64,000 nt of DNA from Styela clava (Eukaryota), in the NCBI RefSeq assembly GCF_964204865.1, contig NC_135253.1:1302001-1366000 (forward strand), read 5' to 3'. Made by a program: the position numbers and the translations under genes. This document shows positions 1 to 64,000 of the stretch, piece after piece (position 1 is the stretch's first letter; each line of letters begins with the position of its first letter). Below the pieces are notes generated by a model, which saw only the letters and a program-made list of their open reading frames with translations, ran no database searches and had not been told where the DNA came from.

Positions 1-44
1 CATTATCTCACTTTTTCTCTAGCAAGTTTCCCTCCTTTGTTTCT

Positions 45-290
45 TTTACTAATCCGAACTCTCCTACTCTACGTGTATTCTGGGAGGCTCTTGAAGCCGC
101 ACAACCGGTGAACAACATTGATATTGAAACCCGGGATCAGTCATGCGTGTTTTAATTTTAATCCCATACTCGGAACGAAATCCGGACCCGCAAAAATTGC
201 CTGATACGGTACAATATCATGGGATCGGACGCCGTCATAGATTTCACATTAATCACGAAAGAAATGATCGTGTTAATCTAGGGATTAGAA
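45..290. promoter_or_regulatory. Candidate promoter-proximal or enhancer cluster of Otx/Bicoid-type sites
   Basis: TAATCC at 50 and 159, TAATCT at 274, GGATTA at 282. Confidence 0.35.
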
Positions 291-3200
291 TCGCAACAAA
301 TCGAAAAATGACGATTCCGTTAATACACCATTTTCATTATTAAATCTTTAAATCTGCATAAAATGCAGTTGAGTGCATATTTTGGACATCCATTGCAATA
401 TAATCGGCCAGAACAACATGCCATTCTGCAGTTGGAGTCAGGGAATGTATAAGCTATATATTAGAGTACATTAGTATTTGGTTAACAGAACGTTTTCAGT
501 ATGAAATAGACACCTGAATATAGAATTACAATTTTGAAAAAAGCACATACGTATATATATATATATCTTTTTAAACTGTGCGTTACTTTTTTAAACTATA
601 AAGAGCATTTAGCGGTTGGTCGTATAAATTTGCCTTGTTGAACCCTATTACAGATGGGCTACTACATTTAAACTCATAAAAAGTTAGACAACTACTGCTT
701 ATATTAGTCCCCCCATACCCCCCCCCCTCCCCCACACACACACACAAATAAAAAAATAATACCAATAAATGATATTTTGGAAGTGCCTGGGCCTATCTCA
801 ACCTGCCAATCTACTTTAGCCTTTCCGTGTTTTACAAATGCTTCACCCTTGTCACCTCAGAAAGTTGAACATGTCAAATGGTCATCCTAATTTTCAAAGT
901 ATGAATGAGTATAATACTCAGGAAAATATCCTAAAAATTATTACAGGAATAAATACCAAATTATTTATAATATAACGCCATTTCTTGGCTTAACACCAGT
1001 ACTTAACATTAATTCACTTTGTCACCTGCAACATTTCATTTTGCGTTATAGCCACTGTTATGTGAATGTGTAAAATATTAAGGTTTTTGAGTAAATCAAA
1101 ATATCATTCTACAATATTATAGGTCGAGTTTTTACCCTTCATTTTTTGTTGATGACCTCTTTCGATTTGATTCGCTTCACAACAACATAGTTTTCTTCTC
1201 AGAATAGATGAAATAGATAACAAATATGAGATATTTTACTATTTTTGTAGCAGCGAGATCAGTATAAGAAGTTGGGTTCACGGGTGAGTCGACAGGGCTG
1301 TGAGATGTCGCATCTACAGTTAACTGAAATTGATTTTACTTCGAGTAGATAAAGTAAAAATTGATAAAAACTTGCAGTTGACCTTGTTTGTGTCGGATAT
1401 AATCAGCTTTTTGGGGATCTGCGAGATAGGATGCAACGCAACATGCCTTGTTGTATTAGTTAGTTTTCACTGAACATAATGTAAATAATATAAAAATTTT
1501 CTAATGTAGTTCAGATCACTAACAAAATTTATTCTGTAGGACATTCATCAGACTGCCGTGAACTAGAAAAAAACCATGAGCGCTATCGCGAACTTCTGTC
1601 GGGTGATATTACAAAATGTTGAATGAACAAGTACTTTATAAATATATTTCCAAAATATTATGTAGTTTTAATATCGTGACTCCTTAAGAAACAGAGACGA
1701 CAAAGAACAAATACATTTTCACTGAAAACTGTTTAGATGTTGAAAAACACAACCTTCAAATATTTGCTGCTTCAAAATACATTGCTTCATTCATTTCAAA
1801 TATTCTAGCAACTGTGATTCTAAAAAATATAAAAATAGAAGGGAATCAAAAAAACATAATGAAAAATAAAATATTTGTCGCAAGACTAAAGAACACATTT
1901 CGTTGCTATTAACCAATTACTTTTTTTAAATATTATATAACTCGATATATAATTTCAGTAGAAAGGCGTGCCATTATTACTGATAAAAATAATTGCTTTG
2001 TCTACCGCATGCGAACAAATAAACATATATAATCGAAATCAAAGAACAAGCTAGCACACTAAAATCATTCAAATATTTTTAAATATAAAAAGCTGAAAAT
2101 TGTACTTTTACCGTCCAAATTATGGTTTCTATGAAACTTTCACATGATACAAAAAAATTCATCATTATCATAATATAAGTTTCAAATTGCCTATAATTAA
2201 CTTCTACCAAAGGTCTACCAAAAAGAACAATGATGAATCATTACTTGATATCGCAAACGGGCTTGTTGGAACTTAACGTTTTAAAATCTCATTTAACTTG
2301 CTGAATTTTTTGTGTTATTTAGACTTAAAGCGAAATAGGGAAAACATATCGAATTTTTCTTGGTTTAAAGTCGATAAACAAACAAATATATGCGATACTT
2401 GGCGTCAAGCTTCCGATCCATTTTTGTCCATTTTGTATTGTTGAATTTTTTTGAAACTTCATCAAGCTAAACAGTTTTGTGCCCAATTCCACGCTGTTTT
2501 TGGTTTTATCAAATGACTAACCAGCACAATGTTTTGAATGCAGTGATAATTGAATAAACGGAAAAATATAACAACACGCAACTTCAAAATTGTTTCAACT
2601 TCAACAATAATCGAGTCTTGTACGGCGGATTCGATTAGAATTGTCAACTATTACTTGACATCACATTGAAACGCAAAAGTTTGAACCGTAGCAATTTTTT
2701 TTAATTGATTCTAAAAAACAGAAGGAAATTTCACGACTGAGACACTTTGGAAATCGCAACATCTACGTTTGAAAAATCCATACGCTGCTATTTTTATCAG
2801 TCTATCTGCAATTATCCGATCACGTATTATTTTAAATTTATTTTTCCTATTTCTCAATTTTTATGTTTGTAAAGCCAACATATAAATTAAACAATTGAAC
2901 CTAATTGCTATTATTTTCAGGCGACCATAATAATTATGTCACCACAAAAATATAGGCCTTACATTTCAACAATTATCGAGCCGTACTCATTGTAATACAA
3001 TCATCTTAAACAAGAAAATCTTTTAATTAATGTGACTAATTCAATGCACGAGCAAGTAAACTATGGCTGGAATTGGAGAAATTGACTTTTGCCTTAAAAT
3101 GAAGGCAATTTATTTATGTGACTTTCTTTATGAAAGACAACTCCTTCAAACATGGTGGTGGACACAAGTAGCTAGTTGACATATCTATACTTGATAGCCG

Positions 3201-4972
3201 TCTTTTTTCCATCAACAGATAATAAAAGATGAAAAAAACGAATTTTAAACGGATAAAATCTCTTAATTACGAGTGACCACAAAAACTCTGATGGAGCCCA
3301 CGAACGCGTTTCTTCTTTGGTGGCCGAATTAAGTAATGCATGTTTTACCGGAGGTTCAAGTAGTAATTTTCTTGATCAAAAGGAATAATGTGACAAACAT
3401 ACAAAGAGACACCGAATTAACACAATAAAAAATGAGTGAAATTCGTAATCAACAAGATTCTGTATGCAATTTTTCTCAGGATTAATATAAAGTATTTATC
3501 ATGTAATACGTAAAATTACCTAACATGCCACAGAAGTGTATCTTTGTATCTAGTCTCTGAATTCTTAATATGTATAATTCTGTTTTTAATATAGTTGTTA
3601 GGGTAAACCAATAAAGAGTAGGATTGATTGGGTGTGTATTCAAGATTTTGGCTAAAGAGGTAGTAATCTCACATATCAGTAGCAAACTGCTTTTTTATTT
3701 AACAAAAATGCTTATTATTAGTTATAAGATATTCTTCACCAATCTTGTATTTTATGTGGAATTGCACACTCGCGTTTATTTTACTTGTTCCGAGTTTGAC
3801 CAGAGGGAGATGAGAAATGTAGTGAACAGCTGGACAATTTTGTAGAATAATTGCCGCCAATGAAAATTTTCTCCATTCACTCGGCGATTCGAATATGAAA
3901 TATGCATGCTAAATATGGTCTTACGCAGTGCCGTATGAGGGATTAAAATTTCCCGTTTTTCAATTTGTTTGCGATGTACTACATGTGTTCATGAATATGG
4001 GAACCGACGGGGAATTATGTACGTTTGCGCACTGCTGGGCACAGCAGGGACGCATGTGAACCCCATATTTCTCTGCGGAACGATGGTGCAGAACCAACTG
4101 ACCGTATGGAATCGCACTGGCCTTGAAATATTAATTGCATTGTTAAGGGAACGACGCATTTATTGATACATAAGCGGATAAAAATGTGCGCAATATGTGA
4201 TGTCGTAGCATGGGATATGAATTTTAAATCGCACCAGGGAAGGGAAAAGAGTTCGTGGTTCGATGGTATTAATCGTTCATAGCTATTTATTAATATGTTC
4301 GGTAATCCTAAACGATTAGTTATTGAAACCTTAATCTTGACCATTAAAAATAATATAAAAGGTCACTAATCTGCGATATATTGATAGTGTGACCGTTGTA
4401 TCCCATGGTTATTTAAATGATTCCATATACGAATTTGACGTTCTTTATTTGCTCTATGCTGAGATGATGTTAAGAATTTTCCTGAGAATCTCAAATTATA
4501 TTGTCGCATGCCGTTACGAATATTTGCGTTACATTAAAATAAAATCAGTATTATCAAATAATTTTTCAAATACTCAAATCTATTTTTCAAAAATATATTA
4601 CACATTTTTATTGTTGATGGCGACAATGCGACAGGTTTTAATCAAGTTTCAATCGATATTATCATAATTATGTATTTCGCAATTACAAATGAATATGTTG
4701 GTCAATAATTTGTTCATAGATTCAAGAAACAACGAATATTGTTTTCATTAAACAGTAAGAATGCAATTCTAATATGGAACAATGCTTTTTTAAAAACCGT
4801 ATGACGTGCAAATTATTTTTGTACTATAAGAAACAGAAACGATGTATTCTTGCTTTTGTCCAGGGTATCACAACTTACCCGAAAAATACTTTAAAAATGA
4901 GTACTGAAATTCCAATAAAATTCCAAAAAAATTTAAATGAAATATGCATCAAGAACCGAAATAAAAATTTTA

Positions 4973-5012
4973 ATGAATCAAACCAATTATTGATGAATCA
5001 AACCAATTATTG
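4973..5012. repeat. Tandem duplication, 2 x 20 bp
   Basis: atgaatcaaaccaattattg repeated twice. Confidence 0.85.
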
Positions 5013-5507
5013 GTGCGATATATGCGTTGCCTATAGGTATTATACAAAGTTAAACTGTAGCAATTTCTATACTTCAGCCGAAATTATTGTTTGGCAATAT
5101 ATTAACTTTATTGATTCACTAAAATGCATTAGTTTTAATCTCTTACTATAGAAGCCTAAAACAGGATATATCGTTTGCATTTTGCAAAATCCGTCAAATC
5201 CGGATGAAATATATTAAGAAATAACTTAAACATCTTATGATGCGACTTCAAGCAGGATGTTATGATATTGGTTTGTATTCTGCATTATAATGCATCATGC
5301 TAATTGATATAATAAATATTGATATGCAAACCATCCTATCTATCTTTGTAACAAAAGTTTCAGAACCTGAAAGTGGCGAAATTGGCAGGTTTCCGGCAAT
5401 AATTGTCGAAAATAATTTCAGATAAAATTCTTTTCGCATAGATTATAGCAATGCATGAAATAAAAGATAAATCAAACGATGAAACGACTATATGAGATAC
5501 ATTTAAT

Positions 5508-5727
5508 GGTACTTTCGTAGTGTGTGTACCAGGTTAGGGTTAGGCCATAATTTTATTCCGATTTTCCTCATTTAGGTTCTATTACGAGTTCGGGGACTGA
5601 CTGTGTTAGCCCAGTCCAAGTTAAAATACCCCTTGCCTATAGGTTTCAGTCCCTTTACACAATTTGATGTAAAATAGGCGAACAAACTTAGTTAACTCCA
5701 TATTGGTACACACACTTCTGGAGCGCC
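5508..5727 (+). mobile_element. MITE, GG..CC family, long form (about 220 bp)
   Basis: Imperfect TIRs around AGTGTGTGTACCA, internal GGTTAGGGTTAGG, TSD catttaat/catttgat; homologous to the copies at 10554 and 58324. Confidence 0.85.
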
Positions 5728-8700
5728 CATTTGATAATGTATGTCTACACGAAGAACATGTAACTGATTTTTAACACGGTGTGATAAACGATTTCATGTC
5801 AGGATTAAAAATGAAACAAAGTTTCGTTAAAAAAATGATCAAATGCAAGTTTGTGAAACTATGTTGAAACTGAGTTGACTAAGTTGAGAGCAAAAACACA
5901 TTTGCGGGTTAGGTGAATGTCTTACTCTTTTAATAAACTTTCTGTCAATAATCATAGGAGGTATGATGCCGTTATTCTTTGTCAACTTACTTTTGACGGC
6001 GAATCGAAGTTCTCTGTAAGCTACTACACGAGTTCGAAATATATATAACAAGTTTATATGCTTCAAAATAAATACTATCTTGGAAGTTTAACAAAATTAA
6101 TGTACATTTATTTCTGATAAATAATATAAAACTTTTAAGCGAGTGTTATTCCAAACGATCAAAACTCAACAATTGTTTTACAGTTAGTTGCCAATTTCAA
6201 TAATTAGGAGACGAAAACAAAAATGCACTTAACATGTCTTACTTCAAGTTATTATAAAACTGCCTGTTAATTCCTGGCAGGTGTATGATGGATTTACTAA
6301 TAAGTACGAGAAAGGCGTTCAGTGCCAAGATATAGACCTAATCTCTCGTACGTATGTTTGCTCACAGCTGGCGTACATTATATCAGATTTAAATCAATTA
6401 TCATTATACTGTTGAATGAAAAGGGTAGCTAGAATTCGAACGAAAGCTATTTTGGATTGAACTTTCTAGATCGGCTGCTTGCCCTATAATTATCAAGTCT
6501 TAAAAACTCGATTTTCTATATATAATGCTTAACAGGGTTTACTCCTATGAGGGACGAAATTTGACCATATATACGAAATGGCAAAAAGCAAAAACTTGAA
6601 TCCCGGGTTTTCCACTTCACGCCCACTCCAGCTCTACAGATAATTCGTGCGAAACAATATAACAGGGACTCTCCACGACTCTCATGGCGCGTGAGGACAG
6701 GCTCTAGTGCCCGTTTGATTTCGAAATCATTAATAAAAATAGTGACATTGAAAAGAGCCTGTGAGAAATGAATGCCAGCGAGTATTTGATTGACAGAGAA
6801 GCAAAACGGTTATGAGCACACAGCGTAACTCTTGTGTCACTTTTGTAAACCGACAAAAAAGGCTCCGCAAAGATGAGACCACTTATAACAGAGCAGGCTG
6901 TAGAAAGGCGCGAATGAGAAGCACTCGAAGTGCGAACTTGTTGGCTTTAATTTTCGGAACAAAACCGTTTTCACACTCGATTTTTGTTGATCTGAATCGT
7001 AATGATGCTTCATCCCTGTAACCACGATCACGTACCGTCTCGCTCTATCGAAAAAACAAGCTCTCTTCTCTTTCAATGGTGTTTTATCGTTTACTTCGCA
7101 AGTTTTTCTTTTTTTCAGTATTATGTTAATAATGACACTCGCTTCGTAACTTAACTGAAGTTATTGCACACCACCTGCCAACCTCAAAATGTGGCAATTT
7201 GGGTCGATACATTGAAAACTGACACTAACCACGTTTCATTGTGACGTCCTTCATTCGATCACACTTTTTTCACAATATGGGGCATTGACATTGGCGAGGA
7301 TAATAACGTGAACCCAGACGTGATATTTCTATTAAAAAAGAGAATTTTCCAAAGATTGTTTATCCACAGAAAGTGGGTATTAGAAATAATAAAAGATGTG
7401 ATGAAATTCAGGCCAAACTCGTAATATTACAGCTGTGCGCAATGAGCAAATATAAAAAACCAACTGTCAGAATATCTAATAGAATTTAGAATGGAGTGAG
7501 AGGATTTTTGCTAATGCTTAGTGATCAATTGCTTGAAGAATTACAGAACTCAACATATTTCCATAATTCTACCCATTTTCTCCGATTCGCGAGTTATAAC
7601 ACTGGGACAAAATTAACATGAGTTCAGATGAGACCGTGGTGCTTCATGGGTTACGCTGAGACAAATATAACGTGATTGCTACTCTACAACGTCAATTGTA
7701 CTCATTTCTTTGTGGTTGATTTCGCCAAATAACCAGCAAGTCTCGTATTTATATTTTACGGTTCATCTTCATTCAACCTTGTATTGAATACATGAGTAAA
7801 GAAAAGTTGGCATTGTGCCACCCTCACTTTGATGCAGGTAAATAACGCCAAGAACGATATACCATTGTTATTTTTGGTGATTTATAAAAAAAAAACAGTA
7901 GACAACACAAAAGTGTAAATTTTGTGATTGCCATATTTCTGTGGTTATAATGAATTTAATATACAATGTATACAGGTTCAGTCAATAAATTGGAGTGGTT
8001 TACAAAGGCCCGGATTTTGAGTTTATTACCTGCAACAACAGTACAGTTTTTATATTTTAGACTGAAAATTTTTAATTTTTCAATGCAAAACACTACATTT
8101 TTTATGGCAAATCCAACGTCATTCGGTGATATCTACAAAATAATTTGACGCACGAGGATACACGAATTACGCATTGTGCTACGTTCCTTACTAGGAAGCT
8201 TTTATTCCATGTAATATAAACATCACGACTTTTCTAATCCGATTGAAACAATTTGTACAATATGAACCTGTCTTTCGAACTGTCAAAATCTACAAGGAGC
8301 AAAAAAATCGGAAAACAGTTCATATATTTGTTTAGTTTTGAGGACCAAATTTGATCTAACATTTTTAAATTATATACGTGTACTTTATGTGGCCTTAGAT
8401 GGCCAGAGTCAACATTATTTCAGCAAAATATAATTCCAATAAATAAGCAAACATCATTAAAAGTAAATTAGCTGCAATAACAATTTTAGATATTTTGCAA
8501 AATTTGTCTCCTGTCAAGGAACGTCTGTGTTTCTCACAATAATTATTTCAACAACAAACAGAAGCAGTGTATACAATGAACGTTGGAGACACGCCTTTAA
8601 TAAGCTGTTATAGTTTCGAAACCTGAATGAATTGGGGATTGTGATTTATGAAGAAAAATGGCGGACAATTGAAAACGTGACTCATCGAAATTGGATCACT

Positions 8701-10553
8701 GTTTGGTCAGAACTTGAATAAGCTAAATTGCAAGGAAATAATTTTTTGTTGAAATAGCAAATATTAGCAAACTTGAATTAGTAATTCTATAAGTAAGACA
8801 TATCTAGGCTAAATAATTGCCCCGGCGTTGCGAATACCAAATAGATGTAATTAAGTAATGGCGTCGCGGACTTTATGTGTAAAAAACATATCAAATATAG
8901 GGTTTCCATAAACTCCCATCCAAGAACATCAAAACTACTGTTTTTTATTCCTAATATTGTAAATTACTTTTAATTTCTTCTATTTCTGTTCTCAGAATCA
9001 GTTCAAATATTATAAATAAAAATAGAATAACAATGTGTAACAATATGAACAAGAAATCATTCCAGTCAATCTGACAGTTGATAGAATTATTTATAGTAAA
9101 TTGTTTTCACCTGTATTGCCTGGAATTTAAACGCATTGGTGATGGTGAGGCTATTCAAGGGTTTACGTGTGCAAGTAGGAAAATACAATGCCGACCATAT
9201 GGCGCCATTGCATTTCACAACAAAGAATTTTCAAGTGTTTATCTTGTAATTATCGAGTACTGATTAGAACACGTTTTGTTCTTGTTGCCGCAGAATTTAA
9301 AACATTATACAGTGATGAATTTTTTATCTGGAAAATTAATTCCAAATTTTTATAATTTCCAGATCATGACTTATGCTTAGCCAAACAACAATTTATACTA
9401 GTTTGGTGGCTTGGGAGTATCTGCTATAATTACGAAAAAATTTGTAAAAGTAACTAAAGTTGTGACAGCGACGGAATCATTCAATTACTTGTACCACGAT
9501 CTATTACAAATATTGTCACGAAAATGCAATATTGGCACTGGTGTTGTTCAATAACTTATTGTTGCCACAAGGAATATATATAAGTAGACGTACAGATGAT
9601 AAATAGAAATCGCTTTTTGCTGTATTCGTTTAAAAAAAATATCAACATAACAGAAATAAATTAATTTTAATTCGAATTTATTTTTATCGGTTTCTTACTT
9701 TACACGTTCTTACCCACCACATACGCAGAATAGAAGATATTGTTCAAAAACGATACAAATCAAAGAGTCGCTTATTTATGTCTAACAGTATGTTTTATCA
9801 TCTTTGAGAAATAAATATTGGCCAATAAAACAAACATGATAATTATATTGATATGTCCTTCAACATTCGAAAACACTACAGAGTACATAGACCTACCGCA
9901 CGATCAAGTTCTGATCTCCGCAATTTGGCTGTTGGCATAACTGTAACACCGGTCATTTTCTTTAATCCCTCTTAGTGTAATAACTGGTTGTAAAAAATTA
10001 TGGCTTTGATGATTTTGACGTGATTATACTGTGATAGAATTATACAATGCTATATAAATTTTATGCACACATGGGAAATAGTGGATTTTGCGCGCAGCCC
10101 AATAATATTTTCTGTATGTAGCTAAAAATCACATTTTGTTTTCTTGAATAGCAGCACAATATAGTCAAACATTGGCTCCGAGCTAACGAATTGCAGCAAT
10201 ATCTGGACAAATGAATTCATGTACAAGAAACGCGAATGTAACATTGCAATACGTGTATCAAACATCGTCAATTAACCAGAAGTATACTATTCTTAGAAAC
10301 AATAAAATTATAAAATTTAATATATGAATGAACAATTCCATCAAATAAACATTTCCAGTGAAAATACGTAGGGAGAGAAAACTTCTGTGAATACCATTCA
10401 TTGAATTGGAATGCAACTGCGGTTTATCTATACGGAATAGGATTTAATTATATAAACAACAAACAATTGACCGATTGTGACGAGGCGAGTACGCGCTGTG
10501 TATAGGAATAAGGACATGTTAAATGCTTGAATAAACATTTTTGTATAAAGGAT

Positions 10554-10764
10554 GGTATATTCAATATTGTATAATATGGAGGTAACTAATCTTGTTCGCC
10601 TACTTTACATCAAGTTGTGTAAAGGGACTGGAACCTATGGACAGGGGGTATATTCACTTGGCTAACACAACAGGCAGTCCGAACTCGCAATAGAACTATA
10701 ATAAGGAAAATTGGAATGAAATTAGGGTCCAACCCTAACCCGGTACACACATTACGGGAGTACC
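10554..10764 (-). mobile_element. MITE, same family, long form, one TIR degraded
   Basis: Reverse-complement similarity to 5508-5727; TSD taaaggat/taaatgat. Confidence 0.8.
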
Positions 10765-13700
10765 TAAATGATATATAATCGAGATAACAAATATTATTAC
10801 ATCTGCAATTTCAGTTTTAGTCAAAAAAAAAACATTCGGTGAAGTATTAATTAAAAAAAATCGTTGAATAATCGTTGAATCAAAATGTTCCAAATATGAC
10901 CGTTTGTGATTTCATATTAATTTTTTTTTCAAGTTTATAAATTAGGAAAACTTGGTATATATAAAATGTACATAGCAGTTGCCATTTTGTTTTTGTGTTG
11001 TAACGCTTTAACTCACATGTATCAACTTACAGCGGAATTTTGTGTGCAGAAGAGCTTATTTACGACCCACTGCATTTTATATATGGTCACAAACTTCTAT
11101 GTTTTTTGGTAAAAGCGTTAAATTTGTTTCGTCTTTTTTAATTGTTCTTATAAGTTTTCTAAAATAAAAAAACGCTTAACGCAAATTCTTGTTTTGCCCA
11201 ATTGGTTTCCTAAGCGAAACAAACACAAACAGAAATCAAAGTTTACCAATTTCCCAGGATGACGTGCACGTAATGACGCCATAAAGGATAGGTTCTATCT
11301 ACTCAAAATATAAAATAATGAAAAAACGCTCTGCTCCAAACTCAGAAAAATACTATTTATTCGTTTAATGTACATTTAGTTGTAAGTTCGTCGACAACAT
11401 ACCGACAAAGGTCCTACCCCACATACATGGGTTTGAAAAATCAAGTTTTACATCACAGTTTAAATACAATCAGTAAAAGCTGTTGTTGCAACTTGCTAAC
11501 ATATTGAGTTCAAGTCAGTACATGTTTTTGTTGCTTAAGAACTTGAAAAAGATATCAAATACAGTAACAAGGTATTGTCGAATCTCACTTGAGCTACACA
11601 TTCTTGGCCTATACACACCAAATAATTCATAAATTTTTAATACCCACGCTTACCACCTTTTTTATCCAAGATTTATGTCTTCTTTATTTTTTCCTTTTCT
11701 TGAATTGAATCATATCGCAATAACGCAATGACCACTTTGATTCAACGATAAAAAATATTCCAGCTAAGAAATAATATTACAACTCTAATATAGATATTAT
11801 TATGACCTGAAAACAATAATTATTGGAAGTTAACAGCAAATGCAAAAAATGTGCCATGCTATACGATTCATTTTTTTATAAGCCAGTTTTGAAATACTAT
11901 TTTTGCACCAAATTATTATTTACTCAGTGAGAAAAATTTGAATAGATGGTTATTCTATCGAAACTTATTCTCAAAGATTTCAGACATTCGCTTGTCGCAT
12001 TGGTTTTTGCTGTGATAGTTTGTGATTATATTTCTTCAAATATGAAACTTGTGTCGTGGCATTTAGCCACCAGGCTTTATTAATCCCGTGTTATTTTGAT
12101 ATTAGCCTGTATAAGATGCGGGCAATTATTGTATTAAAACGGACGGTTCCTTTCTCAATTATTGCTTTGTTACTCGCGGGCATATTACACTTTTTGTATA
12201 AAATTTGTGTGTATTGTTAGGTACCTTTAATAAGTTATATAAGCAATTTAACATAGTTCAAAAACTAAAACTGTACAAATACTTTATTTACGCACAACAA
12301 TGAGCTGCCTCAATATAATTTTCTCATGGTTGTTTAATCTACTATTAGAAAGAATCAATCTATTATCTATCTATTAGATAATTTATTGGGTGATTTATTT
12401 CATTGATTCTTCGCTATAGAAAAAAAATAATGGGAAGTATATGATAGAATTGAGCGGAATAATTTGAACTAAGTTTGTCAAACAGATTAGGTGAAAAGCA
12501 ATGATGGAATACCATCGACTATAAGCCATGGTTGGAGAACGTCTCTGAAATTGCGATTCCGTGAAAGTTTACTGTCATAAAATATCAAAACTGGGCCGTC
12601 CATCGCTTCAATTAGATGTTGCTTAATTATTTACATCACTGTCCTGAACAATCGCATTCGTACAAAAACTAAGACAAAATTTTGACACGTACCTGGTCCG
12701 TTATTCAATCTGGTTCGCGATTTGAACACGGGTGCTTCCTTCTTGAAATCAACAGAACATTTTTAAAATGGTTGTCACCCACCCTTTACGTTGATAGTCA
12801 AAATGGCGGAGTGACCCGGTTATGACAAATCTGCCCTGTCTGCGTATGCCGAATATGGGTAATAATAACATTATTTTTACCCCACACGGATAGCGCATCA
12901 AAGAGACTTCGGGGTACTTTTTCTATTGGGGTAAAACAACGAGATTGTGAACTTTTCAACCCTATTATATGACGGGCTAGACAAACCTCAAACTTGAACG
13001 GTTGCCAATGTCAGTTGGTTCGATTATCTAGTTACGCAGTAAGTTATCCTCGTTCACCGTTTCTCACTATCCTATACGCACAATCGATAGTAGATAGAAT
13101 ACAGTAATATAAAAATAGTACATATTTTAAACATATATCAGAAATGTATGATACGATGTCCATTCTACAAAAACAACAATCAGGAGTTTCAAGTATATAA
13201 TCCGTTCGACGCTCTATCGGCAAAATAAAGCATTCCGACCCCCAGTAAAGTAGCGATTGGGATTCGGAAAAGGGTAGGACATTTAACCACTAAGCAAGTC
13301 AAACCGTGAACCGATGCTTGATAGAACTTTTTATGCTCGTTCTTCCCTAGAATCTTGCTTGTTCCAATTTTGACAAGAGAAGGGGAAAGGAGGGAGTTAA
13401 AAAAGTTTGACGGCGTCGAGGTTCTGTGGGGCCCGTTGGCTTAAGTAAACGACAGTGAGAGCAGATCATAGCAATAGAGCGACCACATACATACTTACCG
13501 GGTTCTAGGTATTTTGAACGAAACACGATTCCGTGAGATCAAGCGCCAGAGAAACATTAACGCAGCCGTCTTGAAAACTAAATCCGATAATAGTTATTTG
13601 GTTTGAAAAGTTTTTAATTTAAGCGGTAGCGTAAATGGGAAAGCAAACAAGCCGTCTGGCTATTGTATACAATTAAGTGAAGCTAAAATGACGTTGAAAA

Positions 13701-15474
13701 ATACAAACCTATTATAACAAAAGACGACTGTACATGTATATTTTTGCTACTGTTTCTTTTGATATGTGCATCTTTGTTCACCCCCCCCATCATGTTTTTC
13801 ACCCCCCTACTCGCATAATCATGTTCTTTCTAGTGAAAATCGGTTGAAAAGATAAACTCTTTTATTTTATGTAAAGTGACACCGTCTGAAAAGCAACTTG
13901 AATTTGACAGCTGATTCTGTATGAAACATTTAGAGCAATTTTGAGATGTGCAACATCTTTCATGATATTCGACTTAAGTATCGATCTGAAGTGACAGTTA
14001 TAGCCACGACTCTTGTCTCATTCGACTAAACGTTATGACTCGACTGATATCAGACTCAAGTCATATTATTAGAACTCAATTCCAGTTAATTTCATAAAAT
14101 TAATGTACTTCAATTTAATTCGAATCAATAATTCAAAATTTAACTCGTGTTATGGAGGTTCGCTTATTCTAAGTCATGAGTTATACAGCTCGAGGTGCTT
14201 GATTCATGATCTTTCCATTTGTTTGACTGATGAGACAACTGTATATGCTGTAGACAGTAGAGTAACCACTAAAAATCGTATTCTCAATCAAAAATTTAGA
14301 TTCAGGATTTCTTGGAATTCAGCAATATATAAAATAATATGAATCGGACTCGTTCTCTTTGATTAGTAGGTCGGAGATGTTTTATAACTCAAAAATAATC
14401 ACACCCAGTTAATCTCCAAGGTAATCTATGCATTGCGATTATATTGATGACATTATGCACAGTACAACGAATTTTGTACATTTAATCGCCTGGAGAAGTT
14501 CGAAAAATCTTGTAAGCTTAGTATATTCACTTTACTGAGGGCATACGCTATGTATATATTTATCATTCAAAGAAAATTAAATAAAATGTATATTCATCGA
14601 CTATATTGAAATAGTTTCAAAATTGAAAAAATAAAATAAATTAAATATAAAATAAATGTGTTAGCCGACTCAAGACTAGAAACGCTTGGTTTTACCTTCT
14701 TTACTCAGTTCCAATGGTTATGTTTTATTATGTTAGTAGAATTTCTGGGATTTTTTATTGTGTATATTACTGTCAGATGTTTCTGTAAAATGTTTAATCC
14801 CCATGCATTATAAGTGAAAATAATAAAATTATCAACGCCCTGTTTCGTTAAAATGTAGTTAGTCGCTAACTGTAATGAGCTTAAACCTACGTTGAATGAG
14901 ATTCTATAACGCAACTAATGCGTCTGATACGGCTTTTATCTGCCGCTAACGGGCTTATCCGCGATAAAGCGACACGCTTTGCGGTACGGTACCACTGCCG
15001 GAATCCAACTAAAATGGTTTGAAAACGTCTTTTCCTAGATAGAATTTGCAATATATAATAATAGACACGGTCCCAAAAAGAGTTCCATCTACATTGAATA
15101 TTTATCAGTTTAGCGCATGCAACAGAATTAGAAAATTGAAAAACGAATATATATTTCTGTGGATTTTGTGAAATCCGATCACACTGTACAAACTCACAAA
15201 CCACTAATCAGACATCTGATATATATTGAACCCGTGATATATAATTGAATCATCACACCAGAGGTAAGGAACTTGTGAAAATGAATTACAAAGGCTCGTA
15301 GTTAAACTAAATGTAAGTTAAAGAGGACGTGAATATTACAGTGTCCGCATTCTGAGAAGGTTGATTCGAGAAGTTACATGAGGTTAGGTCCAAAAGGTGA
15401 CAAAATTTCCTATCGACTAAATTGAACACTAACTAATCTGAAAATTAACTGCCAACTGCGTCATTGCTCTATTA

Positions 15475-18010
15475 CACTCTAAGAAATGTTCGGTAAATTT
15501 TACCGTCATTTTAGGGGTAGAAAATTAAAAAATGAGGTCGGTAAAATGATTCACCGACAAATGTCGGTAATAATCACCGACATGGGAGGCGTGGCATTAG
15601 TCAATGTTGCGCGCGCACACTGGTTAAGGAGAGCAGCCAATCAGACGCTATATTTCAAACGCGTAATTGATCACGCGCGTTTTTTTTGTTGCTTTACTCC
15701 TTAATTTGTCCGTTTGATTTGACGAATTCCAGACTTTTGGATTTTGATATTTGGTCGGCCGACAGTCATATCTTGGTCGCTTTTGTAATTACTGCAGTAT
15801 TGCGTTGGCAGTATTTCTGTAAGCCATCTTGGATTCAATAATGTCAGTGTAGGTGTTGTGTTGTTTAGTGCTGGGTATTAATGTATTGTTCAGTGGGATT
15901 ATGGCAGTATGGGGCAGTCGGGAAGTAGAGTAAGATCTATCGTTTCAATTACTGAATTAATATATATATATGATAATATGAATACATACTGGCTATAACA
16001 GTACAGCAGTATAAGGTACTGGTATAAGGTTGATTGGACTAGCTTACATCAGTATATCCGCAGATCCATGTTACGCCTGTCGATACTACAGCCAGAGCTT
16101 GATTCGTATTTCCAAATCTGAATTTTTTTGTCAGTAGACTGGCAAATGTTAAAATGCCGAAACGGCAATACAATATCTGAATATGCCCATTTTACAGCTC
16201 TAGACTATGAAATGTTAGCATCTAATTACTGAATCAAGATAAACCTGTAAACCGTCAAAATTATCAACAGCTTTATGATGATCGCAAACTCAGACTACTG
16301 GCAGGCTGGACTACAAGAAACACATGAACAGGCAGACAGGGGAGGGGGTGACGTTGCTCTACACCCAGAAACCGTGACTTGAAGAATGTGGCATTAAAAT
16401 GAACAGGTATCAATTAATTATATAGGCCTACTCATATAATTATATACTGATTCAGTGATTGAAAATCATCTACAGACAGACAGATTTGATTTTGATATTT
16501 TAAGTTATTGATTCTAGGACTAATTCAGAACAGTTTCATTTGAAAAAGAGCAATTTTAGGCAATTCACATTTAACTGTCATAAAAACACTAGATTTTCTT
16601 TCAACTTATGACACTATAAATAGAAAATTAATCAAAACAACATTTATCCACCTTATTCTGCATATTTACCAAAACCAATTCTATAAATTTTGTTTAATTT
16701 CTCTTTTGAATAAGACCGAATTTGAACATATTACATATATTGATGGTGGGGAATGAATACAATCCTTTTTAACAGTGTTTTCTTTTTAGAAACTGAAGAA
16801 TCTGATTATGCAGGCATGAACAAATTGTTTGCCCCAACTCTGAACTATGAAAATGTCAATGTCTAAGGCTTCATAATATTTGAGATTCTTACTAACATGT
16901 TATTTCAAGGAAGAAGAATTTGAGGTTAGTTATAATGTTAATTTTAAATTGTTAAAAGAGAAACTTTGTCATCTGCTCTGACAATAAAGTATTAGGAGTG
17001 TAATTTTTATTATTTAGGGACTTCTGAATAATTTATTCCATTTCAATACTATTTCAGGTAGCCTACCTCTTCCATCTCATCTACAAAGTTTGGTAATACT
17101 GGAAAAGTCTGTATCGATTGATTGCCCACAGATTTTTATCCATGAACTCCAAGAGGAAAAGAAAATATGAAAATTTATAGAAAGGTGGGATATTGTAATG
17201 AATGCTAGTATATGCAATTGAATAATTTCAGATATTTCCAACTTGCAAAAGAATTAGATTGATTGATTGAATACTACAAAATGTTAAATCTTATTCGAAA
17301 ATTAGGTAATATTTTTAAATTTTGGAGTTGTTTGGGTAAAACTCTTTGTACATTCCATTTCAGATAACTTGAAGTTATGGAAAAGAAAATACCATGAGTT
17401 CCTCAAAGCAAAAGGATAATGCAATACAATCAGCATGGGCAACACTAACCCGGAAAGACTCCCCCTCTGCCATAGACTATTCTCTCTTAGAGGCTGTCTA
17501 TAGAGACTTGTTTAAAGTGACTATGTGAACGGATACCCTGCGAGCATAAACTTCTTCAACGAGAAGTTTCTGTTTACCTCGCATTTCTAACTTTTCACTA
17601 TACAATTTCTCATTTTTCCAAGTTTTCAATCATTCATTTCACGTTCACTTTTATTTTTTGAATAAACCTTGTTTCATAGAATAGTCTGTGATTTTTACTG
17701 ATCATGTCCTGTAAAATGTAATGCCAGGAGATTTACGGTACTTTTTACCGGGTTCTGAATGTAAATTCACCGAATTTGTAATGTAAATTCACAGGCTAGC
17801 GTCGGTAAATATTACTACGCATTGCCGGTGAAAATTACTAGAAAATAATTGTAAGGATTACTAGGAAAATCCTGTAAAATTCACAGGTGTTCAACAGCGA
17901 TTTTACCAAAAATTCTTGTGATATTTACCTTAAAATCGCATTAAAATTTCACAACTACATTCCAGTAATATGTAATGCCAGGCGATTGCCGGTAAATATT
18001 TCTTAGAGTG
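15475..18010. mobile_element. Non-autonomous CACTA/EnSpm-like DNA transposon (about 2.5 kb)
   Basis: Termini CACTCTAAGAAAT...ATTTCTTAGAGTG, TA on both flanks, and multiple subterminal GGTAAA(T)TT(A/C)AC-type repeats at both ends. Confidence 0.85.
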
Positions 18011-19669
18011 TACCCAACGGCAAAAATTTCAAATAAATTTAGAATTTTTAAAATATTTATTCTTGAAAATTGTGATTTATTTAATTCAATCTTGTCATCA
18101 TAGTAGGTCAGGAGAATTGTGTAACAAGCATGAGTAGAAACAAAACTTGTTGTAAAAATAAGTAAGGTTTGGAATATTCAGGCATGACTTCACCAGTCTT
18201 ATATTACATATCGCTGTAAATTGGTATAAATAACCTATCGCTGAGTTCGTTACATGACGTGATTTTGCAATCATTTTGGATTGTCGACTTGGCCATGCCC
18301 ATGTACCATGTTTAGATTTGATTTTCAAAAATAAGTTTGGAAATATAAAATGAAGAAAAAAAATAAATAAATATGATAAATTACTAGATAGCAGCAATAA
18401 ATAAATCGCTACTTTGTTTGTTTATGGACAAGGCGGATTACGAGACAAAATCGCCCGACGCGGACGCGAGATTGACAATTTTTAAAAGACTATCAGAGAA
18501 ACATGATTTTTTGGGTTTTCTACAATATTAATTGTGCAGCCGATATATTTTTAAAGACCATGTGTGGCATCTGAATCAGGCAGTTATCATCCACCATTCA
18601 CACTTGAACAATTTATGTTAATGACTTTGATTTTCAGATAAAAATATGTCGGAAAAAAAATCTAGATGACGATGTATGGTCGGCTTTTTCATCTTTTGCC
18701 TTTATTAGATCTCGCAAATTCTGAATTAACTTTCAATATAATGTCAATTTTCGGGGCAGTAAAAATGCATAAATATTAAAGGAAATGATACAAAGCTGGA
18801 AATTGGCGCACAAATATTTGAGGAAAAAAAACAGTGTTTTAAATGGATCGTGGTCATATTTCAGACCATCGATAAAATAATCATCAGGAGCAGAAGATGC
18901 GAATAAATTTAATCAGACTGTAAATCTGTCTGTCTGTAAAATCCGCATGGATACGTCACTTTTTTTATTTAATCGTTTCTAGCATTCCTCATAACGCTGC
19001 TAAGCGGAGGTAAATATGTGTACATGTTTTACACTGCAAGCCCATTTGAAGCACTGCGCTTGTGATACTTTTCAGGTTAGAGTAGATGTGGAATGGGGAC
19101 GTCCGAGTATGATGAAAAGCGAGAGTCATGACTATTCTAAATCTTTTTCCTAATAGGCTCTGAGCTAATTAGAACTGACAAGACATAAACGCCATCTCTA
19201 CCACGTGACTGAACAATCGACGAAACACATCACATCAAATTTTTTCAACAACATTTATATTTATTTATTTTATTCATTATAATTATCGCAATTGTGAGAA
19301 TGAAATAATAATAATAACAACGTAGATGCATGACATATCTTGGTTAGAACATAAAGATGCTTTTAATATCACAAGAAAAAAAGATAAAGAATAAACAAAA
19401 AAGGTAACAATAATTACATTTATTATGATTCCGAACGAACGGCAGAGGCACATGGATTGGAAGCTAAAACTGCACTATTTATTCGAAGTAGGAAATAATG
19501 TGACACTTTTCGACTTTTATGGTAGAACTGCAAGAAATAATAATACACATAAAGCAAAGGCAATATTGGAACGAAACTCGTAAAATAAACAGTCCTTCAA
19601 ATATAGAAGATGAGAAATATTATCATACTACCAGTTATTACAGTTCAAAAAAACTGCTTCGAAATTGAC

Positions 19670-19725
19670 ACGAAATGGTTGAATCAGGGGTTACAGATCC
19701 TGGGTTCGAGTCCCACCCATGGCGA
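19670..19725 (+). mobile_element. tRNA-derived SINE-like fragment
   Basis: Pol III B-box with T-arm GGGTTCGAGTCCC (19702-19714); no complete cloverleaf. Confidence 0.45.
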
Positions 19726-20166
19726 AGGACATATGAAATCAAGTACACATCGTTCCGAAAATATGTTGACTCAGTCAGAACTGGCCTAAATGATCGGAAA
19801 CGCGCACAAAACAGTTGACATAATATCATAATAAAAATACGAAACGATCAAGTTGACTGACTGCTTCTATTAGCGCATGCTTCAAACATAGAACGTCATT
19901 TTGGGCAGTACTGACACATATAATACAACGAAACATAATTTGCATAAAAAGTTAAATATGATCGTTCAATACTAAACGCGTTTACTTTCGTCTTTAAATG
20001 AAATTTACGAAAATTTGAAGAAATTCGAAACAACTGACACTATATCACGAAATCAATGATCAAGTTATAATATACAATTTGTCAATAAAACTGCCGTTTC
20101 TCGAGCAATATCAGAAAATACTGAAATTATATAATGTATACATTCTGATTGAATAAATCATCTCAG

Positions 20167-20362
20167 TAATCAGTCATGTGTTGATATTTATTAAAATGCA
20201 ACAACGGACGTAATTTGGATTTAGCAGACAATTATTCTGAAATCCTAAGAAAATTCAAATTACTTAATCAGTCATGTGTTGATATTTATTAAAATGCAAC
20301 AACGGACGTAATTTGGATTTAGCAGACAATTATTCTGAAATCATAAGAAAATTCAAATTACT
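20167..20362. repeat. Tandem duplication, 2 x 98 bp
   Basis: Units start at 20167 and 20265 and differ at one position. Confidence 0.92.
20285..20290 (-). terminator. Candidate EHBP1 polyadenylation signal AATAAA (second copy at 20187-20192)
   Basis: First canonical AATAAA I found on the minus strand downstream of the stop codon. Confidence 0.4.
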
Positions 20363-20927
20363 TTATCAAATTTTAGTAAACTTAAATATACAAATTATTA
20401 TAGCATGAACCTCGGGGTATGTATGGCAAGGTTAAGCATTGTCAGCAGAGTATATAATCAAACACGGCATCACATAAGCTCTTACTTGTCACGACAATTG
20501 TATATAAAAACGAATAATACAATTTTCATACATCACGGAGCTAAAACTAAAGACCGCTTTTTCTTTCTTTTTTTTCCTTTTGCACTTTTTGTCAACTTTC
20601 AATGGCTCAGTGGCAAAATATTACTGCAAGAGGACTGAGATAGATCGCCGACACCTTGAGTATTATATTTGAGGACTTAATTCATTTATAAAGCAGCAAA
20701 AGGAGAAAATCAGCTAAAATCTCAATTCGACAACGTGTACACTACATAACACTGTTGGGTCGGTCGATATATCTTGAAACAATAAAAAATATGCGACGAG
20801 AGTAAAAAGTTAGTTCTCTAATTGTAACTCACAAAACATTACGTATGCAGATGTAAATGCAGTCAAAGAAAAAAAAATGACGATTTAACATAAAAAAATT
20901 TACGATTTGCTACAGTCCTACAGTATT

Positions 20928-21015
20928 TATCGATTCCATTCGCTTTCTGAATCCTGAGTTGTATTAGACGACGTTCTAGTACAACTCAGGATCCAGACAG
21001 CGAATGGAATCGATA
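20928..21015. repeat. Inverted repeat (41-bp arms, 3 mismatches, 6-nt loop) in the presumed EHBP1 3' UTR
   Basis: tatcgattccattcgctttctgaatcctgagttgtattaga-cgacgt-tctagtacaactcaggatccagacagcgaatggaatcgata. Confidence 0.9.
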
Positions 21016-21112
21016 TGGAGTAACATCATTTTTTGTGCGTAAATCGTACAAACATCACAATTACAAGTTGCTCCCCGATTCAATTCTTTGGTGAACGAAA
21101 CCTTTTTTTCAA

Positions 21113-21206
21113 TCACATGACAGAACATTTTTCTTGATCTTGATCGAATACTTTGGACATATTTTGATCTAGATTAGTCTGTACGTGCATATCTTCGTCT
21201 ACCGCC
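21113..21206 (-). CDS. EHBP1: EHBP1 last coding exon with CaaX box (…QEKCSVM*)
   Basis: ctccag acceptor; TGA at 21115-21113; prenylation motif as in other EHBP1 proteins. Confidence 0.92.
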
Positions 21207-24200
21207 CTGGAGAAAAAAAATTATTTAACATATAATGATATTGATTTTGTCACCTATTTTTCATCAAAAATAATAAATAAAAATTTTCTTTTTACAAAGA
21301 CTTACATTTGTTCGTTCTCATCAATTTGTCTGACCAATCGATCTCTTTCATTGACAAGGCAGACTAATTGATCCAACAATGCTTTTTCTGCTTCTTTTTG
21401 TGCTTCGGTTTTCTGTGATTCTGCAAAAACACAGTATTTAAAAAATATAGATAAACAGAACCCAATTTACCCAATGACTCTGCCAGGAATCAAATTTATT
21501 TATTTATCGTTAGGTGAATGAGCTTTTTAAAACTCCTTCAAGTAATCCCAAAGACACGGGAAATACAAAGAGCATCACATCAATATAAATTTAGTATAGT
21601 ACATTATATTCAGTAATTAAATTTCACTGACATGGCGACACCATTTTTTCTAATTATTCTCACACACATACACGTAATAAACATAACCTCAACTTCCACA
21701 TATAACCAAACTACATAAACACGATGGATTTGCATGTAAATCAAACTCTAGAAAACCGTATAATGATGACCATATAAGGTTATACAGCATCTTGTAATAA
21801 AATGCTAGAGCCTGTTCACGAGCTGAAGACCACATCTGTCTGTTTCCAATTTGTCTATGTTTATGGTGAATCGTCCATAAGCTTATGACACATTTAGCTT
21901 AGTTAGCGAATTTTAAAAATAAGTTCTGAGAATTAATTTGTAAGTGTATGAAATAATTATGATATTGTTATTATTCACTCGAAGACTAATTTGTTTTCCA
22001 TTTTTCAAGCCATTTCTCATGTTATTCGGTTTTTGTTCATTTTTATAGATGAAATTATCCAACTATTTTCGCCATTTTCACAAAATATGAAAAATTAGTA
22101 GGCTATAATATTCTATACTATTTAGTAGGAATAAATTAAAACATGAATCGGATACTACACAGTTCCAAGCTGGTAGCGGAGGCAGTATTAAATTACAATA
22201 CAAAAAACATATTGCCTTCATCGATATCTAATACTGCAGGCCTGCAGCTTGGGCAAAAAGTTCTCTGACATGATAACACCACTTCGAGTCTAACCTTGGT
22301 CAGACGAAACGTTACAGAAATATATTTGTGTTAGTGTGCAGCAAGACTCCTTAATCACTTAGGATTCCTATATTGGTTATTTGTTTTTCGATTCACATCA
22401 GCGACATGCATAGCAGGACTTGTGTAAAGATCATCAACTCAAACTCAAATTTTATACCAAACTTGAATAGTTATTTTTCAATCGTTATGCAATATAGCTA
22501 AATTTGTTTAAAATGATGAAATGCAAAGCCTGGAAAACTGTCTGCCGTCCGGGCGAATTTAAACGAGAGATCGTTATCGATTTTCAATTCGTTGGAATTG
22601 TTCGTTGGAATGAATTTGCTGCATATAATATGTAAGCAATAGGGAGAAATCTAAATGAGGAAATTCCCAGAAACGACGCTCAAGAAAAGCACAAATGCGT
22701 TAGTCGTAAATAAATAGTGAACTTTGCAATTTAACTAACGTAGAAAAACTTCAACTAAACTTAAATGTAATCTGCGGAGAAAGTCGCCTGACTTAATCCC
22801 ATTAATGATCATTTAGCGGCAAATAGAAAACCGTTTGCTTAAAATAAATTGGAATTTAGAATTTCTGTTCATTGAAAAGTGAAAAAAGTGTGATACCGCC
22901 TGTTCTATGGCGCACAATTCAGATCGGTAATAGGCTTATCCCGGATCGCTGTGCTTTTTAACCACTGTGGATGGAAGAGTGCGATCGGGACTGTGCGTAA
23001 TTACGTTAAATAGGGATTAAGGGGTGGCAGGGTGAAGGGCGTAAATATTTCAGCAGATGTATATTACTTTATCACAATTTTTTAAAGACTTGAAAGAAAT
23101 GACACACATATGTTTAGTCCAAGTTTGTTAGGTGGAAAAGGCGCCGCACACATGTGCCGTTTACATACGTTTTAAACTTCGTCAAAGGCGATCCAATGAA
23201 ACTAGGACAAACCAAGCCTTGTTGTTTAACCCAATGTAAGTTGGAGATGAGCCCATTTTTGTCGGATAATCCCAGAACTATAGTCTGATACTGACAACTT
23301 TTGGTAGGAAATCTCGTTTATGTCATTAAATTTTTGATATCGCATTAGTACTATAAGCCCCAATTTCGGCGGCCCGCAATTCATCCCACTTCCGATATAC
23401 ATTTAAAATTTTGTTTTAGGGATGCGTGAACAGAGCTGGTAAAAATGCAACAAGGATAACGATACGATATAAAATTACCCACGTTCATCTACAATCTACA
23501 TAGATTCTAATATATTGATGGACTTCCGTGAATTTGTGTAATGACGTGTTTTACTTTTTTGAATTTAACAGACAGATTGATCATCTGAGCGAACAAAAAT
23601 AAAGGCGGATCACGCTCCAAATCGACAGAATCTTTCTTCTTAGATTCGCAACAGGATTAAAATTCCCCAAGAGTGTCCCGTCGGTTGCGGAACGGACGAG
23701 TTCGAGTCGGTCCAGCAGGCGCAAAGCGAGCGAGTCTAAGCTTATTACAGCATCGTATTTTGCCCAAAAACTCTTTCCCTGGCCGTAGATGGAATGCGCA
23801 TTTAATAGGCAGTTTATCGACGGCCAAAGATAGGCTTATGATATTTCCAACGTAAGTTCCCGATGAAACATTGTGCATTACTTAGAAAGTGGACAAAAAT
23901 ACAGCACTCCAGTTCCAAACATCCCAGAGGGAGAAAGCAAAAACAGATGCATAACAAAAATTTTCAGTTTCGAGATACATGAAGAAATTTTCAGCAGTGA
24001 CGAATATACAATTTACTATATAACAAGAAATATTATTGTCCTATTTAAACTTATTAGGAAGTTAGCGAAACCCGTGTCCCTGGAAAATAGTAAATCATCC
24101 GATTCACAGCTATTTTTACGTAAATCTATCCGATATAGCAAAGTACAAAAACAGAATATTTAAACAGGCCAATGCCACATTCATTAAAGTTTAATGTATG

Positions 24201-27200
24201 TGGTTTTCAAACGTATTCTACTTCAAAATATATCCCGTACCTTCGATAGCCATATACGGTCGTAATTGTTCATTAATTTCGTTCATTTGCGATCCGAGAT
24301 CATGCTCTTGTTCCCTTGAAAAATAGAAAAGAGAGTCAATATTCTATCGAATGTCGAATGTAAAATACTTAACAATGATTAAATGCGCCAGAAAAAATCG
24401 TACAATCAACATATATTAAAATAGTGAAAGTGACTTACAATAAAACAAGTTGGTCTTGTTCTCGAACAATCGCATTCTTCTTCTGTATAAGTTGAAACCA
24501 TTCTTGCATCAATATTTCTTCTTTATCCTGGTTCTTGTTTCGACCTGGAAAATATGACATTGACAAGTAAGTGTTAGTCCTACAAATTAATGCAAGGGCC
24601 ACGCCCTCCCTACACCCACTTTCAATGTATTAAATAAATACGTGTTGCGTCATGTAATAAAACAACTAAATTTCTTTTGTATCAACTACACCAATATCTT
24701 ACAAAGTGGTCGACAGTACATGAGTGAATCCAAATATAACATGAAGCCTATAAGTGTATAAGCAACGAATGAGAAGTGGAATTACAGAAGACATGTTGGC
24801 TACGGTTGTGTACCGTCCAGCAGGCCACACACAAGCAAATCAAAGTTTGTATTCACAAGCGAAGAGATATAATTGGCTAAAGATTCTTATCCGGGTCCGT
24901 AAGCCGGACGTCAGGTATTTTAGCTTCATAAAACTACGACTTTGTTGCACATGTTTCAAGCCACTGCCGTCCGTCTTCGTCCTACATTAGTATTTTGAAA
25001 ATTCCAAAATTGTTGACAGTTCTATTTGATTTCATTTTTGATAAATCGAACTAACAATACGCATCTTGACCACACATCCACAAAAATTTTTCTTTGACAA
25101 TGTTTCCTAATTTTATGGACGATTAAAACTGCCAATCATGAACTAACTATCAGACTTTGTTTTTGTTAATTTCTTTACATCGGCGTTTTATTTTCGCCGC
25201 GTATCACGAAGACAACATGCTAGTAATTTGGAACCATATTATAGTTTAAATTAATAGGGCATTAGAAACTAGAAATCCAACAACACCAAAAAAGTTTGCG
25301 TTTGATATAATGCTGGCCATCAGTCCTCGATAAAATGTGCGTCACGGAGACCAAACAAAATAAAGAATTTAAATTCCAATCGGAAATTTTGTCTTGTCAA
25401 CATGAAGGTAAAATACCCCATAAGGATGTAGATTTATCTCAATAATGTTGGTATCTCGACAGCTCGAGTAGGTTTGGAGAACACTCATAGTGGACACTGT
25501 CGTCACCCAACACGAGTCTTCAGTCGAACAATTCACACGGACGGCGATTGACGATGATGGAGTAATGGCGTCTCCAGGATTAGTGTTCCCAATGCAAAAG
25601 GAACACCAACATAGGAAAAATCAAGAAATACTTCACATAACATCTCAATATTCTTGATTGGTGAATATAATTGGGGAAACCCAATGCGAATAGCTGCGAA
25701 TGGATAGTATGGCGCGGGGAAATGCATATAAAAGTATTATATTATCAGAATATCAGACCAGCAATGAATAGTTGACCTGACACTCAAAAAAATGTCAAAT
25801 TCTTATACTCAGAAAAACAATCACATAACACATTGAAATATATAGAAATGAAAATTATGGCGTTCGGTTTGATACATGTTAGATGCGAACATTGAAAAAA
25901 GAAATCAGGATGGAGATATCGCAGACAGAATATGAAAACCAAGCCTCAACAACTATGTTCCTATCGGAAATACATTACATGGTATTTGTTTATTTACAAG
26001 CGCCTGTTAAGAGGACAGGGCGACAAGTCGATGATTGCCTGTGTATACGTCCAACGTTTAACAAAGTTGTTTAATTTGAAAGAAGCCGCTACATCGACAA
26101 AATGGATGGACGAACGACTCGGGAAAGCGCACTCGGTCTCTGCAAAGTGGCGTGGGAAAAGAAAACACACGGACGCGTCCCGGAGGGGTAGGAGGGGGGA
26201 TAAGTGGCGTCCCGATCTGAATAAGTCAATGATGAAGGTAAAATCACATTGTGATCGCATCACACCAGACTCCACAAGAACCAATGAAAAATAGGGTTTC
26301 ACACATATCGATCTAACTTTGGTCCGTGTAGTATCTCATAAAAGAATAAGTATGATTGCGGACATGACCGCAAATTTGGAATTAAATCCAGACATTCTGA
26401 TTAAAATAAACTGCGTAGGCGAAGTTTATGTTGATGTCGCAAACAAATCTGATTGTTTTATTACGCCCAGCCAATGAAATAACATGAAAATCATAATCTC
26501 GAGTCGAAATCTCGAATCTGAAATAACTGAGCATTGCGTAAAATTAATTCGTTATCGTGTCTTAAACGAACCGAGGATGGACCAGTGATGAATCATAACA
26601 TGGCGGGCGAGTGCCCACGACAAAACCAGTGCATTTAAATTAAGTATTAACTAAAATAATTTGAAGTAATCTTCAACAAACACTAAGAAGATAAGGAAAT
26701 TCGTTTCCTAATACCGGCGTCAATTGATTGATATATAAACGATCTACTAAAGAGTTTCTGCTCTCTGGCTTCCGATCGCGTGATTTACGTCAGAACGTGG
26801 GAAAATCATGATAAATGACCCTACAAAAGGAAAAGTGTTGGCTTATCTTCAGAAAGAACCTGTTCACCACGTTTAGTGCCCTATTGAGCACACAGACGCT
26901 TTTATAATGAAAGAGTAAATTTGCTGAGGACATTCAAGGACTAGGCCGATTTTGCAGCATCGCCCTTGACAGTAAATTATAAAATTACATTCAAGCTCGG
27001 CATTGCCCATCTCAGCAACCCATATCCAAAACATTACGGGCGGCAACTAGTACATTGTGGTAAAACTGTGTAAAAGAGGGTCATTTCCGATTATAGACGT
27101 GACCAAGGCGTTGAATCAAAATTTTGTGGCCATCTTAACAACTTTATTAGGCATAAAACACAAAACATTTATGACTTATAACAAATTGGTATAGGTGATA

Positions 27201-30200
27201 TGCGAATTTTTCCCACATTAAAAGCTTAACAAGATAATTTTGCAAAGTGCATGTTAAAAAACGTTTTAAATTTTCATATACTCGTTGGATCTCGATTTTC
27301 TTGGATATTGGTAAAGAAAATTGATAACAGATGACATTACATGTGTTTGGAATAAATTGCTATAGCAAAATGTTAATTATTAAGTCAAATCGAAGATAAA
27401 ACGGAATTTTCCACAATTATACGACTATAACAATCATAACTACAGGTGGCAACTGCTCTTTGGCTACGTGCATGATGACATCCGTTGAACTAAACGGTAA
27501 TTTTATTCGTACCGATGCAATTACTTAGAAAAATACAAGCAAGCTGGCGACATATTTAATTGTTCACAGACGAAATGGACGAATTTCCCCAAAACAACCC
27601 CGAGGGACAAAATTAGAAAATGACATTCGTCTATCTATCTATTTAACAAAACGTATAATTACGACATTTAGAGAGGCTTCGATGTGACTTATCCTTTTTA
27701 GTCGACCACAAATAACAGGGAATTACACGTACCACGAGCGCAATAAATCTCTATAGACGAATGAAATGACGTTTATTGTCATAAAACCTTATATTAGACA
27801 CACACCGCGACATTTGAAAACAGGGCTGGGAATATCACGTATTAGGTCTCCTTAAATATAGAATAATTTAAAATCGAACGGAAAAAAAGACTAATAAAGC
27901 CAACTTAGACTAATATAGTTTTTCATATCTGAATTAGATAAAAAATACACAAATATTAATATGTATATAACATAGCTAAATCGTACTGATGGCTAAAAAA
28001 ACAATTTCAGTATGATAGTATTTCCACCATTTTCATGAGAGTTTTAGTTCGGATAAAAGCACTGCTTGCTTTGGTACTTTACTAAGTACTTTACTGTCAG
28101 GATTGTTATTGACGCTGTTTGGTGATTCGACAAAACAATAAACACAAAACGGATGGCGGAATGATGGTGACGCAAATATGATTTCAATTCAGTGACGAAA
28201 TGACGATGTAATAAATGAAAATGCTAAATTTTATTTTTCTAGTAATCTCTAGATTTGTTCTGTGAAACTAAAAATAACCCATGGAAATCATGATTCATAT
28301 TCAATGCTCAGAAACATGCAGATATAGAGATTTTATCGAAGATAAAAGTTTTTGGAGGATTACAAGACCGTCTTACGATCACTCTATTGTATCTCGATTA
28401 ACGTTTGCGGGGATTAAACAATGTAATGATGGTTTATATTTAGCCGATTATCATTCAGTCAAACCGGGGTTCCCCTAGATATCGATGGTTACAAACAGCC
28501 ATGAAGAATAAAATCAGACCGAGTTATGCTTTTCCCTCCAATGCATAAATTTTATTGATTTTGAATATGATAAACTCAAGTAAAACGGTTAAAAGCATAT
28601 AATAAATAGTGTGTTGTAATTTGTACTTAGTTATTGTGGCATACGTTAAAGAAAGCTTATTTAAGTAATAAACGAAAAAACCTTTGATCACATGCCGGAA
28701 CTGCCGTGAATCACGCGTTCCGTGCGTAATTAAACTTTGACAGCGAAACAACAAGTTGTATGGTTGTTAACAATAACGGAGACACTGTGGCACCGACAAA
28801 AACTACCAGCGAATACAAGTGCCGCAGTGAATCATTGAGTCGGGTTGAGGTATGCACCCACTTGTGTGGGGAAGAATTAATATTTTGTATCTAAACTTCA
28901 GAGAGCCAATTAAGTCGACTTAACAACCCTCATAGGAAAGATTCGCACCGTAAATGTCACTCGGTGTAGAGGCAGAAGATCGTATAAAACAATGCGATAT
29001 GCGAACAAATAAACTTTTAAACTGACTGAGCGACAGCTCCTCTAGCGACCAACCCACCATATTTGCAAGATTAAATTTTACATGGCGAACTGAGATAAAA
29101 GAATGAAATAAAAATGGATGTTGTAATCCGGTATACGATTGTCGCTAAAAGTGGTCATGGCTGCGATAATCCTAGCCTTGGGCGTAACCAGCGCATTTCG
29201 CTCGAAGTTCCTCGTAAAAGAATAGTTATTTATGGAAGATACATGTAAAAAAAAGCAAAAATGAATATGGCAATCAGTAAATATAATAATTAGAATTACA
29301 CTCTGCCATGGGTAAAGCATATGTTGACAAAAAAGTAAGAAAACCGTTCATATCTGGCTCATCCCAACAGTGTATATTCCTGTCCATTTTGAACCAAGCC
29401 GAGAACACATAGCAACCATGTTACATGTTACTTTTGTTTCCAAAATAATCGAGAAGTGTCAGACATGCCCGTGAAATAAATATTTAGGTAACAGGTAAAC
29501 AAACAGAAGCGCTAGCTGGAAATATAACGAGCTACATATGAACTTGGACGACAAATTAGAAGACAATAGAACAGACGTAGGAAGTCAAAATCGCGACAAC
29601 CAAAGTATGCCGATCGTCAAACCTAAATCGAAGAAGTTTTCAGATGGTCATCCTTCAATTCAAAATGTATATAACAAAAACCAAAAATAAAATTTGGGAA
29701 AACACTTTGCACAAAATACATTAATTCAATTCATGTTTTATATACAGGGTGACACCAAAAACAGAAGCCAAAAATTACTTCTACGAAAATGAAGAAAATT
29801 TATTCAACATTTCATGCACATGTCTTTATGTCCCCTCTAAAATATGTTACAAATATTCGTTTTTTGGTCACCCTATAAATTGATCACAATTATTAAAAGT
29901 GCCACGAAGTCGAAAAGTTTCCTTTCGTTTTTATTTATTATAAGGGGGCAATTCAAGTTATATATTTGATTTATTAGATTTTTATGAGAGTCCGAAAAGT
30001 AAAAATCTGCGAACTCGAGCAGGTTCACAGTTCGATAAAACCGTCATCGGAATGACAACCACAGATGACCGCGTTTGCTTTGTTTAGAAATATAAAAGAT
30101 ACATTGAAACATTACGAGTTGTTTTTTGACAGCGTCGGTGGTTCGCTTCTCGGAAGAGTCGTGATGAACATAGGCCACACGGATAACAAAATAACTCAAG

Positions 30201-33200
30201 AATTTTACGCGTCGATTTCTTTTCTTCTAAACTTTCTCTTTTTTATTAAAAAATTAGTTTACAACGATATTGACATCGAAACAGAAAATATATACAATGT
30301 GGTCATATTTTTCGCTATAAATCAAACTGATTGAAAAAAAAATTAAAAAAATGGTCGATTCTCCGAAGAGAACTGACAACGTTAATCCATCTACAATGCC
30401 ATAATCTTTAACGGCGTGAACCTTTTTGGCCCACGTCCACCATTGGAATTTTTTAATAAGAAAAGCCAACCAAAAAAATTCAGTAGAATAAAGTATATTC
30501 CGGTGTGAATTGTGGTATTCTCGACTGGTAGATAAAAACACTTAAAAGAGCGATGATTCAAGTATGTGAAGCCGATAATGCTCATTAAAAGTCACAGGCC
30601 ACCTAACGCTTTTATCAGACTAATACTGTATCCTAATATTAACTTACTCGAAATAACATCGAATTAGATTTAATGTTTTATCTTTGAAGAGTGGTTTTGC
30701 AATTTTGTTCTGAACTACTTAAAAATGTTCTTGTTTATTATTACCGTCAACGTAAACAAGAATAGTCATTGACAGATGGTTTATGAAATGTCAATCTAAA
30801 AGATTAAGAAACCAATTATTAGTTGAAATATTGAAAATGTTGAAAAAAAGAAGATGACATATACATGGTTACATGTTGTGAAGGTCATAAATAAACAAGA
30901 CTTTTACTCGAGGAATGCCGAACCTAAAATATTTGATATTTTCAGATATTTTTGTAAGTAAAATTCAATAAATTAGCAATTGGGTTTCTCAACGTTTGTA
31001 TCTATGGATGATAGTATCTCTCACTCCACGCAATTTATAGTGATCGTATATATCACCAAGTCAGTTTTTACACATCAATATACCCAAACATAAATTATAT
31101 GATAATAAAACCGTTCAGATCGCCATTTTTCAATTTTCGAAATGAAAAATAAAATCCTTATGGCAAATTGTAAAAAATGCCAACATCTCCCCAAAACTTG
31201 ACAGGAAAGAGAGATAATCATCATACTCGTCAGTGGCCACTCGCACGACTGACAGTGTTGTTGATTTGAATAAACATAAACACAAAAGAATAAAACTGAT
31301 AGTAAAACAGGCCTAAACCAAAATCCCCGCTTAAGATAAATTTAGCAAAATAAAACCACGGATTACCACGAATGTATCCAATCAGATAAAATAAATAAGT
31401 CATCGGGGCAACAAGGCCATTTCAAAATACTAGACAACGTGTGAAGTATATATACACAAATCCTTGATCAGAACGAATGACAAGAAGCTTACAAAGGAGT
31501 TAAGGCGATTTACGGATCCCTCCAGATTCTTATCTCAACGTCATCCAGCAAATCGAGAAGTCAGTGCTCCCCTTCGAAAAGTATCGACATTTTACTACAA
31601 AATGGTTTACTGTGAAAGTTTTATTGTAAGGTCGATGTTTATGTGAAAGTGTTTGTGTTTCGTTGAGTGCAATTTAACAAATAAGTGAACACTGAAGAAA
31701 ATAATTCAGTTAGCTTTTTTGAGTTTGAATGAACAGATTTACTAAACATAGAGCACGCGCACAACCAAACGTATTTCATCTATAGTATAGGCTGTTTTAA
31801 TCCATTTTCTTGTGGGTAGATTTATATCCGAGTGTAATTCCTGTTTTATCAGATATATTCAACGATTTGAGAATTAATACAAATACTATCAATAAATATT
31901 ATGCAATTCGAATAGAATTACATTAAAATGCGTGCATACAATGTGGAGATAAAATCAAAGTTATGCATATACGTCACGTCGTATTCTGACCGTTAAACAA
32001 GCTGATTATACAAGATTAAAATTAAAATATGGTGAAGTGGGTGAAATATTTCTCCGATTTACAGCATCATTGTTGTAAACATTGTTTACATTGTTGTAAA
32101 CTGCTTGTCTGAGGAAGTCTGATTTTGGTCAGACGAAACGTTACAGAAATATATTTGTGTTAGTGTGCAGCAGGACTCTTGAATTGCATATTATGGTATT
32201 TTATTCATGCTACAGCATCCTTGCATTACATGCATACGGATCCACTAGCGCAAAGGCATAGAGAAAGGATTGGGAGTTAGTCTCGCGCAACCTCTACTGA
32301 TCGTTATAAAAAATTGATCATTCGCATTATGAGAGTCTGAACGCTATCAAAACCAAAGCAACACAAAAGGGCAAAACCTCTGAGCTGAACTAAAATTCAA
32401 TACAAAATTTTTAAAAAACCATAATTGGCCACCTGTTCGAGAAAAGCACCCTTGAGGATTATTATTTCGAAGCAGCAAAATATGAGTTATTATTCTATGT
32501 TGCGTAACAGTAGGCCACTGCATAATTCTTGATATTCATTTTTTGGCGACCAACTATGGCGAAATCTAACGGGTGGACGACAGTCTTTGAAATGATGAAA
32601 TCTCCACAGCAGCTGCATTTCTCAAACAGGAAGGATTCCTACCGATATGGATCACCATGTCACAGCAAGCGGGAAACATTGGATTGTCCCGAGTTCACAG
32701 CAATAGTGAATAAAAGAAGAGTATACTTTACATACAAGAGTCAGTTCTATTTTTAAATATAAATTAACTAAGGAGAATTAGTGAGAAGTTCTAGAAAACG
32801 AATTACGATTAGATAATTTTTTTTGGAGACGATAACTAGCTTTTCTGCCTGGACATAAAATATTAACTGAAAACATCAATCCAAATTCTGAAATGGGGCG
32901 TGTGCTATCCTGAATATACCACATAAAAATATAAAATAAAACTCTTTAATATTACTTGAAAAGACCATCAAAGAGTTGTCATACGTGTGGTCTGAGTGGG
33001 AAGGTGGCCCAATGAGTCATTGACAAAACTGACAGTATCTATTGTACAAGTTTCCGAATTCCTGGGAATAACTAAATTTAGGAAGACGTCACAGCACGTC
33101 CAACAACCTCATGACGACAAAATAACGTCATGTTTTCGGCGTGGGGTGCCATCGGTTAGGATATAAAAATTTCATACCCTCCAGGAGTATAGAAAGCTTT

Positions 33201-36200
33201 CTATTTATATAAAAAAATGTATCAATAACCAAATTGTTTCAAATTCCGTGTGTCGCCTAAACGATGTGCCCTTGAACAAAATGGCAACGTATGTCATACT
33301 AAAAGAAAAATGAACGACAATTTAATATAAAAATGTCTATGTAGTTAACAAGTATTGGGAGAAAATTTCATGTTATTGTGCAACCACATTTTTTCATCAT
33401 CAACTTCAAATAATAACCCGTCGCTATCAAGACGCTTGACGTTGTCAGGCTTCTAAGACCGAATATATGAATATGATTCAAATTCGAGTGGCAAAGACAC
33501 ATTAAATCACTCTCAATTTTAAAAGAAATTAGTCCATTTTGTCTGAAAGCTGTTAGTAAGAAATTAGAAAATCGATATCAGCAATAAAACGTGGCAGAGT
33601 ATAATATTGATAAGGGAATTGGAACTATAGTGATGAGTTCAAAAATCACAGCTCCGAAAATAATATAAAAGTTTTCCTGTTGAAAACAGATTATTTTACC
33701 AGCATTGAGATACTAAAAATATTAATCAGAGGGTTAAAGACGCTGTTTATTGGCTGTGGGAGATGTAAATCCTGCGCGGTGACTTGGATGAATGGATCGA
33801 CTGTGTCGAATTTTCGAGACGTGACATAGTTAGGACAAATCGGGATGGTGGATGTTTACAGGTAAACAGCCTGGTAAATTCGTCGAAAAAGGCGGTAGTG
33901 GTAATATAATTAGTTCCAATGACACAAGTTTTGCTATACATAACATTTTCGAAAAAAATGATGGATTCGGCCAGTGAAAAAGCATCTTTGACGTTAAATT
34001 ACATATAGAAAGTTTAAAGAGCTAATTGTATCAGCAAAAGTATTTATTTGGGTCCATAACTAAAATAGTAGAAATATAACTAAAATAAAAAATAGAATAT
34101 CAACATGATCATGTCATTGACGACAGGTTTTGAGGAAGAAAGCGTGAAAAACAGCCGCTTATTCCAAGAAAACCGGAATTTGCGAAGCGTGTGCTGGAAA
34201 CCCGGCTTACCAACGAGATTACAAATTGCTTAGATGAGATTGAGCTTGTCAAAATCCGATGGACATGAACATATCTAATTAGTTCTTTACACCAAAAATA
34301 TTGCACAAAACAAAAAAACAACTTTCAATGAACTGACCAATTTGTTCGCAATGTCGTGAAAATTGCAAGGAGATGATATCATTTGATATGGTTTTACCAT
34401 GAATTAAATCAAAACAAATTCAACAAGACAGGAGAATGTGATCCTTCTGTGCAATATGAGATTGTATGTTTTCACATTGAAAATCTAACAGAAAAATATC
34501 GAAAACCAATATCAAATTCATTTCATCTAAATCATTTGTATTTCAGCGAAGTGAATAAGTATGTTATTTTGCTATTTAATAGGAACTGTTAAATAGTTGT
34601 TTGCCTGTATAAATTTCTTCATAACTTCGGAAGCTAATATTTGACGCAACATCGTAGATGACTGACCAAGAAAATATCCCAACTAATATTCACGTAAAAC
34701 CTAGATTACATTTGTAATTCTCTATTATTTCCAGGATATATCGGTTAAGCCTATAACCATGCCTGTTAATTGGCTTATTGTGTTAAAATAAACCCACCGG
34801 CTCATGACACCACAGATTATTTTATCATGTTATAACTACAACAAGAATACAGTGACATGCAGTATGACGGCATTTGAAAAGTCAATGTCATAGAATATTT
34901 TCCTTTTGTCAACCATACTTGCCAAACCCAGAGATGGTTAAAAGAAGCAATCACTGGCCTACGTTAGCAGGTTTAGAGGAATGATTTTGATCAAATGTTA
35001 ACAGGCTTTCACGATATCCACAAGATGAGCAGGGCGAGTTATTGAGATTCAACTCGATTCGTCAAGATCTACATTGCTTGTTATGATTATGATGAAACTT
35101 TGTCACAGTTAACTGAACAATGAGATGATGAAAATTTAGCCTACTTTAATTGTTGTATGCAAACCTTTTTGAGAAAATAGCCCGTAAGTAATAAGTATTT
35201 ACTTATTATGAAGAAAATTGGCGTTCGTTTTGTGAGTTTTAATTTCGAAACTAAAGTCGACAAGCGCGTGCTGACAAAACCAACAAATAAATGATAAAGG
35301 CACCCATACGTGGGTGGGTGACGGACAGCATTGTCATTTGGCGCGTGATGTCGGCAAGCGCAAGCATATTTCCGCGGATTCGCTTCATCAACGTGTAATA
35401 ACATTTCAGTTTATCAATAAAACAGAAGGTAAAAAATCAGTGAATGACTAAACACAAAACTCTGACAAACGTCAGCAACGTTTGATCAACCGCTGGAGAA
35501 ATACCATTTTCGCCAGATATTGGGGGAACATTTTGAAACACTAGTCACTCTTCATGAAATCAAAAAGTCCGGTAATTCATTCGTCAGGCAAATCGTCACC
35601 TTATAAATACCCCAATATACCTATACTCAGATGACCCCTGAAAACTGGTGAATCATCATTAATCAAAGGCGGCTGAATGTGACAAGCCATAAAAGCATTC
35701 GGTGTACCAGAGAAATTTATTGCAGTTTTCACAATTAGGAACCAAATAGTCAGTCCATAGTTCTATTCTTCCATTTAACGTCATGGTAAAATTCGACGTG
35801 ATCAAGATTCGCTAACGTCCAACAAATAATTCTCTTCCATAAGGTTAGATGTTCCATTATAAGTATATATATTTCTTATTTACAATGGGAATTAGAAATG
35901 CATCTAATCAAAACAATGACTAATTGCTGCTCCATTGCGACACCAGGTGTGAGAGTTCTTTCGTTTATAACTTTATACCACAAGATTTCTAGAGGTGGGC
36001 TTTTCGGGCCGGCGATGTGTTTTGTACATACGTTATATGACAGTGATGAACGGAATCATCATCTGCAGTAATCGTAGTCGTTAAATATACTACCGAGAAG
36101 TTGTAAATGTTCTCTCCTATAGTTAACCATAGGTGATACTAGGATAATAACATGTTATGTCATTTGTATCTTGGAAAAAAAGAACTGTCGACATAATATA

Positions 36201-39200
36201 TTTTCATACGTGTAGGGCAAACCGCTATATTCCGACTTATACAACCTCTATTGAAGAAATAAAACTTGTTTCATTATTTCCAACTATCTCAAACCAATCA
36301 AATGTCTTCGCATCACGGCCGATTTGCTTTCTATGAGGATTAGTGTCGTTCACGCAATCATCTAGACCAAACCCCCGGAATAATTTTAAATTTTCAATAG
36401 AATCGAAATCACAAAAGCTGTGTGTGGTCTTGTCACAGTGCGATCAAATATTCTTCGTCGTTTATTACAACATGGAACTAACACAGTGACGTGACAATAA
36501 TAACAGTTTGAGGCGTTGAACTATTACAACAAAACTGAACAAACTTTATTCAATTCAAATTCGATCACAATAAACAAATTGTACTATCCCTTCAGTACGA
36601 AATTTACGGTTTAATAATAATGGTCCAAGTTGGACCAATATTCAAGATGAATGATGTAGCACGGAATATTGTAATTTTCTTGAATGAATTACCGGAATAG
36701 CATGATGATAATATGGACCGGCCACCTCATAACGATAAGAAATTCTCAAAACCATACGAAAGTGAAAAATTTTGCAGGAAAGAACAAATCTTATAAGTTG
36801 TATATCAGAATTATTACATTTGAAAATGGCAATTTTTAGAAACTGAAGCGAATAAAATTCTCGAAGCGTGCTCCTTCTCTATTCGGGTGTCGAATCGCGA
36901 ATCCAACCTAAATAAATCTATGTTGACAAAAATCGAAAGAAAAATCAATGGAGCTCCGAGCTCTATATTTCCAGAAGCTCGTTAGGAGAGTAGAAATGCA
37001 TTCTGGGGACTTTACGAAGCTGTCAAACCCGTCAAACAGCGTTGAGAGACGAGACAGACCACCAAGCGAGAATCGACCCCGAATTGGGGATTAGAGAACT
37101 CGCAGATAGAAAAAGACAAAAGCGAGACCGCGTCCAGTAGAGTCTAGTGGGAGTTAATACCACACGGAATTTGCATGACAGCGTGCTCCCTCGCACAAAG
37201 TCTATTGTTCTTAAAACATCCATGAAAAAGTTAAGCAAACTGACTATTAACGATATTGAAAATGCCAAACGAAGACGGCGACGCACAATGCAAAAAAATG
37301 AAAACCTAATTACCCTGACCACAATTTATTGATTGTAGATCGTAATACCATATATGATAAAAATATTTGTACGGCATTGAATACATACTCCAGCAATAAT
37401 ATAGGCAATGAACATAACAACATTGTTTTCCGGGATCGAACTATATTTAATTTCGATATATTTATTGACAAAGTGAATCAATACCAACTTTCTTTTGTAT
37501 TTGGACCACCAAAGAAGCGATAGACATGTTACTAACAAGCGAGGGTCACCGTGGGTTGATAGCAATGACTCGATGGCGATGATTACGCGACCAGATGTCA
37601 AAAAGTTTGGCGACGTTTACGTTATGACGCAAGCACGCAATGACGCGACTAAGGTTGAGTTTAGGTTGATAGTTGGTGATCAAAGGTTCGTAAAGCTATG
37701 AGCGTGAGTGGTTCTTGATCGTAACGAAACGAAATGATGATGTATATATGATTTATAAAATTGCGTTCAAATCCAACGCCAAAGTCGGAATTTTTTCTAA
37801 AAAATCTAACGTACCATATCCCGCTCCATGAAACACAATTAATCTGAGCTTCCGCCACGTAACTCCATACCTATTTTTTCGAGTGTTTATCGACCTCGCT
37901 CGGAACTAGAGACAGACGAGCAGTTACTACGTTTTGGGAAGGACCGAAGTATTTCCGGTTTATAGGAGTTTACTAATGTGATGCAGCAAGATGAGGTGTT
38001 ATAGGAGCTTTAATTCTGGATTTTCGACTAAGATAAGCCGAGGCGCAAACCACTGAACGAACCACCGTGTGGTTGGAAATTTTCAAAATTTGTTGTTGCC
38101 ATAGAATTAAGAACTAAGCAGTGTTTATTTTTGCGATTTTCTGCACCCGTTCAGGTGATGAAATGGAAGATTTAGAATCGGATCATGTTAGGTGAAGTCC
38201 GGGACATGGGTGGAACAGGCATCGTTAACGAATATTCTTAGACCAATGCAATTAAATCTTAAATTTTTATACTTTCAGAAAACTTAAGACTTAGCGCCGA
38301 CAGCAAAAGGTCGTCGGCTGATAAAAGAAAAGGAATGATTAGTAAAAACAAACAAAATTCGTCACGCACGGTTGGTGGCCACTTATACTTAGAGTAACTT
38401 AAAATGAGAAAAATAATCTGGAAATCGGCTCAATATGATATTATGAGAAAACTTGGTGAGGTGAGGGACCCCAACGCCATTTTGTATTTACGTCCGGGTA
38501 ATAGTAGTTGAAAATCGCAGTTGTTGTGATTAAATTCAATCGATTTTCTATCTGTTATGTCAAGTCCAAAAAAATCTGCTTCAAATTCGTCAATGTTATT
38601 CTTGAATTCTCACTTTCTCTAATTTTAATCACCACAGCTGGAAAGATTTGTTCTATTCAATACAACATAACAAATTCCGCTTACAGAATCAGTTATAAAA
38701 AGTTCACAAGTGAAATGTGGTATAGTATATACAGTAAAACGCATCTTCTCCTGTCATAGTCACTTCCACAGAAGGTAAAGTGCTTATAATTGCAGTTAAT
38801 GTGAATGCAAACTATCAGATATTTGATACGTGTAAGGGAGTCTGAATAATCCGAAAAGTGGTTCACTGGTTGCCATCTGGATGCAACGTCTATTGACGGT
38901 GGAGATGACCCATTATCGACTACATTTCTACAAACGATTGGCATTGTTATGGAATCAACCCATATTCTACTTCTGGGCTCATAGTTTTGATTAAGTATAC
39001 GCCCAAGAGTCTGAGAAATCCGTATGAAATATTAAAACTCACTAATGGAATTACGTCCAGAGATTTTTGATATATTTTTACTGACAGAAAGTTTATTGAA
39101 ACACAATTAACTGTGTATTAATTAATTCATGGGTAGTTTATTTTGTAATATTACTTTGTGGTGCTATGATAAACTTGTAAAATACGAGCAGCGCAGAGAG

Positions 39201-42200
39201 TTATCAAAAGTTGAAACGAGAGGGTCGTATCAGGTTACCAAAATTCAGAGTGCAGAAAATTGATATAATTGGCCTCCTAAAATTGGTTAAATAACACCGG
39301 TGAAATGGCGTCTGGCATGCTAAAACCGTGCCACGCCTTCAATAATAAAACCCAACATCTAGAAGATATAAAAATGGTCAAAATTGAGTAATATGGACAA
39401 ACGATATTAAAAAAAAACACAAAACTTACCCGATCTTGATAGTTAATAGTGAAAATGATAGCGGCTTAGGAGAAAATGGAAACGCTGATAAATGGGGCAT
39501 GTAAAATTGCAAAAGAAATTTAAAACTTTGCGGATAGTCAGAACGGAAACGTTCTGTTATGTCACTAATATGATTGGGCCGCCGAATTTATTGTTTCTGT
39601 CATAGTAAAGCAACGATCGAAAAAGACATGTCGCAGGAAATATGACTTATGTATGACTTAAGTTTGGCAATTCAGTTATTCGCCATTTACAGCGAGAAAC
39701 GAAACTGGCTCAAGGCTTGGTTACCGAGCTATCGATTCAACTGTCCCCAATATGTTTCACCTCATAACTTAAAAAAAGATAGTTATATATATACAGATTT
39801 TATATGTTCGAAAAAAAATATTTTAAAACATTACCACCTAAGTGGAGAAATGCAAATATCAAATTTATATGAAAGTGTACGAGTAGTAGAAATATCTAAG
39901 ACGGACGATTTATAAAATGTAGCAGAAAAACAAAGCGATAGATCCGTCACCAGATATACAACGTCGGGTGGCCTTTCATATACAATTAGCGCAAATTAAA
40001 AGGACAGGTTTTTGCTGTCATTCACGAGATAGTAAAACTGACAGCCCGCCCGCGATTTACTGATTCTATCTTTCCTGTACAATATAAAAAAATAAGAGAA
40101 ATTGGACTAGACCGAGGCGTCGGTGACTCGGTGACCTCTATTGATAAAGGGTCTCGTGAAAATTGACACGGGTGTTCTTCACAAACCTATTCAAGTTTAT
40201 CTGCTATGACGTTGGTAAGAATGCCATGGCATCAAGATGGATTCAAAGATAGCATTTTATTAACGGAAGAACTGGTGAACGAAACATAGGACCGATTTCT
40301 TTATATACAGTTCACAGAATGCATCAGATTCTTCTCATCGTGCGTTAAATATGAAATATGGAGCGTTAAAAAAAACATTCTCACACGGTCATATTAATAA
40401 AACATTTTATCTGTAACAATTTTGCTACCACATCACTCAATATCGACGTAAATTAGACAATGTTCAGGCGTCTTGCAATAAACTTTCTTATTAAATATCA
40501 CCCACTGAATAATAATAGCATTTATTATCGAAGAAAGTGCGCCCGCATACCCTGGAATCGCGTGCTAGCGGTTCAGGCATCGCAGGTATCAAAGCGTATC
40601 TCGATGGCTATCGTATTTTAAGGTGACATGCGGATGGGAAGAATCTTGATAGCAATTGAAATTCTAGCGTTCAATACAATTCGCTAAAACGTTGAAGAAC
40701 GATCTCTCCATTAACCCTTTATTGAGTCACATATTGAAAAAGGTACGCAATTCTACGACCAGATCCAGTTTCATAAACGCCGATATATGCATCAATACTT
40801 GCAGCGATGACACCCATTTTCCAGCTCACTACCGAAACTAAGTTCAAAAATTTTCAATCATTGTGCATTTTTGATATGGTACCTCAGCGGTGAGAACTTG
40901 TCTACAGTTTCAAGGCGATAAAACGTGGTTAGAAGGTTCTTTTAGATAGAATAAACAATACCTGTACAATTTATGAAAGTGTTATTTGGCGGTTAAATGG
41001 TCCCAAAAAAAAAAAACAGTTGCGAATTTGGTGCGTTTTTGTTGAGAATATCGGGTTAATATAGGGTAAGAAAAAGTGTTTATTTTTTTCGAAGAGATAC
41101 GAGTACAATACGGAACGATTTAATCGTGTAAAGGGTGATAAGAACTAAACGGGTATGCTCACGCGATGCCGATAATTGGGCAAGATTGAATGTGGTGGGC
41201 GGAAAAGAAGTCCGCCATTTTGTCTAAGATACAACCACATATTGCGGAAATTTAATACTGCCCCAAAGTCAGTACGAGCTCGTGAAATAAATAACCCCAT
41301 CATATAGATTAATAAAGAGTACTAAATGAAAATTTTTATTCATTTGGGATGAAAACGCTACAACTGCAGTTCATTTGACCGGAGCTGACAAAACTGATAA
41401 AACGGAAAAGAACGATTGCCAATAACCACAGGTCCATAGGGTTTTTTCATGTGGAAAAAAACATAAAATTATAAATTAAAAGTAGATAAATAATAAGATC
41501 GAAAAAATATTTAATTTTCATATAAAATTTAAGAAAGATATATAATTTTGTAAATGAATGTTAGCTATGTAAGATTTTTCAGTGCGTTTATTTAAATCGC
41601 TGATTAAAATCTTGTGATAAATACGTAACGTTTTGTTTTTCTGTCATTAATCCGATTATAGACACATAGATACTAATCGTCCTAGAAGATTAATTCTGGT
41701 TGGTCGGAATAAAACCGACAAAACGAGATTAAAATATAGCCAAAGATGGCACCAACGTAAATCAACTTAAAAAGAGCGATTTATGTCTGGCCAACGCATG
41801 TTTACAGTCGACGAAAAGAATCATTGATTACCACAAAGCACAAGAATACAGTACAGATCATCGAAGTATTTCGCCCCGGATGCCGAAGTTATTTTGAAAA
41901 TTCAAAATGGCGGCTGTAGGTGAAAACAAGAGGCCAGGACACGCAGAAAATAAATACACTGGTTTGCTGCGTAGGTGTAAATAAGCAAAGTAGGTAAATT
42001 AAGAAATCTATTCGCATTGGACAGTAAAATATATACTTGATCACTGACTTATGTCTAACATCTGATTCTTATGAAACAGGATTTACAAAGTATGACCAAA
42101 ATAAAGAGTGAACAGCAACTAAATTATTATTATTACAACATGTAGATTATATCAACCCAGCCGAAAAAAGAAAAGAAAAACAAAAGGTTTCTTTGAGTGA

Positions 42201-45200
42201 AGTTCGTTTCCAACCCCTATGCACCGTTGTGGGTATCATTAGGGAGAATGCATGGAAGCTAGATTTCACGGTGCGATGTCAGTTTTTCTAAGCGGGACGA
42301 ATGATTCATTAAATGACGATATACCTGTTGTCGCATCCCAAATGCTTTCTGGCTCCCGACCACCGCTTTGGTATTTCCATGTCGCTTCGCATTGTGTTTT
42401 CGACAATTACACGACGATAAAATAGATCCAAGTAACCGCATTCACAAAAGTATCCAAAATGTCGCAAATATACTTATCCACTAAGCAGAATAATGGAAAA
42501 GAGTTTCCACAAGCTTTGCGACAAAAGTGAAGGCAAAGAATCCTAATTCGCGAATGAATCCCGCGTTACCAGCATTCGATATTTAAATCCACTTTTCCTA
42601 ATCTTGTCATCTTTATATTTCCGTTCGAACGACTTTGTCGTTGATCCTAAAAGCTTAAGTTGCAAATTCGGAAAGACGCGTATGACACATCGACGTAGCT
42701 GATTTCCCATAGCGGACACTGACATCATGAAAATGAACAGACAACCAAGCAGTGATCTTCCTCTGCCAGCAAAGCATTTGCGAAAGACATAGCTCCAAAA
42801 TCGGATCAAGGAATCGCGATGACCGCAGAAAACGTTTGGGGATAAAGATTAAAACTTTTATTTATATCCTTTCCCTTTTTGGTCGTGAAAAGAAATAAGA
42901 TTTTGTCTGTGTATTTATTTTTTTATGCGAAAAGATTTAGATTTCATGCGATCTGTGATCTGTTCCTTGGGCTCCTATTTCGTTCTTAATTTTTAATCTC
43001 GTGATTAACCGGTATTAGAAGATTCGCTATACCGGTATCAGTGGTCCCCAATTTCCGTTAGCCCCCGTAAAATCCCCAGACAAAATCGAATTTAGCGATC
43101 CTAACCGATTTAGGAATGCAAACCCGGCATTGACAAACAACGGGTGCCCGACCAAAACGACCCAATTTACCCCAATCCCATCAGAATCCCTAAAAATGTT
43201 GTAGGGGATCACCAAACGCGCGGATTAGAAAAGATCGAGGGTTGCAGAGCAATAGTACGGCGATTTGTACATTTGTTCGTCGTGACATCCGTAAGGTGAT
43301 AAGAAGATGAAAGCCGGCGATAGTCTGGTTCAGACCGGATTATCCCTCGGATCACAACCTTGTCCATAGAGATAGGGATCGTCCGTGGCGGTAGGTAGGT
43401 AGTAAACTTACAGTCCCAACATAGTAGGTGACTTCCAGAGTAAGACTTAATGTAATAACAAGTACCACCAAGCCATGAAATGCCTCTATGAAGCCCCACC
43501 AATATAAATTGTCGTAAGATGCCATTGAAATAATCCCATTTGTCAAGAGTATACGACGAAATTTTTGATATTTAATATAAAATCACAAATCCCACCACAA
43601 TCATAGGATTAAGTCGATGACTCAAAATTAAATTGAACTTAAATATTAATGAAAATGAAGAGAAAAAACAGGGCGAGAGATTTTACATTGTGAAAGTTTA
43701 TAATTCGACAGAAATTGGGCTAAAAATATTCAAGTTGAGCAGACAATAAAATACATACACGTTTACTATATAACGAAGAAATATTTGTTATGTCATTTCT
43801 TTCAAGGATTAGCTCAAGCACAAAATAAACAACAAATAATAGTTGTGCAGGTGTGATGCCGCCACAACAAAAGCAGATCATATTGGAATGAATAATCACA
43901 AACAAGGATGGAGAAAAAACTTTTTAAACGGAATCCTATTAATAATAATATGTCATCAACATATTGTTTTAAATGCATTTGAATATGGGAATCTATGTTG
44001 GCAGGTCAAACTCATATGGAAGTCAACTCTTTCTGAAACACGACAAAGAATGCAAACCCTATATGTGATGGAAAGTGAGACTGCGAGAGACAGATGGCTG
44101 GCAGAGAGGCGCATGAAAATTGAATAAACTTCTTGCCGCGTATGGACGGCATGGATCCGACAGTTCGATATAGATTTTATAATCCCATTATACGGGTTCC
44201 AAATAACGGAATATCGTAGAAATGGGATATTCCTGTTTGTAAGGCAGTCTCAAAAAAACTGAGGCCGTAACTTTTTTCTAAGTAAAAACGGTTCGCGATG
44301 CCATGCTACTTTCAAAGCGCTGGCCTGTCCAAAGCTAAATTATGTGTTTTATTTGGAGATTTGGTATACGAGACAAGTATTCCAACTTTGCATAATTTAA
44401 TATTAAGTAGTACGAAAATCTGAACGTATAACTGTAAACAAGGACAATGGCACAGTACATATATGGTAAAAGCACAGAGCGCAGCAGTGCGTATAATGAT
44501 TGTCTGTCTTTGGCGTTATTCTATCTGGAATGATGTAAAAAGTCTTTATTTAAATCCAAATATAAAAAACATACCGAGGTAAAGAGATGTACATATACGC
44601 AAGGAAGAAATAAATTCTATAGGATTCGACATTGTCAACACATGTCCTGGATAAGGTAAAGGCTATTCTTATCTGGAAAGCTGTAAAAAGGGCTTTGCTC
44701 AAATCCAAATAAAGAAACAATAACGAGTCAAATGGATGTATTGTAGATGGACGCAAGCAAAGATCAAATTCTGTAGGATTTGACATTGTCAACCTTTTTC
44801 CTGGTCAAGGTAGTAGTCACGTCTGACCAAAATTGGAGCAAATCACATTCAAAAGACTGATAAAGGCAACATCTTATACAGATGATACCAAAATATTTCA
44901 TTTTGCTGTGAATCGATACGTATATATTTTACTGTCAAATGTGAATAGATTCCTTAATTTACCTACTTTGCTAATTTACACTTACGTTGCAAACCAGTGT
45001 ATTTATCGATTTGCTGTGAATCGCACATGGTTTCACGTTCAGAGTTGGTTCACCAATGTACTGATTATATTATTAATAAATAATGTTTATATTTGTTTGC
45101 TAATTTGCTACAGTAGTGTTGACGCGAATTGGAATCAATTGGATCATTACTTTATAACCAAAATAGTGCTAAAAAATGCATATTATCGCACGTATATACG

Positions 45201-48200
45201 TGGATTCGTTGTTCGGTTGGAGAACGTCTTAACATGGCGTGGCAGAACAATTGAAGGTCATAGAAAACGGCACTTCCGGAACTTTTCATTTCCGATAGTC
45301 CACTGTAATAGGATCCGGATAGGGAACGGTGCCAATTAGTGTCAGATATAGGTCGCGCTCATCGACCCCGTTATATATTCATGGAGGTGAATGAAAAAGC
45401 GTGTGGATAGCAATTCCGCGTGCATAAGGTCGAGCGATTCATAACTTTGGTTCAAGTTTTGCTACAAAATGGGGATTGCATGGTTCGTAATATACAGAAA
45501 TCCTATTATGTTTTATTTCGTCTCTTATGAAGGCGGTTTTTCGAACAAAGTAGGAGAAAAATAAAAACAAGACGCCAATAAAATATATTTTTGATCTTTA
45601 AGATCCGAATGCGCCACAGCATTGTGTGATAAACCATTGAATAATACCATAATAATCTTCCTACGACAAAAAGCGATTATAGATGAGTGATGCTCGCATT
45701 TTAAAGAGGTGCATTATTACATTTGGTTTCATTGGTTTTGTCTTCAATTAAGAATTATCCATATTTTGTCTCATTTTTTTCAATGAGAAAAATCGTCATA
45801 AATGTCTGTGTCATAAAACGAAATACGGGTGCTCCCGAAGTATTCGTACCAAGATGGCGCACAACCTGAACATAGCATGTGTTAATGTGTACCAGGTTAG
45901 GGTTGTTCAGGCTGTGTGTCATCTTGGTACGAGAACTTCCGCAGCGCCGAAATACGCAGGTGATGATGACTCCTATATTGGATAATAGTATTGTTGTATT
46001 TCCAGTCGTTTCGGTCCCGGATGATCGTTCATTTTCGGACCTACGCTATGATGTTGTTATCCATAGATTACCTCACTTTATTTCCCCTTTACTTACTTTG
46101 ATGTTTATTTAACCTGAACCGGCATACTCTTGTAAATAAAATTGCTGCATCACAGCGTTGGTGGTAATATACTTGCGTGTACTTGGGGTAACTCGTTTTT
46201 ACCACTCTCATTGTTTTTTTTTAGTTTCGGGCCGATGGCACTTATAAACATGATAAAACACGAGTAAAACAAAGACAACTAAAAGTAACAAAAACAATCC
46301 AAAGAAAGAAAAAGCCGAGACATTAAGAGCATGGTCGTAAGCGGGGGATATGTCACGTAAAAAGGAGTTGTAGTAACCGTATGCTTCTAATTTACTCTCA
46401 TCGAGTCGTTGCATCTTGATTACTATCCAGATTCCAGATCAATACTCGCATCAGTGAATATAGCATGTATCGCTGCAACTGCGCATCGTCTGAGCGGCCA
46501 TAACTTAACTGACATAATATGAGAAAGTGTTCAAATATCATAAGAGTATTTAAGGTCATCTAAAATATGAAAGAGAGAAATAGTAGTGGCTGTAAAACTC
46601 ACGGGACGCAGTCTTCAGTTCCTGTAATTCTTCCTGAACTTCAGCCATTCTCTCTCCCACTACTCTCATTTCTTCTTCTAAAGTCATTCTCTCTCGATCA
46701 ATCTTAAAAATAGAATCAGAAAAAATCAAACTGCCGTGTACAAACGTAGAGACTTGTGATTGGAAACTACGGTGATCAAATTCTATAAAACTAACAGAGC
46801 ACGCTATGAATGAAGTTGTCGATAATTGTCATAACATATCGTTAAAATGAAATAAACAATAAATTTGACATCAACAACTAAACATAAAACAATAATACAA
46901 TGATTTTACAGCCTTGTTCAACATACTTCACTTGTATTGTTAGTAGCCGCAACACTTTTTCTAATAGAAGAAGCTGATGATTTTCTTCTCATTAATTTGA
47001 TTGATGAAGGCCTCGAACGATGAGGTGATGATTCGCTATCAAGCTGACCTGAAACATTCAGAAATATCGTAAGGCCTTGACACTATCAAGTGCAATAAAA
47101 AAAAAATTATAATGCGACATGTTAACATGGTGTATTTCTGTATTTTGAACAAGATAAATTATTAAAATATGGAACACAGAATCAATTCCTAACATGGTTA
47201 ACAAGGCATTAAAATTTATCGAAATTCTCATTTATATTGCTTATATTGCCAAAGCGACCAAAAATAGCAATACCCTGTTTGATTGACACGAACCTTTTGT
47301 TGAAGCTATAATAGGACTAAAGCTCTCCAACTGTGTCATTTTAACAGGTTTAGCGACGTTGATCCGAATTGGAGATGCTGATTGCACAGACGAAGTTCCG
47401 TTTAACTTAGGATCGTGCCTGGGATTTCGATATTTTACGGCAGGCTGTTCAGGCATTGGAGTAGATGTTGTCGGCCCTTGCCTGTTGACAATGTCTTTTA
47501 TGTCGTTACGAGGAGGTGTAGAAACAGATGGCGTCCTGTCCTCAACTTTAGTTTCTATGGTTAAATTGAAAAACAATATGATTAGAACAAGAAGTCCAAT
47601 ATCAATGAAATACATTCAATAAATATACTGATCCCAGGTCGAACGAAAAAATTTAGAAATATAAGGCACATCTCACAATCATGAATCAGTAACATATTCT
47701 TTGCAAAAATGCAAAAGACCTATTCCAGCTCAACAACTGAATGTTGTAACTTCTCTTCAACCAGTACAATGGCAGAATAGAAAAAATGACAAAAATCATA
47801 CCGTGGTACTGCACGAGTTTTATCAAAAAATTTGCTTCGAGAAAACTCGGAGAATAAACCTCTTCAAATAATAGTTTTATACTTTTAATTGTCAAAATAC
47901 CTACTTTTCCCTGTCAAATCGTCATTTTTGTATCACGATCATGTTTTAGTTTCTAAAATTTGACATTTTCCACAAAATTCACTTTTATGAACTATTTGCA
48001 ATCAGTTACTATGCAGAAATGTGAGATAACAAACTGTTGAAATAATCCATAGATAGTAATTCAAAATAGAATGCAAGGATAAACACTAGTATAATACCTG
48101 GTGTTGACGGAGTAGTAATAATCTCAGATTTTTCGTCCAAAACAGGAAAACTGTTTACAACAACAGATCTTACACCAGGAGACTCTTTATTACCAGGATT

Positions 48201-51200
48201 AACATTTTCCGTTGAAGACTGACTTTCAAGTTCACCATTTTTAACTTCTACAACAGGAGTATTGTTCACAACATCATTTAACGATATTTCAACTGTATTT
48301 GAAGCAGAAAAGTTAATGGCCTCTGTTGTAATATCTTCATGACAATCTTCTGTAGAATCAGATTTGGCATCGTGCGAATTTTCAATATTTGAAAACTCGC
48401 TATAATCACCTTTTTCTTCTATTTTTTCTATACAGTTTTCTTCAATCTGCTCTGCGGCCAGATTTTTCGTTGAATCGAACACTAAATATCTAGAGTCATG
48501 GATTTCATTATTAATACTGTTGGTGGATTTTACAGCATTGCCATTATAGTCAGATGATTTTGGCAATGTTTCATTTGGATTAAAAACAAGTGGTTCTCCA
48601 GGTTTCACATCGTTATCCTTTTCATGTTTTACATGTTCGCCTGAAGAATTTGTGAAGATTGGAAAATTTGAAAAACTTGGAACTTTTGCGGGAGATAAAG
48701 GGACTAAACTGACATGTGGTATTGCACTTTCTACTTTTATCTCCTCATGAAAATGTTCAGAAATCTTGGATTCATTGATTGTGCTAACTGATTGAGAGGT
48801 CGTTGAAATTTCTCTGGTATAACTGATGGTAGTTATATTCGTTATGTTTTCAATAGAAGTTGAATCTGAATTTTGTAATATTGTATGTGAAGGAGAGGTT
48901 TCGATCTCCTTTGTTAAAAACGGAACATTATTAGATGATATTTCTTTACCGTTTTGAGATTCATTAAAACTGAAAAAATTGTCTGTTTCCTCTTTGCGAG
49001 AATATGTATCAGGGCTTTTATGAGAGTCCGTAACATTCTGGACTGATGACGTGGTATCGTCAGTCACTGTAGCTTCAATATTAAAATTATGTTGATTTGA
49101 GGTGACACTCGATTCCTTTGGCGAGAAATATGCTGCATCATCATTTGTACATATGGGAACTTCTTTAAATGAAAAATCACTTTTGCTTGAACCTGAAAAA
49201 AATGTGAATGTGATTGTGCTGAATTACCTACACAAATTATCTATTCTTGGTTGAAATGACTTGAGGAGATGTTACAAATGTAAGGTTATAAATTCACAAG
49301 TTATAATTAACTTAAACTTAAAGAGAGAAGTTGCAAATCAACTCTCATAACCACACTCAGTAAATTGAATTTGATTTCACTACTTGAAATAATTAGAGAC
49401 AAAGTAATTTAAATTAGGATAAAAATAATGTTACCTTCATCTAAATTTTCTACACTTTGTGTGAATCTAGAAGGAGCTATATCAAGATTAACTCTTGTTT
49501 GTTCGATCAATTTCCTTGCTCTTTCCTTTACTTGCGCTTTTCTCTTCCCATCCTGAAAGAAATTTCCATGAATTTACACAACATGTTTGATATATAACAA
49601 TTATATCAGGACTCTGCAGCTTGCTTGCAGTAAAAGTTTCCAATTATAGAAAGCTTTAATGATTGGGTACATGTTGAGGGGCAGTATAGCAAGATAGTCA
49701 AACTCTAATTCAGAGATCTCATTGCAAAACAACAATGTCAAAATATTAACCTAATATAAACAACCAGATATAAGCGATAGGATAAACTCAAGATAAAAGA
49801 TAAAGACATAATATATCAAACAGTGTGGTTTATTGCATTTACGTCAAAAACTTTTCAAATATCTCAAATGTGAATATGACAAATTTATTTGGGAATCTTA
49901 AGGTAAAAGTTTCAAGTAAATTCTTGAGCTTCTGTCTTTGTTCTAGCCTACTTGAATAATAATATAATTGAAAGTCAAGAAGAAAAATTCACCCCAGACA
50001 GTAGTGACTGCTAGAGTGGCGACAGAAGTACTGCATTTTACATAGTTGGGGCGATTAGCAGTCAACCGAAAACAGATACCACACAACTCAGTAACATTAT
50101 TTTAACTTTTCAACCAAACAAATCAATTAGGTATCATTGATATCAAGCATGGTCATGACTGGCAAGTCTAGATGATCTATTGACCAAGTACAATTATATA
50201 TAATTCAACCATTAACGAAGCATATGTTGTATTTCACATATGACGTCACAAAAGAGGGCAAATATCTATTTTAAGTTCGCTTAAAAAACTAAGAGGTAAC
50301 TGATCCGATGACCTGCCTTATACAATTGGGGGGAAAAGGACAGAGTACTCGAGAGAGAATGTTTACGTTTTTACCCTTCAACCACAAATGCAAAATCACA
50401 CAGCGATGGGTTAATTGGATTAGTGTTGATGGTGTAACTTCATCTGTCCCCTTAGCTTTAGCCATAGCAATACAGTCACATATATTGTACCCTTCACTTA
50501 GTTGTTTAAAAATACTAAAATAGTGTATGAATATGTCAAAAAGCATCAACATTTTTTCATATTGTAGTCCATATATACAAGTTATCATCAACCTCAAAGC
50601 AAAAACAAACTGAACAGTGAAAACATGCAAACTTGTTTTTAAAAAGGAGTGTCAAAACAATGACTTCTCTATTGACATGAAAGGACAAGCGTGACATTAT
50701 AATAGGGCTCCATAAACAACTTCAAAAGTTCATCTCAATTAAATACGAAGCAGTCTATAGTGCTGTTTAACTAGTATTGGATAGGCCAATATGTTAAAAA
50801 AAATCTTCTAGTTCAGTATAGACTATCCAATTACCTAACTGCATCTTGGTGGAGGTCACATAGTGTTGAAAACAAGATCTCTAATCCTGACATAACGCAG
50901 TGAGTCCCAAAATACCAAGAAGCGACATTATTGGTAGAATAATATGTGACTTTAAACTCAAGTAAGACTATTATTTACATTTGTCTATCTCTCCTATGTC
51001 ATTCTCACGTTACACAGACAATCGGGTTAAGGAATTCACATTAGAAACAATACCTAACTTTTCAACCAAGAACAGGGTCAACATCATGGGTCAAATGTAA
51101 AGTAAACTTGGGACATGGGTCACTTGCTTCCACTACTTCGAGATGTGATGGAATGATAATTGTTTTGACTTGGTGAGAAAGATAGACAGGATTTTCAGTC

Positions 51201-54200
51201 GAGGTTTGAAAAAAATCATGCATGATTTATCCACTAGTGACATATAGTGGTGAGATTCTGAGAGCATGATGATTGATACAAGGGCGGATAAAAGACAATA
51301 TCAGAGATTGACGAAAATTCAAGTGTGAACAATTGCACTCAGACTATCATCGATGTCTAACGTAAATAGTATTAAGAAACATTTCGATTCAAATCAAGAT
51401 GTTGCTCGTCATGAAAGCGTTCGGAAACAAATATTTAATTTATTTTGAGAATGGCTTCAGTCAGAAAGTAAAATACAATCAATTCTAGCAAACTACTACA
51501 AAAACTTGGCAGCCTCATTAAACATGTATCCAGATCAGAATACTAAAAAGCACAAATAACATTTCTCACCACATCTCGACTTAAACTCATTGTTTTCCAA
51601 TCCTCGTTCTTTTTATCTAGCGATTCAGCTTTGAACTGTTCAATCAAAGCAAGTGCCTTAGCTCGTTTTGGATCCATAACCTTCAGTAAAAATGAGATAA
51701 AAGCATAAAAGTACATGGGTACACAAAGTTTACTATATTGTATTATATATCTTCATCCTACCTCTTTATTCAAAGCTTCATTCGAACCGCACACTTCAAT
51801 AATACTGGTAGTGGTTGTAATTGATTGCACTGATTTAAAAGGTGAATCCACAGGCTGAAACAACATTTCAAAATCCTATATTAACATAGTAGAATTGAGC
51901 AAATGAGAAAATTGAAATCTTCGTTGCATAAGCATGGCTTAACAATCTATAGCAGTGATTCTCAAACGATTGGGGGTAGACAATTTTTTGAGGGGGCGTG
52001 AAGCTAATCAAAATTAAGAATACTTTTTAGATTTGATCTTGCGCGCCTTATTTTGGAAATTTACATTTCTTTATTTTGGATATTACGTTCCATTCACGTA
52101 TTTTTAACATGTTTTTTAAATGATACATACTTTCACCTTACTATCTGTTATTTGTAGCTTATTGTTAGATAGTTATTTTCAAGGTGGGACGCGAGACTTG
52201 GCAAATACAAAAACTTTGAGCCTTAAAAGTTTGAGAACCACTGACCCATAGAAATAAATTCCAATGGAATATATTTAAGAGGAGATTATTGAACAATAAA
52301 AATACAATTTCAAGCTTCATCAATCAAACCCATTTGGATATCCATGCAAAGAATTCTGTGTTTTTAGATGCCTTTCCAATACCTTTATTGCACTTCCAAT
52401 ACTTAACTCCAAATTTAACACAAACTATGTTTCTACTGTACATCGCAATAACTCCATTTCTAATTATTGTAAATCTTGTTAAAATCACAGACTTCTGTTA
52501 AATAAGAGTATTGAGTTAAAATTCACTTACTGAAGTAATGGATTCTGTAGTTTTAGAAGTAGTGGAAACAATGGAGGCAGTAAAGTGTTCTTCTTTTGGA
52601 GAAAATTTTATTTCTGTATTTGAAACAGATCTAAGATCTTCAACACTTTTTAAAATTGCAGAATGTTCATCTTGATATGTTTCTGCAACTGGCTCAGACT
52701 CGTCTTCGAACTCCGAAATTTGTTTTTCAAGTGAATTAATGATGCCATCAAAATCCGAGGAGTCATAAGTGATTTCATCATCAAATGATTTCAGAGGTTC
52801 TACATTATATCTCTGAGCAATTTGACCGTCGACTTCAGATTCCTCGTGCAATTGTTCATGGGTTTGTTCTTCAATTTCCGCTGTAAATTCATTTTCAAAT
52901 ATTTCTTCTTTTTCTGTTTCAACTGTTTCAGTCTCACTGACATTTGCAAAAGATTGTGCAGATGCTGGATTTTCGGTAATTGGAGATAGTCTTGAATCTC
53001 GTTCTGTGAAAAATTGTCATTTATCATTTCCCAACCTTATGATCTTAATCAGGACTTAATAGCGCAAAAAATATTGGAAAGTTGGTTGTTTATAACATTT
53101 AATGATTGCAGTGTTGGTTTATTGGTATCTATTAAAGCAATCCAGTACCAAAGTCTTAAGAGCTATTTATAGATGCATACAAATGTGTTTATTCACAGAG
53201 TAATCATAAATATAAAAAAACGGTTATTTCATTCTTTTTCTCTGACGTTCAATTTTGAGCTAAAAGTTCATATATCACAAAGAAGTTTTTAATATAAATA
53301 AACAAATGAAAAATTTTTATTAAAAGAATATCTCCACGAGTAACATGAATCAACCATCAGTACGTTCTGGAAGGTACAACTTTTTGCTTCAGTTCTGGCA
53401 ATTTTGAGAATTCATCAAAAGGGCATACTGATAATTGAAAAAAGCCAATTCAGCAAATAAGAACAGGTTGGTTTTATTTGGTGTCATTTCAAAGACAAAA
53501 CAAAACAAGACATAGAACTCAATGCCCCACCATACCGATGCAGTAGGGTGCCATAGAAAATGGGGAAGGATTGAATAATTAAAATGAACACCAAACATTG
53601 TTTAAGATTCTAGCTATTAATCTAACAAAAAAAAACATCAGTGTATCGCAAATATCCTATAGAATGTTGTAATAACATATTATTGAAGCATTATCCCACA
53701 TTATAAACTGTATGTTCTGTTTTAGATTCGAAAAACACTTATATATATAATAAGTAGCCTACAGAGTATGACATAACAAATGTGTTTATTATTAAAGCCC
53801 TAAGTTTAATATTCAGGAAAATAGGTATGAGTATGATAACAGGAAATACCTGTAAATTGACTCATTCCAAGGAAGGAACCATCTTCATCTTCACAGATAG
53901 ATAAATGCATTACATCTGGTCCTCTTTCTTCTTCAAGAACATTGTCTAGTTCACAAGAGAAGACATCATCTTCACCATCTCTCTCTTCCAGATCGGAGAG
54001 AAGTTTTTCTCTCATGAAATCTGAAAAACTCGGCCGAACATTCTTGTCTTCTTTCCTTTCTGATGCAATTTCATTCTTCAATGACTCGATTGTGTCGCCA
54101 AGATTCTAAATGAAAAAATGCATCAGCATACAAAAATGAATATCATCATACCAGAGTAAGAGCAAAATTAATGAATTCCAAGAATGTAACAATTCCACTT

Positions 54201-57200
54201 TACAACTTGTGAAAGAACATTACCGTTTTTTTCGAAAAGTATTTTTCATTCAATTATTATGATTGACGAAAAAAAGCACATCTTTTATACAAAAACGAGA
54301 GCCATACTATTTCGTAACTAACCACTTTATAGTTATCGATATGCATACACAGAACCAGAACCTACTGCTACTAAAATAAAATAGATAAGTATTTACATTC
54401 TTGTCAAAATAATTTTTGACTTCAGTTAAGAATTGACTGATCATTGCCTTTGTTGCGATTCCACCAGAATTTGTTCTCATTCCTTTTGATATTTCCAACG
54501 TATTAAAACCTAGTTCTTGAAAACCTTTAAAAGCCTGTGAGTAAAAAAATTATATAAATCAAGACAAATTAATATATTGAATCAACAATGTTTACAACAA
54601 TTGATCGAGTTCAATATAACATAACTTCTTTTTATCGTGTACCGTAACTTCTTCCAATAACTTTACCCATAGCATGTGGCTCAGAAAACATTCATTGAAA
54701 AGTTCAGGAAAACGGGTATAGTTTATGTAATTTTTCAGGTAATGGCATATATTGCTTGAAGCAGAAGCAGTTGAATAATTCAGTTTTGCAATTGCTATCA
54801 AAATAATAAAAGACATCCACTGTTTTATTCAGCACAATGTCAAATAGGTTGAAAAAATTGGAAAAAACAATGACTAGAAAATTCTGCTAAGCTCCTGTGA
54901 AAAGAGTCTTGGACCCATTAAAAAGGGAAGTGGCCTTAAAGTAATAGATTGTAAAAAATCTATGAATCAAAATTTATTGCAATTCAGTGCATTGCTGCAA
55001 GTCACAAGATAACGGTAGTATAGAAGTTGAAGAAATAGAGAATATTATAATTTTAAACAGTCACAGGCTTCACAGTTATAATAGATATAATAATAATAAA
55101 GCAACCGGACATTATTTGGCAATCTATTAACTCCCAAGTCCCAACTAAATCAATATACCGCTTACCTGCTTCAGATTTTCCCGTCCATCAAGAGGTTTGA
55201 GATCGGTGTATACACTGAAATTTAAATGAGCAAATTGTAGCAGAAAAAGTCTCATCAAATAACACATGGTGGAAACAACTAAGGGTTTTTATGATATAAA
55301 GTCTAAACCCTACTATACTTTATATCAGTATGACAAAGGAATATAGCTAAAGCAACTTTTCAAAGTAGGGATGAGAAAACTACAGTCTACAGGCGGCACA
55401 CGGTCCGCCAATGCATTTTATGCGCCACCTCCCTGTTCTTGGATAAAGTTGTGAAAATCTTTTACAGCTACAAACAAAATTTACCTTTATTTTCAGCTTA
55501 TTTAAAAAATCTATAATAACTATAAATTGTGATGGTAATGTTTATGAAGTTTTTTTCATCTCCGGTTAAACAATATCAGCACTCAGCCCCCCTTAAAATT
55601 GACACTAGCATATCGAATGGGAATAGTAACTGTAATGTCACATGCGACCCTTTGCAAAAAGGTTTGCTGAATGCGGCCCTTGCAAGAAAGACTTTACCCA
55701 CCCATGCATTGAAGAATTTTTGCTGACAATGTGAAAATGAAAGCAAGAAATAACAACAGAAAAGAGTTAAAAACTTCTACAATTCCAGAACAAAAAAGGC
55801 AAATTATAGTCACGAAAAACGAAAAATGCCGCTATCTTGTAGATTGATATTGAAACTTTCTTTTCAATTCCATCTTATTTTAAAGTATGTATCTTAGTTC
55901 AAGATTTATTGAAACTAATGAGACAAACAAATCGTGACTTGTTGTGAATCAACTTCAAGAATCTGTTACTTACATAAGCTCTGGTTTTAATTTATGTAGC
56001 ACAGCACAAAAGGCAAGTCCGTTTCTCCATGATGTTGTAAAGTTTGTCACTTTCACACCTCTGTATCCTTCAGTAACACTTTGACACCATTGTAATAATG
56101 GTTTGTTCAACTCTGATACTGGAGAACCATAAGTAACTGCTGGGGACTGAACTGAGGCAATGTTCTGTAAACAAATACTATTGGCATAAAATAGTAAAAA
56201 TGAATGAATTGATATGTTAGGGCAGCTTTATCCAAAAGGAAGGATGTATCTTTATAATATTAGCATTTGATTTTGTTTTCAAAACAGAATTTTGATTCAC
56301 TTATTTAAATACCAAACCCCCTTTTCAACTGGAGTCGCATGCTTTTTTATTTTCAATTCTGTTAGGTTGGAAGAAAATTGTAGTGCAATGTTGGATTCTA
56401 ATTCTTTTAGGTTGAGCCATCTGGTTCAAGACAGTCTTTAAACACTTCTTTTAAAGCTGATACCACCTTCTTATTAAGCAGTGTGGGGTGTAGTGGGGAA
56501 AAAACATTTTCACATTTTAGTGATACTTTGTATATCTTATTATTCTTTCCACTTCTGGCATTAAAAAACTCCAAGTATTTATTATTCACCAAACAGTGAA
56601 AGAAGAGCAATTATTTTACTATCGATCAATTATGTAATCTCATATTAGTAAACACAACCAGCATGTTTCCCTAACCATATAAATACATATATGAGTCATA
56701 TTCGTATTCTTTTTGTGAGCAAAGATTTTCTTGACTAACAACAAATTTAGCGAAGCGAAACAATTTGGAGTAGTTCAGGATATATATTTCTGACATAATT
56801 GTTAAGTTATCTCCGAGATATTACTGGCTTTTACATTCAATTGCTGAGATGGAACTAAGCCAACATCTATGGAAGGTCTCAATCTTCTTTTCTGTACAGG
56901 TGATGGCTCAGAATCTAGAAATAGTAAGATATTTGAGAAATTATCATAAACTATGCTATATTTTGCCACGGAGAAAAAAAAAACAGTCAACACAAACTAC
57001 TTTATAAAAAAAAGATGTTGAAAGAAAACAAAGATTCCATTTGGTAGCACAACATTAACAAGGAATAAATAGAACACTTAGTAGCTAGTAGCTTCATATG
57101 TCTTTTGTCCAGTAATGTTTGACAACAGAGGTAAAAACTTTGCTAAAAGTAGAAGCAAAATGAGAACATATTTCTTACTTTCAGAATCAGATGCAGCACT

Positions 57201-60200
57201 GTGGTTCTTACTGTTGTCAGTATTTGAATCATTCTGTTTCGTTGATACAGCTGACTTCTTCTCATCTCTGGAAGAAATGACAAAAACAAATGAGAAATTG
57301 CTATCAGGGTTAAGATACAGATATGGATATTTCCAAACCTTCAAAATAGAAAAGATCTTGGGCGCTCCCGAAGTATGTGCACCAAGATGACGCACAACCT
57401 GAACCCTAACCCGGTACACATACTGTTTCCAGGTTGTGCGCCATATTGGTGCACATACTTCTGGAGGTCCAGATCTTGTTATTTCCATGTAGACTGAATA
57501 AATACTGCAATGTCACAGAAAAAAAATGAAAATTGAATGAATAGTCATAAGAAAAATTCTGATTTGTGAGGCATAATCTTGAAAGTGAAGTCCTACTGGA
57601 GGTCAATGTTTTCATATGGATATAGAATGCCAATCAAATGTGGAGAAATCTAAACTATGAGGTGAAAGTGCAATTTCAAGGCTATCGTTTCATGGGAAGT
57701 TATGTGTGGGTTGCAACTTACAATTGGTGCTCTTGCTTAATTTTTATATTGTTTTATGAGGAAAGGTGCTTTCAGGGTGGACATGTCTAGGAAAACTTAA
57801 TTTTACCATATTGATGGCAAAATATTTGATTCAAATAATAAAAGAGAACTTGAGAAGAAAGTTCAATGAATTTGGGAGAAATAATGACAAAAGGATTTTG
57901 TCACGGATTGGTGTAATGACAGGATGTGTTGGAAGGGCCACAGTCAGAAGTCATCAAACATCAATGTCTCATGTATAATCCCATTTGGGACTATTTTGCG
58001 TGTTACATACGACTTTTAGTAAGGAGTAAAAATTGGGTAAATATGACTGATGTCAGTTTATACATACCCAGCTTCATTTGACTTTGAACTTGCCAGAGAA
58101 ACTTTATCAGCAATACTTCCACTGATACTTGGTTGTCTGCTTGATGTTCGAGAATTGGCTAAATTTAGGAAAACATTCTGAGGTGATTGTGTATAGTGCT
58201 CTTATTTTGTAAAGATTGAGTGAAAACAATGCAACGCCAAGGAACTTGAATTTAATCAAAAAAAAAAATTTTAAAATTAACTTTTCAAATTTTTTAATCA
58301 AAAGTCCCAAACACTGAAATCTTGGCACTACAGAAGTGTGTGTGCCAATATGGAGGTAACTAATTTTGTTTACTTTACATCAAGTTGTGTGAAGAGACTG
58401 AAAGCTATGGGCAGAGGGTATATTCACTTGGCTAGCACAGACAGTCCCTGAACTCGTAATAGAACTAATTAAAGGAAAATCGGAATGAAATTATGGCCTA
58501 ACCGTAACCTAGTACACACACTACAGGAGTACCGAAATCTTTGATACTCGAATTTATGTTTCTACGGAACAAAGAGCTTTGAAAAGTCACAATAGCTCAA
58601 ATAACTCGCATACTTAATTCATTTCGATACCTCCATTAATCATCAAAAATACTATACATCTTCATACCTATCACATTAACATTCGGATGAAGTGAGTTAC
58701 TTAATTTGACTTCTTCATTTGAATCGTCTCCCATAGCATTTTTACTGAACATTTCAATCTGTTGTGTAAGATCATGAAGTTGATTTTTAATTGAACTTCC
58801 TCTACTGTTTAATGAACCTGATCTTTTGGATGCTGAATCTAAAAAATTATGCCAGGCAAAAATAAATAAATTCCTCTGAAAATATAAAAAGTAAATACGG
58901 TATGATATTTAAAGAGGTAAATTAATAAAGATTGTTTCCGTATTTATTTAATAAAACACAATTATTTGTATTCATAGTGAAGACAAAAATAAAATTACTA
59001 ACCTAGATCCATATCATCAAATTCTGTCATATCACCAATATCAACAGCCCCGAGTCTAATTGTATCTTCACTTGTTGTACTGCCAGCCACAGACATCATA
59101 TCAGAATCGCTAGAAAGTAATATTATGAATATTATCTCTCAATGAAGCGAGAGTAAGTGACATTGACATTTTTCTAAACAATACAATAATAACATTAATG
59201 GTAACTTTGGGAAAATATTCACTTCTTAGAAAATTTGACAAAAAATCATCGCAACTGAGAGATTTTATTCATAATACATAACATAAATCAGAATTTAGCA
59301 ACACACTTTAGTAAGAATTCAAATAATTTGAAACTAGAGTGAATTTCAGGGAATGTCAGTGGTTTAAATACGAATACCCTATACATTTCGCAGACTGAAC
59401 AACATTGTGTGAGCATTTGTAACCTGTAATAAAATTGTAAAAAACTGCTTCAATTGCTTAGTGTGGAAAGGAAATAATGCAAACACTTTAATTTTGAAGC
59501 CCAAGCTAAAATAAGTAACCTAAGTTGGCATCGCCTACAAAATTGAAATGTAAATGAAAGAGTAATTACTATAAATATATTAGGTAGTATGGCCGAACAC
59601 AATTGTTAATTCATGATCGGCATACATTACAAATGCATTTATACCAGATCTAGATCGTAAACTATGCCATGAATAAAAACAGCATAAGCTGTAAGAATTT
59701 GGTTATGGTTAGGGTCACAATGCCTATTTCCAGCCATTTCAGTAATTACCAATACTGAGGTTTGGGATGCCATAACTGGAATTATTACATTTTCTGGTGA
59801 GGAAATATATTTATATGTTTTATGAAAGCAATAGGCAAAATAAATATAATCAAAGACACTAATACAACAGAACTTGCTGAATTTTGTACATATTCTGTGA
59901 AAGTGATACAGACAAATTTGATTAAAGTTGACACTATATTACCCTCGACGTACTACACTCACGTTGCTGCCCCTTCTTTCAAAAACTCGCAATTAATCAG
60001 AATCGATAGATTAGCAGAAGACAATTTGCTTGTCATTGGTTTGAATCTGATGTTAAGAGGCCTTGAGCCTGATACTTCTGTGACATGATCCGTCATATCA
60101 ATACGGGCAGTTGCAATTGCTTTACGTCTGCCATTCTGAGTTTCCTGTAAAAATTAAATAGAACCTATTATTTGTTGGAGTTAAGTTAGGACTAAGGGAT

Positions 60201-63200
60201 TTATGCCGTTTCGAGGCCAAGGATCTATAGCAGCGATTCCCAACCAAGGGCCCATGGCCCAACAAGGGTGCCGCCACAGAACAGCTGGTACATGGCCACA
60301 ATGCTAGTCGCAAAACTGATTCTACTTTTCCCTTTACAAAAAACTCCCCCTTCCTTTTAAATTTTATTGCTTGATGCGGTTCGTGTTTACACTTATTTTT
60401 GCATGAACATAATGAGATTTGGAATCTACCAACCAAAATAACGCTACAAATACCACAGTAATTATAAACAGGGGGGCCATGAGTGCTTAAATGCCTCCAG
60501 AAGTGGGCCACGAGCCCTAAGAGGTTGTGAACCACTGATCTATACCGTCATCAATGCAGTATTACCATCAATCGAGATCAAAAATTCGGTCCAGTAATGA
60601 TATAATAAAAATGTCAATAATGAAACGATTTAAAAATCTTTCCATTGTTTCATTACATAGTTTTAGTATTTTAATTTCAATATCTACATTTTGAATCATA
60701 TTCACATCTTTCTGATAGCTAGATATAAAATAAATCATTCAAACTTATTCTTCTCTAAGCAAAGATCACAGATGTATCCATTTTTAACCAGATAAACTTA
60801 TAGCATTGAATATAGAAAATGCTACAAGTATGCTTTATTTTGATCCAAATAATGTATTAACAGCAGCCAATTGGAAACTTATGCATTCTTCTTTGTTTTA
60901 AAATATGTCAACTAGTGACTGTGAGTTGCTAACGAAAGTTGGAATTGGTAGACAACAATTAATTCAAGATTTACATATATTCAGAAATGTTTTCAAATGG
61001 TTTTCAAACAATGTTTACATGATGCTTTTTGCCTTTGCCACTATGCATTTGGTATAGATATGAATTGAATTGCCATGGTAAAATATTTCTCCCATTATAA
61101 AATAGAATTAGACTATGGTATAATATTTGCTTTATTAATCAATTTACCAATTGGTTTTAGCATTAATTAATGATGCAATGAATATTTCAACCACATTACA
61201 AGACTTAGTTTCTGAGAATTCACAACAAATTGTGTCATGCTATATAAATATTTTAGTTCAAGACAGTTCACGAAGCAAGCAAAGCATGTTTCTATATATA
61301 TTACCATGTTACATAGATAGTTTGCTTAAGATGTTCATGACAACTATTAATAAAAGATCTAGGCTAAATCAAATTATAGACAAATCATGAAACTGGCCAA
61401 TATAATACCATTTAGGTACATGTACAAACACAATCCATTCAGTTTTTCATCACAAGAGTATAGAAAATAACAATTATCGAAACTAAATTGAACATTGTAA
61501 ATTCATTCCAATTCATGCTATGATAAATAAACTGAATAGAAATGCACCTAGTTTACTGCAAATCAGATTTGAGTCAGTGTTGACAGAGTTGAACAATTAC
61601 CAAAATCCACAAGACATATATATCAAGCATCACACAACTATGAAACATTGTAAATTATTGAAACAAAAAAATGATAAAAAAATTTACGTTTTCAAGTATA
61701 AAAACCCAATCTTTCGGTTCGTACTGTCCTCTGCGAGCGTCTTTAAATAATGTTACTTCAATTTCAAGTACTTCAGGATTGAGTTTTGACCATTCCACAG
61801 CTCCCTTGTATGGATTTTCCACTCCTGGTTTCCAACTCTGAGACTAGAATTCAAAATAAAAAATATAATAAATGAAGTGAAAATACCGTAGATATATTAT
61901 GGCATCAAAAGTTAGGAATGTATTCAACCTCACAACTATAAAAACTAATCAAATTTCGCTTTCAGGCAGAGAAGCGAAATTTTTACAAAATTAGCTCTTA
62001 GAATGAATCAGCAGAATATTATTTTTCATAGTAGTCTACCAATATTTCAAACATAAGTGTGAATATGCTGGCAGAATATTAGCAATGATTACACACATGA
62101 AACAGTACTGGAGGTGATGGCATTTGATTTGACACACATAAATAACCTGCTGATCATCAGTCAGCACATTTCAAATATCACTTGTTTAGAATATAGAAGC
62201 GGCTTCTAGAAGTGGAAATTCAATTTTAAAAAACCTGGCCAATTAAATTGGGAAAACATCAACAAATTTCAAACATGTTAATATTACACTTTTGTAGCAA
62301 AATAAAGTCATATTTTATCAATTCATTTATAACAACAAAAACAGTATCATAACAGATTTATCAAATATTGACGCTCCCTGAATTTGTGGTTTATGTTCAG
62401 TGTAGAGGATAACAGATAAGTGTGAATGGTCAATGTGCATCATCAACATTTTGATGTTTGACTAATCAATTAAAGAAAGTGATGAAATAATCTGTGGATA
62501 AATCTGCTAATGGACTTGACACATTAAAATTAAACATATAATAGAAGATTATCTCCTCTAATCATGCATATTCAAGCGCTGGCCATAGTTGTGATGAGTC
62601 ATGACATTGTAATCCAGTGTCTATACATATAGTAAAAAAATAAATAAAATTGAATAATATAACCCAGTTGTGTCAAAATTGGTATATCTAGTAGGCAGTA
62701 GCCTATATAAGGTAATATCTTACACTTTCATTGTACTTTAGAATATTACAGTTTGAACAGCCACAAAACTAACATAAATCTAGTTAATCGCGTCCAAGAA
62801 GTGTTATCATACCACGTCATCTCAGAAATAGGGATGGGGGGGGGGGGGGGTTCGAGATAATTAATCATGTTGAAGTGATTAAATTAAATACAAAATAGAG
62901 AATCAATAAGAAGTTTATATTTATCTGAAGAATATAATAATGTTTAATTACTGATAAAATTTAAAAATATTTTACTGTTCAAGGTTACTACAATTATAAA
63001 ACTATAAATGCTGCTATCCAGGTAATAATACTAATTAATAGGCTAAACTAAAGCTATACTCTATCAGGTTTTCACAGAAAATATGATACTGGCGGTCAAT
63101 CAGTGAATTACAGATTCAATGCACTGAAAATATTATTTTTGTGTACAATGGAGACAGACACAATAGGTCATAGCAAAACTGCTGATAATTAAAGAAAAAT

Positions 63201-63359
63201 ATTATACATCCCTTTATCAAGATCCAACTACACAGATTAAAATAGCTTTAGGATATTGAAAAACAAGATTATCATTTATATCTTAATAATACAGGACATA
63301 CCGAAGTTTCTTTTCTTCGTTTTCGTCTGGTCCAGGCTACTGCTAACTTGTATGGTTGC
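21113..63359 (-). CDS. EHBP1: EH domain-binding protein 1 orthologue (NT-C2, CH, bMERB, CaaX); spliced, 5'-partial
   Basis: Manual splicing of 25 GT-AG exons with consistent phases gives about 1450 codons. Recognisable motifs: [16 protein letters not shown] and [12 protein letters not shown] (NT-C2); [35 protein letters not shown] (CH); [10 protein letters not shown]; [20 protein letters not shown] and [29 protein letters not shown] (bMERB); terminal CSVM*. Domain order matches EHBP1. Confidence 0.95.
21306..21420 (-). CDS. EHBP1: EHBP1 exon, bMERB helix 3
   Basis: [33 protein letters not shown]; ttgcag/gtaagt. Confidence 0.93.
22287..22349 (+). repeat. 5'-truncated second copy of the hammerhead-bearing repeat
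   Basis: Near-identical to 32116-32178 (ttggtcagacgaaacgttacagaaatatatttgtgttagtgtgcagca) but lacks the CUGANGA strand. Confidence 0.8.
24241..24314 (-). CDS. EHBP1: EHBP1 exon, bMERB: [24 protein letters not shown]
   Basis: ttcaag/gtacgg; resembles EKEHDL...LNRELR.MLAIE. Confidence 0.9.
24439..24544 (-). CDS. EHBP1: EHBP1 exon, bMERB: [25 protein letters not shown]
   Basis: ttccag/gtaagt; bMERB signature. Confidence 0.93.
29745..29875. mobile_element. Tc1/mariner-type MITE remnant
   Basis: TA|CAGGGTGACACCAAAAA ... TTTTTGGTCACCCTA|TA inverted ends with TA flanks. Confidence 0.55.
32106..32145 (+). ncRNA. Minimal type I hammerhead ribozyme motif (Penelope-like element type)
   Basis: UGU-CUGAGGA-A-GUCUGA(UUUUGG)UCAGAC-GAAACGUU-ACA: intact core, perfect 6-bp stem II, 3-bp stem I, palindromic ACGU in place of stem III. 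Confidence 0.65.
42990..43615. promoter_or_regulatory. Candidate intronic enhancer with clustered Otx/Bicoid-type sites
   Basis: TAATCC/GGATTA at 43222, 43337, 43531 and 43606, plus several NAATCCC variants, in a locally GC-richer block. Confidence 0.4.
45828..45948 (+). mobile_element. MITE, related short form (about 120 bp)
   Basis: Long TIRs GGTGCTCCCGAAGTA..GTACCAAGATG, internal GGTTAGGGTT, perfect TSD gaaatacg. Confidence 0.85.
46208..46414 (-). CDS. Candidate 68-aa single-pass membrane microprotein, or alternative EHBP1 terminal exon, at the start of the 22-kb intron
   Basis: aagATG start; hydrophobic run [20 protein letters not shown] followed by a basic tail HRPETKKKQ; AATAAA about 100 nt downstream (46109-46104). 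No recognised homology. Confidence 0.35.
   Translation of the reverse strand: MQRLDESKLEAYGYYNSFLRDISPAYDHALNVSAFSFFGLFLLLLVVFVLLVFYHVYKCHRPETKKKQ
46603..46702 (-). CDS. EHBP1: EHBP1 exon, bMERB helix 1: [30 protein letters not shown]
   Basis: tttaag/gtgagt; coiled coil preceding the QEWF motif. Confidence 0.85.
46927..47048 (-). CDS. EHBP1: EHBP1 exon: [22 protein letters not shown]...NNTSE
   Basis: tttcag/gtatgt, phase-compatible. Confidence 0.8.
47294..47554 (-). CDS. EHBP1: EHBP1 Pro/Ser-rich exon
   Basis: ccatag/gttcgt; overlaps ORF 47241-47615. Confidence 0.78.
48098..49192 (-). CDS. EHBP1: EHBP1 large low-complexity exon (S/T/E/N-rich)
   Basis: 1095-nt open exon overlapping ORF 48009-49067; tttcag/gtatta. 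Confidence 0.85.
49435..49552 (-). CDS. EHBP1: EHBP1 exon: [16 protein letters not shown]
   Basis: tttcag/gtaaca; resembles the EHBP1 LKERARxLLEQAR motif. Confidence 0.88.
51570..51680 (-). CDS. EHBP1: EHBP1 exon: [19 protein letters not shown]
   Basis: ctgaag/gtgaga, 37 codons, helical segment. Confidence 0.8.
51762..51854 (-). CDS. EHBP1: EHBP1 exon: [16 protein letters not shown]
   Basis: tttcag/gtagga, 31 codons. Confidence 0.78.
51953..52243. mobile_element. hAT (Charlie-type) MITE
   Basis: TIRs CAGTGATTCTCAAAC / GTTTGAGAACCACTG; TSD atctatag/acccatag. Confidence 0.75.
52531..53003 (-). CDS. EHBP1: EHBP1 exon, Glu/Ser-rich linker
   Basis: tcacag/gtaagt; overlaps ORF 52516-52851. Confidence 0.85.
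53850..54105 (-). CDS. EHBP1: EHBP1 exon, acidic linker
   Basis: atttag/gtattt; overlaps ORF 53806-54081. Confidence 0.82.
54397..54534 (-). CDS. EHBP1: EHBP1 exon, CH domain C-terminal part: AFKGFQELG...FLTEVKNYF
   Basis: tcacag/gtaaat, 46 codons. Confidence 0.82.
55166..55214 (-). CDS. EHBP1: EHBP1 exon, CH domain: [16 protein letters not shown]
   Basis: tttcag/gtaagc, phase-compatible. Confidence 0.85.
55366..55706. mobile_element. Degenerate hAT-type MITE
   Basis: Ends TAGGGATGAGAAAAC and CTTTACCCACCCATG with CGGCCC-like subterminal motifs; TSD poorly preserved. Confidence 0.5.
55974..56164 (-). CDS. EHBP1: EHBP1 exon, CH domain N-terminal half
   Basis: [41 protein letters not shown]; ttacag/gtaagt. 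Confidence 0.95.
56318..56358 (-). CDS. EHBP1: Tentative 41-nt EHBP1 exon: [13 protein letters not shown]
   Basis: An exon converting phase 1 to phase 0 is required here; this ctaacag/gtttgg segment fits but has a weak donor. Confidence 0.45.
56825..56914 (-). CDS. EHBP1: EHBP1 linker exon: [17 protein letters not shown]
   Basis: ttctag/gtaata boundaries, phase-compatible. Confidence 0.75.
57179..57267 (-). CDS. EHBP1: EHBP1 linker exon: [15 protein letters not shown]
   Basis: ttccag/gtaaga boundaries, phase-compatible. Confidence 0.75.
57361..57470 (-). mobile_element. MITE, related short form (110 bp)
   Basis: TIRs GGCGCTCCCGAAGTATGTGCACCAA, internal AACCCTAACC, perfect TSD agatcttg. Confidence 0.85.
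58068..58158 (-). CDS. EHBP1: EHBP1 linker exon: [18 protein letters not shown]
   Basis: atttag/gtatgt boundaries; bridges phase 1 to phase 2. Confidence 0.75.
58324..58533 (-). mobile_element. MITE, same family, long form, intronic
   Basis: Similar to the 5508 and 10554 copies; perfect 8-bp TSD gaaatctt. Confidence 0.88.
58701..58838 (-). CDS. EHBP1: EHBP1 linker exon: SASKRSG...[12 protein letters not shown]
   Basis: ttttag/gtaact boundaries, open frame, phase-compatible. Confidence 0.8.
59003..59109 (-). CDS. EHBP1: EHBP1 exon: [10 protein letters not shown]...[13 protein letters not shown]
   Basis: ttctag/gttagt boundaries; resembles the DEDMQSLAS...DIGNLDDF segment. Confidence 0.88.
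59963..60144 (-). CDS. EHBP1: EHBP1 exon (NT-C2): [17 protein letters not shown]...FKP...FLKEGAA
   Basis: ttacag/gtgagt boundaries; NT-C2 C-terminal motif. Confidence 0.92.
60231..60537. mobile_element. hAT (Charlie-type) MITE
   Basis: TIRs CAGCGATTCCCAACC / GGTTGTGAACCACTG; TSD atctatag/atctatac; GGGCC subterminal motifs. Confidence 0.8.
61688..61843 (-). CDS. EHBP1: EHBP1 exon (NT-C2): [14 protein letters not shown]...EVTLFKD...WVFILEN
   Basis: ttctag/gtaaat boundaries, 52 codons, NT-C2 signature. Confidence 0.92.
63302..63359 (-). CDS. EHBP1: EHBP1 exon (NT-C2): [19 protein letters not shown]
   Basis: tttcag acceptor, gtatgt donor; resembles vertebrate WQPDKLVVVWTRRSRRK. Confidence 0.9.
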
Positions 63360-64000
63360 CTGAAACATTAAACAAAATAAAACGTCATTATTAAAAATCA
63401 TGACACTCATAAATAGATAAACGAATATGCCCAGATCATAGTTAATTAAACTATAAAAACTATATCATAAGATCATGATATAGGCACAGCAATAGCAATC
63501 AACATGATTTTAATTATATATCAAATGGAAAAAAAAATATGAATGAATTATTGCAAGATTATACTATAAGCAATATTTCGAAGGTAATTTATTTCTTGAA
63601 TAGATTTTATCTTACAGAATGTCATAAATTTAATACCCGCTATAGCATGCCTGTGTTAGCCTTTCTCCATACTAGAGGAACACTGTTTACATTTTTCTGG
63701 TATATGCTAATAATGTTACTTTAATAAGGATGTGAATGTGATATTATCAGAAAAATATTATTCAGTATTCCCAAATGCAAATGATAAATCGTAATAATTG
63801 TAACTCAAAACTTTCTAATGAACTTTGCAGTGACATAAAAAAATGATTCGTGTCAAATTTATGAAATGAACATTAATAATAAATGTTATGAAGCGACATA
63901 AAACAACATGATTTCTTTTAACATAAAGTGATATCAAACTCTCAAACTGTGGTTTCGATTCTATTAGACTGTATACTTTTGGGCAGATGGGAAAACTGGC

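Follow-up and report, generated by a model that had tools for sequence, protein, structure and literature searches.

Near the 3′ end of the EHBP1 gene of the ascidian Styela clava one intron reaches 22 kb, and the DNA beyond the stop codon holds no recognisable gene, which raises the question of whether this non-coding DNA serves EHBP1, serves a neighbouring Otx gene, or serves neither. In vertebrates, OTX1 follows directly on the 3′ end of EHBP1 and is oriented the same way; ascidians have compact, promoter-proximal enhancers and eroded synteny. The locus was analysed in a window of 64,000 nucleotides (the whole stretch of DNA studied; G000:C4:1302001-1366000, window position 1 being C4:1302001) and, where features continue past its ends, in the adjoining DNA.

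EHBP1 and the neighbouring Otx gene

EHBP1 is encoded on the minus strand as a protein of 1478 aa, which tblastn with XP_039249326.1 (P0086; the EHBP1 queries are named XP_039249326.1/.2, Styela clava) recovered in 23 HSPs, 22 of them inside the window. Coding exons 2 to last occupy 21113..63358, as supported by tblastn, Pfam and protein names, and tblastn places exon 1 on the same strand at window-equivalent 65738-65845 (L012:1738-1845), 1.7 kb past the right end. The protein carries the features of the EHBP1 family in order, namely NT-C2 (residues 13-164, 65 bits), CH (367-442, 67 bits) and bMERB (1324-1455, 95 bits), all over the Pfam cut-offs, and ends in C-S-V-M, a CaaX-type terminus followed by the stop codon at 21113-21115; such a box is a usual feature of EHBP1. 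The 3′ UTR takes up at least ~529 nt of the 3′ flank, judging from the record positions of an RNA contig from study X10. A further short intron is probably hidden in the tblastn HSP 51570-51869.

The original prediction placed a minus-strand Otx gene just beyond coordinate 1, and such a gene was found. Pfam detected a homeodomain on the minus strand at C4:1282998-1283135, and the exons of this locus translate to an Otx-type protein that begins with the Otx N-terminus, has a K50 homeodomain and ends in WKFQVL, which we take to be the Otx tail. The homeodomain (residues 65-121, 76 bits) is of the paired type with lysine at position 50; the exon downstream of the junction after homeodomain position 46 begins V-W-F-K-N-R-R, bringing K to position 50. 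The protein is 100% identical to the NCBI entry "homeobox protein OTX2-like [Styela clava]", and the top named relatives after it, among 83 matches, are Otx of Herdmania curvata (67%), then Otx of Phallusia, Ciona savignyi, Ciona intestinalis and Clavelina, and then vertebrate OTX1/2. Pfam at E <= 0.001 reported the Homeodomain only and no TF_Otx C-terminal domain (PF03529); since other tunicate Otx relatives (P0002, P0006-P0009) likewise list PF00046 alone, this absence is a tunicate trait and does not count against orthology. The gene is single-copy, with one locus in 377 Mb, the next match being 45% identical and confined to the homeodomain.

Measured from the Otx ATG, which lies 18,269 bp to the left of coordinate 1, the EHBP1 stop is 39.4 kb away, and the two genes stand tail-to-head in the same orientation. 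Conservation of the Ehbp1-Otx adjacency and orientation is thus confirmed in S. clava. The linkage of Otx and Ehbp1 extends "from placozoans to humans" according to the available text of Irimia et al. (2012, PMC3514665), who list four predictions for genomic regulatory blocks (GRBs); the same text agrees with the expectation, voiced at the outset, of an ancient pair with Otx enhancers in Ehbp1 introns. The S. clava locus presents several of the features concerned: the trans-dev gene Otx adjoins the unrelated, non-developmental EHBP1 with no recognisable gene in the 39.4 kb between them, and a pair linked across distant lineages is linked here as well. The block is a further instance of an already published ancient GRB, Otx-Ehbp1.

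Inflated introns, repeats and the gene-free flank

The giant EHBP1 intron (24545..46602, minus strand; 22,058 bp, GT..AG, phase 1) falls between residues 1350 and 1351 and so splits the bMERB domain, and a second inflated intron (21421..24240, minus strand; 2,820 bp, GT..AG) lies closer to the 3′ end. The remaining 21 introns are estimated at 99-2,379 bp. Within the interval covered by RNA evidence (23401-29400), RNA-type contigs from two studies, X5 and X10, join 24313/24438; at 24241 their loose end continues as the first bases of the 21420 exon, at 24544 as the last bases of the 46603 exon, and both long introns are therefore spliced as given. Splice junctions and RNA contigs together show that the two intervals originally proposed were exact to the base, and the accompanying statement that the other EHBP1 introns stay under about 2 kb agrees with the ~2,017 bp measured for the largest of them inside the window. 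One low-depth X5 contig is seen at 23951-24161, and run X14, labelled as another organism, differs by ~1-4%, as would the same species.

The size of the intron admits a neutral explanation, in which the gene order is a leftover, the intron and the dispersed genes are ordinary for S. clava, Otx is controlled by proximal enhancers lying no more than a few kb away and the non-coding DNA of the window has no role for Otx. According to the genome paper (Wei et al.), S. clava genes reportedly tend to have one large intron each, introns and intergenic regions >10 kb are more numerous than in Ciona, and gene size is doubled, so that a single inflated EHBP1 intron is not special by itself. Bystander genes likewise have more introns >10 kb (Irimia et al. 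2012, PMC3514665, available text), and at 22,058 bp against 99-2,820 bp the giant intron fits that description in a genome where large single introns are reportedly common. The composition of the intron fits the neutral account less well. Wei et al. ascribe the size increase to transposon insertion, yet demonstrable multi-copy DNA amounts to ~434 bp (2%) of the giant intron, or ~885 bp (4%) with local duplicates, against a published genome-wide repeat content of 46.69%; the intron figures are a lower bound, in which ~40 candidates were scored per query and decayed transposons below ~74% identity are invisible. The segment 32350-39500 returned a single first-look candidate genome-wide, namely itself, and 24546-32000 showed just a 70-bp repeated element among the 40 of 102 candidates that were scored. 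At the level tested, then, with ~2-4% demonstrable repeats, the intron is not mainly decayed transposon, the outcome that had been named in advance as speaking against a regulatory role.

A young non-autonomous DNA transposon, 2,540 bp long and bounded by terminal inverted repeats of 18 nt (15473..18012; CpG o/e 0.74), has >20 near-full-length copies elsewhere in the genome at 88-99% identity. Short interspersed repeats occur at 5496..5744 (~225 bp, copies 84-90% identical) and 10573..10782 (~195 bp, 80-90%). In the giant intron lie a 220-bp repeat of high identity (32089..32308; 97-100%, often arrayed elsewhere) and a palindromic MITE-like repeat of ~130 bp with matches on both strands (45817..45958; copies 84-89% identical), and in the second inflated intron a multi-copy element of 88 bp (22287-22374). 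Pfam detected no hAT transposase remnants inside the block, although it did find them immediately beyond its limits, a positive control for the method.

The 3′ flank of EHBP1 (1..21112) forms the distal half of the EHBP1-Otx intergenic region and was covered by ORF, Pfam and repeat searches. Positions 1-46,500 contain 28 stop-to-stop ORFs of >=85 aa, the longest in these 46.5 kb being 170 aa; among the 20 that were scanned, Pfam gave no match at a curated cut-off, and no Rfam family reaches the gathering score anywhere in the window. Both the flank and the giant intron are therefore without a recognisable CDS, which upholds the earlier description of about 21 kb of non-coding DNA 3′ of the gene.

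A CpG boundary within the EHBP1 transcription unit

The giant intron has a CpG o/e, a historical proxy for methylation, of 1.19 (846 CpGs where 712.6 are expected) and the second inflated intron one of 1.11, whereas the value for the 5′ introns is 0.48 (164 CpGs where 339.8 are expected); the GpC control is flat. Change points fall at ~48.0 kb and at ~65 kb, the latter beyond the window, with likelihood ratios of 97 and 46. The part of EHBP1 at 48001..64000 (minus strand) is CpG-depleted in the manner of a methylated gene body (introns 0.48, exons 0.60), while positions 1..48000 belong to a CpG-replete domain of ~87 kb in all (window-equivalent -39 kb to +47.5 kb), which contains Otx and has the young transposon, at 15.5-18.25 kb, as its sole interruption. 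The switch from depleted to replete at ~48 kb is sharp and lies inside the transcription unit, dividing it into ~18 kb depleted and ~27 kb replete. In Ciona sperm, genes are methylated in a nearly all-or-none manner, and such a 40/60 split in EHBP1 would therefore be unusual. CpG retention may, however, be common to giant introns at large, with low exon density as one conceivable cause, and have no specific tie to Otx.

Strand asymmetry adds a second signal. AT skew is +0.098 in the giant intron and +0.097 in the 5′ introns, against +0.014 to +0.027 in intergenic DNA, and skew of the EHBP1 type runs through the entire giant intron and ~3 kb beyond the stop. With a skew equal to that of the 5′ introns and not to that of intergenic DNA, the giant intron behaves as a long-transcribed intron; the data suggest that it has long been transcribed, yet without a methylation-type signature. 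These observations bear on the view that the intron serves EHBP1 itself, by harbouring internal promoters, splicing regulators or alternative 3′ ends from which isoforms with and without bMERB and the CaaX box would result, the CpG boundary at ~48 kb marking the end of most germline transcripts. The CpG-depleted domain does stop just short of the last exons, as this view would have it. Against it, the skew continues across the intron and past the stop, suggesting long-term transcription, RNA contigs carry the full 3′ exon chain at depths of 115 (X5) and 14 (X10), and no RNA contig maps to 24601-29400, so that we consider it improbable.

The giant intron also holds a GC-rich island at 25901..26400, where GC is 0.48 while the window averages 0.34; its sequence is unique genome-wide and makes it a candidate element. 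Similar islands are found at 43001-43500, 36901-37300, 13201-13600, 23501-23900, 6601-6900 and 3801-4300, and GC in the islands reaches 0.45-0.49. The islands and the low-depth X5 contig could also be referred to an unannotated gene in the giant intron or flank, either nested or specifying a non-coding RNA; as an explanation of the size this is very improbable, given ORFs of at most 170 aa with 0 of the 20 scanned over the Pfam cut-off, no Rfam family at gathering score, and no RNA contig across 24601-29400, the 25901-26400 island included.

Regulatory reading and comparison with known blocks

The reading that we favour, at a probability of roughly 0.55, is that the window represents most of the S. 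clava Ehbp1-Otx block, with at least part of the intergenic DNA and of the giant intron carrying putative Otx enhancers. EHBP1, a broadly used Rab-binding trafficking gene, would be the bystander, ending on the minus strand 39.4 kb upstream of the Otx promoter; at least some of the 39 kb between the genes, and some of the 22 kb of intron within bMERB, would carry enhancers looping to that promoter, with precedent in zebrafish otx1b-ehbp1 (experiments) and in amphioxus (contact data). Selection against breaking or littering such a landscape would keep the genes together and the DNA transposon-poor. The motif tests were weak, which counts against this reading: TAATCC sites number 51 against 39.2 +/- 6.2 in shuffles, a count reached in 8/200, and GATA+ETS clusters number 2 against 1.1 expected, reached in 58/200 shuffles and not significant.

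Both GATA+ETS clusters fall outside the window, at ~3 kb upstream of Otx, where the neutral account would look for control of the gene. That account also draws on Ciona and Phallusia, whose described Otx elements sit upstream of the gene and within its introns (Madgwick et al. 2019, 10.1101/371005, as far as its available text goes). The literature yielded neither a published report of a tunicate Otx enhancer located in Ehbp1 nor, by title or abstract, an S. clava ATAC or ChIP study. The neutral account has to accommodate a linkage that outlasted heavy rearrangement in a lineage where Ciona, with 197, retains fewer conserved pairs than any other species compared, and a pair with demonstrated function in zebrafish (both from the available text of Irimia et al. 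2012, PMC3514665). We regard it as less probable than the favoured reading. Building on the favoured reading, it is tempting to go further and propose that Otx is partly driven by putative enhancers 40-65 kb upstream, in the EHBP1 bMERB intron, and that the limit of the domain is a methylation-type boundary, the ~87 kb forming a CpG-replete, transposon-poor valley centred on Otx and invading the last 27 kb of EHBP1; this extension is tentative, and we would not expect it to hold in full.

Otx-Ehbp1 is among the best-documented ancient regulatory linkages, to which a stolidobranch ascidian now adds a tunicate data point. An intact pair in otherwise heavily rearranged tunicate genomes bears on the idea that cis-regulatory constraint preserves gene order, the more so with the details kept here, a tail-to-head order and one inflated intron, poor in repeats, on the side of Otx. 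The stretch that merits reporter assays is narrowed to the 22 kb intron and the 39 kb intergenic region as candidate DNA, with seven GC-rich islands. If the CpG boundary is tied to regulatory domains and not to intron length, domains could be delimited from sequence where conserved non-coding elements are unalignable; if this proves true and general, gene-body CpG retention could map tunicate regulatory landscapes where alignment fails.

Among known systems, the zebrafish otx1b-ehbp1 block (Irimia et al. 2012, PMC3514665, available text) shares with S. clava the same orthologous neighbours, a very long bystander intron and a compact Otx beside it. There, an enhancer in an ehbp1 intron drives an Otx anterior CNS pattern in transgenics, with H3K4me1 peaks and contacts by 3C; the zebrafish gene has "several long introns" over hundreds of kb, in contrast to one long 3′-end intron on a scale of ~65 kb in S. 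clava. Amphioxus, likewise an invertebrate chordate with a single Otx and a neighbouring Ehbp1, supplies contact data of its own: Otx contacts the Ehbp1 locus, and gene deserts at Otx1/2 are described as following the erosion of bystanders (Touceda-Suarez et al. 2020, PMC7530604, available text). Within ascidians, Ciona and Phallusia Otx have several enhancers with partly overlapping activity, conserved in order and not alignable in sequence between the genera, none of which is described in Ehbp1 in the available text (Madgwick et al. 2019, 10.1101/371005, citing Bertrand et al. 2003); a conserved-element test for Styela therefore needs a congener. The CpG pattern recalls the mosaic methylation of Ciona (Suzuki et al. 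2013, PMC3827831, available text) in its sharp borders between depleted and replete DNA, in a depleted domain that begins near the start of EHBP1, and in the replete state of intergenic DNA and the developmental gene. In Ciona sperm, however, a gene is reported to be either methylated or free of methylation over almost its whole length, whereas in S. clava the CpG o/e proxy splits a single transcription unit.

Otx beyond the 3' end of EHBP1

The original prediction placed a minus-strand Otx gene just beyond window position 1, to the left of the trafficking gene EHBP1, and a gene answering this description was located there both by scanning the 376.8-Mb assembly (380 contigs) for the Pfam homeodomain (105 matches) and by mapping the S. 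clava OTX2-like protein P0001. The relevant Pfam match, at C4:1282998-1283135 on the minus strand (C4 being contig NC_135253.1), covers homeodomain positions 1-46, and the open reading frames (ORFs) there comprise a homeodomain exon of Otx type and, upstream of it, an exon beginning M-S-Y-L-K. The last exon begins V-W-F-K-N-R-R, which puts a lysine at homeodomain position 50, ends W-K-F-Q-V-L and is 100% identical to the NCBI entry 'homeobox protein OTX2-like [Styela clava]'. Within the genome, P0001 is placed only at C4:1280758-1283732, in four pieces, the next-best match reaching 45% identity over the homeodomain only. From window position 1 the Otx ATG lies 18,269 bp to the left, and its distance to the stop codon of EHBP1 is 39,381 bp; the two genes share one orientation, so that the 3' end of EHBP1 faces the Otx promoter. 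Ehbp1-Otx synteny is confirmed in S. clava, a stolidobranch ascidian. The exons of both genes were treated singly, with public proteins standing in for spliced models: P0001 for Otx and P0086 for EHBP1. About 19 kb past the 3' end of Otx, a CpG-depleted patch holds a 479-aa open frame (L018:8419-9855, minus strand; C4:1260419-1261855), which by eye looks like a putative membrane-anchored aspartyl protease: the motif D-[TS]-G-[ST] occurs twice and the C-terminus has a hydrophobic stretch.

EHBP1-like exons lie in minus-strand ORF pieces of the window. A search with the CH-domain exon among 1.84 billion representatives returned P0086, the EHBP1 protein of S. clava (XP_039249326.1/.2; 1478 aa, 97% identical over the exon), together with one relative, P0090, at 48% full-length identity; a word search with the 404-aa exon scored none of 4111 candidates, this exon being poorly conserved and its full-length kin falling outside the length band. 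The protein carries NT-C2 (residues 13-164), CH (367-442) and bMERB (1324-1455) domains, all over the Pfam cut-off. By tblastn, P0086 gives 23 ordered minus-strand HSPs, 22 of them inside the window, exon 1 (L012:1738-1845, minus strand) lying 1.7 kb past the window's right end. The two long introns expected near the 3' end are present at exactly the predicted coordinates, with GT..AG junctions and RNA-contig ends in agreement: a giant intron of 22,058 bp (24545-46602; phase 1) that splits bMERB between residues 1350 and 1351, and one of 2,820 bp (21421-24240). The same GT..AG reading of the minus strand gives introns of 124 bp (24315-24438) and 99 bp (21207-21305) and a TGA stop at 21113-21115, after C-S-V-M. 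The remaining introns are estimated at 161-2,379 bp, and the HSP at 51570-51869 probably hides one more short intron.

RNA contigs from two studies (run X5 at depth 115, run X10 at depth 14) skip the 124-bp intron at ~24314-24437. Loose contig ends at 24241 and 24544 match the exons on the far side of the 2.8-kb and 22-kb introns, and 24601-29400 is free of contigs from either run. One X10 contig continues for 738 letters below 24241, which implies an EHBP1 3' UTR of at least ~529 nt if the UTR is unspliced. An intron-like AT skew (+0.097) at 18013-20583 reaches ~3 kb past the stop codon and points to regular read-through or a long 3' UTR. A third run, X14, which dates from 2025, has a word share of 0.11 and is labelled as another organism, covers 28 of the 30 bins of 23401-29400 with short contigs of low depth. 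Since 17 of its 25 contigs are at least 95% like S. clava (7 fall below 90%), they represent same-species-like DNA and provide no cross-species footprint; judged by this likeness, X14 holds S. clava-like DNA as a contaminant, from prey, or because the sample is itself a very close relative.

A compositional boundary within EHBP1

The ratio of observed to expected CpG (CpG o/e), taken as a proxy for methylation, splits EHBP1 within a single transcription unit, the 5' 18 kb being CpG-depleted and the 3' 27 kb, to which the giant intron belongs, replete. The 5' introns (49194-65737) have a CpG o/e of 0.48 (164 observed, 339.8 expected) with a TpG+CpA o/e of 1.26, and the 5' exons a CpG o/e of 0.60; the giant intron has 1.19 (846 observed, 712.6 expected) with a TpG+CpA o/e of 1.10. 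CpG o/e is 1.11 in the 2.8-kb intron, 1.10 in the flank 3' of the gene (1-21112) and 0.93 upstream of the EHBP1 start, and the GpC control stays within 0.8-1.2 in all regions. Single-change-point fits place one change at ~48.0 kb (CpG o/e 1.17 versus 0.53, likelihood ratio 97) and another at ~65 kb (0.44 versus 0.93, likelihood ratio 46). By CpG o/e, the giant intron is without the signature of a methylated gene body. The longest CpG-replete stretch of the contiguous 234 kb runs from about -39 to +47.5 kb in window coordinates, includes Otx and is interrupted only by a young transposon.

The AT skew of the giant intron (+0.098) is uniform along its length and matches the 5' introns (+0.097), against +0.014 to +0.027 in intergenic DNA, which marks it as a compositionally old, transcribed intron of EHBP1. 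In Ciona sperm, sharp borders between methylated and unmethylated domains and genes that fall almost entirely into one or the other are described (PMC3827831). Judged from composition, the boundary inside EHBP1 would fit a protected domain shared with Otx; alternatively, CpG retention may be a trait of giant introns generally, for example via low exon density, rather than of Otx.

Coding and repeat content of the flank and the giant intron

The claim that the flank and the giant intron lack recognisable coding sequence is borne out by Pfam and Rfam. The interval 1-46,500 contains 28 stop-to-stop ORFs of at least 85 aa (the longest of 170 aa), and none of the 20 submitted to Pfam exceeded a curated cut-off, the best sub-threshold scores (HdeA, 21.8 versus 22 bits; MBDa, 17.1 versus 27) being at chance level. 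Pfam likewise gave nothing for six ORFs of the EHBP1-Otx intergenic region, taken from its Otx-proximal half, and at gathering score Rfam found no family in the window, with no hammerhead family at 32070-32180. The Pfam scan was checked on ORFs just upstream of EHBP1, which as a positive control yielded hAT transposase remnants (Dimer_Tnp_hAT, 41.7 bits; DUF4371, 60.2 bits) at L012:9670-9999 and L022:2539-3915, that is, at window-equivalent ~73.7-80 kb, a short distance (a few kb) ahead of the EHBP1 start and outside the block.

Local blastn matches within a 290-kb set, made up of the window and 22 neighbouring 10-kb loci, cover 2.1-3.6% of each segment, with 0-13% in 4-kb bins of the window and 0-25% in the neighbouring loci, except three at 67-74%; by local blastn only, coverage of C4:1292001-1302000 is 0.0. 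In whole-genome searches the best ~40 candidates were scored per query, so that multi-copy figures are lower bounds. Repeats make up ~15% of the flank, nearly all of it one non-autonomous DNA transposon at ~15473-18012 (2,540 bp), which is bounded by 18-nt terminal inverted repeats and has direct repeats in subterminal position. Its more than 20 near-full-length copies, 88-99% identical and spread over many chromosomes, indicate recent activity; the element is also the sole CpG-poor patch of the intergenic region. Own-genome searches revealed short repeat elements at 5496-5744, 10573-10782, 22287-22374, 29742-29813, 32089-32308 and 45817-45958. The 220-bp element at 32089-32308 has copies 97-100% identical, often in regularly spaced arrays elsewhere (e.g., C2:27.10-27.13 Mb and C1:6.694-6.697 Mb), and the 88 bp at 22287-22374 are a truncated relative of it.

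Within the giant intron, the best 40 of 102 candidates for 24546-32000 disclose one 70-bp repeated element only, and the sole first-look candidate for 32350-39500 in the whole genome is that interval itself. Demonstrated multi-copy DNA amounts to ~2% of the intron, or ~4% with an 87-bp inverted pair (41950-42036 and 44920-45006, 92%) and a 154-bp tandem repeat (44517-44793). The inverted pair bounds ~3 kb that include the tandem repeat and are possibly a low-copy transposon, which would raise the repeat share to ~16%; copies of this segment elsewhere may be masked by a MITE family among the best-scored candidates. The segment also holds the GC-richest island (43001-43500, GC 0.49).

A neutral explanation exists, in which the giant intron reflects a genome-wide habit of large introns: according to Wei 2020, genes of S. 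clava tend to have one large intron, and introns and intergenic regions above 10 kb are more numerous than in Ciona, which is ascribed to transposon insertion; one inflated intron alone is accordingly no evidence for a genomic regulatory block. However, the giant intron is nearly repeat-free, in a genome with a published repeat content of 46.69%, and this misfits the transposon-insertion account. A mainly transposon origin, which as decayed sequence would have counted against the original prediction, was rejected, given that 20 ORFs hold no transposase or reverse-transcriptase remnant and multi-copy DNA is almost absent by nucleotide similarity, a measure that ancient decayed elements may escape. 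Recent acquisition of the DNA was rejected on its AT skew, equal to that of old introns.

The regulatory reading and known Ehbp1-Otx blocks

That the non-coding DNA between the two genes and within EHBP1 is a putative regulatory landscape of Otx is plausible, at about even odds on the sequence features considered: repeat poverty and the compositional boundary raise the odds, and the commonness of large introns genome-wide lowers them. Across the 64.9 kb that separate the Otx ATG from the end of the giant intron, TAATCC (an Otx-type site) and GATA+ETS clusters are enriched weakly or not at all in an exploratory count. The only two dense GATA+ETS clusters in this span (L002/L016, window-equivalent -15350 to -14861) lie ~3 kb from the Otx ATG, in a number not significant against shuffles.

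A literature search on ATAC-seq found no paper on S. clava chromatin by title or abstract, and non-coding sequence is reported as not alignable between ascidian genera (Madgwick et al. 2019, 10.1101/371005). A full-text literature search found no published description of a tunicate Ehbp1-Otx block; the type of block is already known, and the S. clava instance appears to be undescribed in the literature searched. Membership in such a block was judged by the four predictions of Irimia et al. 2012 (PMC3514665), who name loss of the Otx-Ehbp1 linkage only in fly, worm and Nematostella. According to the same study, an enhancer in a zebrafish ehbp1 intron drives expression in the Otx anterior CNS domain, and contacts with the otx1b promoter are seen by 3C; in amphioxus, according to Touceda-Suarez et al. 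2020 (PMC7530604), Otx contacts the Ehbp1 locus.
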